64,000 nucleotides of DNA from Piromyces finnis finn (taxonomy: Eukaryota; Fungi; Neocallimastigomycota): contig MCFH01000042.1 of assembly GCA_002104945.1 (NCBI GenBank), positions 186,001 to 250,000 of the forward strand. Reading direction: 5' to 3'. Of the stretch, positions 1 to 64,000 are shown one piece after another. Within the stretch, counting starts at the first letter, position 1. Every line of letters begins with the position of its first letter. The translations under genes and the position numbers were made by a program. The notes under the pieces were generated by a model. The model saw nothing but the letters and a program-made list of their open reading frames with translations, was not told where the DNA came from and did no database searches.

Positions 1-242
1 ATAAAAATAATTAATAAGTTGTTTAATTTATAAAATAATATAGTTTAATAATTTAAAAATAAGTTTAATTTAGAATATAATATTAGTTCAATTTAATAAA
101 AATAAAATTTAATTAAAATATTTACGCTTAGATAAATAATATTAATTTATTAATTAAAAATTTAGTTAACTTAAATATGATAATAATGATAAATGGTTAA
201 GCTATTATAATAATAAAAACATTATATCATTATTCCTTATCA
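1..242 (-). repeat. 3' LTR of element E (partial)
   Basis: Starts TGATAAGG on the minus strand at 242, preceded by purine tract AAAGGAGGGACATCT (257-243). Near-identical to ~31835-32030 + 32668-32713. Confidence 0.9.
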
Positions 243-279
243 AGATGTCCCTCCTTTAAACTTGACCTAATAGGTAAAG

Positions 280-3200
280 TTATTCTCTAACTAAATTTTT
301 AAAATAAACGTTCCTTTTTAACAATTCATTAGTATTAGGATCGGCTAAGGTTGCTGTATTGAATTGAATCTTTATAACTTTGAATGGTCCAATAAGATAT
401 GGTTGTAGTTTATTTCGTGAAAAATTTCTAACATATACAAAATCTCCTTGTTTTATTTTTCTTGCTTCATTCATAGAATTTCTTTCTTTTCTCCTAGTTT
501 CCCAATATTTGTTTGCATTTTTCACATTCAGGCTTCTCTTATCCATTTATAATGATTAATAATTTTTCTAATAATATTTCATCCTTAGATTTATTTGCTA
601 TGACTTCATTCTTGATTAGCAATTCTATGGGTTGATGATCTCTTCTTCCGTACAGAAGTTCAAAACTAGAATGCTTCGTTACTGAATTGGTGGTAGTTCT
701 AATGGCCCATAATGCAACTGGAAGAATCATATCCCAATCTTGGTTATTTTTGGCTAAAAGTCTCAAATATTTTCCAATTTCTTTGTTACGATTTTCCGTA
801 AGACCGTTTGTTTCAGGGTGATACGTAGAAGAAAATCTGACATACACATCATATAAGTCTAAAAAGATCTTTGTGTAATCTGAAGTAAACTGTACTCCAT
901 TATCTGTAGTAATTATTTCGGGTGCTCCATGTCTCGCGAAAACCTTCACTAAAAATTCAACCACGTCCTGTGAAGTTATTGATTGTATAGGCTCAGCCTC
1001 TACCCATTTAGTAAAATAATCCACTACCACTATTATATATTGGTTTTTCTTTTCGGTAATAGGTAAGGGTCCAATAATGTCTAATCCAAGGTGTGTAAAG
1101 GGTCCCTCTACTCTTGAAGCAAAACTTTCAGTTAGTTCCGGATTTTTCTGGCTTTTGTTCAATTTTCATGTGTGACATTTATTTACGAATCTCCTAACAT
1201 CCAATACCATATTCTTCCAATAGTAATCTTTTTTTATTCTTTGATATGTTTTTGAATATCCTTCGTGTCCAATGTTGTGTCCCTTAAAAATTATATTAAA
1301 TTTCTCATTCTCATCTCTTATAACTTTCCTCAAATCTTCCCCATCCTTGAAGTAAGTAATGCCTTCAATTTCCAAAAATTTCTCATTTATTAGGTCTCTT
1401 AATAGCTCTGTATTAATTTCTTTCTCATCAATGTCATTGGATCTCTGAGATGCATCATTAGTTATGCATACCTGTTTTTCTGGATCTTGATGTAGTCTAG
1501 ATAATGCATCCGCAATAACATTGTTTTTACCTTTATCGTATTCAATAATAATCCCTAGCATGCTAGCCATGAGGCACCATCTCATTTGTCTCATATTATG
1601 GGGCTTCTTGTTGTTAAATAAACCTAATAACGGTTTATGGTCTGTGTAAACTACTATAGGAATTTTATTTCCTGAAATATATGGTTTGAACTTTGATATA
1701 CAATAAAATAGTGCCGCTCCTTCCAGATCGGTTATTGAGTAATTGCGTTCAGCTTTACTCAAACTTCTACTAACATAATGAACAGGTAGTTCCTTCTCAC
1801 CATCCTCCTCTTTTTGAAGAAGAACCCCTCCAAGACCTTGATAAGAATCATCAGTTCTGATAATAAACGGTTTTGAAAAACAAGGGAATTTTAAAATCGG
1901 TGCGGTCATTAATTTGTTCTTAAGCAATGTAAAACTAGATTCCTGTTCCTGGGACCACACATATGGTGAATTTTTTTTAACAATCGGCACAATGGCTCCG
2001 AAATCGAAGCATAATTATCAATAAATTGACGATAATAACCTACAGCACCCAAAAATGATCGTAATTCAGAAACATTAGTTGGAGCCGACCAATTCATAAT
2101 CGCATCAATTTTGGATTTTAGCGGTTTTAAACCTTTAGATGTTAACCAATGACCCAACACTTTGACCTCTGACTTCATAAATTTGCATTTTTCTAAATTA
2201 ATTTTAAGTTTATTGTTCTTGAAAATTTTCATTACTTGTTCTAAATGCTTAAGGTGCTCCTCCTTTGACTTCGAAAATATTAAAATATCATCAATAAAAT
2301 TAAAAACACATTTACCAATCAGCGGAAATAATAATTTATTCATGCTCCTTTTAAATGTAGCGGGGGCATTGCACAATCCAAAAGGCATCACTTTAAAATT
2401 GAAATTACCATACAGAGTTGTGAAACTGGTAACATCAATACTATCCTTTTGCATAGGTATCTGATGATACCCGGAGTATAGATCTAAGGTTGAAAAGACA
2501 GAAGCATCATCAAGACCATCAAAAATTTCCTCAATAAGGGGTAAAGCATAGGCATCCTTCACTGTAGCTTGATTAACCTTCCTGTAATCTACGCACATCC
2601 TCCACTTACCATTATGTTTTGGTACTAATACCACAGGGGAAGACCAGGCGGACTTTGACGGTTCTATAAGATTTTTATTAATAAGCTTTGTGAGTTTTTC
2701 CTTTAGAATATCAGCTTTAATCTTGGATAAACGGTAACTTCTTTGTTTAATTGGATGTGTTCCTGGCTTGAGCTTAATTTCATGAGGCGGTAATAGCGAA
2801 GGTGTGAGTTCATCACTAGATGTTGCTATTGCTTCCATATGGTCGTCTAAAATTTTCAGAATTTCACTAGAATAATTAGGGTCTAGGTTACTACTAAATT
2901 TTTTATGGTGAATGTATTCCTTTGGTGGTAATCCTTCAATACTGGTTAAATCATCATGATCATCTATGGTAATAGTTTCATCTTCATTTTTAATCATGCA
3001 TGTAGTGAAGACACTGTTCCCCGCTCCTTCCTTGTTGGAAATGTCTCTTTCTAAAATACAAAGTAATTTTTCTTCTTTAATTCCTTTATTAAGAATAGCT
3101 AATTGTTCATACGTTCCGTCTTTTAATTCTCGAACTAGAGTCCTCTTGTGTGGAATGACAATTAGTTTATGATCTGCTAATGCTTTTAATCCAATTAAAA

Positions 3201-4088
3201 TGTCATAAAATGCATCTTGATGGTCAATTACTCTGAACGTAAGAGTTGTATTAAAGGTTCCAATACGAATAGGGAGCTTAACAATTAAATTTTCATTTGA
3301 ATTATAATCCATAGCAGCTTGTCGAATTCTACTTTTCGTATAACCAACTTTCTCATATGATTCTAAGTTGTCCAAGAAATCCTTTGACACTACATTTAAA
3401 TTACTACAAGTATCTAATAATAAGCGAGCCTCTGCCATCGGTTTACCTACTTCTGCTTGTATCATAGCAAGTTCATTTTCATTTATTTCTATGGAGTTGG
3501 ATTCATATTCATGGTCAATATTATTAACTAATGTTACTTCAGGTTCAATATTAGCCATGGTTCCCACAATATCATTCTTTTCTAATCTTAAAAGTTTAAT
3601 TAATTCCCTTCGAAGTTTAGGACTAATATCTAGAAGTTGTCCTAAGGTAATATGGCTTATAGTATTGTTGAGTTCCTCTTTGATATCATAATTCTCCTTC
3701 TGATTTACTAACTTGATGTGCTTATCCAAGCGTTGTTTTTCATTATAACCATTTATTCTGTGTGTTTCAATATTTTCTCTGTTTGTTTTTAAAGGTATAG
3801 AATTAGTAACGTTTTTATTTTTATTTATATTACCTTCCTTGGTTTCATTATTATTCCTCCGTTCTTCATTCCTTTATATAGTATCTTTAGTTTTCACAGT
3901 ATTAATATTTGGATTACTAATAATGGATGGGTGCAATTGATTTAACCGAGCTGTCTGAGAGTTATAATTTCTATTATTATTGCCGATGTCCTGTTCTTTT
4001 CTCATACGTATGGCTGGTGTATCAATACTTTTGTTGGTTCCTTCCAAATCTTTATATCGTAATTTTGATCTTGGATTTTCTAGACTAC
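280..4088 (-). pseudogene. pol: Element E pol (protease-RT-RNase H-integrase), broken by frameshifts/stops into ORFs 1909-3729, 1166-1990, 539-1162, 280-546
   Basis: Motifs LLDTCSN (PR), WRMCVDYRKVN, LDLYSGYHQI, FIDDILI (RT), TDHKPL and NVIADALSR (RNase H), H-x4-H...CHT (IN zinc finger), HLGLDIIGPL, TDNGVQF, NGLTENRNK (IN core). Order PR-RT-RH-IN is gypsy-type. Confidence 0.93.
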
Positions 4089-5049
4089 TGTAAAATATTA
4101 ATCTTAAAACAGATTATATATTTAACAATAAAACAATTAAACACACGATAAAATAAAAATAGGAGTTTCTTTTTAAAAATTATCTTCTTTATTAATGGTT
4201 AGAAATAAAATAACAATTACATCGATTCAATTGATAAAATTTACATGTATTTATATTTTTTCATAATTATATTCTAATATAATATTATTCTATTTAAATA
4301 AACATATATTTAATATAAAATAAACAAAACTAATCTAATTAAATAATAAAATAATAAAACTAAACTAAAACTAATTCATTATACTTTTAATTCAATTTGA
4401 GTAAACTCAAAATTGAATAAAGCTCATGTATTATCTATAAATTAATTAAATATTATTAATACTATTCTTAATATATTTCCTATTGAAATATAAACAAATC
4501 TATTTTTGAAACTCAGTTAAAATTATTAAACTATTCTAAATTTAAATAAGAAAGCATAATCTATTCTAAAATTAAATAAAAAGTATTTAAAAAATATTTT
4601 AATTATTTAAAATATTTAGAATATTTAAATTTAATTAAAATTCTTTTATTCCTTAAATTTAAATATTTATCTTAATTTAAATTTAACGGAATTATTATAA
4701 AATGTAAAGAAATGTGTCTTTAACAATAAAACAAATTATAATATTTACTAAATAACTTAGTAATATTAACACTTTAAAATATTCTGTAAATTATTAATTT
4801 ATAAAAATATCATTAAAAACACATAGAATTTAACTTAATAAGTTAGTGTTTAATAATATAATTATTTATTAATAAAATCTCGATTCTTTAAAATATTTGG
4901 GAAAATTCACTCGTATTTATACTAAAAATTTTTTAAATTAATTTATAAAATTTTTTCAACTTAAAATTCTTAACCAATCAATAATCTTCATATAAAATAA
5001 AATTTAAAAATAAAATAAAATAAAATAAAATTATAATTTTTTTTAAAAT

Positions 5050-5122
5050 ATTATCTATGAGGTCTCGAACTAGTGTCATTCAGACTCAAAGTCTTAGCTA
5101 CTAACCACTAAGACAATTTAGT
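5050..5122 (-). pseudogene. Degenerate tRNA-Gln(UUG)-like sequence / SINE-like Pol III head
   Basis: Minus strand reads TTGTCTTAGTGGTTAG-TAGCTAAGA-CTTTGAG-TCTGAATGACACTA-GTTCGAGAC. It has an A-box-like D loop, an anticodon arm AGA-CT-TTG-AG-TCT and a B box matching GTTCRANNC. Acceptor and T stems do not pair. Confidence 0.55.
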
Positions 5123-5136
5123 TATTTCTAGCATTC

Positions 5137-5847
5137 TGTTAAGGAACCAACAAATAATGTTATTCTTGTCATAATTAATGATTATGACCTAATCCATTCA
5201 TTATTGTTCCTAAATGTATGAAAACTTTACAATATTCTTATTTGTAAATTAATGTATACACTTAAATTATATTTAAAATTATTAATAATTATTTTTTATT
5301 GAACTTAAATTTTATTTTATTAAACTTAAAAATTAATTTAGTAATAATAATATATTGAAAATTATAGTTTATTGAACTTTTAGTTTAATTTATCAAGTTA
5401 ATGAATTTTTATTAATTAAAATTATGAATAATATTTCTGTAAAATAGTAAAATTCTTTAGTTAAATATATTTAAAGTAAACTTTTAATGTATGTTAATCA
5501 ATTTAATAATATGTATAAATATTTATTATAATAGTAATGTAATTTTATTATTCATTTAAAAGTAATTTAAATACTAAAATTAATGTAAATAATTAAAGAC
5601 TAATTCTTTTAATTAACACTACTTAATTTTTTACAAAAAGTATAAAAAGGTGTATATTATAAGAATTAGAGAATATACAGATATTTTTATTTTTATTCTT
5701 ATTTTATTTTATAATTTTATATTAATATCTTAATAAAACAATTTTATTAATAAAACAATTTTTCTTATTTCATTTTAATATTATTTTTGAGTATTAATAA
5801 ATTTATTAATATTTTATAAATAAAAGTAAATTCCTCGAACCGTAACA
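5137..5847 (+). repeat. A1 5' LTR
   Basis: Direct repeat of 12346-13056; TG...CA termini. Confidence 0.96.
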
Positions 5848-5854
5848 TAAAAAT

Positions 5855-5873
5855 TGGTGGAGATATCGGGGAT
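5855..5873 (+). promoter_or_regulatory. Primer-binding site of A1, complementary to tRNA-Ala(UGC) 3' end
   Basis: TGGTGGAGATATCGGGGAT is the exact reverse complement of the last 16 nt of the tRNA gene at 51222-51293 plus CCA. Confidence 0.95.
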
Positions 5874-6323
5874 AATATTAATAAAAATTATTAATACATA
5901 GGATAAAGTAATATTAAAATATTACTAAAATATTATATAAATTTCTTAAAAATTTATTACCCTTCAAAGTTATAGGTAATATTTATATTACTGTTGAAGC
6001 TTTAAGGTATAATATTTTAGTAGAACTGAATTAGTACGCTTTAGAAGCAGTACTTTATTTAGGAATTAGTGGTTAGGTTTTTAGGTCTAGTTTATCTTTC
6101 ACAGTAGAATACTGGAAAGCGCTGAACCTTTCTATTTTGCTAGAGAAATAGAAGTGCCTCGCATAATTGCTACATGACACTGGTAATACGGTAAGCTGGG
6201 CAATTGTGAACTACTTAAGCATCCTAAATAAGTATTGGAAAATTGCTGGGAAATGCTGTTCTACTATACTTATTATTGTAATTCAAATTTTTAATAAATT
6301 AAATATTATTTTAGTATTTATAA

Positions 6324-6366
<43 letters not shown>

Positions 6367-7397
6367 TTTTTTCTAATTGAACGATTTTTAAAAATTATTT
6401 TTTTTAAAATATAAATAAATAATTCGAAAGTGACCCTTAGCGTGGCAAGTTAAACTGCTGTACGTAATACTTTGGTGTTCAATTATATCTGATAATTGGG
6501 GAAGATAATCAATTATTTTCTTTCCGCTAATTAAGTTAGTGATAATAAAGAAATTAATTACGTTACTTCCTTTTATTAAATTATATTTAATATTAACCAT
6601 CGGGTATATTTGTGGCTTATCATCAAAGAGCTACGAGGGATTTTCACTTAGAATTACACAACCTATAATACTTGATGGTTTAACATTATATAGGTTGGCC
6701 TATATTTTTATAAAAAGAAATAAGTTTTTAAATAATAATTAATTAAAAAAAAAAAAAAAAAAAATATAGATATATATATCTATTCTTTTTGTTGATTCTC
6801 TTCGAGTAATTTAATATTGCTAATTGAAATATTCTTTTCTTACTGCTTTAAGTTAAACAAGTTATATCAGCATAGACAAGCCTTATTAACTAATCAACAG
6901 AGGTATACTAGGGGTGGTAGAAAGATCCTGAAGCACGTGACGGAACTTAGATCGTGTGAATAGGGTGACGGCAACATTTACCATTGGACGAAAGACTCTT
7001 AGTTAATAGTCTATTATATATAATTTGGTCGGTAACTTGAATCAGTAATAACAATATTAAATTAAAATTCTTGCTAGTAAATTGAAAACAAATAATAATT
7101 AACTATAAGAAAAACAGAAAACAAAAGTAATAATTTCATCTTTTCTGACTGAACTAAGATAGTAAGGAGTGATACTAAAAATTTAAATAAATAATTGGTA
7201 GTACGTGCTGTGCTAGATTATTTGTATCTCATTCTGTCAAGTGGTCGATAAAGGAATTTCGAGCTTGGTTACAACTAATAAGTGGTCGATAAAGGAATTT
7301 CGAACTTATAATTTTTTTTAGACTATCAAAGGTATTTTTGAGTCTATACTGTGTCATCTTGTACTGCAATAAATTCGGTCAAGGAAAATACAAGAAA

Positions 7398-8225
7398 ATG
7401 AGCAATTCTACTACAAGGATAGATTTCAAGGAGTTGAAGAAGGAACTCAAGGATATAGAAAAACTTTCCAAAGATAATTTGGACATAAGATCCTGGGCTT
7501 CTGAAATAAGTTTATGGATTGAACTTCAAGATATCACTAGTGCCAAGAAAATTTACATGGCATGTGTGCTTACTTCTAAGGGTGAACCAAGAAAGGTAAT
7601 CCAAGAGTTGGAAGATAAAGACAGTGATAGTGAAGATGAATATGAAAGTGAAAATGAAGAAGAGAATCAGAAAAATGAATCTAATGAAGAAGATTATCCC
7701 TCACTTGGGAAAATTATCAATGCCCTTGAAACATTTTATGGGTTAAAAGAAGATCAAAGTATGTTATTACGGGAACTAAGAAGACTACGTATAAGAAGAA
7801 ATGAATCAGTTAAAGATTTCAATAGAAGATATAGATCTTTATATTTAAAGTTGGATAAGAAAAAGAAGAAGCAGATTAGTGTGTTAGATTATGCAGATTC
7901 TTTACAAAATAATAAAGAAGCATGGAGAAAAGTATCTTTAAAAGATGATATCACCCTAGAAAAGGCCTTTAAGATAGCTGAGAAGGTAGATAGGTTATCT
8001 ACTAGAATAGATAATGATGGTAATCTACCAACGACTACTGCAATAACCAAAAGTTATAATCATTTTCAACCATACAAGAGAAAAGTTTCTTTTACTGAAG
8101 CCAAAAAGCCTAATAAAGATGATGAAATGAATGACCTAGTCAAGAAAATGAAGAATTTAACTATTAAAGCTTGTTTCTTCTGTAGTGAACCTGGTCATTA
8201 TCAACAAAATTGCCCAAAACTTTAA
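7398..8225 (+). CDS. gag: A1 Gag (275 aa; ATG at 7398), ends at a premature TAA 17 codons before the homologous natural stop (8277-8279)
   Basis: CCHC knuckle CFFCSEPGHYQQNC. Aligns with E Gag, which continues ...NHLNH*. Confidence 0.88.
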   Translation: MSNSTTRIDFKELKKELKDIEKLSKDNLDIRSWASEISLWIELQDITSAKKIYMACVLTSKGEPRKVIQELEDKDSDSEDEYESENEEENQKNESNEEDYPSLGKIINALETFYGLKEDQSMLLRELRRLRIRRNESVKDFNRRYRSLYLKLDKKKKKQISVLDYADSLQNNKEAWRKVSLKDDITLEKAFKIAEKVDRLSTRIDNDGNLPTTTAITKSYNHFQPYKRKVSFTEAKKPNKDDEMNDLVKKMKNLTIKACFFCSEPGHYQQNCPKL

Positions 8226-8266
8226 GCCATTATTGAAGGAAACAAGAAGCGTTATTATGATAATCA

Positions 8267-8301
8267 TTTAAATCATTAAGTGGGAGAAGAAGCACTCCCA
8301 T
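8267..8301 (+). promoter_or_regulatory. Predicted -1 ribosomal frameshift signal (T TTA AAT + 6-nt spacer + hairpin)
   Basis: Heptamer in gag frame 8267-8273. Stem GTGGGAG/CTCCCAT 8280-8301. The -1 frame opens right after stops at 8258-8263 and runs into pol. Confidence 0.8.
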
Positions 8302-8335
8302 CGTCAATAAAATAGCTTCAGCTCAGTATCAGTCA

Positions 8336-11300
8336 ATGCCAAGTGAAGAAACAACAAGCCAGAGTGATTGGTCGAAAGAAGAATATGATGAAGAAATCGA
8401 AAGTGACTTTGAAGATACTGATATTAATGAACAGTTCTTTGTATGTGCTAATAAAAGGAAGTTGGATAAAATAAGCAAAGAACAAGATGATAATAAAGAA
8501 AAACGACTTCACAAAAACTTGAAAAATGATCCTAGACCTATTCTTACACCTGCTCTTAGGAAACGTAAAGCACAAGAATTAGAAAATATACCAATAGATG
8601 TTTCTCCTAAGCAACTGCATCCTTCTATTATTGCTCAACCGAATATCAGAGAACAAAAACTAAAAGAAAGAAAACTTCGGGATAAAGAGCGTGCTAGTAG
8701 TAGTGAACAAAAGGAAGAAGAAAAGAATGAATTGGCAAGTTCTAATGAAGATCCTATTATTATCGACTATGATGAAGAAGAAATGTTATCTGCAATTACA
8801 GATAAGAAAGGTGCTAAGGTGGTAGAGAAAGATAACACAAGTGAATCAACCAAATCTACTTCTAATTCAACTCTAAATAAATTAATGAAAGAGCAAAAGA
8901 AAGAAAAACTTGCAGAATCGAAGGTTAAGAAAACTGCTAGAAATATTCAAATGATAGCAGATACGGAAGAATATAATGTAGTTAAAGATCTTAACGAAAC
9001 AAAATGCAATATTACTTTTGGTCAATTACTTAACTCGGCTCCAAAGTTACGAACGCAAGTGTCACAAGGTCTTAAACTGGAAAAGAACAACACAAAAATT
9101 GTGGGAGCTCTGGAGAATTTTAATGCTACTTCGGTATTAGTAAATAATGTAGATCATTCGTATGTAAGCAAAAGTAAAGAAGTATCAGAAGAAGATATCG
9201 CTATGGTAGATGCAACGGTTGATGGGGTACCAGGTAAATTATTAGTTGATTCCTGTAGCAACTTAAGTATTATAACAAAAAAATATTTAGATAAACTTCC
9301 CCATCAATATGAATCTATTGGATTGAGTTGTGGAAGAATACGTTTAGCTACTAAAAATGATGACTATTCGGAAGGCATAATTATTAGAGTACCGGTCCAG
9401 ATAAATGATCTTACAATCACTGCTGATTTTAGAGTGGTGGATAAAGAAGACCCCTTTTATGATATGTTAATTAATTTGAAAACCCAAATGGATAACAACT
9501 TATTTATCCACCCACTTCGCTATAGTCTTTGCAGATTTAATTCAAATGGATTTATTGAAAATATTGCTCCAATTAATAACAAATATGATGATGAAGAAAA
9601 GATTATGTGTATGATACGTAGAGTCGGTGATGAAGATTTTAAAAGTGATTTGAAAAATATTGAAGGTTTACCACCTTCAGAATATATTCACAATAAAAAT
9701 TTTACTGAGACTCTTAATGAAAAGTATCGAGAACAAATTGTTCGGATATTGGAAGAGAATATTGAAATTATTGCTACTTCTTCTGAAGAACTAACACCTT
9801 CGAATTTAACTCCCCATAAGATTAATTTAAAGCCAGGAGCAAAGCCAATTAAACAAAGATCATATAGGTTAGCCAAGTTCAAATCTGATATACTTAAGGA
9901 AGAATTGTCTAAATTGATTAATAAAAAGCTAATTGAGCCATCGTACTCGGAATGGTCTTCTCCGGTGGTTTTGGTCCCGAAGCATAATGGGAAATGGAGA
10001 ATGTGCGTGGACTATCGAAGAGTTAATGATTTGTCTGAAAAGGATGCCTATTCAATTCCTTTTATAGATGAGATATTTGATAGTTTACATGGTGCAACTA
10101 TATTCACTACTATGGACTTATATTCCGGCTATCATCAAATCCTTATGGATGAAGAAAGCGTTGAATTGACAAGTTTTACAACTAAGTTTGGAAATTACCA
10201 ATTCAAGGTTATGCCTTTTGGTCTCACTGGAGCACCCGCTACATTTCAGAGGGAGATGAATCGGATTCTGTTTCCGTTAATTGGAAAGTGTGTTTATAAC
10301 TTCATTGATGATATTCTGATCTATTCAAAGAGTATTGAAGAACATATTGAACATATAAATCAAGTTTTAGCAATTTTCCGGGAAAACAAACTAAAAATCA
10401 ATATTGAAAAATGTCATTTTATGCAAACTGAAGTTGACGTGTTAGGCCATCGTTTAACTACAGAAGGTCTTAAACCATTAGATAACAAAATCCAAGCTAT
10501 AAAAAATTGGAAACCTCCTTCGAATATCCATGAATTAAGATCATTCCTAGGTTCAATTGGATATTATAGAGATTTTATTCCTAATTATGCTAAACTTACT
10601 GCTCCCTTGTGTAAGCTGCTTAGAAAAGGTGTTCCTTTCAAATGGTGTAATGAACAACAAGAGAGTTTTATTATATTGAAAGAAAAGTTAATTAATGCGC
10701 CTATTCTGAAATTCCCTGATTTTGAGAAAGAATTTATAATCCGAACAGATGCATCGTATGAAGGAATCGGAGGAGTATTATTACAAAAGGAAGGCACAGA
10801 TATTGAACATCCAATTCATTATATTAGCCGAAGTCTGACGAAAGCAGAAAAAAATTATGGAATTACTGACTTGGAAGGGACTGCCTTATTTTACTGCATT
10901 ACTAAATTAAAGCCTTATATAATGGGAAGTCCATTCAAGACTATCGTCTATACTGATCATAAACCATTAATTGGATTATTTAAAAATAAGGAGCCAAACA
11001 ATGCAAGACAAACAAGATGGTGTTTAACAGCTAGTATGCTAGGAGTTGATATTCGTTATGAACAAGGTAAAAAGAATGTTGTAGCAGATGCACTGTCTCG
11101 AATGAGAAATGACAAAGATAAGGAAGTGTTAGCTACTAAAATTAATAAAGGTATAGAAGAAACCATGCTATCTAAGGTAATTAAAGAATTTGTTGAAGAA
11201 AAGTTCACCAAAATAGATGGGGTGGATTACTTTATTGATGGAAGGAATTATCGAAAACTGATCACGGAAACCAATGAAAAGCTGAAATTGATTTTGGAAG

Positions 11301-12322
11301 CTCATAACATTGGACATGAAGGATATTATAAAACTTATCAACGTCTGAGAAAAAGCTATTATTGGAACGACATGGTTAATGATATTCGAAGAGTTGTAGC
11401 CAAATGTGAAAAATGCCAACTTAATCGCCCTCAACCATATCCAGAACCTACGGAAAATCTTCCAACTGAGGTTGAAGCTCCTTTCACTCATCTGGGTTTA
11501 GATATCATTGGTCCATTGGTAAAAACTCGTAACAATAACCAATATATTATAGTTGCAGTGGATCATTTCACAAAATGGGTCGAAGCAGAACCCACCGAAA
11601 ATATCACTTCAAAGGATGTCATAAAATTTTTAATCAATGTTTTCTCTCGGCATGGAGTACCACAAGTCATTACAACCGATAACGGTGTCCAATTTACCTC
11701 AGATATGACCAAAGTTTTCCTGGACTTATATGATGTCTATGTCAAGTTTGTCTCAACTTATCATCCTGAAAGTAATGGTTTGACTGAAAATAGAAACAAG
11801 GAAATTGGAAAGCTTCTAAGACTGCTTGGAAAAGAAAACAAGGATTGGGATGAAATTTTGCCTTCTGCTCTTTGGGCGCTCAGAACTACTAAAAATACTG
11901 TCACAAACCATTCTAGTTTTGAATTGGTTTATGGAAGAGAAGATCAGCAACCCTTTGATATTGCCGCCAGACCTACTAAGGGTATTAATCAGTCTTCGGA
12001 TGAAATCTTGCTTGAGAAGTTTATTAATCATTACAGGTGGACGTTGGAAGCTTGTGAAAATATTAAAAATGCGAATAAATACTGGGCTACTAGAAGGGAA
12101 GAAAAACAAAGTATGACTAAGGGCAAAAATATCCATATCGGTGATCTAGTATTAGTTAGAAATTTTAATCGAACGAAGTTAGAGCCTTATTTCGTTGGAC
12201 CACTCAAAGTTGTCAAGAAACAATTCAATACTGTTACTTTAGCTGATATATCCACTGGAATTCAGATGAACCGAAATGTTCATCTTAAGAATATTGTAAA
12301 GTTTAACTCTGCTTTTGCGTAA
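8336..12322 (+). CDS. pol: A1 Pol polyprotein (charged N-terminal extension, PR, RT, RNase H, IN), open frame from 8264
   Basis: LLVDSCSN, WRMCVDYRR, MDLYSGYHQI, FIDDILI, TDASYEGIGGVL, TDHKPL, HNIGHEG...CEKC, LDIIGPL, TDNGVQF, ESNGLTE. Confidence 0.96.
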   Translation: MPSEETTSQSDWSKEEYDEEIESDFEDTDINEQFFVCANKRKLDKISKEQDDNKEKRLHKNLKNDPRPILTPALRKRKAQELENIPIDVSPKQLHPSIIAQPNIREQKLKERKLRDKERASSSEQKEEEKNELASSNEDPIIIDYDEEEMLSAITDKKGAKVVEKDNTSESTKSTSNSTLNKLMKEQKKEKLAESKVKKTARNIQMIADTEEYNVVKDLNETKCNITFGQLLNSAPKLRTQVSQGLKLEKNNTKIVGALENFNATSVLVNNVDHSYVSKSKEVSEEDIAMVDATVDGVPGKLLVDSCSNLSIITKKYLDKLPHQYESIGLSCGRIRLATKNDDYSEGIIIRVPVQINDLTITADFRVVDKEDPFYDMLINLKTQMDNNLFIHPLRYSLCRFNSNGFIENIAPINNKYDDEEKIMCMIRRVGDEDFKSDLKNIEGLPPSEYIHNKNFTETLNEKYREQIVRILEENIEIIATSSEELTPSNLTPHKINLKPGAKPIKQRSYRLAKFKSDILKEELSKLINKKLIEPSYSEWSSPVVLVPKHNGKWRMCVDYRRVNDLSEKDAYSIPFIDEIFDSLHGATIFTTMDLYSGYHQILMDEESVELTSFTTKFGNYQFKVMPFGLTGAPATFQREMNRILFPLIGKCVYNFIDDILIYSKSIEEHIEHINQVLAIFRENKLKINIEKCHFMQTEVDVLGHRLTTEGLKPLDNKIQAIKNWKPPSNIHELRSFLGSIGYYRDFIPNYAKLTAPLCKLLRKGVPFKWCNEQQESFIILKEKLINAPILKFPDFEKEFIIRTDASYEGIGGVLLQKEGTDIEHPIHYISRSLTKAEKNYGITDLEGTALFYCITKLKPYIMGSPFKTIVYTDHKPLIGLFKNKEPNNARQTRWCLTASMLGVDIRYEQGKKNVVADALSRMRNDKDKEVLATKINKGIEETMLSKVIKEFVEEKFTKIDGVDYFIDGRNYRKLITETNEKLKLILEAHNIGHEGYYKTYQRLRKSYYWNDMVNDIRRVVAKCEKCQLNRPQPYPEPTENLPTEVEAPFTHLGLDIIGPLVKTRNNNQYIIVAVDHFTKWVEAEPTENITSKDVIKFLINVFSRHGVPQVITTDNGVQFTSDMTKVFLDLYDVYVKFVSTYHPESNGLTENRNKEIGKLLRLLGKENKDWDEILPSALWALRTTKNTVTNHSSFELVYGREDQQPFDIAARPTKGINQSSDEILLEKFINHYRWTLEACENIKNANKYWATRREEKQSMTKGKNIHIGDLVLVRNFNRTKLEPYFVGPLKVVKKQFNTVTLADISTGIQMNRNVHLKNIVKFNSAFA

Positions 12323-12345
12323 GCAAGAGTCTTCGTGGGGGCACT

Positions 12346-13056
12346 TGTTAAGGAACCAACAAATAATGTTATTCTTGTCATAATTAATGATTATGACCTA
12401 ATCCATTCATTATTGTTCCTAAATGTATGAAAACTTTACAATATTCTTATTTGTAAATTAATGTATACACTTAAATTATATTTAAAATTATTAATAATTA
12501 TTTTTTATTGAACTTAAATTTTATTTTATTAAACTTAAAAATTAATTTAGTAATAATAATATATTGAAAATTATAGTTTATTGAACTTTTAGTTTAATTT
12601 ATCAAGTTAATGAATTTTTATTAATTAAAATTATGAATAATATTTCTGTAAAATAGTAAAATTCTTTAGTTAAATATATTTAAAGTAAACTTTTAATGTA
12701 TGTTAATCAATTTAATAATATGTATAAATATTTATTATAATAGTAATGTAATTTTATTATTCATTTAAAAGTAATTTAAATACTAAAATTAATGTAAATA
12801 ATTAAAGACTAATTCTTTTAATTAACACTACTTAATTTTTTACAAAAAGTATAAAAAGGTGTATATTATAAGAATTAGAGAATATACAGATATTTTTATT
12901 TTTATTCTTATTTTATTTTATAATTTTATATTAATATCTTAATAAAACAATTTTATTAATAAAACAATTTTTCTTATTTCATTTTAATATTATTTTTGAG
13001 TATTAATAAATTTATTAATATTTTATAAATAAAAGTAAATTCCTCGAACCGTAACA
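12346..13056 (+). repeat. A1 3' LTR
   Basis: Direct repeat of 5137-5847. Confidence 0.96.
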
Positions 13057-13060
13057 ATTC

Positions 13061-13926
13061 TGTAATAATTCCATTATAAATTATTATATAATAGAATTAT
13101 TAACTACAATTTATTGATAAATTGAGAATAAAAAGAAAATAAATATTAATACTTATCTTTAAGTTCGAGTTTATTATAAGAGTAAAAATAATTTTACACT
13201 TTAATAAGTTAATATGTTTTATTATAACTAAGTTAAGTAAAATAAAATTAAAAACGCTTTTATTATTATAATTTGTTTCTTATAATAATAACTCTTGATT
13301 TCTTAGAAGGGAATCAAGAGTCTTTATTTATATTATTTAATAAATTTAAAGTTTAAATTAAAATTTTATCTAATCTTAACAAAATAATTTTTTGTTTAGG
13401 AAAAGATTAGAAGAAAAACCTAAACAAAGTTCGATCAACATTCTATACATATTGATCATCGTATATTTTAAGTAAAACCAATTATTTTAGAAATTGGAAA
13501 AAACCTTAAAATATCGATTCCTAAACAATGAATAATTATTTTAAAGTAATTAATTAAATAAATAATTAAATATATTTGATAAAAATATAAAGTTAAATAA
13601 AAGTAATTAATTAAATTAATTAATTAAATGAATAAATATAATTAATAAAAATATAAAGTTAAATAAAAGTAATTAATTAAATTAATTAGTTAAATGCATA
13701 AATATAATTAATAAAAATATTAAATAAAATATTAATGAATAATATAATTAAATGGTTAAATGTAATTTAAGATATTAAAATTAAGTGAAAATAAATAATT
13801 AAAATAAATTTAAATGAGAATAATTATTTAAATAGACTAATATTATTAACATTAATTAATGATTAATAATTAATGATTTTAACTAAGAAATATTAATTAT
13901 GTATCAAATAATTATTATTTCTTACA
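13061..13926 (-). mobile_element. Solo LTR 'X1' (866 bp), relative of the element C LTR
   Basis: TG...CA termini. TSD CATTC (5132-5136 / 13927-13931). Shares the terminal ATTTCTTACA and the hairpin series with the C LTRs. Confidence 0.82.
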
Positions 13927-13932
13927 CATTCA

Positions 13933-14873
13933 TGTAGTAATTTCTTATTATTGTTTACAGAAATTACTATCTACAATAATATTAACGAATAATATTGTAG
14001 TATTATTATGCGGAAATAAGAAGTATTGAACAAATTAGAATAGAAAATAGAAAGTAAAAATAAAACTTATCGAGTTTATTATAAAGATTTATAATAAACA
14101 ACCAAACACAAAGAGTCAAATGGGTCGTAAGTTTTTTTATTTAAATTACTGATTTATTAGAAGGATATTTTATTTAATTAAAAAGAAAAATGTATTTATG
14201 TTATTTATTATAACGTATTCCTTTATAATAATAACTCTTGAATTTCTAAGGAATTTCAAGAGTGTTTTATTTATAATTTTATTAAAAAATAAGGTTAAAT
14301 AAACGGGTTCTAATCTTAACAAATAAAATGTTTAGGAAAAGACTAGAAGAAAAACCTAAACATGATTTTCGATCAATATTCTAGTCATATTGATCTTCGT
14401 GTAATTTTAAGTAAAACCGAATGCTTCTTTAAAGCGAAATCGGGAAAACCTTAAAATTCCGATTCCTATTTTATCCGTGCTTAATACAATACATAAAATA
14501 TAATTAATACATAATTTAAAACAATAAGTGTAATGAATATAGTTAGTCAAAATTAAATGTATAAGATAAATAATAAGTAAGTAAATTATTTATATTAATT
14601 AAATGTACATAAAAATTAATAATTAAATAAATTTATAAAGTTAATTAAATATATAAGAATATAGCAAGTAAATAAATTTTATATTTTATATAAGTGTATA
14701 TAAAATTAATATTTTAAGTAAATCATAAGTATTAACTAAATGAATGAAATATTAAATAATTTAATAAATTATTAGTAATAGTTGAATGTATAGAAAATAA
14801 TAATTTAAATAAATTTGTATTAAATAATAAGAAATAATAATTATTCAATTATGAATAATTAATATTTCTTACA
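13933..14873 (-). mobile_element. Solo LTR 'X2' (941 bp), relative of the element C LTR
   Basis: TGTAGTAATT...ATTTCTTACA. TSD ATTCA (13928-13932 / 14874-14878). Confidence 0.85.
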
Positions 14874-14891
14874 ATTCATTGTGTAGTAATT

Positions 14892-15539
14892 TGATATAAG
14901 GCAAACTTAAATGATTATAAAAACAACAATAATTATTAATGAAGAAATAAAATTATATAAGTAAGTTCTAATTAACAATTTAATATTAAACTTAAAAACA
15001 AATTTATAATAAATAAATAAATAAGATAAAATTAAATGTAGAAATAAATTAATAAATATTAAAATAATAATTCAAAACAAAGTTAAATTTAGTTATAATT
15101 AATTAGTATTTAAGTAAAAAATAAATAAATAAACAAATAATTATTTTTAAAATTCCGATATTATTAACATGTAAATAAACTATAATGTAATTAATAATTA
15201 GATATTTATAATTAAATATTTGTTTATAACAAAACATAATTAAAGAAGATAAATTAAAGTTTATATTAATAGAAAAATATAAATAATCTTTTAATTCCTT
15301 TATTTAAACATTATTATTAGTATAGTTAATAATCATAAACACATTATTTTTTAATAAAATTTAACTAATAAAATAGTTATTAATAAAACATTTTATTTTT
15401 TTTATAGATTTTGTGTTTTAATAAAACAAATTATTTATTTTTTTTTTTTGTTACAAATTATTATCACTTTTAATAACTTCAAGTTATTAAATTAAGATAA
15501 TAATAAGTTATTATATAAGAAATATATAACATTGTAACA
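14892..15539. mobile_element. Solo LTR 'Z' (648 bp) inserted in the outer end of the C 3' LTR
   Basis: TGATATAAGG...TGTAACA. 4-bp TSD AATT (14888-14891 / 15540-15543). Removal restores TGTAGTAATTATATTG as in the intact 5' LTR. Confidence 0.85.
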
Positions 15540-16384
15540 AATTATATTGTAATGTATATAATAAATAGTACAATATAATTACTTATTGATAACTCAATAT
15601 TAGAATTTAATATTAAATTATATGTATATAGAAAGAAAAAAATAATGAAAAAATTAAATATAGAATTAAGATTAGAACTTAGCGAGTTTATTATAAGGAT
15701 TTATAATAAACAACAAAAACACAAATGGGAAGGAGGATAAGAGTGAGATGTATTAAAATTATGTTTTAATAATATGTTTTTTTATTAAAATAGAATTATT
15801 TGTTATTTATTATAATTAATTTTTCTTATAATAATAACTCTTGAATTTCTAAAGAATTTCAAGAGTGTCTTATTTATATTTTTATTAGAAATTAAGGTTA
15901 AATAAATGGGTTCTAATCTTAACAAATTAAATGTTTAGGAAAAGACTAGAAGAAAAACCTAAACAAGTTTTCGACCAATATTCTAATCATATTAGTCATC
16001 GTGTAAATTTTAAGTAAAACCAATTATAATAATCGGGAAAACCTTAAAATACCGATTTCCTAAAGTAAATCCGTGTTTAGATATAATATGTAAATTAATT
16101 AGTAATACACAATTAAATTACAGGATTCTTATATATAAATATTATTTAAAAATCAAATGTATAAAATATTATTTAACTAAATAAATTAAATAAGTAAATT
16201 AAGTGCATAAAATATTATTTAACTAAATAAATTAAATAAATAAATTAAGTGCATAAAATATTATTTAACTAAATAAATTAAATAAATAAATTAAGTGTAT
16301 AAAATATTATGTAACTAAATAAATAAATAAATTATTAAACTAATAAGAAATATTAATTATTTAGATTGAAATAATTATTATTTC

Positions 16385-19234
16385 TTACATTGCCCCTTTT
16401 ATATCTGGTTCCTTCAAATCGTCGTTTCTATTTATATATGGCTCTAATTGGGATATATGAAATACCGGATGTAAGTGTAAGTTTTCTGGTAATTCCAAGC
16501 GGTAGTTCATTCTTTCCCTCTTCTCCAAAATACGAAATGGTCCAAGATATTGAGTGGAAAGTTTCTTAGAAGGTTCGTTAGAAAAATAATGTCTTCTCAA
16601 CATTACTAAATCATTAATTTGTAAAGAGGGTCCAACGGATTTTTTTCTATCACCAAATTTTTTGAAATCCTCTTTAGCTTTTATAAGGTGTTGTCGAAGT
16701 GCGTCAAAATGAGAGGCCCAATTTCTTGTTAGTACAGAAGCATTATCCTTTAGGAGAATCGGAGGGGAATCAATAGTGCAATTGGGATGGAATCCATAAT
16801 TAGCGTGAAATGGTGTTTGATTAATTGATCTATTAATAGAGTTGTTATATGCCATTTCACAGAGAGGGAGATAGTAGCACCATTCATTTTGGGATGAAGA
16901 ACAATAACATCTAAGATACTGTTCGATGACAGCATTCGCTCTCTCAATTTGTCCATTGGATTGTTGATGGAAAGCGGTAGCAAGACTTGGTTTAGCATGA
17001 ATAGCGGAGCATAAAGAAGTCCAAAATTGAGATGAAAATTGAGAGCCATGGTCAGAAACTATTACTTTAGGAAATCCATGATATCTGAACACTTGGGACA
17101 ATAGGAGTTTAGCAGTGAGGTCAGCAGAGGGGACGTCTGCACAAGGCACTAGATGAACCATCTTTGTTAGATGATCAGCAGCAACCATGATGCATGTACA
17201 ATCTTTAGATGGAGGCAAAGAGACAATAAAATCAACGCCAATAACTTCCCAGGGTTTTGTAGGAATAGGAAGAGGTAATAATTTACCATAAGGCTTATGT
17301 CTACGAATCTTACCTCTACTGCAGACATCATCACACGAAAGAACATAATTTGAGATATCTTTCTTCATATTAGGCCACCAGTAGGATCTTTTGAGTTTTT
17401 CAAAAGTCCTATCTACCCCCTGATGGCCACTAGTTGGAGCATCATGGAAGGATTTAAGTAATCTTACCTTGAGCGAAGATGGAACGATGATGCGTTTTTG
17501 GAAATGTAAAACACCATCAATAAGACTAAATAATGAACTATTAATGTTTCCGGAGCTCGATTTAATTTTATTTAAAGTATTTCGACAAAATTTGTCGCCT
17601 TTTTGAGCACTGATAAGGTTGTCAATATTATCATTCATTGAGCAACAAAATACATCATTATTATTAAATATCGTTACAGGTTTCATATTAGTGTTTTTTT
17701 TATAGTCTGGTCGTCTTGATAACGCGTCGGGTTTCCCACTTTTTGAACCTGGCCTGAATGCAATTCTAAAATCAAATTTAGAAAGAAAAAGGCTCCAGCG
17801 TATCTGCCTTTGGTTTAGATGCTGAGGCTTCTTAAGATATAACAGATTTTTGTGATCTGTAATTATCTGAACGGGGTACTTAGCACCTTCCAGATGGTGT
17901 CTCCAGGTATCGAAAGCAGTTATAATTGCCAAAAGTTCTTTATCGTATATAGTATAATTAGTTTCGGCATTGTTAAGTGATCTGGAGTGGAAGGCAACTG
18001 GATGTAATAAATTATCAAGATCGCTGATTTGGGAGAGAACACAACCAACAGCAAAATCGCTTGCGTCGGTTTCGACAATATACTCTTTTTCCGGATCAGG
18101 AAAGATTAATATTTCTCCGACTCTAAATGCGTCCTTTAATTTATTAAAAGAGTTTTCAGCACAGTCATCCCAAATAAATTCATTACCCTTTTTTAGCAAT
18201 TTACGCAAAGGTTCCATGTAAGAAGCGAAATCTTTGATGAATTTTCTGTAGAAATTACAAAGACCAAGAAAGCTTTGTAATTCCTTAATATTTTTTGGTA
18301 TCGGCCAGTCTAATACTGACTTAACCTTATTCTTATCCATAGACAAACCCTTAGTAGAAACAGTAAAACCTAAGAATGTAGTTTCAGAAACATGAAAGTC
18401 ACATTTCTCCAACTTAACGTATAATCCATTATCCAGGAGTAATTTAAGAACTATCCGAACGTGATTTATATGCTCTTGGAGGGAACAAGAGTAGATGATG
18501 ATATCATCAAGATATACTTGCACAAAGGATCCTATGGTGTTGTTAAGGGTATCTTGGACAAAACGTTGAAATACAGATGGAGCATTTCTTAATCCAAAAG
18601 GCATCACCAGATATTCGAAATGCCCTAACGGTGTCCTGAAAGCAGTGAGATATTCGTGACCTTCTTTAACCCTTACCAAATTGTATGCAGATCTGAGGTC
18701 TAAGCGGGTATAAATATTAGCGCCTTTAAAAGATTCAATTAGATCATTGATTCTTGGGATCGGGTAGCTATTACGAATGGTGATGGCATTCAGACGTCTG
18801 TAATCAACACACAATCTAAGGGTTCCATCGTGTTTCTTAACAAAGAGAACTGGGGCTCCAGCAGGCGATTTGGATTTTCTAATGAAGTTCTTTTTTAAAT
18901 TATCTTTAATATACTCCTTTAACGTGTTCATTTCGGGTACAGCGAGGGAGTATATTGGTCCAAAATATAATTGACCACCAGGGATAAGGTCTATAGAAAT
19001 ATCATATTCCCGGTGAGGTGGTAGTTTCTCGGCTTCTTTCTTTTCAAAAACTGATTTAAGGTCAGAGTAATACTGGCTAATTATCACATACTTAGTCTGA
19101 TCATTGTTATTTGTTTCTTCACCAATAGGCATAGCTGCGCAAAAGTCTGTATCAAGAAGATCATCCTCAGAGATCATATCAGGAATAATAGAATCGAGAT
19201 TATTTTTCTTATTTGCTTCCTTATCTTCTACCAT
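16385..19234 (-). CDS. pol: Element C RT-RNase H-integrase (949 aa), GPY/F module at C-terminus; stop overlaps the LTR start (ATG TAA)
   Basis: LPPHREYD, LRLCVDYRRLN, LDLRSAYNLVR, VYLDDIII, VETDASDFAVG, TDHKNL, HDAPTSGH, DHGSQF, QSNGQIER, YLGPF...HPVFHISQLEPY. Confidence 0.93.
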   Translation of the reverse strand: MVEDKEANKKNNLDSIIPDMISEDDLLDTDFCAAMPIGEETNNNDQTKYVIISQYYSDLKSVFEKKEAEKLPPHREYDISIDLIPGGQLYFGPIYSLAVPEMNTLKEYIKDNLKKNFIRKSKSPAGAPVLFVKKHDGTLRLCVDYRRLNAITIRNSYPIPRINDLIESFKGANIYTRLDLRSAYNLVRVKEGHEYLTAFRTPLGHFEYLVMPFGLRNAPSVFQRFVQDTLNNTIGSFVQVYLDDIIIYSCSLQEHINHVRIVLKLLLDNGLYVKLEKCDFHVSETTFLGFTVSTKGLSMDKNKVKSVLDWPIPKNIKELQSFLGLCNFYRKFIKDFASYMEPLRKLLKKGNEFIWDDCAENSFNKLKDAFRVGEILIFPDPEKEYIVETDASDFAVGCVLSQISDLDNLLHPVAFHSRSLNNAETNYTIYDKELLAIITAFDTWRHHLEGAKYPVQIITDHKNLLYLKKPQHLNQRQIRWSLFLSKFDFRIAFRPGSKSGKPDALSRRPDYKKNTNMKPVTIFNNNDVFCCSMNDNIDNLISAQKGDKFCRNTLNKIKSSSGNINSSLFSLIDGVLHFQKRIIVPSSLKVRLLKSFHDAPTSGHQGVDRTFEKLKRSYWWPNMKKDISNYVLSCDDVCSRGKIRRHKPYGKLLPLPIPTKPWEVIGVDFIVSLPPSKDCTCIMVAADHLTKMVHLVPCADVPSADLTAKLLLSQVFRYHGFPKVIVSDHGSQFSSQFWTSLCSAIHAKPSLATAFHQQSNGQIERANAVIEQYLRCYCSSSQNEWCYYLPLCEMAYNNSINRSINQTPFHANYGFHPNCTIDSPPILLKDNASVLTRNWASHFDALRQHLIKAKEDFKKFGDRKKSVGPSLQINDLVMLRRHYFSNEPSKKLSTQYLGPFRILEKRERMNYRLELPENLHLHPVFHISQLEPYINRNDDLKEPDIKGAM

Positions 19235-20468
19235 GGAAGCAGTAATATTATCGTATTGTCTAAAAATTTTGTTCTTTTTTGAGGACAGTGAGACCCACAG
19301 AAACTACCGATGAAGTAAATTTTATTGGTTTTATAATTGATGAAGGGGTTGTGTAAGGATAACCAATCCCTTCCGAGAATTCCATTAATACCTTGAAGAG
19401 AGAGGTCAGCAATGCAAAACTCAAAAGTCTCTGAATGGTCCATTATCTTCAACTTCAGAGGTTTGGTAGTTTGCTTTATTGTCATACTCTTTCCGTTTGG
19501 AAGTTGAATGTTTATGGGAGAGGAGAGTCCAGAAGTTTGAATTTTGGTATTGTTAGCAAAGTTCTTACATATAAAACTTCTTGCAGAACCTGAATCTATT
19601 AGTAAATTTACCTTTACGTTTTTTCCATTTACAAATAGGTAAAATGATGTAGTAATGGATGTCTTCCCATTCGGAGTATAATTTGCAGAGAGTATGTCAT
19701 TTTTGAATTTATTTTTCATTTGATGAAAGTGCTTTGAGTGTTTTTCTATTTTGTTTAGTTCTTTTCTCCTTTTAAAATAGGATTTGCTATCTCTAGAATT
19801 TCTGTTCTTTTCCCTTAGACAATTTTCTAAATAACATTTCTTATCTAATCCTATGATTATGTTAGTTGCATCAAATAATGAATTGGGTTTTTCTAACTTA
19901 TCAAATTCGTCACGAACACGATTATCAAGACCTTTTCCAATTATATCAATTAGTACTTCATCAGGCCATCCTAGACGTCCAGCCAACCTTCGAAATTCGA
20001 TAGTGTATTCAACAACACTACCTAACTGGAGTTGCTTAAGTTTCCACAGCTTTTCCATTATCACATATTTCTGCTTCCTTTCACTTCCAACATCGAAATT
20101 ATCCAGTAGAAGATTCTTAAATTGATCATAGCTTATTTTCTTAATAGTTCCATCTATTAAGAGGGAGAGTCCCCATTTTCTTGCATTTCCAGACAATTTA
20201 TTGATTACAAAAGAGGTTCTTGATTCTTCATTTCTAAAGGATTCTGGATGTTCCTTAAAAAATTCTTCACTTTGAATTAAAGTTTCAAGTATATTTGCTG
20301 GATTTTTTGTTTCATTCTCTTTAGAAAGGATGCCATTAGGGGAAAAAAAGCAGGAATGAAATCAGTAATAGCTGTGATAAGCTTGGAAGTTTGGGGATCT
20401 TGTACTCCATTATTTTTTTCATTAATATTTTGACCAATATTTATTTCATTACGTTCGGGGTAGTCCAT
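19228..20468 (-). pseudogene. gag: Element C gag-protease region, with single-base slips in homopolymers (~20343-20349 and ~19275-19280)
   Basis: Retrotransposon capsid-like ...KLSGNARKW...YTIEFRRLAGRLGW.... Protease LLIDSGSARSF...GILGRDWL. Each segment joins the next by a -1 shift. Confidence 0.8.
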
Positions 20469-21370
20469 ATTATTTTTTCCAATATTATTGAAATAATATA
20501 TTATATATAAAAAAAAAATAGTATTAGTGATGGAAATATATATAAATATATAATTATTTTATTTTATTTTATTTTTTTTTTTTTAATTGATTGGTTTAAT
20601 ATTTTATTTTATTCTATTTTTTTTTTTTTTATATATATATATCTTGTTTGATTGATTGGTTTTAAAAAAATTTTTTTTTTTTTTTTTTTGATTGGTGTAT
20701 TTTTTTTTTTTTTTTCAATGTTTGTTGGAGAAGAGTTATTATTGTAGTAATTATATTGTAATGTATATAATAAATAGTACAATATAATTACTTATTGATA
20801 ACTCAATATTAGAATTTAATATTAAATTATATGTATATAGAAAGAAAAAAATAATGAAAAAATTAAATATAGAATTAAGATTAGAACTTAGCGAGTTTAT
20901 TATAAGGATTTATAATAAACAACAAAAACACAAATGGGAAGGAGGATAAGAGTGAGATGTATTAAAATTATGTTTTAATAATATGTTTTTTTATTAAAAT
21001 AGAATTATTTGTTATTTATTATAATTAATTTTTCTTATAATAATAACTCTTGAATTTCTAAAGAATTTCAAGAGTGTCTTATTTATATTTTTATTAGAAA
21101 TTAAGGTTAAATAAATGGGTTCTAATCTTAACAAATTAAATGTTTAGGAAAAGACTAGAAGAAAAACCTAAACAAGTTTTCGACCAATATTCTAATCATA
21201 TTAGTCATCGTGTAAATTTTAAGTAAAACCAATTATAATAATCGGGAAAACCTTAAAATACCGATTTCCTAAAGTAAATCCGTGTTTAGATATAATATGT
21301 AAATTAATTAGTAATACACAATTAAATTACAGGATTCTTATATATAAATATTATTTAAAAATCAAATGTA

Positions 21371-21620
21371 TAAAATATTATTTAACTAAATAAATTAAAT
21401 AAATAAATTAAGTGCATAAAATATTATTTAACTAAATAAATTAAATAAGTAAATTAAGTGCATAAAATATTATTTAACTAAATAAATTAAATAAGTAAAT
21501 TAAGTGCATAAAATATTATTTAACTAAATAAATTAAATAAATAAATTAAGTGCATAAAATATTATTTAACTAAATAAATTAAATAAATAAATTAAGTGTA
21601 TAAAATATTATGTAACTAAA
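21371..21620. repeat. 46-bp tandem repeat in the C LTR (5 full units here; 3 in the 3' LTR at 16162-16299)
   Basis: Unit TAAAATATTATTTAACTAAATAAATTAAATAA(A/G)TAAATTAAGTGCA starts at 21371, 21417, 21463, 21509, 21555. The LTR length difference 948-856=92 equals 2 units. Confidence 0.9.
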
Positions 21621-22262
21621 TAAATAAATAAATTATTAAACTAATAAGAAATATTAATTATTTAGATTGAAATAATTATTATTTCTTACACATTGATACG
21701 TGATAAAATTATATAGTTAAAAATATTAAATTTATATAGTTATTTTTAAGGGTTAGCAATTATTTAAGAAAAATAATAATTTAATCTATTATTGAATAAC
21801 CAATAAAATATTATAAAAATTTTATATAAAAATAACAAAAATTCACTTTTATTAAGAAAGGAGAGTTCTTTGATAAATATAATTAATTATTGAGAATTTT
21901 TATATCTGTTTTAACTAAAAATATTTTTTATATTAAATATATAAATGTACTTAAAATTATTTTTATTAATAAAATAAAAGAGAAAGTTACAAATAAGATT
22001 TTTTTTATGTTTAATCCTTTTTTTTTCTTATATTCAAATACTTTGTGTATAAATTGTTAAAAATAATAAAAGTAAAAGCAAAATAATTAATAACACTAAA
22101 AAATAATTATTAGTTATAATATAAATAAATATACAAATAATCATTTTTTTTATTCTTTTATTAGAATATATTATTTTGTATAAATCCCTTTTGTTCGACT
22201 CCTGGAAATAAAATAAATAATTAAATTTATGGTATTATTAAATAATACGTACCATAAATTTT

Positions 22263-22279
22263 TGGTGGAGAATCCGGGC
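22263..22279 (+). promoter_or_regulatory. PBS of D, complementary to a second tRNA-Ala isoacceptor (not in the window)
   Basis: Implies tRNA 3' end GCCCGGATTCTCCA-CCA, with the Ala-type ...CTCCA acceptor end. Differs from the UGC gene at 51222. Confidence 0.75.
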
Positions 22280-22414
22280 GAGCAAAACAAAATAATATGA
22301 AAAACAATAAAAGATAATAATAATATTTAGAAGAACTTATATATATATATATATAAAAAAAAAAAAAAAAAAAAAGGAAATATAAATATATAAATAATAA
22401 ATAAATAAAAAAAA

Positions 22415-23665
22415 ATGATGGATGCATCAAAATTACAAAGGGCTATCCCACAGTTAAATGAATATGGAAAGGATGTGGATAGTTGGATGGAAGAATTTTC
22501 TCGGATAATGGAAATCTATGACATAACTGAGCCTAGAAGAATTTTTATATGGGCTAAGGAGGCTGTTGACTGTGATATTAAAGAAGTATTAAATTCTTTA
22601 GTAAAAAGGAGAAACAACGAAATGCATTACCCAAAATTCAAAGAAATCCAAGTAGCCATAGAAGAGTACTTAGAGATAACTCCTAATGAAAAATGTTCTA
22701 ACCTAAAACTTCTGAAAATTAGGGATAATGAAACAATAAAAAATTTCAACTATAGATATTTAAAATTATACCATCATTTAGATCATGATTATATGAGGTT
22801 GATATCTGTAGAAGATTATTTAAATGCTATTAAAACGAGAGTATATCCACACTCTCAGGTTATTATTTCAGAATGTGAAACATTAACAGAAGCTTTTAAA
22901 GTGGCTGAAAGAGCTGAAAAGGCCGAGAAGAAAACAATGAATAATAGTTATATTAACACTAATAATAATGCTAATACTGCTAACATAAACATGTTAACCC
23001 AAAACTATGGATATTCCTCTCTTTTGAATCATCCAATATATAGTACCCTTACTAATCATAGCTACCCAGATGATTATCCTAATATGAATTATGGAAGAAA
23101 TTATAAGAATATGGATATGTACGATCAACCTAGAAATTTTTACAATAATCATAATAATTATAATAATCACTTAGGGTATAGTAATTACAACACTTATGAA
23201 AATAGTCCTAACCTCAATAATAGTGGCAATCCTAGAAACAATAATCGATTCGGAAATATTAACAAAATAGGATATATTAAAAACGCTAATAATTTTAATC
23301 AAACCAAATTTAGTAATTTTCGCAATTTCAATAATAATAACTCTAATAATGGAAATATTGAATTTAATAAAGATGAAAATGGAAATATTAATGCAGATAA
23401 TCACCAAGGATATAATAATAATATTAATTATAATAGAAATAATACTATTAGTGGAGGGTATAATTCTAACCCTGGCTTACAAAACAATACTTATGGTAAT
23501 AAGCTTAGGGCCATTCAGTGCTATAGATGTAAACAGCATGGTCACAAAGCCAGTGTCTGTCCATATTCTATGGAACAGATTAGGATGTTTCAAAACGGTA
23601 CTAATAATAAAGAAGTAAATAATAAAGATGGAATTAACAATGTTAAGCATTTAAACTCCAATTAG
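22415..23665 (+). CDS. gag: Element D Gag (416 aa) with Asn-rich region and CCHC knuckle
   Basis: CYRCKQHGHKASVC; ends ...KHLNSN* at a TTTAAAC slippery site. Confidence 0.9.
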   Translation: MMDASKLQRAIPQLNEYGKDVDSWMEEFSRIMEIYDITEPRRIFIWAKEAVDCDIKEVLNSLVKRRNNEMHYPKFKEIQVAIEEYLEITPNEKCSNLKLLKIRDNETIKNFNYRYLKLYHHLDHDYMRLISVEDYLNAIKTRVYPHSQVIISECETLTEAFKVAERAEKAEKKTMNNSYINTNNNANTANINMLTQNYGYSSLLNHPIYSTLTNHSYPDDYPNMNYGRNYKNMDMYDQPRNFYNNHNNYNNHLGYSNYNTYENSPNLNNSGNPRNNNRFGNINKIGYIKNANNFNQTKFSNFRNFNNNNSNNGNIEFNKDENGNINADNHQGYNNNINYNRNNTISGGYNSNPGLQNNTYGNKLRAIQCYRCKQHGHKASVCPYSMEQIRMFQNGTNNKEVNNKDGINNVKHLNSN

Positions 23666-23685
23666 GGAGAAGGATAACTCCCAAT
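23650..23685 (+). promoter_or_regulatory. Predicted -1 frameshift signal T TTA AAC + hairpin
   Basis: Heptamer 23650-23656. Stem ATT(A)GGGAG/CTCCCAAT 23661-23685. The -1 frame is open from 23647 to 28356. Confidence 0.85.
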
Positions 23686-23934
23686 AATCAAACCGTCATT
23701 AATGGAAAATATAATGAAAATAAAGATAATAAAAATATAAATTTATTCAATTATTCAAATAATAAAAATCCACTTTATAATAATGATAATATACAGTATT
23801 CTAATAATCAATATGAAAATAATACTAATTATGCTCAAAAAGAGATTAATTTAAATAATAAGAATACTACTTCTTACGGAACTAGTTTTAATTATTCCAA
23901 CAATGAAAAGTATAAAGCTGAAAATAATAATGGG

Positions 23935-26900
23935 ATGAATACTGATTATTCTATGAATGTATCAAACCAGAATGGAATTAGTGATATGTACCCTGAAATT
24001 GTTGCTGTTGCTACTAGAAAGAATAAGAATAATGATAAGAAAACATTTACCCCATATAAAGTACCACCGGGTAAATTAAAAGATAATCCTGTACCAATAT
24101 CTACCGCGGCAATGAATCACAATAAAACTGATATAAATGATGACGACGAAGTAGTCCCACTTACAAGCGAGATAGATATGGAGATGAATGAACCAGTAAA
24201 TATTAATAACCCTAAAGTAAATAATACTGATAATCATGAAGATCAACTTAATAATGAAAAGGATAAGAGCAGTAGTGATGAGCAAGGTGAACCAACAAAG
24301 AAAAGTAATCCTACTGTCAAATCAGGAAAAAGAATACATGCTGATAAAATTAGTGAAAATAACTCTAACTATATTGATGATGAAATTGGAAATAAATTGA
24401 GGAAAGATAATATTACAACATTTGATAATAGTTATAAAACAAAACCAACCAATCCTAAGAGGAAAAATTCCTATAATGACACTACTGATGATGACGCTCA
24501 ATCTGATAAGAAAAGGAAAACAGAAAAATTGCAGTTTCTTGATTTGTCATTTATTAATCAACCTAATATAACAAATGCAAAGAAGAAAAATAAGTTAGAT
24601 AGAATAAACGAACTTTCAAATCTAGTTAGTGAAATTAATGAAGATAATAATAAAACAGATGAATCATTGACTAAAAATGAAAAGCATATTAAAATACTTG
24701 AAAAGTTGGAAAACATGTACATTGAAGATTTGATTCGGGATATTGTATCAACGGAAGTCAAAACTAAGTTAGTAAATTTGCTAGACTGGTTCCCTAAATT
24801 TAGAAGTGAATTTATAAAATCTTTAAAGTTAACTTCATTTAAAAACCCAGCATTAAATGTTATGTCACTTTTTAGTAGAAATAAAATTATTAAAGTACCT
24901 GGTGAAGTTGAAAATAATAATGCTGAAATTTTCTTGGATACCTGCTCTAGTGTTAATTTAATTACTAAATCAGCATTAAAGAAATTTCAAATCAACAAAC
25001 CTTGTATTGGTACAATTACTGAAACTTTTCTACAAGCCTTCTCTAATAATAATTCAAATTCTAGTATTTATGAATTAAGTATAAAAATCGGTGATCTTAC
25101 CTTTTCTGAATATTTTAGACTAGTAGACAAAGATGACATTTTTGATATACTAATTGGGGTTGATTCTTTAAAAAGAAATCGATTTGTTATTAACTTAGTG
25201 GATGATACTTTATATTTTATGGATTTAAGTAATAATCCAATTAAACTTACCAATTTGTGCTACGATATTAATATATACAATAATGGAAATGACAATAATC
25301 AAACTGAAGTTAATGATGATAAAGAACAGAATAATACTGATAATGTTAAGCACACTAATTTTGATGATTATTACCTTTCAACTTATGGGATATTACCAGC
25401 ATTAATTACAGTCACTAGTGAATCAACTACTAATAATCAAGGTTTAGATATAAAATTGAATAATTTAGAAATTAAAAGAAACATAATAAATAATATTATT
25501 ACTGTATTACCTTTGGATATTCAAAACAAGATGAAGGATGTCTTTAACAACTTTATGGAGGTAATAGCCATTAAAACAGATGATTTAGGTAAGACTAAAT
25601 TACTTCCTCATCATATTGACTTGCTACCAAATACTAAACCGATTAAACAGAGAGCCTATAGATTACCGAAAGTTAAAGCTGATGCTCTAAAGGTAGAACT
25701 TACTAAGCTCATAGAGAATGGTCTTATTGAACCATCCCATTCACCTTGGTCTTCACCTGTAGTTTTGGTTCCGAAAAAGAATAACCAAGTAAGAATGTGT
25801 GTAGATTACCGAATGTTGAATAATTTTACAATTAAAGACTCCTATGCTCTCCCCCTTATAGACGACATTCTGTATTATGTAGGTAATAATGCCGCAGTTT
25901 TAAGTACTATTGATTTGTTCTCAGGATACCATCAGATTCCAATGCATCCTGATGATAAAGATAAAACTTGTTTTACCACTATTTTTGGTAATTATAATTT
26001 TGTTGTTATGCCCTTCGGTTTGTGTAATGCACCTGCGACTTTCCAAAGGGAAATGAACAGAATATTTTTTGATTTAATTGGAAAGTCTGTGTTCGTTTAT
26101 ATTGATGATTTAGTTATTTTTTCTAATTCTCTAGAACAACATGTCACTGACTTAGCTTCTGTATTTCAAATTCTAAAAGATAATGGTTTGAAAATAAATA
26201 TTGATAAATGTAATTTCTTTAAGCAAGAAGTTGAATTATTAGGTCATCTACTTTCTGTTGATGGTTTAAAACCTTTGGACTCGAAAATAAATGTTATATT
26301 AAATTGGATTCCACCTAAAAACATTAAACAACTTCGTTCCTTTTTAGGTGCAGTTGGGTATTACCGTAAGTTTATTTCTAACTTTGCACAAGTAGCTCAA
26401 CCACTATACGAGCTCACTAAAAAAGGTATTCCTTACGAATGGTCCGATTCTTGTTCTAATTCTTTTGAAAATTTAAAATTAAAGTTAGCTTCGGCTCCAA
26501 TTCTTTCTCCGCCTGATTTTAGCAAACCCTTTATTATAAGAACGGATGCTTCTAGAAGTGGTATCGGTGGTGTTTTAATACAATTGGACAAAGATAAATT
26601 TGAGAAACCATTATACTACCAGAGTCGTACCCTATCTGATACTGAAAGACATTATAGTATTACTGAACTTGAGGGAACTGCCGCCTATTATTGTGTTATG
26701 AAATTTAAATCATTTATTACAGGTAATAATTTTGATACTTTATTAATTACAGATCACAAACCTTTAGTCAGCATTTTCAAAAATAAGGAACCAACAACAA
26801 GCCGCCACATAAAATGGATTACTGAATTTAGTGCATTAAGGGTGATTGTTCAATTTGAGGAGGGGAAGAAGAATGTTCTAGCAGACGCTTTATCTAGAAT

Positions 26901-28356
26901 GGAGAGTTCTCAAACCCCTGTAATTATTAATAATGATGAAAAAAAAAATAGTAAAATTAATATTTCTGAATTTAATAATGCTAATGATTATTCTAATGAA
27001 GTTGGAAATAAAAATAAAATAGTTACTACAAAAAGTAAAATAAAAAAGAAAGTTAGATTTGATGACGATATTATAAATGTTAGTAAAAATGTTGATATTA
27101 GTAAAGAAATAGCAAACGTGATAGTTGAAAATAAAGACGTAAATGGAGATATTCGTGTAGGTGATAGTAATGAACAAAGAGTAATGTTAAATAATTTTTT
27201 CAATGGCTTTATAAAAAAAAGAATTATTTTAATTGATGGAATAGAATATTATAAACATGGAGATAATTTTAGGAAAATAATTACTGATAATAATGAGAAA
27301 ATCCGATTAATAGCTCAAGCTCATGCAATAGGACATGAAGGTATTTATAAAACATATCATAGGTTATGTAGAGATTATTATTGGAAAGGAATGTCTAAAG
27401 ATATAAAATTATTCATCAAAGGTTGCCATAAATGTCAAACATGTAAAGTGCAACCATTAAATAAATATCCTGAAAATATTGCTACTCCACCAGAACTTCC
27501 TTTTACTCGTGTTAGTTTGGACTTAATAGGACCTTTAAATACCACTAAAAGAGGCTCAAGGTATATTATTGCTTTAGTGGACTATATGACTAAATGGGTA
27601 GAGGCTTCCCCATTAATAAAAACTGAATCTGAAGATGTGATAAGATTTTTAACGGAAGTGTTTTGTAGGCATGGTATTCCAGAAGTCTTGGTTACAGATA
27701 ATGGACCACAATTTAGTTCAGATAGAACTAAAGCATTCCTAGATCTTAATGATGTGTTTGTACAATATATTACAACTTACCATCCTGCTTCAAATGGACA
27801 AATTGAAAACAGAAATAAAGAAATTTCAAAATATTTAAGAGTGTTAGGAAAAAATAATGAAGAATGGGACGATATATTACCTAGCGCTTTATGGGCACTT
27901 CGAACTGCTAAAAATGAAGTAACAAAATTTAGTAGTTTTGAATTATTATATGGTCGCAGAGATATGCAACCATTTGAATTATCAATAAATTTAGATAAAA
28001 AAGGACCTGAAGAAACAGATGATGAATACTACCTTAGAAAATTTATTACTCACCATAACTGGATTCAGGAAGCAATAAACAATATTGAGACTGCAAATGA
28101 GGTTTGGAGGGATAGAAGAAAACAAATAAGGAGATTAAGAAGTGAATTTAAACCCGGAGACCTTGTTTTGATAAAACACTTCAATCGTCGAAAATTGGAC
28201 CCGTACTTTATTGGACCTTTAAAAATTATTAAACGACAATTCAACACTGTGACGGTATGTGACCCACAGACAGGGGAAATAGCCGAACGCAATATTCACC
28301 TTAAAAATATAATTCCGTATTATACCTCTTATGTAGGATATGTAAATGAAGAATGA
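23935..28356 (+). CDS. pol: Element D Pol (PR-RT-RNase H-IN; frame open from 23647)
   Basis: FLDTCSS, RMCVDYRMLN, IDLFSGYHQI, VYIDDLVI, TDASRSGIGGVL, TDHKPL, HAIGHEG...CHKC, LDLIGPL, TDNGPQF, ASNGQIE. Confidence 0.95.
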   Translation: MNTDYSMNVSNQNGISDMYPEIVAVATRKNKNNDKKTFTPYKVPPGKLKDNPVPISTAAMNHNKTDINDDDEVVPLTSEIDMEMNEPVNINNPKVNNTDNHEDQLNNEKDKSSSDEQGEPTKKSNPTVKSGKRIHADKISENNSNYIDDEIGNKLRKDNITTFDNSYKTKPTNPKRKNSYNDTTDDDAQSDKKRKTEKLQFLDLSFINQPNITNAKKKNKLDRINELSNLVSEINEDNNKTDESLTKNEKHIKILEKLENMYIEDLIRDIVSTEVKTKLVNLLDWFPKFRSEFIKSLKLTSFKNPALNVMSLFSRNKIIKVPGEVENNNAEIFLDTCSSVNLITKSALKKFQINKPCIGTITETFLQAFSNNNSNSSIYELSIKIGDLTFSEYFRLVDKDDIFDILIGVDSLKRNRFVINLVDDTLYFMDLSNNPIKLTNLCYDINIYNNGNDNNQTEVNDDKEQNNTDNVKHTNFDDYYLSTYGILPALITVTSESTTNNQGLDIKLNNLEIKRNIINNIITVLPLDIQNKMKDVFNNFMEVIAIKTDDLGKTKLLPHHIDLLPNTKPIKQRAYRLPKVKADALKVELTKLIENGLIEPSHSPWSSPVVLVPKKNNQVRMCVDYRMLNNFTIKDSYALPLIDDILYYVGNNAAVLSTIDLFSGYHQIPMHPDDKDKTCFTTIFGNYNFVVMPFGLCNAPATFQREMNRIFFDLIGKSVFVYIDDLVIFSNSLEQHVTDLASVFQILKDNGLKINIDKCNFFKQEVELLGHLLSVDGLKPLDSKINVILNWIPPKNIKQLRSFLGAVGYYRKFISNFAQVAQPLYELTKKGIPYEWSDSCSNSFENLKLKLASAPILSPPDFSKPFIIRTDASRSGIGGVLIQLDKDKFEKPLYYQSRTLSDTERHYSITELEGTAAYYCVMKFKSFITGNNFDTLLITDHKPLVSIFKNKEPTTSRHIKWITEFSALRVIVQFEEGKKNVLADALSRMESSQTPVIINNDEKKNSKINISEFNNANDYSNEVGNKNKIVTTKSKIKKKVRFDDDIINVSKNVDISKEIANVIVENKDVNGDIRVGDSNEQRVMLNNFFNGFIKKRIILIDGIEYYKHGDNFRKIITDNNEKIRLIAQAHAIGHEGIYKTYHRLCRDYYWKGMSKDIKLFIKGCHKCQTCKVQPLNKYPENIATPPELPFTRVSLDLIGPLNTTKRGSRYIIALVDYMTKWVEASPLIKTESEDVIRFLTEVFCRHGIPEVLVTDNGPQFSSDRTKAFLDLNDVFVQYITTYHPASNGQIENRNKEISKYLRVLGKNNEEWDDILPSALWALRTAKNEVTKFSSFELLYGRRDMQPFELSINLDKKGPEETDDEYYLRKFITHHNWIQEAINNIETANEVWRDRRKQIRRLRSEFKPGDLVLIKHFNRRKLDPYFIGPLKIIKRQFNTVTVCDPQTGEIAERNIHLKNIIPYYTSYVGYVNEE

Positions 28357-28469
28357 AAAGTGAAATTTTAAGGAAGGTAAAAAAAAAAAAAAAAAAAAAA
28401 AAAAATTAAATTTCAAAATCTAAATTTCAAAAAAAAAAAAAATAAATAAAATAAAATAAAATAAAATAA

Positions 28470-28520
<51 letters not shown>

Positions 28521-28851
28521 AATAAATAAATAAATAATAAATGATAATAAATAATACTAATAAATGATAGTAGTAATCATAATAAATAAACAATATTACA
28601 AATATATATAAAAATTTAATACTTACAAAAATAATTTAAAAGAATTTCAGTTGATGGAAAAATACATTTCAATTAATAGTAATTGTGAAATTTCAAAATT
28701 TCAAAATTTCAAAATTCAAATTGTAAATTTGATCAAATAATAATTAATAATTTTAATATAATAATTATAAATAATAATTATAATAATAATTTTTATTTAG
28801 TATATATATATAAAAAAAAAAAAAAAAAAAAATTTAAATTTCGAAATCTAA

Positions 28852-28888
<37 letters not shown>

Positions 28889-30570
28889 TAATAATGATAA
28901 TACTAAAATTTTCCTTTGTTTTATCGTATATCAATGCTTGCCATAAGACTTCAGGAGACGAAGTTTAATTTCGGCGGAGGCATCTTGATACGTGATAAAA
29001 TTATATAGTTAAAAATATTAAATTTATATAGTTATTTTTAAGGGTTAGCAATTATTTAAGAAAAATAATAATTTAATCTATTATTGAATAACCAATAAAA
29101 TATTATAAAAATTTTATATAAAAATAACAAAAATTCACTTTTATTAAGAAAGGAGAGTTCTTTGATAAATATAATTAATTATTGAGAATTTTTATATCTG
29201 TTTTAACTAAAAATATTTTTTATATTAAATATATAAATGTACTTAAAATTATTTTTATTAATAAAATAAAAGAGAAAGTTACAAATAAGATTTTTTTTAT
29301 GTTTAATCCTTTTTTTTTCTTATATTCAAATACTTTGTGTATAAATTGTTAAAAATAATAAAAGTAAAAGCAAAATAATTAATAACACTAAAAAATAATT
29401 ATTAGTTATAATATAAATAAATATACAAATAATCATTTTTTTATTCTTTTATTAGAATATATTATTTTGTATAAATCCCTTTTGTTCGACTCCTGGAAAT
29501 AAAATAAATAATTAAATTTATGGTATTATTAAATAATACGTACCATCATTACATAAAATAATTTTGTAAAATATTCTAAAGTTCAGGTTTGTATACAACA
29601 CTAAACTAACAATTAAACTAATTATTTTTAATAATAATTTTTATTTATTTATTTATTTATTTTTAAAACTATACTAACTAAACAACCGTTGATTACTTTA
29701 CCGTGAAGGATATTTTACCAGAGCCCTCACTAGGTAATCAATTTATATTTATTTAAAACTAAAATTATTAATCTAAACTATAAACTAATTATAAACTAAT
29801 GTTAATTTATCTAAACAAAATTAACCTATACGATTTTCCAACTATCGTTTCAATAGTTGAAAAATTTTCTTTATTTATACTTTTTAAATAAATTGAATAA
29901 ATTCTAATATACATGTTTTAATATTATAATTTTACATTGTTTACATTTATACATTTATTAAAAGAAATTATTTGTATTAAACTATTTAAATTCAATTTAT
30001 TTACTAAAGAATTTTCTAAACTTAAAATAAAGTTTTGATTTATTTACTATATGGTTGATTATATTTCAAACATATATTTAATTTATTTATTTCTAATTTT
30101 GAGGCTTAGTTTAAAAAAAAATTTTTTCTTATCTAAAATATTTATTGGTTAAAAATTATTTAATTTAAAATTTTATTTTATCATCAAAAACTTTATCTTA
30201 TCATAAAATTATATTTTACATAAATTTATGTTAATGTATTGTGATATAAATTTTTGTAATTAAAAAATAAAATTTACGGTACATTAATTTAATACATTAT
30301 ACATTATTTTAAATACGTATTAAATACATTATTCTATTAATACAATATTTTACAAATTTATTATTAAATTATTCCAAAAAATTTATTCAAAAATTTTATA
30401 ATAAGTTTTACTAAATATTAATTTATTATTTAATAATTAATAATTAATTATTAAATAATCTAAAGATATATATTATATCTTTACAACTACCCTCTTCGAC
30501 TTGTCTCTTGAATACATTTATTACACCATCATCACTAGTTAATTCGGGAGGAGAAGCATTTATTTTTTGA

Positions 30571-30605
30571 CTGGGAGTGCTTCTTCTCCCAGTTAGTGAT
30601 TTAAA
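30571..30605 (-). promoter_or_regulatory. Predicted -1 frameshift signal of E (T TTA AAT + CTGGGAG/CTCCCAG hairpin)
   Basis: Heptamer 30605-30599; perfect 7-bp stem 30592-30571; same architecture as in A and D. Confidence 0.8.
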
Positions 30606-31501
30606 TGATTATTATTCTCCAAAAATATATCCTTTTTATTTTTATCTATTAACTCTCTAAGTTCCGGACAAGTAGATTGAAAATGACCTTTCTTTTTGCA
30701 ATAAAAACAAGTTACCCTATTTGCAGGATTATAATAATTTTCGAGTTCCCGTTTATTTTCCTCATGGACATTTTCACGGAACCCTTGATCAGTAAGTTTT
30801 GAGCTTTTTATGTCAGTCTTAAAATTAGTGTAATTTCCAATGTTATTATTCTTTAGTCGATCTACTTTTTCAGCAACCAAAAAAGCTTTTTCCAAAGTCA
30901 ATTCTTCACTTTTCAATGATACCCTCTTCCAGGCTTCGTAGTTAGATTGTATTGAATCTATATAGTCTAAAACACTAATTAATTTTCTTTTCTTTTTATC
31001 TAATTGAGTATAAAGATTTCTGTATCTAATGTTAAAATCTCTTATTCTCTCGTTCTTTTTCAATTTTAATGTTCTAATACTCTTTAGTATAACAGTTTGA
31101 TCTTCTAAGATTCCATAAAGTTTCTTCAAGGACATTACTATCTTCTCAAATGAAGGATACTTTTCTTCTTCACTAATATTGGTTTCTTCTTCAGTTTCGT
31201 TTCCGCTAACTGATTCCTCATCGGAGCTATTCTCTTCATCTGAGATATCTTCTTCTTCTTCTCCCAATTCCTTTAGATCTTTTATAAACCTTTGAGCGTC
31301 CCCCTGAGAAGTCAGCAAACATCCATAATAAATAGTTTTGTCTTCTTTTATCTGTTGGAGTTCCATCCAGAGTTTTAAATCGGTAGACCAACCTTGAACA
31401 TCTTGGTTTCCATTTCCAATCTTAGTTATATCCCATAACTCCTTCTTGAGTTCTCTAAAACTAGTGGTAGAATTGGAAGTGAAGGTAAATGTTTTAGACA
31501 T
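30593..31501 (-). CDS. gag: Element E Gag (302 aa)
   Basis: Homologous to A Gag; CFYCKKKGHFQSTC knuckle. Confidence 0.9.
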   Translation of the reverse strand: MSKTFTFTSNSTTSFRELKKELWDITKIGNGNQDVQGWSTDLKLWMELQQIKEDKTIYYGCLLTSQGDAQRFIKDLKELGEEEEDISDEENSSDEESVSGNETEEETNISEEEKYPSFEKIVMSLKKLYGILEDQTVILKSIRTLKLKKNERIRDFNIRYRNLYTQLDKKKRKLISVLDYIDSIQSNYEAWKRVSLKSEELTLEKAFLVAEKVDRLKNNNIGNYTNFKTDIKSSKLTDQGFRENVHEENKRELENYYNPANRVTCFYCKKKGHFQSTCPELRELIDKNKKDIFLENNNHLNH

Positions 31502-31576
31502 TGTTTAAATACACTCTTCTTTCAAAAAAAAATTGTTTTATTAGAAATAATTTTATTAATATTAATATTTATATTT

Positions 31577-31593
31577 CCCCGATATCTCCACCA
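31577..31593 (-). promoter_or_regulatory. PBS of E (tRNA-Ala UGC)
   Basis: TGGTGGAGATATCGGGG, 7 nt inside the 5' LTR end at 31601. Confidence 0.9.
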
Positions 31594-31600
31594 TAATTTA

Positions 31601-32713
31601 TGGTAAGGTTCTGTTAAATAATAGGGAATAATAAATATTTGAATTTTAATACTTATTCTTATTTTTATTTTTCTGGTATATCGTTTTTATTAGAACTTCT
31701 CTTTTTATTTTATATAAATTTATACATTTAAAGTTTAATATCAATTATCAATACTTTTAATTATTAATTTCGGAAATAAACAAAAAAAATATATTAAAAT
31801 CTTAATAAATAAAAGATATTTTAATAACTAAACAATAAAAATAATTAATAAGTTGTTTAATTTATAAAATAATATAGTTTAATAATTTAAAAATAAGTTT
31901 AATTTAGAATATAATATTAGTTCAATTTAATAAAAATAAAATTTAATTAAAATATTTACGCTTAGATAAATAATATTAATTTATTAATTAAAAATTTAGT
32001 TAACTTAAATATGATAATAATGATAAATGGTGTCAAGAGTTAGAGTGGATTTAGAACTATAATTAAGTCTACTAGGTTAGGATAGGCTTAATTATATAGT
32101 AAATAATAAATTTTTATAAATAAAAGAGTAATAAATATAGTTTTTTAAGAATAATTTTATTTAATTTTTATAATATAAATAAATGATAATTATTAATTTT
32201 AAATATTGAATTTACTATATAAAAATGAGTATAATAATCTCACAAAGAACTTCTTAAAATCGTTCTTTGTTCAACTTATTTATACTTTCATTTTTAATAT
32301 AATGTTGATATTAATAAAGTATAATAATAATATAATTTAAGTTATACATGTATAATAATATAAATATAAATATTAATAAAATATAATAATAATAATAATA
32401 TAATTTTCTTTAAATATCGATATTAATAAGTTGTTAAAAATAATATTAATAATTATTTAAATGAATCTTATTTTACTAATTGGTTTGTTTAATATTAATT
32501 AATTGTTACACTATTTATCTCCGGATAATAAATAGCTTTCCAATTAATATTTATATTAAATAAACTATTATTAGTTAAATTAATATTTTAATTAATTTAA
32601 CTAATAATTCAAAATTATGAAATTTCATGAAATATCAAATTTCATGAATTGTGATTTTGACAAATGGTTAAGCTATTTTAATAATAAAAACATTATATCA
32701 TTATTCCTTATCA
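31601..32713 (-). repeat. E 5' LTR (476 bp after removing the nested F solo LTR)
   Basis: TG...CA termini; matches 1-242. Confidence 0.88.
32031..32662 (-). mobile_element. Solo LTR of family F (632 bp) inside the E 5' LTR
   Basis: TGTCAAGAG...TTTTGACA; TSD AATGG (32026-32030 / 32663-32667); matches 49547-50188. Confidence 0.93.
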
Positions 32714-34090
32714 ATTTTGTTACGGTTCGAGGAATTTACTTTTATTTATAAAATATTAATAAATTTATTAATACTCAAAAATAATATTAAAATGAAATAA
32801 GAAAAATTGTTTTATTAATAAAATTGTTTTATTAAGATATTAATATAAAATTATAAAATAAAATAAAAATAAAAATATCTGTATATTCTCTAATTCTTAT
32901 AATATACACCTTTTTATACTTTTTGTAAAAAATTAAGTAGTGTTAATTAAAAGAATTAGTCTTTAATTATTTACATTAATTTTAGTATTTAAATTACTTT
33001 TAAATGAATAATAAAATTACATTACTATTATAATAAATATTTATACATATTATTAAATTGATTAACATACATTAAAAGTTTACTTTAAATATATTTAACT
33101 AAAGAATTTTACTATTTTACAGAAATATTATTCATAATTTTAATTAATAAAAATTCATTAACTTGATAAATTAAACTAAAAGTTCAATAAACTATAATTT
33201 TCAATATATTATTATTACTAAATTAATTTTTAAGTTTAATAAAATAAAATTTAAGTTCAATAAAAATAATTATTAATAATTTTAAATATAATTTAAGTGT
33301 ATACATTAATTTACAAATAAGAATATTGTAAAGTTTTCATACATTTAGGAACAATAATGGATTAGGTCATAATCATTAATTATGACAAGAATAACATTAT
33401 TTGTTGGTTCCTTAACAAGTGCCCCCACGAAGACTCTTGCTTACGCAAAAGCAGAGTTAAACTTTACAATGTTCTTAAGATGAACATTTCGGTTCATCTG
33501 AATTCCAGAGGATATATCAGCTAAAGTAACCGTATTGAATTGTTTCTTGACAACTTTGAGTGGTCTAACGAAATAAGGCTCTAATTTCGTTCGATTAAAA
33601 TTTCTAACTAATACTAGATCACCGATATGGATATTTTTGCCCTTAGTCATACTTTGTTTTTCTTCCCTTCTAGTAGCCCAGTATTTATTCGCATTTTTAA
33701 TATTTTCACAAACTTCCAACGTCCACCTGTAATGATTAATAAACTTCTCAAGTAAGATTTCATCCGAAGACTGATTAATACCCTTAGTAGGTCTGGCGGC
33801 AATATCAAAGGGTTGCTGATCTTCTCTTCCATAAACCAATTCAAAACTAGAATGGTTTGTGACAGTATTTTTAGTAGTTCTGAGCGCCCAAAGAGCAGAA
33901 GGCAAAACTTCATCCCAATCCTTGTTTTCTGTTCCAAGCAGTCTTAGAAGCTTTCCAATTTCTTTGTTTCTATTTTCAGTCAAACCATTACTTTCAGGAT
34001 GATAAGTTGAGACAAACTTGACATAAACATCATATAAGTCAAGGAAAACTTTGGTCATATCTGAGGTAAATTGAACACCGTTATCGGTTG

Positions 34091-35317
34091 TGTAATGCTG
34101 ACACAGAAAGAATAGATTAGGATATCTATTCTATTACAATAACACAAAATTTAAAATAAAATAAAAAATTGTTTTATTAAAAATATCTTTTATTATAATA
34201 GAAATTTTATTAATAACAATTACATTGATAAAATGATGAAAAATATTTTCTATTTATATTTTTCCTAAATACATTTATATTATATTATAACTATTTATTT
34301 AAAATATATTATTATTTAAAACCTACACTAAAATCTTAATTATTAATAAAATATTTAAACTATAACTATTTTAGTAAAATTAAATAGGCAATTCAAATCA
34401 AATACTATTTAATTTGAATATGTGTAATGTTGAACACTGAAAGAATAGATTAGGATATCTATTCTATTACAATAACACAAAAATTTGAAAAAATAAAATA
34501 AAAAATTGTTTTATAAAATATCTTTTATTATAATAGAATTTTAATAATAACAATTACATCGATAAAATGATGAAAAATATCTTCTATTTATATTTTTCCT
34601 AAATACATTTATATTATATTATAACTATTTATTTCTTATATATTATTATTTAAAATCTACACTAAAATCTTAATTATTAATAAATATTTAAACTATAACT
34701 ATTTTTAGTAAAATACAATTGGCAATTCAAATTAAGTACCATTTAATTTGAATATGTGCCCATGTATTATTGATATATTAATCATTTATTATTGATCTAT
34801 TTCTAAAAAAAAACAATACTAAAACTAGGTATTTAAATTGAGAATATTAATTTACTTGTTAAACATTAAAAATAAATTAATAATTTATTTTGTTTTAAAC
34901 TTTAATTATTAATAAATAAATTATGTCTCATTTTCTTTTTCTGAATATAATTTGTGTAACTTAAACAATAATACTTGTGGCTTAAGTTACATTAAAGATA
35001 TCAAACAGAGGCGTTTGATATCTTTACAATATGTGCCCATGTATTATTTATATATTAATCATTTATTATTTATATACTATTCATCTTTTTCTATCAAAAA
35101 ACAATACTAAAACTAAGAAATTAAATTGAGAAATTTAATTTATTTGTAAAACATTAAAAATAAATTAATAATTTATTTTGTTTCAAACTTTAATTATTAA
35201 TAAATAAATTATGTCTCATTTTCTTTTTCTGTAATATAAATTGTGTAACTTAAACAATAATACTTGTGGCTTAAGTTACATTAAAGATATCAAGCTGAGG
35301 CATTTGATATCTTTACA
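34091..35317. mobile_element. Solo-LTR-like element 'G' (616 bp outer copy) inserted in the A2 integrase
   Basis: TGTAATG...TCTTTACA; TSD GGTTG (34086-34090 / 35318-35322); interrupts the ...VITTDNGV... codons. Confidence 0.9.
34423..35028. mobile_element. Second G-family copy (606 bp) nested inside the first
   Basis: Same termini; TSD ATATG (34418-34422 / 35029-35033); explains the A-A'-B-B' repeat pattern. Confidence 0.87.
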
Positions 35318-38300
35318 GGTTGTAATGACTTGTGGTACACCATGTCGAGAGAAAACATTGACTAAAAATTTTATGACATCCTTTGAAGTGATATTTTCGG
35401 TGGGTTCTGCTTCGACCCATTTTGTGAAATGATCCACTGCAACTATAATATATTGGTTATTGTTACGAGTTTTTACTAATGGACCAATGATATCTAAACC
35501 CAGATGAGTGAAAGGAGCTTCAACCTCAGTTGGAAGATTTTCCGTAGGTTCTGGATATGGTTGAGGGCGATTAAGTTGGCATTTTTCACATTTGGCTACA
35601 ACTCTTCGAATATCATTAACCATGTCGTTCCAATAATAGCTTTTTCTCAGACGTTGATAAGTTTTATAATATCCTTCATGTCCAATGTTATGAGCTTCCA
35701 AAATCAATTTCAGCTTTTCATTGGTTTCCGTGATCAATTTTCGATAATTCCTTCCATCAATAAAGTAATCCACCCCATCTATTTTGGTGAACTTTTCTTC
35801 AACAAATTCTTTAATTACCTTGATAGCATGGTTTCTTCTATACCTTTATTAATTTTAGTAGCTAACACTTCCTTATCTTTGTCATTTCTCATTCGAGACA
35901 GTGCATCTGCTACAACATTCTTTTTACCTTGTTCATAACGAATATCAACTCCTAGCATACTAGCTGTTAAACACCATCTTGTTCGTCTTGCATTGTTTGG
36001 CTCCTTATTTTTAAATAATCCAATTAATGGTTTATGATCAGTATAGACGATAGTCTTGAATGGACTTTCCATTATATAAGGCTTTAATTTAGTAATGCAG
36101 TAAAATAAGGCAGTCCCTTCCAAGTCAGTAATTCCATAATTTTTTTCTGCTTTCGTCAGACTTCGGCTAATATAATGAATTGGATGTTCAATATCGGTAC
36201 CTTCCTTTTGTAATAATACTCCTCCGATTCCTTCATACGATGCATCTGTTCGGATTATAAATTCTTTCTCAAAATCAGGGAATTTCAGAATAGGCGCATT
36301 AATTAACTTTTCTTTCAATATAATAAAACTCTCTTGTTGTTCATTACACCATTTGAAAGGAACACCTTTTCTAAGCAACTTACACAAGGGAGCAGTAAGT
36401 TTAGCATAATTAGGAATAAAATCTCTATAATATCCAATTGAACCTAGGAATGATCTTAATTCATGGATATTCGAAGGAGGTTTCCAATTTTTTATAGCTT
36501 GGATTTTGTTATCTAATGGTTTAAGACCCTCTGTAGTTAAACGATGGCCTAACACGTCAACTTCAGTTTGCATAAAATGATATTTTTCAATATTGATTTT
36601 TAGTTTGTTTTCCCGGAAAATTGCTAAAACTTGATTTATATGTTCAATATGTTCTTCAATACTCTTTGAATAGATCAGAATATCATCAATGAAGTTATAA
36701 ACACACTTTCCAATTAACGGAAACAGAATCCGATTCATCTCCCTCTGAAATGTAGCGGGTGCTCCAGTGAGACCAAAAGGCATAACCTTGAATTGGTAAT
36801 TTCCAAACTTAGTTGTAAAACTTGTCAATTCAACGCTTTCTTCATCCATAAGGATTTGATGATAGCCGGAATATAAGTCCATAGTAGTGAATATAGTTGC
36901 ACCATGTAAACTATCAAATATCTCATCTATAAAAGGAATTGAATAGGCATCCTTTTCAGACAAATCATTAACTCTTCGATAGTCCACGCACATTCTCCAT
37001 TTCCCATTATGCTTCGGGACCAAAACCACCGGAGAAGACCATTCCGAGTACGATGGCTCAATTAGCTTTTTATTAATCAATTTAGACAATTCTTCCTTAA
37101 GTATATCAGATTTGAACTTGGCTAACCTATATGATCTTTGTTTAATTGGCTTTGCTCCTGGCTTTAAATTAATCTTATGGGGAGTTAAATTCGAAGGTGT
37201 TAGTTCTTCAGAAGAAGTAGCAATAATTTCAATATTCTCTTCCAATATCCGAACAATTTGTTCTCGATACTTTTCATTAAGAGTCTCAGTAAAATTTTTA
37301 TTGTGAATATATTCTGAAGGTGGTAAACCTTCAATATTTTTCAAATCACTTTTAAAATCTTCATCACCGACTCTACGTATCATACACATAATCTTTTCTT
37401 CATCATCATATTTGTTATTAATTGGAGCAATATCTTCAATAAATCCATTTGAATTAAATCTGCAAAGACTATAGCGAAGTGGGTGGATAAATAAGTTGTT
37501 ATCCATTTGGGTTTTCAAATTAATTAACATATCATAAAAGGGGTCTTCTTTATCCACCACTCTAAAATCAGCAGTGATTGTAAGATCATTTATCTGGACC
37601 GGTACTCTAATAATTATGCCTTCCGAATAGTCATCATTTTTAGTAGCTAAACGTATTCTTCCACAACTCAATCCAATAGATTCATATTGATGGGGAAGTT
37701 TATCTAAATATTTTTTTGTTATAATACTTAAGTTGCTACAGGAATCAACTAATAATTTACCTGGTACCCCATCAACCGTTGCATCTACCATAGCGATATC
37801 TTCTTCTGATACTTCTTTACTTTTGCTTACATACGAATGATCTACATTATTTACTAATACCGAAGTAGCATTAAAATTCTCCAGAGCTCCCACAATTTTT
37901 GTGTTGTTCTTTTCCAGTTTAAGACCTTGTGACACTTGCGTTCGTAACTTTGGAGCCGAGTTAAGTAATTGACCAAAAGTAATATTGCATTTTGTTTCGT
38001 TAAGATCTTTAACTACATTATATTCTTCCGTATCTGCTATCATTTGAATATTTCTAGCAGTTTTCTTAACCTTCGATTCTGCAGGTTTTTCTTTCTTTTA
38101 CTCTTTCATTAATTTATTTAGAGTTGAATTAGAAGTAGATTTGGTTGATTCACTTGTGTTATCTTTCTCTACCACCTTAGCACCTTTCTTATCTGTAATT
38201 GCAGATAACATTTCTTCTTCATCATAGTCGATAATAATAGGATCTTCATTAGAACTTGCCAATTCATTCTTTTCTTCTTCCTTTTGTTCACTACTACTAG

Positions 38301-38768
38301 CACGCTCTTTATCCCGAAGTTTTCTTTCTTTTAGTTTTTGTTCTCTGATATTCGGTTGAGCAATAATAGAAGGATGCAGTTGCTTAGGAGAAACATTTAT
38401 TGGTATATTTTCTAATTCTTGTGCTTTACGTTTCCTAAGAGCAGGTGTAAGAATAAGTCTAGGATCATTTTTCAAGTTTTTGTGAAGTCGTTTTTCTTTA
38501 TTATCATCTTGTTCTTTGCTTATTTTATCCAACTTCCTTTTATTAGCACATACAAAGAACTGTTCATTAATATCAGTATCTTCAAAGTCACTTTCGATTT
38601 CTTCATCATATTCTTCTTTCGACCAATCACTCTGGCTTGTTGTTTCTTCACTTGGCATTGACTGATACTGAGCTGAAGCTATTTTATTGACGATGGGAGT
38701 GCTTCTTCTCCCACTTAATGATTTAAATGATTATCATAATAACGCTTCTTGTTTCCTTCAATAATGGC

Positions 38769-39596
38769 TTAAAGTTTTGGGCAATTTTGTTGATAATGAC
38801 CAGGTTCACTACAGAAGAAACAAGCTTTAATAGTTAAATTCTTCATTTTCTTGACTAGGTTATTCATTTCATCATCTTTATTAGGCTTTTTGGCTTCAGT
38901 AAAAGAAACTTTTCTCTTGTATGGTTGAAAATGATTATAACTTTTGGTTATTGCAGTAGTCGTTGGTATATTACCATCATTATCTATTCTAGTAGATAAC
39001 CTATCTACCTTCTCAGCTATCTTAAAGGCCTTTTCTAGGGTGATATCATCTTTTAAAGATACTTTTCTCCATGCTTCTTTATTATTTTGTAAAGAATCTG
39101 CATAATCTAACACACTAATCTGCTTCTTCTTTTTCTTATCCAACTTTAAATATAAAGATCTATATCTTCTATTGAAATCTTTAACTGATTCATTTCTTCT
39201 TATACGTAGTCTTCTTAGTTCCCGTAATAACATACTTTGATCTTCTTTTAACCCATAAAATGTTTCAAGGGCATTGATAATTTTCCCAAGTGAGGGATAA
39301 TCTTCTTCATTAGATTCATTTTTCTGATTCTCTTCTTCATTTTCACTTTCATATTCATCTTCACTATCACTGTCTTTATCTTCCAACTCTTGGATTACCT
39401 TTCTTGATTCACCCTTAGAAGTAAGCACACATGCCATGTAAATTTTCTTGGCACTAGTGATATCTTGAAGTTCAATCCATAAACTTATTTCAGAAGCCCA
39501 GGATCTTATGTCCAAATTATCTTTGGAAAGTTTTTCTATATCCTTGAGTTCCTTCTTCAATTCCTTGAAATCTATCCTTGTAGTAGAATTGCTCAT
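38769..39596 (-). CDS. gag: A2 Gag (275 aa), same premature TAA as A1
   Basis: Near-identical to A1 Gag. Confidence 0.88.
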   Translation of the reverse strand: MSNSTTRIDFKELKKELKDIEKLSKDNLDIRSWASEISLWIELQDITSAKKIYMACVLTSKGESRKVIQELEDKDSDSEDEYESENEEENQKNESNEEDYPSLGKIINALETFYGLKEDQSMLLRELRRLRIRRNESVKDFNRRYRSLYLKLDKKKKKQISVLDYADSLQNNKEAWRKVSLKDDITLEKAFKIAEKVDRLSTRIDNDGNIPTTTAITKSYNHFQPYKRKVSFTEAKKPNKDDEMNNLVKKMKNLTIKACFFCSEPGHYQQNCPKL

Positions 39597-42594
39597 TTTC
39601 TTTTATTTTCCTTGACTGAATTTATTGCAGTACAAGATGACACAGTATAGACTCAAAAATACCTTTGATAGTCTAAAAAAAATTATAAGTTCGAAATTCC
39701 TTTATCGACCACTTATTAGTTGTAACCAAGCTCGAAATTCCTTTATCGACCACTTGACAGAATGAGATACAAATAATCTAGCACAGCACGTACTACCAAT
39801 TATTTATTTAAATTTTTAGTATCACTCCTTACTATCTTAGTTCAGTCAGAAAAGATGAAATTATTACTTTTGTTTTCTGTTTTTCTTATAGTTAATTATT
39901 ATTTGTTTTCAATTTACTAGCAAGAATTTTAATTTAATATTGTTATTACTGATTCAAGTTACCGACCAAATTATATATAATAGACTATTAACTAAGAGTC
40001 TTTCGTCCAATGGTAAATGTTGCCATCACCTTATTCACACGATCTAAGTTCCGTCACGTGCTTCAGGATCTTTCTACCACCCCTAGTATACCTCTGTTGA
40101 TTAGTTAATAAGGCTTGTCTATGCTGATATAACTTGTTTAACTTAAAACAGTAAGAAAAGAATATTTCAATTAGCAATATTAAATTACTCGAAGAGAATC
40201 AACAAAAAGAATAGATATATATATATCTATATTTTTTTTTAATTAATTATTATTTAAAAACTTATTTCTTTTTATAAAAATATAGGCCAACCTATATAAT
40301 GTTAAACCACCAAGTATTATAGGTTGTGTAATTCTAAGTGAAAATCCCTCGTAGCTCTTTGATGATAAGCCACAAATATACCCGATGGTTAATATTAAAT
40401 ATAATTTAATAAAAGGAAGTAACGTAATTAATTTCTTTATTATCACTAACTTAATTAGCGGAAAGAAAATAATTGATTATCTTCCCCAATTATCAGATAT
40501 AATTGAACACCAAAGTATTACGTACAGCAGTTTAACTTGCCACGCTAAGGGTCACTTTCGAATTATTTATTTATATTTTAAAAAGAATAATTTTTAAAAA
40601 TCGTTCAATTAGAAAAAAAAATTTTTTTTTTTTTCTTTTTTTTAAAAATTATAAATACTAAAATAATATTTAATTTATTAAAAATTTGAATTACAATAAT
40701 AAGTATAGTAGAACAGCATTTCACAGCAATTTTCCAATACTTATTTAGGGTGCTTAAGTAGTTCACAATTGCCCAGCTTACCGTATTACCAGTGTCATGT
40801 AGCAATTATGCGAGGCACTTCTATTTCTCTAGCAAAATAGAAAGGTTCAGCGCTTTCCAGTATCCTACTGTGAAAGATAAACTAGACCTAAAAACTTAAC
40901 CACTAATTCCTAAATAAAGTACTGCTTCTAAAGCGTACTAATTCAGTTCTACTATAATATTATACCTTAAAGCTTCAACAGTAATATAAATATTACCTAT
41001 AACTTTGAAGGGTAATAAATTTTTAATAAATTTATATAATATTTTAGTAATATTTTAATATTACTTTATCCTATGTATTAATAATTTTTATTAATATTAT
41101 CCCCGATATCTCCACCAATTTTTATGTTACGATTCGAGGAATTTACTTTTATTTATAAAATATTAATAAATTTATTAATACTCAAAAATAATATTAAAAT
41201 GAAATAAGAAAAATTGTTTTATTAATAAAATTGTTTTATTAAGATATTAATATAAAATTATAAAATAAAATAAAAATAAAAATATCTGTATATTCTCTAA
41301 TTCTTATAATATACACCTTTTTATACTTTTTGTAAAAAATTAAGTAGTGTTAATTAAAAGAATTAGTCTTTAATTATTTACATTAATTTTAGTATTTAAA
41401 TTACTTTTAAATGAATAATAAAATTACATTACTATTATAATAAATATTTATACATATTATTAAATTGATTAACATACATTAAAAGTTTACTTTAAATATA
41501 TTTAACTAAAGAATTTTACTATTTTACAGAAATATTATTCATAATTTTAATTAATAAAAATTCATTAACTTGATAAATTAAACTAAAAGTTCAATAAACT
41601 ATAATTTTCAATATATTATTATTACTAAATTAATTTTTAAGTTTAATAAAATAAAATTTAAGTTCAATAAAAATAATTATTAATAATTTTAAATATAATT
41701 TAAGTGTATACATTAATTTACAAATAAGAATATTGTAAAGTTTTCATACATTTAGGAACAATAATGGATTAGGTCATAATCATTAATTATGACAAGAATA
41801 ACATTATTTGTTGGTTCCTTAACAATTTTTGATATAATTTGATAATAATCTTAATTTTGAATTTTACTTCAAAAAGTGATTATTATATTATATCTTTTGT
41901 TATAACTATATAAGTTATATTGATTAAGATTTAAAATCGTTTTTATAAAAATTAATAAAATTGTTTTGTTAAAACACTAAATTGTTTTATTAGAAACACT
42001 TGTTTTTCTAATATTTAAATATTTAAAATTTTTATTTATTTAAGTATAAAAGTGATTATTAAAATTATAAAATATTAATCTAACTATATAATATTTCTTT
42101 ATTAATAATAATAATAATGATTAAAATAAGAATATTTACATGTATTTATATTTTCTTTTAAATTTAAACTATTTACATTAAAACAATAAAATTAATAACT
42201 ATTTACAATAAAAATAATAAAAGTAATTAGAAATAACAATAAAAGAAATAATTAAAAGTTAAAGAATATAAAAAGTTGTTTATTTTACAATTAATTAAAG
42301 TAATAATTATTTTTAATGTTTTAATAAAGGTGTTTAATTATATTATTTTATAACATGAATTATTATATTTGTTTACTTTTAAAGTGTAATTTACTAACGA
42401 AGTTATTAAATATTTAATTTAACAATTAATTTAACAAGAGTTATATATTTTGATCTCGATTAATTAAAGTTTATTATTTTCTTTCAATAATCAAAATATA
42501 TGCAGTGTTTAGGATTAATTTTATTTAAGAGTTTTGGTAAAGTACTTAATTAAACTATAACTTGTTTTAAGTTACTTTTAGGGTTAACTTAAAA

Positions 42595-43563
42595 TGTTAA
42601 ATTTTTGGATTTGGTTATGCGGCCAGGTCAGAATGTTATCAATTATATAGTAAATATGTTTTTAAGAAATTAAATTTAAATATAAAATAACCCTTTAAAC
42701 TTCCAAATGAAAAATTAATATTTATTCTTTAGAATAACTTTTTTTATAAAATTTTATTTATTTATTAATAATAATATAAATGATAATATATTTAATAACT
42801 ATATAATTAAGATTATAACTATAATCTTTACAAAGAATTAAAATCAAATTCAATTCATTCTATTTTATATTCTTTGTTCAGATTATTAAATTGATAAAAA
42901 TAAAGTATTACATGTAATATGTTAATAATATAATAAGATTGTTTGTTTGTTTGTTTGTTTGTTTGTTTTGTCATGACATAAAATAAAATAAACATATGAT
43001 TAATCATTTAAACACTTGATCCATTAACCTATTTTATAATAATTAAAATTATTTAATTTATAAATGTTAACTGTTACACCTAAATGGTTTAGTTCTATTT
43101 TTAGTAACAGTCACTATCATTAATTAAATTAATATAATTAGAATTTCTATTGATATCTTTTTAATTTTCGTCAAGTCATAAGAAATGTCTATGATCCATA
43201 CTTGATATCATATTAATTTTAATTTACTTATAAAAATCTTCAAATGATCATATCTTCCTTAAATGACCAGTTAGAAGGACCGCGATTATACCAAAATATA
43301 GCTTTTCCCTTAAGCTTTCTAATAAACTTGGTTTCACAACCGTAGCACTTATTTCGTGTTTGTTTATTTTTGGTTAAGGGTTATAGTGTATTGATATTAA
43401 ATTTTTTGAAATCATAACCCTTTCACTGAACCAAAATTTAAAAGGTGACTTTTAAAGGTGTTTTAAAATAATTATTGGGATCGATCATTTAATTCTAATT
43501 ATTATGTTTAATTAATTATAGATATTATCTGAATTTGTTTTAAATCCGGTTAATATCTTCACA
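42595..43563. mobile_element. Solo LTR-like repeat 'H1' (969 bp)
   Basis: TGTTAAA...CTTCACA; flanked by TAAAA on both sides (42590-42594, 43564-43568); near-identical to H2; contains (GTTT)n at ~42938-42968. Confidence 0.75.
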
Positions 43564-44671
43564 TAAAATGTCAAGAGTTAGAGTGGATTTAGAACTATAA
43601 TTAAGTCTACTAGGTTAGGATAGGCTTAATTATATAGTAAATAATAAATTTTTATAAATAAAAGAGTAATAAATATAGTTTTTTAAGAAATATTTTATTT
43701 AATTTTTATAATATAAGTAAATGATAATTATTAATTTTAAATATTGAATTTACTATATAAAAATGAGTATAATAATCTCACAAAGAACTTCTTAAAGTTG
43801 TTCTTTGTTCAACTTATTTATACTTTCATTTTTAATATAATGTTGATATTAATAAAGTATAATAATAATAATATAATTTTCTTTAAATATCGATATTAAT
43901 AAGTTGTTAAAAATAATATTAATAATTATTTAAATGAATCTTATTTTACTAATTGGTTTGTTTAATATTAATTGAATTGTTACACTATTTATCTCCGGAT
44001 AATAAATAGCTTTCCAATTAATATTTATATTAAATAAACTATTATTAATAAAATATTATTAAATTAATATTTTAATTAATTTAACTAATAATTCAAAATT
44101 ATGAAATTTCATGAAATGTCAAATTTCATGAATTGTGATTTTGACAACGCCCTTCCACTAAAATTGGATACTAGACAATTTTTTGATAGTGGAATATCTT
44201 ATATTGAATTTAAAATATTGAAATTTTAATATTTTCAAAATTTTTGAAATTTCGAAATGGTCACATGAGGATGGAGGAATGAATTTTAAATGGCCATTTC
44301 GCGAAATTTCAAAAGTTGTCAAAAATTGGTAAAAATGAAATTTTGTTATGAAATACATATATGTATTGTATAAAAAATGTGTTTTTGAAATTTTTTATGT
44401 TGTACAACTGTCATAATTGAAATTTTGAATTTTTTGAAATTTTAAATTTTGATTTTAAAGGGTTTTTTATGTTTTTTGAAAATTTTAAAATTTAATATTA
44501 AAAATATTAATAATAATAAGCTGAAAAATAAATTTTATAATTAAAAAATAGTGAATAGAAAAATTTTTGAAATTTCAATTTTTAAATCTGTGATGGGTTA
44601 AATTGAAGTAATTTTGTATTGTAATAGTTTTCTCTTTTTTTTTTTTTTTTTCATTCTCTCTCTCTTTCTCT

Positions 44672-44701
<30 letters not shown>

Positions 44702-44707
<6 letters not shown>

Positions 44708-47700
44708 ATAAGCAATATCAATAGGCTTCCTATTGTTCTTTAAATATAATAAGAAGATATTTTGGTTTCTTGGGTTATCTTCAACTTCACTAGAAGGAAC
44801 CCAATTATATTGAGAACGGTATTTGTATCTAATTTTGTATTCATACCGTTTAAGTTTATAATTAGTTCGAAATCCCGCAATCTCAATGATGTCTTTAATT
44901 GATTCGGGATCCTTTGATCTTGATAAAAATCTTGAAGGAGTAGGAATAAAAGGTTCAAGTTCCGAAATATGGAAGATTGGATGATGTTTTGGGAAAGGAG
45001 AGTTGTGTATATCTATTTTATAATTGTTATTTTCCAAAACATTTAAAACTTTATAGGGTCCATATTTACAAGGAGAAAGTTTTGGAGTTTCTTCCGTAGA
45101 AAAGGATGGAGGAGCTTGAATCCAAACTTTATCGTCAACTTTAAATATAGGAGGTGACATCCTTTTCTTATCGGCATGTTTTTTATATAAATCCTTGGCT
45201 CTAAATAAAACTTCTTTAACATAATTAAAATTATCACAAACATTTCTAATAAAATTATTATTAGTATAGGATTTGTCATAAAGGAAAACATCATCAACAG
45301 GAGGGTGGAATCCATAGTTAATAAAGAAAGGACTTTGTTTGGTAGACTCATTAATAGAATTGTTATAAACAAATTCGGCTAAGTGAATCCATTCAACCCA
45401 GTCATCATGATAATAGGACTTTGAATAACAGCGGAGATATTGTTCAATAAAAGAGTTACATCTTTCAACTTGCCCGACCGTTTCATGATGATCAGTGGTA
45501 GCAATTTTAGTTTTAACTTTAAGTTCTTCCATTAAACTATTCCAAAGATCACTAGTAAATTGTGAACCACGATCAGTATAAATATCAGAAGGCAATCCAT
45601 GAAGTTTGAATATATTTTTAATAAAAGCTGTAGCTGTTTGTTTAGCATCGGGTATTTTCTTAAAAGGAACTAAATGAATCATTTTTGAAAATCTATCTAC
45701 AGTAACCATTAGAACAGTATATCCTTTAGAATCAGGTAAACCACATAAAAAGTCAATTTCAACAAAACGCCATGGTCTATCAGGAGTTTCTAAAGGTTGT
45801 AAAGGATCATATTTTTTGTGTTTATTGAATTTGTTTCTAGTACAAGTTTCACAAGAATTAACAAACTCAGTTACATCTTTATGAATTTTTGGCCACCAAT
45901 AGTTTCTAGTAATTAATTCTTCAGTTCTTTTAATACCCAAATGACCAGCAGCAGGATTTTCATGGTATCGCATAAGTACTTCTAATCTTAAAGCTTCAGG
46001 AATATATATTAAATTATTATAAAGAATCATATTATTTTGAATCTTGAATTTATTCATTTTTCTAAAGGGTCTATAAAAATAACCTTGATTAGCATTATTT
46101 GGTGCAAAATATAATCTAATATCGTTTGCAGTATTATCTGTTTTAGTATATTCGATAACTTTATCAATAAAGTCACTAAGAATTCCCACAAAACATGGAA
46201 TGTTTTTAACATTTTTTATATCTAAAATATGCTCAGGTTTTATTTGTTCATTACCAGAATTATAATCAGGTCTTCTAGAGAGACTATCTGGCTTACCATT
46301 TTTTCTTCCTTGGCGATAAATTAATTCAAAATCATATTCTTGAAAGAAGAGATGCCAACGATGTTGACGTTGATTTTGAATTTTTCCACCTAAAGTATAA
46401 AGTAAATTGCGGTGGTCTGTATAAACTTTTACTTTAAATTTAGCACCTAAAAGTAGATGTCGCCAAGCCGAAAAAGCAGATTTAATAGAAAGAAGTTCTT
46501 TATCTGTAATAGAATAGTTCCTTTCTGTATCATTTAAACTTCTGGAAAAATAAGCAACAGGATGTAGTTTTTTATCATCATCATATTGAGATAAAACGGA
46601 ACCTATTGCGAAATTGCTGGCATCACATTCTACTATAAACGGCCTATTAGTGTCAGGAAAAACTAAAACGGGAGAGGTAATTAATTTATTTTGTAAATTT
46701 ACGAAAGCATCATCACATATCTTATCCCAATGAAACTTAACATTTTTCCTAGTTAAATTATGTAAAGGTTTGGCGATTTTGGCAAAATTATTAACAAACC
46801 TTCTATAATAATTACAAAGACCAAGAAAGTGTTGAACATCTTTAACACATTTTGGTCTAGGCCATTCTTTAATAGCTTCGATCTTCTTTGGATCAGTAGA
46901 GATACCATTACCTGAAATAGTGAAACCTAAGAATTCAACTTCATTTTTATGAAATTCACATTTTTCAAATTTTGCATATAAATTGTTTTGTATTAATTTA
47001 TCTAAAACAGATCTTACATGGTTGATATGATCGTTGAGATTTTCTGAGAAAATTAAAATATCATCCATGTATAAAATAACAAATTTATCCAAATATTCAC
47101 GTAATATTGAATTTATGAATGATTGGAATGTTGCTGGAGCATTTTTTAATCCATATGGCATTACTAAATATTCGTAATGACCAAACTTTGTTCTAAAAGC
47201 AGTCTTATATTCATCACCTTCTTTTATTCTTATCAAATTATAAGCTGATCTCAAGTCCATTTTAGTGAAAATTTTTGAACCCCTAACCCTTTCAATGATA
47301 TCTGAAATTAAAGGTAAAGGGTACGAATTTCTTACTGTTACAGCATTTAACTTTTTGTAATCAATACAGACCCTTAATGAGCCATCTTTTTTCTTCTGGA
47401 AAACAACAGGGTAACCTGCAGGAGATTCAGAGGGCCTAATAAAACCTTTTTTAAGATTTTCATTAATATATTCTTGTAAGGCTTCTTCCTCTTGTCTTGA
47501 TAAAGGATAGATAGGTCCATAATGTAAAGTGGCGTCATTTTCTAGAACTATTTTACAATCAGTTAAACGGTGTGGAGGTAACTTATCAGCTTTTGATTTG
47601 CTGAAAACAACAGCAAGATCTTTATATTCATTAGGGATATCATCCATGATAAGGGTTAGGTCATTTTCTTCATCATCTTCAAAATTTACGACATTTTCAG

Positions 47701-48388
47701 ATAAAAATGAATGGATAAAATAATTGATATCACTCTTATTAAAAGACGTAGAATTATTATCTTTAACTTGAAGATTAGATTTATGAGAGAAATTAGTAGA
47801 ATTATTATTAGTATTATCGGAAAATGAATTATTAAAATCTTTTTTAGAATGAGAAATTTTTAAATTTTTTGAAAAAATTTTTAAATTCTTATTATTGAAG
47901 TGTTTAAAATTATTACAATATAAATGATTATTTTTATAATTAAAATGAATCTTAAATTTCTTCATGAATTTATTTCCAAATAATAAATCCATAGGAATAT
48001 GTTCTGAAACTAAGAATTTTTCTTTAAAAGATATAAAATAAAATTTATTTTTGATAAAAATTTTTAATTGAAATTTTAAATAAACATAATCATTGATATC
48101 AGTAGTAAACCCACTAATACCTTTTATAATCAATTTGTTTTTTAATTTTCTTTTAATTAAATTATATTCTTCTACAAATATGGTAGAAATAAAGTTGCAT
48201 GAGGAACCTGAATCAAGTATTGAATTACAGGTTATTGGAGAATTGGTAATAAAATTAGAGTTGTTATTTAGAAATTCTTTAGGAATATATGAATTAAAGG
48301 TTAGAAATGAATTTAAATTGGGATTTTCTTTGTTCTCTAGAGATGGGAAATTATAATAAATAATTTTTGGTGTATTATGAACATCCAT
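44702..48388 (-). CDS. pol: Element F Pol (PR-RT-RNase H-IN-GPY-chromodomain-like), 1228 aa
   Basis: ILDSGSSCNF, LPPHR, LRVCIDYKKLN, MDLRSAYNLIR, LYMDDILI, VECDASNFAIG, TDHRNL, HENPAAGH...CETC, DRGSQF, YGPY, HPIFHISELEP, then YEYKIRYKY...NWVPSSEV. Confidence 0.95.
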
Positions 48389-48424
48389 TGACGTCTTATG
48401 GTGTTCATTGTTTAAAAATTTTTT
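48377..48424 (-). promoter_or_regulatory. Predicted -1 frameshift signal of F (A AAA AAT / A AAT TTT + 11-bp stem)
   Basis: Slippery run 48424-48415 at the gag stop. Stem ATGAACA-CCAT / ATGG-A-TGTTCAT 48408-48377. The -1 frame is open into pol. Confidence 0.75.
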
Positions 48425-49476
48425 GAAGAAATTTTTTGGGTTTTTGTAGTGGAATAATTATTATTATTATTACCACCATTATTATTAGTTGAATAATTAG
48501 ATTTTAAATTATTATTGTTATTATTATTATTGTAATATTTTTGATAATTGTTTCTATTATTATTATAATTATTGTTATTGTTATTATAAAATGAATTTTT
48601 TCTTCCATGGCTTTTATTATTAATTTGGTTTAACTTTTTATTTGAAATATTGTTTTGTTCAAATAAAATACATCTTGTGAAAATAGCTTCGAGAGTAGTA
48701 GGAAAGTCATATAATCTTTCAATATCTTCTTGATACTTAGGATGAAGACCAGTATAAAACATAAGAGTAACAGCTTCTTGATCCCAGTTAAAATATTGAA
48801 TATATGATCTAAATTCTTCCATATATTCATTAATTTTTCCATATGTTTGTTTCAATTTACTTAGCTTGATCTTAGCTAATTTACGGCTTGAAACATTTGG
48901 AAAAGCGTTTTTTAATTCTCCTAATAATTCGAACATAGTAGAGGGATGAGTATTTCCACTGTATCTTGTTAAATACCAAGTTCTAGCAATTCCTCTTAAT
49001 CTTGTTTTAACAAAATTAATTTTGGCTTCTTCCATCATATGTTTATTAGGATAGGTGCTAAAAGTATCTTCACAAATTTGACAGAATAGTTCAGTTTCAT
49101 GAGGATCACCAGAAAAAAGACCTTGGTCTGGAACTTGATTTATTGGAGTGGAATATTTTGATCTCATTATTACATCAAAATCCAAATCATATTTTGTAGA
49201 TGTAGATGGGGCAACTGAAGGGGTTAGGTCTGGCTGACCACCACTTGGTTTTCCATTCTTATTTAAATACTCTTGAATGGTGTTGATATTGTTAGAGACC
49301 GATTCCAAAACTTGTGCGAAATTAGCAGTATTTCTTTTAATTTCTTGAAACTGAGATTCAATATGTTTTTCAAAGTCTTTAACTTGACTAATAGTAGCAA
49401 AGTTTTCTTGAACGCTGTTCATAATGTCTACAGCAGTAGTTTTAGCATCTTCGCGGAGTTGATTAACTTCATCCAT
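48412..49476 (-). CDS. gag: Element F Gag (354 aa), Asn-rich tail, no CCHC knuckle
   Basis: Capsid-like FSGDP...AKINFVKTRLRGIARTWY...YMEEFRSY; lies directly upstream of pol. Confidence 0.88.
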   Translation of the reverse strand: MDEVNQLREDAKTTAVDIMNSVQENFATISQVKDFEKHIESQFQEIKRNTANFAQVLESVSNNINTIQEYLNKNGKPSGGQPDLTPSVAPSTSTKYDLDFDVIMRSKYSTPINQVPDQGLFSGDPHETELFCQICEDTFSTYPNKHMMEEAKINFVKTRLRGIARTWYLTRYSGNTHPSTMFELLGELKNAFPNVSSRKLAKIKLSKLKQTYGKINEYMEEFRSYIQYFNWDQEAVTLMFYTGLHPKYQEDIERLYDFPTTLEAIFTRCILFEQNNISNKKLNQINNKSHGRKNSFYNNNNNNYNNNRNNYQKYYNNNNNNNNLKSNYSTNNNGGNNNNNYSTTKTQKISSKNF

Positions 49477-50193
49477 AGTTTGCCAAGAGCTAGCAAAGTT
49501 TTATTCTGCCATCCTAAGGTAGTAACCAAAGTTAAGGTGAGATTATTGTCAAGAGTTAGAGTGGATTTAGAACTATAATTAAGTCTACTAGGTTAGGATA
49601 GGCTTAATTATATAGTAAATAATAAATTTTTATAAATAAAAGAGTAATAAATATAGTTTTTTAAGAAATATTTTATTTAATTTTTATAATATAAGTAAAT
49701 GATAATTATTAATTTTAAATATTGAATTTACTATATAAAAATGAGTATAATAATCTCACAAAGAACTTCTTAAAGTTGTTCTTTGTTCAACTTATTTATA
49801 CTTTCATTTTTAATATAATGTTGATATTAATAAAGTATAATAATAATATAATTTAAGTTATACATGTATAATAATATAAATATAAATATTAATAAAATAT
49901 AATAATAATAATAATATAATTTTCTTTAAATATCGATATTAATAAGTTGTTAAAAATAATATTAATAATTATTTAAATGAATCTTATTTTACTAATTGGT
50001 TTGTTTAATATTAATTGATTGTTACACTATTTATCTCCGGATAATAAATAGCTTTCCAATTAATATTTATATTAAATAAACTATTATTAGTAAAATATTA
50101 TTAAATTAATATTTTAATTAATTTAACTAATAATTCAAAATTATGAAATTTCATGAAATGTCAAATTTCATGAATTGTGATTTTGACATAAAA

Positions 50194-51157
50194 TATTAAG
50201 TTTTTGGATTTGGTTATGCGGCCAGGTCAGAATGTTATCAATTATATAGTAAATATGTTTTTAAGAAATTAAATTTAAATATAAAATAACCCTTTAAACT
50301 TCCAAATGAGAAATTAATATTTATTCTTTAGAATAACTTTTTTATAAAATTTTATTTATTTATTAATAATAATATAAATGATAATATATTTAATAACTAT
50401 ATAATTAAGATTATAACTATAATCTTTACAAAGAATTAAAATCAAATTCAATTCATTCTATTTTATATTCTTTGTTCAGATTATTAAATTGATAAAAATA
50501 AAGTATTACATGTAATATGTTAATAATATAATAAGATTGTTTGTTTGTTTGTTTGTTTGTTTGTTTTGTCATGACATAAAATAAAATAAACATATGATTA
50601 ATCATTTAAACACTTGATCCATTAACCTATTTTATAATAATTAAAATTATTTAATTTATAAATGTTAACCGTTACACCTAAATGGTTTAGTTCTATTTTT
50701 AGTAACAGTCACTATCATTAATTAAATTAATATAATTAGAATTTCTATTGATATCTTTTTAATTTTCGTCAAGTCATAAGAAATGTCTATGATCCATACT
50801 TGATATCATATTAATTTTAATTTACTTATTAAAATCTTCGAATGATCATATCTTCCTTAAATGACCTGTTAGAAGGACCGCGATTATACCAAAATGTAGC
50901 TTTTTCCTTAAGCTTTCTAATAAACCTGGTTTCACAACCGTAGCACTTATTTCGTGTTTGTTTATTTTTGGTTAAGGGTTATAGTGTATTGATATTAAAT
51001 TTTTTGAAATCATAACCCTTTCACTGAACCAAAATTTAAAAGGTGACTTTTAAAGGTGTTTTAAAATAATTATTGGGATTATTTAATTCTAATTATTATG
51101 TTTAATTAATTATAGATATTATCTGAATTTGTTTTAAATCCAGTTAATATCTTCACA
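50194..51157. mobile_element. Solo LTR-like repeat 'H2' (964 bp)
   Basis: Copy of H1 (start TA instead of TG); flanked by TAAAA (50189-50193, 51158-51162). Confidence 0.75.
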
Positions 51158-51221
51158 TAAAAATCAGGTTTAATAATAATTTTATATTTATTAATTTCAT
51201 TATTTATCATTTTTTTGAGCT

Positions 51222-51293
51222 GGGGATATAACTCAGTGGTAGAGTGCTTGCTTTGCATGCAAGAAGCCTCGGGTTCGATCCCCGATATCTCCA
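51222..51293 (+). tRNA. tRNA-Ala(UGC), intronless
   Basis: GGGGATA/TATCTCC acceptor with G3:U70; anticodon arm CTTGC-TT-TGC-AT-GCAAG; T arm TCGGG-TTCGATC-CCCGA; T4 terminator at 51300-51303. Confidence 0.96.
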
Positions 51294-51569
51294 GTAATAT
51301 TTTGTTACGTTACAATAAAAATATACTATTTTAATAATAAAAATAAATAGTAAAATATAAATATAAATTAAAATTTAAAAAGTTAAATAAATATTTCACA
51401 AAGAAGAAAAATATTCTCCACTTCTTTAATTCGAATGGAATAGTGATGATTAAATCAGAGCTTGAGAATTAATAATATTAGATCATATTTTATAAAAAGG
51501 AGTAAAATTCAAACAAGAATAATTATGAAAAAAGATCAATTCAGTTAATAAAAGTAATAAATTTAAAAT

Positions 51570-52510
51570 TTAAATGCTAAAAATGGAAACTTATGGATTT
51601 GTGGAATTGTTGGTAGATTATAATTAAAATATTAAATATATCTGTTGTATGAAGAATTTTATTTTAATATTTTTTAATTATAATATGTATTATTAAAAGA
51701 ATTAAGAAATGAATAGTGGGGAAGTTAATGTAATTATTGACTAGTGTAGGTTCATATTATTAAAGGAATCCAATTGTCATTGATAAGGATTTCGCTTATA
51801 TAAATGACATTTATACAAACTAACTAACTAGTAAATAGCACTCCCTTTACGTTTCTTGAGCAATATAAAATATTTAATGCTCTTAAAAGGTTTTTATTTT
51901 GAAATCTTAGAGTTGTCTATATAATTTATTAAATATTGAGTTAAATACAAACTTACAATCAAGAAGAGATGAACAAATATTGAGACAATATCTCTACCAT
52001 TTAATAATAGCAATCAGTCAATCAGTTTCAATTTTTATTCAAATTACGGATTCAATCCTAAATTTAATATTGAAATATCTTTAGATGAACAAAGAGTTAT
52101 AGATATTAAAAAAAAACATTAGACTTTTAATGAAAATCTTGATTTACGGGTTCAGTCCAAAGTTTTATATTGAAATATCTCCAGATGAAAAAAGAATTAT
52201 AGATACTAAAAAAAGAATATTAGAATTTTAATAAAATTCCTGATCAAATCTTGATCAGGATTATATATAAAAAGTATATAATAAGTATACTTATCAAAAA
52301 GTCGAAGAGGAATTCAATCAATAAAGTTTGAAGTCTAAGTGGATGTTTAGTAATTGAATCTCTAAACAAAAATGTTAATAGAAAACTTATAAAAAATTAT
52401 AATTTGGATAAAAATTTATGGATTCTTAAAGACCAAATTTTTAATAAATAAGCCCTAATAGAGTTATGTTGATATATAATGAATTTTTCATAAATACATA
52501 CCGATTATTG
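51570..52510 (+). pseudogene. Heavily decayed chromovirus-type integrase remnant with a ~100-bp internal duplication
   Basis: Short translatable patches EQILRQYL and FNNSNQSISFNFYSNYGFNP resemble IEQYLRCY and YNNS...FINYGFHP of C/F. 52044-52143 is repeated at 52144-52243. Many stops. Confidence 0.5.
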
Positions 52511-54709
52511 AAAGCAAATATTATACTTTAATAAAAATCTATAGCTCTTTAATAAATTAATTATTAAATTAAACACTCATTAACTTTTTTATTAAAAGTA
52601 AACAAATATTACAATCCATATTTTATTATATAATTAAACCTTTTTGTTATAATATTAAAAAATATTTAAATATGGCAACATGATTTTAACTCTTTATTAA
52701 CAATAAACAATTGTATCTTGGTCTGAATGGCAATTTTTGATTGAAATTTTCTTGGCTTAAAGTTATTCTATTATTAAATTGAACATTATAAATAATATAA
52801 AAAATTAATTAAATTCATGATATGGAATTAATTCTTTGTAAAATTTGCTATATTTTTTACTATATTATTTTATTATCACTTTTATTATTTAAATAAATAA
52901 ATTATTTTGAAATTAATTAGTTAACAAAATTGGGATAACATAACATTTTTTTTCTAGTCTAGTTTAATTTCTATTTAATTTAGTATTTAATACTAAGTTA
53001 ATAAGTTTTACAAAAATTTTACAATGATATCTGATTCTTTTAAAGTTATAAATACTATTAATAATAATTCATTGAACTATATTTATAAAATAAAAGATTT
53101 ATCTACTGCTATTATTTCAGAAAAATTATACAATTTTATTATTTTTATTATATTATATATATATTTAAATAATAGAATGACTTTCAATTCTAGTAGTTAT
53201 TGATTATTATTAATTCAAATAGCAGTCATTTGTTGATGTCGTTGAAAAAGATTAGGACCAAGCTTAATGGTGGAACTTCAGAAAGTAATTAAGCATTTAT
53301 TGTGCAATGATTATTACATTCTCATAGTATCATAAGTATTTTTTTATTGACAGCATGTATTTAATTAAAATTTTAATACATGTATTTAAAAATAAATTTA
53401 AAAATTAAAAATAAAAATTTAAAACCATTTTCTGAATCATCTAGAATGTTCAATAACTTTTAATAAAACAGTCATTAAAAAAACAATAAAAATATCATCT
53501 ACAAAATAAATCAACTGGTTTATGAATTCTTCATATTTTGAGAAAATCTAATGAGTAAAACTAAGAACACTATTAAAATTAATATTACAAGGCTTCTTAT
53601 ACAAATTTAAATTCCCATTTAATATATTTAATATGACTAATTCAAAAAATTCAACTGTAAGCTGTGAATATTTTAGATTGAGTTTATAAAGGATATTTTT
53701 AAATCCAAATTTAAATATCCTGTATTTTCCAGATATATGAGCATCAATTAGTTTGTAAAAGTCATTTTCCCAATAGTATTTACAGATCTCTTAAGGTGGT
53801 TTATCTTTATTAGTTTTCTTTGCTATATTAAGTGACTTTTTCGTCAAAAAATAATGTAATATTGTTGGAATATTATAATTAAATTGGCAATAATACAAGA
53901 AGATTTTTCCATTTATTGAAACAATATATCTGAGTATTTACACAGAATTTAGCTAATGGAGATATGAACATGTTTTATATAGTTGTATTTGAAGTATTAT
54001 TTAAATTGAAATAAGAATAGTATTTATTATAAAAATAGAATGCTCAATTTTCCAGAATTTAAGCTTTAGTGACAAAGTGCTATTAGAAAAAAAAAGAATT
54101 ACCAGGAGTCCATAATAAACCTAATAAAATTATACAAATATATAAATATATATAATATAAAGAATAAAAAATTTATAGAAAAGAAATAGATAAAGTTTAC
54201 AAAAGAATGTTAATAGAAAAAGATACAAAAAATAAATATTAACAGTGTAATTTAAAAAAAAGAGCATTTAAAAAGAAAAATTACTTTAATTTTTTTAATA
54301 TTCTTTTTTATTTTATTAATAGAAAGAAAACATTACTGAAATCATAAAAAATCGTAAATTAAATGAAAAAAAAAGCTGCCCTCGAAAATAAATAAAAAAT
54401 AGAAATAGAAAAAAAATTAGCTATTGACATTACATAAAACAATAGTATTAATAAGAGATAGGATTCTATGAGTTCTATTTTTGTTGAAATCTAGTAATAT
54501 AACATAGTAAAGACTTTACTTAAAATATAGAAATGAATGCTATATTTTTTAAACCAATAAGAATACAATTGTTGGTAAGAAAGTTTTTAAAAGAGAATGA
54601 AGATTTTTAAACCTTTTTGTACATATTAGATAGAATAGGAGTCAGAGAAAGATTTTCTTCAAATGAAATTCCAAAATAGGTATAGCAAGAACCTTTGGAA
54701 TCGATTACA

Positions 54710-56151
54710 TTTTTTTTTAAACGGCATCAAATATTTTAAATTTTATTTATTAATTTAATTAAAATTATAATACATGTAATATAAAAAAATTAAAAATTAA
54801 AATAAAAATAAAAATAAAAAAAATATGTTTAAATAAACACAAATGAATAAAAATTGGGTATAATGTATTCTAGTAATTTTAATTAAAGTAAGAAAGCCAC
54901 TATCATACTAAAGTATAATAATTGTATTTGACTTCCAATGGGAAACCGAGCCAAAGATCAAAATTTTGTCATGGAACAAAATTATGATCTCCATTGGTTG
55001 CGCTGGCCCTCCTGGCCTGTCTTACTGTTTCTTCAGCATTGACGCTCTTGGATGTTGCTTCAAACCTTTTGAACATTGACCATTGCTGGCCAATAGCAAA
55101 AGGCATGATTTTGGTTAGAAGTTCCGCGGTTACCGTCAAGAATGGTGTTCCTTCGTTAGTACCAGATTGAATCTGACGCTTATAAAGTTCTTTCCATTCC
55201 CTTGAATTGTAATTAATATTGTTAAAACTTCTTCCCCCAAGAAGGAATTTAAATATTTTACTGCACACACTAGAATAATCATACACGTTAATATTCACCG
55301 GATTATTAGAACTATTACTATCATTAACTAAATTACTATCTAAATTAGAATTATTATCTTCACTATTGCTATCATTACTAATATTATTATTTCTATTATT
55401 GTTATTATTACTATTGTTACTATTACTATTGTTACTATTACTATTGTTATTACTACTATTGTTACTATTACTATTAATGTTATTACTATCTCTACTGATA
55501 TTATCAATTTCATTATTATTGATAGGACTATTGGAATTACGTTGACTGAAAAAATTTAATAGCTGGACTATGGAATCATAATGTTTAATACGGATATCTC
55601 TAAATGTTGGACAATCTAATAACCAATGTTTAATACTTTGAACACCACACTTGCAACATGGACAGTAGTTAGGACAAACTGGATCAACAAATTTAGCAGC
55701 TTTGGCAACTCTAGCATCCAACTTGTATCCGCTTCTTGCTTTCAAGAGCCAGTAGAAGCCATAGGCAAACTCTGGGTACTCATAACATAATTTAATAAAA
55801 TTTTTAGTTTCAATAAACTTATTATCATCATAATATTGCGCTTTGATTGAATTCCCTTTGAGATCTTTCCAATAAAAGTTTTTAACTTCTTTAACATCTC
55901 CATGTTTCTTTAGTTTTTTATCAAGTGTCCTACTTGATTTGCACCACGTGTATTTTCTAAATTTAGGAATGTAATTGACAAGGTGTGAGATAATACAATT
56001 TGAGTTTTTCCATTTGTTAAAACATTTAACCTGAGCTAATGCACATTTGGCTGACAATGGAGGAATATTCAAATCTTTTGAGATAGAGTATAAAGATATA
56101 AACGATACAGCTTTATGAACTCCGGCAACCCATCGTACTCCTTTGTTAACA
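54710..56151 (-). mobile_element. 5'-truncated LINE copy (1.44 kb; 3' end of ORF, 3' UTR, poly-A)
   Basis: Near-identical to ~56152-57597; ORF fragment 54969-56072; A-tail at 54710-54718. Confidence 0.92.
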
Positions 56152-59100
56152 TTTTTTTTTTTTTTTTAACGGCATCAAATATTTTAAACTTTATTATTAA
56201 TTTAATTAAAATTATAATACATGTAATAAAAAAATTAAAAATTAAAATAAAAATAAAAATAAAAAAAATATGTTTAAATAAACACAAATGAATAAAAATT
56301 GGGTATAATGTATTCTAGTAATTTTAATTAAAGTAAGAAAGCCACTATCATACTAAAGTATAATAATTGTATTTGACTTCCAATGGGACACCGAGCCAAA
56401 GATCAAAATTTTGTCATGGAACAAAATTATGATCTCCATTGGTTGCGCTGGCCCTCCTGGCCTGTCTTACTGTTTCTTCAGCATTGACGCTCTTGGATGT
56501 TGCTTCAAACCTTTTGAACATTGTCCATTGCTGGCCAATAGCAAAAGGCATGATTTTGGTTAGAATTTCCGCGGTTACCGTCAAGAATGGTGTTCCTTCG
56601 TTAGTACCAGATTGAATCTGACGCTTACAAAGTTCTTTCCATTCCCTTGAATTGTAATTAATATTGTTAAAACTTCTTCCCCCAAGAAGGAATTTAAATA
56701 TTTTACTGCACACACTAGAATAATCATACACATTAATATTCACCGGATTATTAGAACTATTACTATCATTAACTAAATTACTATCTAAATTAGAATTATT
56801 ATCTTCACTATTGCTATCATTACTAATATTATTATTTCTATTATTGTTATTATTACTATTGTTACTATTACTATTGTTACTATTACTATTGTTATTACTA
56901 CTATTGTTACTATTACTATTAATGTTATTACTATCTCTACTGATATTAACATTTTCATTATTATTAATAGGACTATTGGAATTACGTTGACTGAAAAAAT
57001 TTAATAGCTGGACTATGGAATCATAATGTTTAATACGGATATCTCTAAATGTTGGACAATCTAATAACCAATGTTTAATACTTTGATCTCCACACTTGCA
57101 ACATGGACAGTAGTTAGGACAAACTGGATCAACAAATTTAGCAGCTTTGGCAACTCTAGCATCCAACTTGTATCCGCTTCTTGCTTTCAATAGCCAGTAG
57201 AAGCCATAGGCAAACTCTGGGTACTCATAACATAATTTAATAAAATCTTTAGTTTCAATAAATTTATTATCATCATAATATTGCGCTTTGATTGAATTCC
57301 CTTTGAGATCTTTCCAATAAAAGTTTTTAACTGCTTTAACATCTCCATGTTTCTTTAGTTTTTTATCAAGTGTCCTACTTGATTTGCACCACGTGTATTT
57401 TCTAAATTTAGGAATGTAATTGACAAGGTGTGAGATAATACAATTTGAGTTTTTCCATTTGTTAAAACATCTAACCTGAGCTAACGCACATTTGGCTGAC
57501 AATGGAGGAATATTCAAATCTTTTGAGATAGAGTATAAAGATATAAACGATACAGCTTTATGAACTCCGGCAACCCATCGTATTCCTTTGTTAACATGCT
57601 TCTGAGCAATCCTAGACCTAGCTTTGTTGGATCCAAGTAATGGTGCAAAGTATGAAACTCTGCTAATCACTTGTGAGTTAAGTACTAGTTTTTTGAAAGG
57701 AATAGGAATATTAGGATTTCTTAAGAATTTACTGACTGAGAAAAGTCCTTTCAAAACCTTGTTATTAAGAGCTTTAATAACTGGTTTAAGGGACAGATTC
57801 TTATCAAATGGAACACCAAGATAAGTATAACAATCAGTAGTTGGAATGGGTTGTCCTGCTAAGTAAAATGTTGGATCTCTCTTGTTCTGATTTTCTATTG
57901 ATTCAGGACGAATCACCATCGTTGAACATTTCTGGATACCAAATTCCATTTCATTATACAAGGCCCATTCATTAACTCTTCTAAGCATCTTTTTTAAGCA
58001 TCCTCTTGTTGGAGCACAAATAACTATATCATCTGCAAAAAGTCCACCACAGCATCGAGTGTCACCTAAACTGACTCCTAGATCTTCGCACTCTCTAAAT
58101 ATATCATTAATAAAGAGATTAAAGAGAATAGGAGAAAGAGGGCATCCTTGACGGACTCCTTTCTTCACATCAAAAGATTTCGAGAATTGTCCATCTAATT
58201 TGACATTAGCCTTAGATGTTAAATATAAATTTTTGATAAATTGTAGACTCTTACCTCGGATTCCTAAACAATCTAATTTATGGAGAATATTACCGATTGG
58301 GACTGAATCGTATGCTTTCCTGAGATCTAAAAAGGCCAAATATGTCTCTTTATTATCTAATTGACGTCTACGGCATATTTCTTGGATTGAAATGAAAAGA
58401 CTAATACTTTCTTCCTTTTTTCGAAAACCAAATTGTTCAGGTCTAATGAAATTATTCTTTAGACCATATTCTGAGATTCTAGTGGTGACAATTTTGGAAA
58501 TCAACTTAATACCATTATTGATAAGTGATATACCTCGATAGTTATCACAATCTGTCAAATCTCCCTTCTTAGGAATAGAAACAATACTGGATTCATTCCA
58601 TGAGTTGGGGAAATCTCCATCCCAAATACGGTTGAATAATTTAAGAATAAAATTTAAACCATGAGCATCATTATCTGAAGTAGTATTACCAGAAGAATTA
58701 TTATCTGTAGCATTATTAGAATCATTACTTGATGGAATTAATGCTTTGTAAAATTCAATTGGAATACCATCCGGACCTGATGCTTTATAATTCGGAGTAG
58801 AGAGGATAGCTGACTTGACTTCATCAATACTAATATCTTGGTTGATATCCCATTCATCAAGCATAGGGAGTGAAAAACGTTTATTCGTTGGTTCTTCATA
58901 CCAATGCTCCAAATCAAGACTTACACCACTTGGATCTGATGCAAGCTTTTCGAAATGATCATGCCACACATCTAGTTGTTCTTCCGTAGCAACAACTAAT
59001 TCTCCATTTTTGTTTTTAATTGGTTGAGCAATAAAGAAAGAATCTTTTCCAATTTTTGCAGTTTTCTTGATCCATTTCCAGGCCTTCTTAGGATTATGAC

Positions 59101-60019
59101 TCTTCATATACTCACATCCTGTTTTAATCCAATGAAGATATTCTTGTTTCCTAAATTCATTACATCTTTTGTGGATGTAATCAATGAGCTTACGGTAGAT
59201 TTTAATTCTTTTAATAAATTCATCTATATCATAAATTCTTTCTTTTTTAAATCTCTTATACAACTTCATTTTGATTTTTTGGAGATTAAAAATTTGTTGT
59301 GAAATATGAAATGAAGACTTTATAACATTATTTGCTGAGGTAATACTGAGCTCGTCTGCAATTGAAAAAGCAGTTGAAGTAAATTCTTTGGAAAGTTCAT
59401 CTGTAGAAACATTAGGATCGTTGAATTTTGCTGAAAGTATTTGGAATTTATTATGACTGAGAATAGATTCCTTTTCCTCAATACATTTTAATCTATTCCA
59501 TTTCAGAATTTTCTTAGGAACGTTAAAGTCATTAGAAAAATCATCCATAGGAATAATTTTACCATTAATAAGAAGTGGCTTATGGTCTGATACAGGATAA
59601 AAATTATTTATAAATGATCCTGAGTGAATAAGATCTTTCATCTTCGAATTGATAAGAGCATGGTCAATGTCGGAAGATTGATCACCTCGAGTCCAAGAGA
59701 TAGTAGACCCTCTAAGCGGAAGAATTTCCCAATCTCCTAATCCATTAGTTGATAACCAGTTGGATAATTTTACTTTAGACATATTAAAATCACCAACAAG
59801 AATCGATGGATGGGATGAATGAGTTTGTAACCACAAGCGAACTTCTAACTTTGCATGATCAACATAGATGTTGTGATGACTATGAGGCATATAAACATTT
59901 CCAATCGAGCATTTGAATCTATTTTCTTTCTACTCTCTCAGTACCATGAGCATGAGTAGACCCCCTTGAGAAACTACATTTATTAAATAAATGAAGGCAC
60001 GTTCCCAAGAGGGTTAGGA
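56152..60019 (-). mobile_element. Non-LTR retrotransposon (APE-type LINE), probably 5'-truncated
   Basis: Poly-A at 56152-56167; ~250-nt 3' UTR; 1158-aa ORF; no ORF1 seen. The 5' boundary is approximate. Confidence 0.88.
56414..59890 (-). CDS. LINE ORF2-like protein: APE endonuclease (partial) - RT - CCHC - Asn-rich segment
   Basis: APE: IGNVYMP, LVGDFN, IDHAL, SDHKPL. RT: ASGPDGIP, NYRGISLIN, QFGFR, LDLRKAYDSV, GVRQGCPLSPILF, LFADD. CCHC: CPCC...IKHWLLDCP. Confidence 0.92.
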   Translation of the reverse strand: MPHSHHNIYVDHAKLEVRLWLQTHSSHPSILVGDFNMSKVKLSNWLSTNGLGDWEILPLRGSTISWTRGDQSSDIDHALINSKMKDLIHSGSFINNFYPVSDHKPLLINGKIIPMDDFSNDFNVPKKILKWNRLKCIEEKESILSHNKFQILSAKFNDPNVSTDELSKEFTSTAFSIADELSITSANNVIKSSFHISQQIFNLQKIKMKLYKRFKKERIYDIDEFIKRIKIYRKLIDYIHKRCNEFRKQEYLHWIKTGCEYMKSHNPKKAWKWIKKTAKIGKDSFFIAQPIKNKNGELVVATEEQLDVWHDHFEKLASDPSGVSLDLEHWYEEPTNKRFSLPMLDEWDINQDISIDEVKSAILSTPNYKASGPDGIPIEFYKALIPSSNDSNNATDNNSSGNTTSDNDAHGLNFILKLFNRIWDGDFPNSWNESSIVSIPKKGDLTDCDNYRGISLINNGIKLISKIVTTRISEYGLKNNFIRPEQFGFRKKEESISLFISIQEICRRRQLDNKETYLAFLDLRKAYDSVPIGNILHKLDCLGIRGKSLQFIKNLYLTSKANVKLDGQFSKSFDVKKGVRQGCPLSPILFNLFINDIFRECEDLGVSLGDTRCCGGLFADDIVICAPTRGCLKKMLRRVNEWALYNEMEFGIQKCSTMVIRPESIENQNKRDPTFYLAGQPIPTTDCYTYLGVPFDKNLSLKPVIKALNNKVLKGLFSVSKFLRNPNIPIPFKKLVLNSQVISRVSYFAPLLGSNKARSRIAQKHVNKGIRWVAGVHKAVSFISLYSISKDLNIPPLSAKCALAQVRCFNKWKNSNCIISHLVNYIPKFRKYTWCKSSRTLDKKLKKHGDVKAVKNFYWKDLKGNSIKAQYYDDNKFIETKDFIKLCYEYPEFAYGFYWLLKARSGYKLDARVAKAAKFVDPVCPNYCPCCKCGDQSIKHWLLDCPTFRDIRIKHYDSIVQLLNFFSQRNSNSPINNNENVNISRDSNNINSNSNNSSNNNSNSNNSNSNNSNNNNNRNNNISNDSNSEDNNSNLDSNLVNDSNSSNNPVNINVYDYSSVCSKIFKFLLGGRSFNNINYNSREWKELCKRQIQSGTNEGTPFLTVTAEILTKIMPFAIGQQWTMFKRFEATSKSVNAEETVRQARRASATNGDHNFVP

Positions 60020-60065
60020 TTAACATTACCCAAACCCGGGCCCTATATATATATAATGAAATAAA

Positions 60066-60067
<2 letters not shown>

Positions 60068-60105
<38 letters not shown>
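60068..60105 (-). terminator. T38 tract; likely Pol III terminator for the tRNA pair
   Basis: Begins 3 nt after the tRNA-Thr discriminator on the tRNA strand. Confidence 0.6.
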
Positions 60106-60107
<2 letters not shown>

Positions 60108-60108
<1 letters not shown>

Positions 60109-60179
60109 GCCTATTGACGGAATTGAACCACCGACCTTCGCTTTACAAGAGCGACGCTCTACCACTAAGCCAAACAGGC
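60108..60179 (-). tRNA. tRNA-Thr(UGU)
   Basis: GCCTGTT/AATAGGC acceptor; TCGCT-CT-TGT-AA-AGCGA anticodon arm; GGTTCAATTCC B box. Confidence 0.95.
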
Positions 60180-60183
60180 ATTA

Positions 60184-60254
60184 TGCGTTAACCGGGAATC
60201 GAACCCGGGCCATTTGCTTGGAAGGCAAATATTCTACCTCTATACTATTAACGC
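60184..60254 (-). tRNA. tRNA-Gly(UCC)
   Basis: GCGTTAA/TTAACGC acceptor; TTTGC-CT-TCC-AA-GCAAA anticodon arm; GGTTCGATTCC B box. Confidence 0.95.
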
Positions 60255-60683
60255 ATCATTTAATTATACTTTTATCTCTCTTATATATAAAACTTATCAT
60301 AAATTACTAATATAAAAATTCCAAATCATTTATTTAACTTTATATTTAGATTATAAATGCAATCATAAAAATATCAATATAATTAATTCCAAAATAATAA
60401 TAATAATAATAATAAAAACACAAATTATAAATATACAAAACATATCAATTATTTTTAATTTATTTTATTTGTTTATTATTTTATTTGTTTCTTTTAATTG
60501 TTTTATTTTTACATTTATGCATTACTTTTTTCTTCCCTTGTTATATTTTCTATTTATTTATATTATTTTTTATATTTTTAATCTACCAAATTATTTTGAT
60601 AGTGAAATTTTGCAATTTTTGGCAATTAAAATATTATAAACAGTAAAATTTGCTGTTTATTTAATTAATATACATTAATTAAT

Positions 60684-62194
<1,511 letters not shown>

Positions 62195-64000
62195 TTATAT
62201 TTATAATAATATAAATAAAAATTGTGAAGAACTAAAAATTGAGCAGTTTTCTTTCTTATTATATAGTTTGTCTTTTTTGCATTAACCAATAAAAATTGCT
62301 TATATTATTTTTTATTAATATATAAGTACAAATTAAAATGTATCAAAAATAATGATTTTAATATATTATATATTGTATTTGTATTATTTTCTATAATATA
62401 TTATTTATTTTTTTATTTATTTATTTAATTTATATTATGTATAATTCTACTAAAAGATTATAATAATATTATTATTATTTTATTTCTTTACTATAAATTA
62501 TTAAGAATCAGATAAATCCAAATATTCTCATTGGGCAAGCCACTCAAATTTCATTCGATTAGCTTCCATGGAATATAATCTTAATATAAAAAATTTTTTT
62601 TTTAAAATGAATAAAAATTTAAATAGTATAATATATTAAATTTATTTTTAAATATATTAAAATATAATTGTAAATACAATTAGTTTCTACATTAATCATA
62701 AAAATTACAATTACATATAGACAAGTATTACATTAATTTAAAAAAAAAATATTTCAAGATAATAATATATATAATACTTTTTGAAAAAAATGACTAATTC
62801 ATACATAATAAGTATTTATTATATAATAACTAATAGTTTAATTATGCACTGTTTTTACTTTTATATTAAAGAAACATTAAATTTATTAATAAAAAGTTCT
62901 TTGCTTTATAAAAAAAAATTATTTATATCATTACTATCTTTTCTAACTATTATTTATCAATTTAATACTTTACTTTTGAAATATAACAATTTAATTATCA
63001 TATTATATAAAAATTAGCTCAAACCAGTCCTTATAAAAAAAAACATTAATATTTATATTTAAAATAATAATTATATATATAAATATTATAATATATAATA
63101 TATTTATATATAATATTTAATATAAAAAAACATAGATATAAAAAATTTATTGGTCATGTGATATTATGTAATAAATAGAATTAATTAAAGAATCTAACGC
63201 ACTAAATATAAAAATTTAATGAGATGTAACACTCAATCTTATAATAATAAAATGTATATTATAAATACAGAAATAGCTTTTTTTTTATATATTAATAACA
63301 TATAATGATAAAGTATTTTATGTATTTTATGTATTTTATAATTTTATTTGCATTTTTATATTATTATACTTTATAATAAAATAAAATATTTTTAATAAAA
63401 ATATTTTTTTATTCACATATTTAAATATAAATTTTATATTAGTATTCTTAGTGTAAGTTGTTAATAGTATATTTAAAGTTTACTGATCAAAATTTTTTAA
63501 CCTCTATCTCAATATTATGTGACATTAATATATCAGTTGACTTTATTCTTTAAATCTATTTAAACTTATATATTAACCTAATCTTTTTCAAGTTTTATAT
63601 TTTTCAAACAAAAGTGTCTTCTAAATATTTATTATATTTATTATTATATCAATAATGAATAATATAATAATTTTTAACTTTATTTGTATTTAAAAAATGT
63701 TTCAATTTTAATCTTTTATTAGCTTATTTTCTCAATAATGATAGTGTATTAGTTCATTAATTTAAAATAATTTTATAACTTTATATAAAAAAATAAAGAT
63801 TTATATGTTTTTATAATACTTGCTAATTTTTAAGCATTTATTATTAAAAACAAAAAATAAATAAAGAAATAGTTATACATTTATAAAATAAATATTTGTT
63901 TTTTTATTCCTGTTGTTTACTTTTTTAAAAGAAATATACAAATAAAATTATACTGAACATTATCTTTCCGACAGATTAAGTTACACGAATAATAAAAAAC

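Follow-up and report, generated by a model that had tools for sequence, protein, structure and literature searches.

Six nested LTR insertions at a single site

The window, i.e. the whole 64,000-nt stretch of DNA analysed here, is very AT-rich (15-35% G+C) and harbors a stack of LTR retrotransposons between positions 5132 and 29549 (Table 1). Self-comparison of the window identified three LTR pairs within this interval, and every long ORF in it encodes Ty3/gypsy gag or pol. Scripted stepwise excision fixed six insertions, each with its matching TSD; all six elements (A1, X1, X2, C, Z and D) start with TG and end with CA. Together, the excised elements and duplications account for 24,411 bp, whose removal restored one continuous sequence (...TTTCTAGCATTCATTACATAAAAT...). 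A preliminary description of this DNA had proposed six stacked insertions that collapse to this very sequence, and the excision script reproduced every testable detail of the proposal. The element boundaries given there were mostly exact, albeit displaced by 1-3 nt in places. That the elements lie in both orientations, as also suggested, is evident from the ORFs of A1 and D on the plus strand and those of C on the minus strand.

Table 1. Features of the stack and of the element that it interrupts (positions refer to the window)
Feature	Position	Strand	Description
T internal region	1-4702	-	pol in broken pieces; extends past the window start
T pol piece	539-1162		rve
T pol piece	1166-1990		RNase H and IN zinc domain
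T pol piece	1909-3729		RVT_1
T 5' LTR, main part (nt 7-439)	4703-5136	-	99.5% identical to nt 12-439 of the reference T LTR
Relic T-run	5045-5048	-	TTTT, just past +73
tRNA-Gln(UUG)-like relic cassette	5050-5122	-	T LTR nt 21-93; canonical tRNA numbering
Relic B box	5061-5071	-	AGTTCGAGACC; +52 to 62
Relic A box	5105-5115	-	TGTCTTAGTGG; +8 to 18
A1	5137-13056	+	full-length Ty3/gypsy, 7,920 bp; TSD ATTC
A1 LTRs	5137-5847 and 12346-13056	+	0/711 positions differ
X1	13061-13926	-	solo LTR, C/X lineage, 866 bp; TSD CATTC
X2	13933-14873	-	solo LTR, C/X lineage, 941 bp; TSD ATTCA
D	14880-14881 (TG) plus 21696-29545	+	full-length Ty3/gypsy, 7,852 bp minus C; TSD TCAT
D LTRs	TG plus 21696-22254, and 28986-29545	+	0/560 substitutions
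C	14882-21690	-	full-length Ty3/gypsy; TSD CATTG
C 3' LTR	14882-14891 plus 15544-16389	-	split by Z
Z	14892-15539		solo LTR, 648 bp, after nt 10 of C's LTR; TSD AATT
C 5' LTR	20743-21690	-	0/856 aligned substitutions against the 3' LTR
T 5' LTR, first 8 nt	29546-29553	-	TGTAATGA; cut off from the remainder by the 24.4-kb stack

A1 codes for a 1328-aa pol, in which RT, RNase H and IN were recognized, as well as for a Gag zinc knuckle, and its PBS (TGGTGGAGATATCGGGG) matches the 3' end of tRNA-Ala. Two ORFs of 416 and 1473 aa, the coding capacity of D, comprise PR, RT, RNase H and IN. C carries Gag-PR and RT-RNase H-IN-SH3 ORFs, and the TG of its TSD is at the same time the first dinucleotide of D's LTR. 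These three elements, as well as the interrupted element T described below, belong to the Ty3/gypsy elements (Metaviridae), for which TG...CA LTRs, gag and a pol in the order PR-RT-RNase H-IN are typical; their Pfam domains follow the order RVT_1, RT_RNaseH, Integrase_H2C2, rve. Gag/Ty3_capsid and RVP domains were also recognized in C, and a Pfam search of A, C and D pol retrieved no chromodomain. Ty3 Gag-Pol is the best solved relative of A pol (7q5b, E 2e-102), with further relatives in an Orpinomyces protein set and in gut and rumen-type metagenomes.

Pol identities agree with the two lineages postulated in the preliminary description: A and D, both with 4-bp TSDs, are 52-55% identical, whereas C, with its 5-bp TSDs, shares 32% with A. 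X1 is ~69% identical to the LTR of C in a global alignment. The genome, searched as an assembly of 56.46 Mb in 232 contigs, contains ~11 near-identical copies of the Z LTR, some of them paired at a distance of ~5.9 kb.

The nesting forces part of the insertion order. Stepwise excision upheld the relations that had been read from the sequence before, namely that D preceded C and C preceded Z, and that X1 preceded A1; the X1/X2 and X2/D orders are without such constraint. Dating by LTR-LTR divergence, as proposed earlier, returned zero substitutions in all three pairs (A1, C and D), and LTR divergence therefore yields no order. What differences there are consist of indels, i.e. a single 1-nt indel in the D pair and, alongside 0/856 aligned substitutions, one 92-bp indel in the C pair that corresponds to two 46-bp repeat units. 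As the LTR pairs have accumulated no substitutions, the stack is very young and its insertions are very recent.

The stack lies in the LTR of a chromovirus

The left flank was considered as unique host DNA, a view that we rejected: the 87 nt to the left of the stack recur, with 99% identity, in at least 40 scored copies, frequently as pairs separated by ~6.08 kb. Alignment of twelve flank copies revealed LTRs that start with TGTAA(T/C)GAATACTAGAAATAAC..., with a polypurine tract preceding the 3' copies. These LTRs, 439 bp long, belong to a seventh element, T, and their first 11 nt are the restored target. Read on the minus strand, the collapsed sequence is TGTAATGAATGCTAGAAATAAC and matches the canonical T LTR start TGTAAYGAATRCTAG..., which places the whole stack inside nt 5-11 of T's 5' LTR. 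The reference T LTR used for this comparison was taken from an intact copy (L003/L002), whose 439-bp LTR pair is 100% identical.

T is an autonomous, pol-coding element of ~6.5 kb whose two LTRs start at a distance of 6.08 kb from each other. In the intact copy (L002:166-1182), a Chromo domain (PF00385, E 5.5e-16) follows rve and SH3 (SH3_Tf2-1), and this combination of IN, SH3 and Chromo domain identifies T as a chromovirus.

A tRNA-like relic with Pol III promoter boxes

Within its LTR, T carries a cassette resembling tRNA-Gln(UUG), the closest match among 13 sampled tRNAs, with CTTTGAG (UUG) as the anticodon loop. Little remains of the stems, in which 0/7 (acceptor), 2/4, 4/5 and 1/5 (T) positions can pair. 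Because these stems are lost, neither ARAGORN nor Rfam (RF00005) called a tRNA at the left flank, where only weak chance matches to snoRNAs were obtained; likewise, the predicted RNA fold of the flank lacked significance (z = -1.5). The relic thus has no detectable cloverleaf and does not qualify as a tRNA gene. Judged from its sequence, it nevertheless displays the layout of a putative type 2 Pol III promoter, for which an A box at +8 to +19, a B box at +52 to +62 and an oligo-T terminator after the 3' end are expected; its own boxes lie at +8 to 18 and +52 to 62, and TTTT comes just after +73.

Insertion distances at the relic and at tRNA genes

A1 ends 14 nt upstream of the +1 position of the relic. 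For the other elements, the distance to this +1 at the time of insertion was 14 nt (X1), 15 nt (X2), 16 nt (D), 18 nt (C) and 28 nt (Z).

To compare, 30 A LTR loci were fetched from the genome, yielding 18 outer 5' flanks. Real tRNA genes (Trp, Ser, Ala, Ser, Trp and Gly) account for six of these flanks; their 5' end is 13-16 nt from the LTR, and they always stand head-to-head with the element. The TSDs at the tRNA genes are mutually unrelated (AAAT, GTGT, ATTT, TTTT, TTGT and GATT). T cassettes make up three further flanks, including the one at the present stack, and another belongs to a diverged T-like LTR that has only the cassette in common with T and was entered 14 nt upstream of it. The remaining flanks comprise four other GC-richer, possibly Pol III, sequences and four that adjoin other LTR ends. 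By coordinates, an A LTR at C1:487107 adjoins a tRNA at C1:487124, the sole adjacent pair among the matches listed.

D copies precede a tRNA-Ala and a tRNA-Gln by 14 nt (two cases), and A and D had a fixed orientation in every case seen. The C and Z families were studied through coordinates and junction patterns. The C/X lineage contributes a single direct case, an X1-like LTR that precedes a real tRNA-Ala gene by 16-17 nt (locus L054). A junction pattern with a C/X LTR end 9-18 nt before tRNA-Ala matched nowhere in one orientation and once in the other, and comparing C and Z LTR coordinates with 63 scored tRNA matches (mostly Ala and Thr) revealed no adjacency. Nor did any of the ~11 near-identical Z copies adjoin one of these tRNA matches. 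Among the loci sampled, copies at a fixed short distance from different tRNA genes hence number six for A (plus the pair at C1:487124 by coordinates), two for D, one for C/X and none for Z.

About one-third of T LTRs are broken upstream of the cassette

Counting segments of the T LTR across the genome returned at least 106 copies of nt 12-46 (up to 2 mismatches) and 99 of nt 36-70 (up to 1 mismatch), as opposed to 67 of nt 1-35 (up to 1 mismatch). These counts confine the loss to nt 1-11: about one-third of T LTRs lack the canonical sequence of this segment, and the cassette body is almost never interrupted. In 15 T cassettes, an end of the form ...TTACA lies 2-10 nt upstream of LTR nt 12, adjoining T nt 4-9 in 12 to 13 of them, with two junctions ambiguous, and in further cassettes A-family or other LTR ends are found at nt 5-8. 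A copy of X2 (99.8% identical) is part of another stack before another T cassette (locus L007). Converted to tRNA numbering, the T junctions precede +1 by 12-17 nt, which is also the range observed for real tRNA genes. In paired T copies, 12 insertions hit the 5' LTR as against 4, and insertions into T may thus favour the 5' LTR.

LTR starts of the other families served as controls. Of 40 scored A LTR copies, 39 are complete from nt 1 onwards and the remaining one begins to match at nt 2, and the first 25 nt are kept in 30/30 fetched A LTR loci; in D, the near-identical LTR copies begin to match at nt 1-4. With their starts intact, A and D argue that LTR ends as such are no target. On the other side of the A copies, at least 14 of 19 outer 3' flanks run directly into another LTR start, indicating that stacks are the rule in this genome and that the one at 5132-29549 is a large example.

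Probable integration directed by the Pol III machinery

The preliminary description had attributed the stack to a positional tether on its left rather than to shared sequence specificity. This idea gains support from the tRNA-like A-box/B-box cassette in the left flank with A1 14 nt upstream of its +1, from the unrelated TSDs with which the A and D families sit 13-16 nt before real tRNA genes of different sequence, from the entry of several families into other cassette copies at the same position, and from the fact that leftward growth gives one full order compatible with the forced relations. Two deeply diverged lineages insert at a constant distance, independently of sequence, before tRNA genes and before the relic. 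By analogy with Ty3 and DGLT-A, the Pol III transcription complex is the most likely tether. We interpret the stack, with a probability of roughly 85%, as the product of Pol III-directed integration at the relic in the T LTR by at least two Ty3/gypsy lineages.

In such a scheme, A, D and perhaps Z (4-bp TSDs) as well as C/X (5-bp TSDs) would insert ~13-17 bp upstream of tRNA genes, the 'gene' at the stack being a relic that has lost the tRNA stems but in which both promoter boxes and the terminator retain their canonical spacing. TFIIIC would bind the B and A boxes of the relic and recruit TFIIIB, and the integration complexes would then dock on TFIIIC/TFIIIB, a step for which Ty3 and DGLT-A offer precedent. 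Each new element would adjoin the cassette and displace the earlier ones, so that the array would grow at its cassette-proximal (left) edge. With newcomers always next to the cassette and older elements displaced, the most likely complete order is D, C, Z, X2, X1, A1, in agreement with all three relations forced by the sequence.

Other explanations would have to account for the same observations. If the integrases recognized a local motif (ATTCAT or similar) instead of a neighbouring complex, it would be readily understood why all TSDs in the stack overlap the same 8 nt. However, the TSDs at tRNA genes are unrelated despite a constant distance of 13-16 nt and, as sampled, already point to no conserved target motif, and C and Z entered the sequences of D and C, not that of T; shared sequence specificity is therefore highly improbable. 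A general preference for LTR termini or repeat-rich chromatin, which would make the locus a nested 'TE graveyard' in which the cassette plays no part, could draw on the LTR starts that follow A copies and on the many D copies adjoining LTR ends, yet repeated insertion at one tRNA-proximal spot would likewise yield adjoining LTRs. What renders this alternative very unlikely is the difference between families: the scored A LTR copies are intact from nt 1-2 and the near-identical D copies match from nt 1-4, whereas some one-third of T LTRs have lost the canonical nt 1-11, with breaks limited to the 11 nt upstream of the cassette.

The tether might also be something specific to T and distinct from the Pol III machinery, such as a different DNA-binding factor or a DNA structure where the T LTR begins, and both the degenerate state of the relic and the indirect nature of the case for Pol III factor binding speak in its favour. 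We regard this as unlikely, given that insertions precede the relic's +1 by 12-18 nt and real tRNA genes by a matching 13-17 nt, and that the diverged T-like LTR, sharing nothing but the cassette, was entered at the corresponding position. Misjoined repeats, finally, are a natural concern in a repeat-rich region with identical LTR pairs. Here, the chance of an assembly artefact is close to nil, because a single nested order of excision accommodates all six matching TSD pairs and restores a known LTR start, and the same architecture recurs at other loci.

We lean slightly towards the view that the relic is a working binding site for Pol III factors in vivo, which T has spread to ~100 genomic places. 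The targeting elements would then footprint its occupancy, with ~1/3 of the copies broken 12-18 nt upstream, and T would be disseminating pseudo-tRNA 'landing pads' by which other retrotransposons are diverted to T.

Relation to known targeting systems

Stacking upstream of tRNA genes is of a known kind, the novelty lying in what is targeted and in the host, apparently an anaerobic gut fungus. Insertion at a set position before tRNA genes has been documented mainly in ascomycete yeasts and dictyostelids, and we found no description of it for Neocallimastigomycota in the literature; here, at least two deeply diverged Ty3/gypsy lineages show it in an apparent gut fungus. The target of the stack indicates that a decayed tRNA relic suffices to attract these elements if it keeps the promoter boxes alone, and an autonomous chromovirus, T, spreads such relics. 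The insertions into T might consequently provide a natural read-out of Pol III complex occupancy, as well as a system for asking which minimal DNA signal integrases of this type need. For annotation, stacks and pseudo-tRNA cassettes account for much of the local repeat structure.

Targeting of Ty3/gypsy elements to the upstream side of tRNA genes is established in ascomycete yeasts and dictyostelids, the former including Ty3 of Saccharomyces cerevisiae and its Ascomycota relatives Tj1, Tyl3, Ylt1 and Tca8 (PMC5911963). Ty3 integrates a few bp before the Pol III start, ~15 bp before the mature tRNA 5' end (PMC5911963); its tether has been shown experimentally to involve IN and TFIIIB. The present elements resemble Ty3 in that solo LTRs and repeated insertions pile up upstream of tRNA genes, and Ty3 is the closest structurally solved relative of A pol. 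They differ in their host, apparently an early-diverging anaerobic gut fungus, in the use of the same site by at least two lineages as diverged as 32% pol identity, in the single fixed orientation of A and D in all cases seen, and in a target that is a pseudo-tRNA within the LTR of another element.

A second parallel is DGLT-A of Dictyostelium, a chromodomain-less Ty3/gypsy element that integrates 13-33 bp (mean 15) upstream of tRNA genes (PMC5006619, PMC6101501). Its tether, likewise shown experimentally, links RNase H/IN to TFIIIC, with a contact between RNase H and Tfc4 (PMC5006619, PMC6101501). An AT-rich genome, integration upstream of tRNA genes and the lack of a chromodomain are common to both systems, although the host of DGLT-A is unrelated to the gut fungus.

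Regarding the target, Helenus/TRIMp3 and Cassandra carry Pol III promoters of tRNA or 5S origin in their LTRs (PMC10886601), and the T LTR similarly holds tRNA-derived sequence with Pol III promoter boxes. Those elements are small, non-autonomous TRIMs, in contrast to the ~6.5-kb autonomous T; as T encodes pol, it falls outside the short, non-autonomous and non-coding class of Helenus/TRIMp3. The abstract and fungal section of PMC10886601 make no mention of LTRs with Pol III promoters as integration targets. A precedent for reading Pol III occupancy from insertions comes from TRE5-A of Dictyostelium, whose integration sites are reported to reveal putative binding of Pol III complexes outside tRNA genes (PMC5391098). 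There, as here, a tRNA-targeting retroelement marks putative Pol III sites beyond tRNA genes, but TRE5-A belongs to the non-LTR elements and acts on the rDNA palindrome, whereas in the present case LTR elements accumulate at a relic borne by a transposable element.

A probable second LTR-element stack upstream of tRNA-Ala

The window probably holds another stack of LTR elements, lying upstream of an intact tRNA-Ala gene (see the table). It includes a second copy of A, the Ty3/gypsy family with a 711-bp LTR, which is nested between two other LTR ends and whose own two LTRs differ by a single substitution. This copy faces the tRNA-Ala gene with its 5′ LTR, the same orientation as in all other A copies.

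Features of the window (positions within the 64,000 nt)
Feature	Positions	Strand	Remark
Probable second LTR-element stack	32031–51162		upstream of tRNA-Ala
Second A copy	32715–41825	minus	TSD ATTT; part of the stack
tRNA-Ala(UGC)	51222–51293	plus	
46-bp tandem repeat	16040–16435 and 21249–21782		within the C LTR
197-bp stretch	1–197 and 31835–32031		100% identity
AT-rich stretch of A1	5848–7337		between 5′ LTR/PBS and gag

A copies at flanks lacking a tRNA call

At four genomic loci (L026, L031, L033 and L038), the outer 5′ flanks of A copies, i.e. the sequences beyond the 5′ LTR, were GC-richer and received no tRNA call by ARAGORN. Two of the four share the same flank sequence, and at L038 a tRNA-like start is located 14 nt from the A copy. 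These flanks may be Pol III genes that the annotation lacks, or tRNA genes with introns. Genome-wide, the tRNA model returned ~2,900 first-look candidates, and at least 34 hits matched the score of the window's tRNA-Ala. Possibly, tRNA genes are very numerous in this genome, or the candidates reflect repeats derived from tRNAs.

Repeats and composition within the window

The two LTRs of C, a full-length Ty3/gypsy element, differ solely by two units (92 bp) of their tandem repeat. The duplicated 197-bp stretch probably belongs to another repeat family; its first copy lies inside or adjoins the 3′ part of the chromovirus T. In A1, the A copy at 5137–13056, the ~1.5 kb of extremely AT-rich sequence comprises an A32T10 run and contains no ORF of at least 150 aa.

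Interruption of T LTR pairs

Among paired T copies genome-wide, the tRNA-Gln(UUG)-like cassette was interrupted in the 5′ LTR in 12 cases vs. four in the 3′ LTR, counting pairs with both hit. Detection is biased in this count, as the two LTRs of a pair lie farther apart once the 3′ one has been hit. On one contig, two T cassettes (G000:C192:124877 and 125588, minus strand) were located 711 bp apart, i.e. one A LTR length. Despite the detection bias, the 5′ LTR excess could mean that it matters what lies upstream of the cassette (flank vs. GC-rich polypurine tract).
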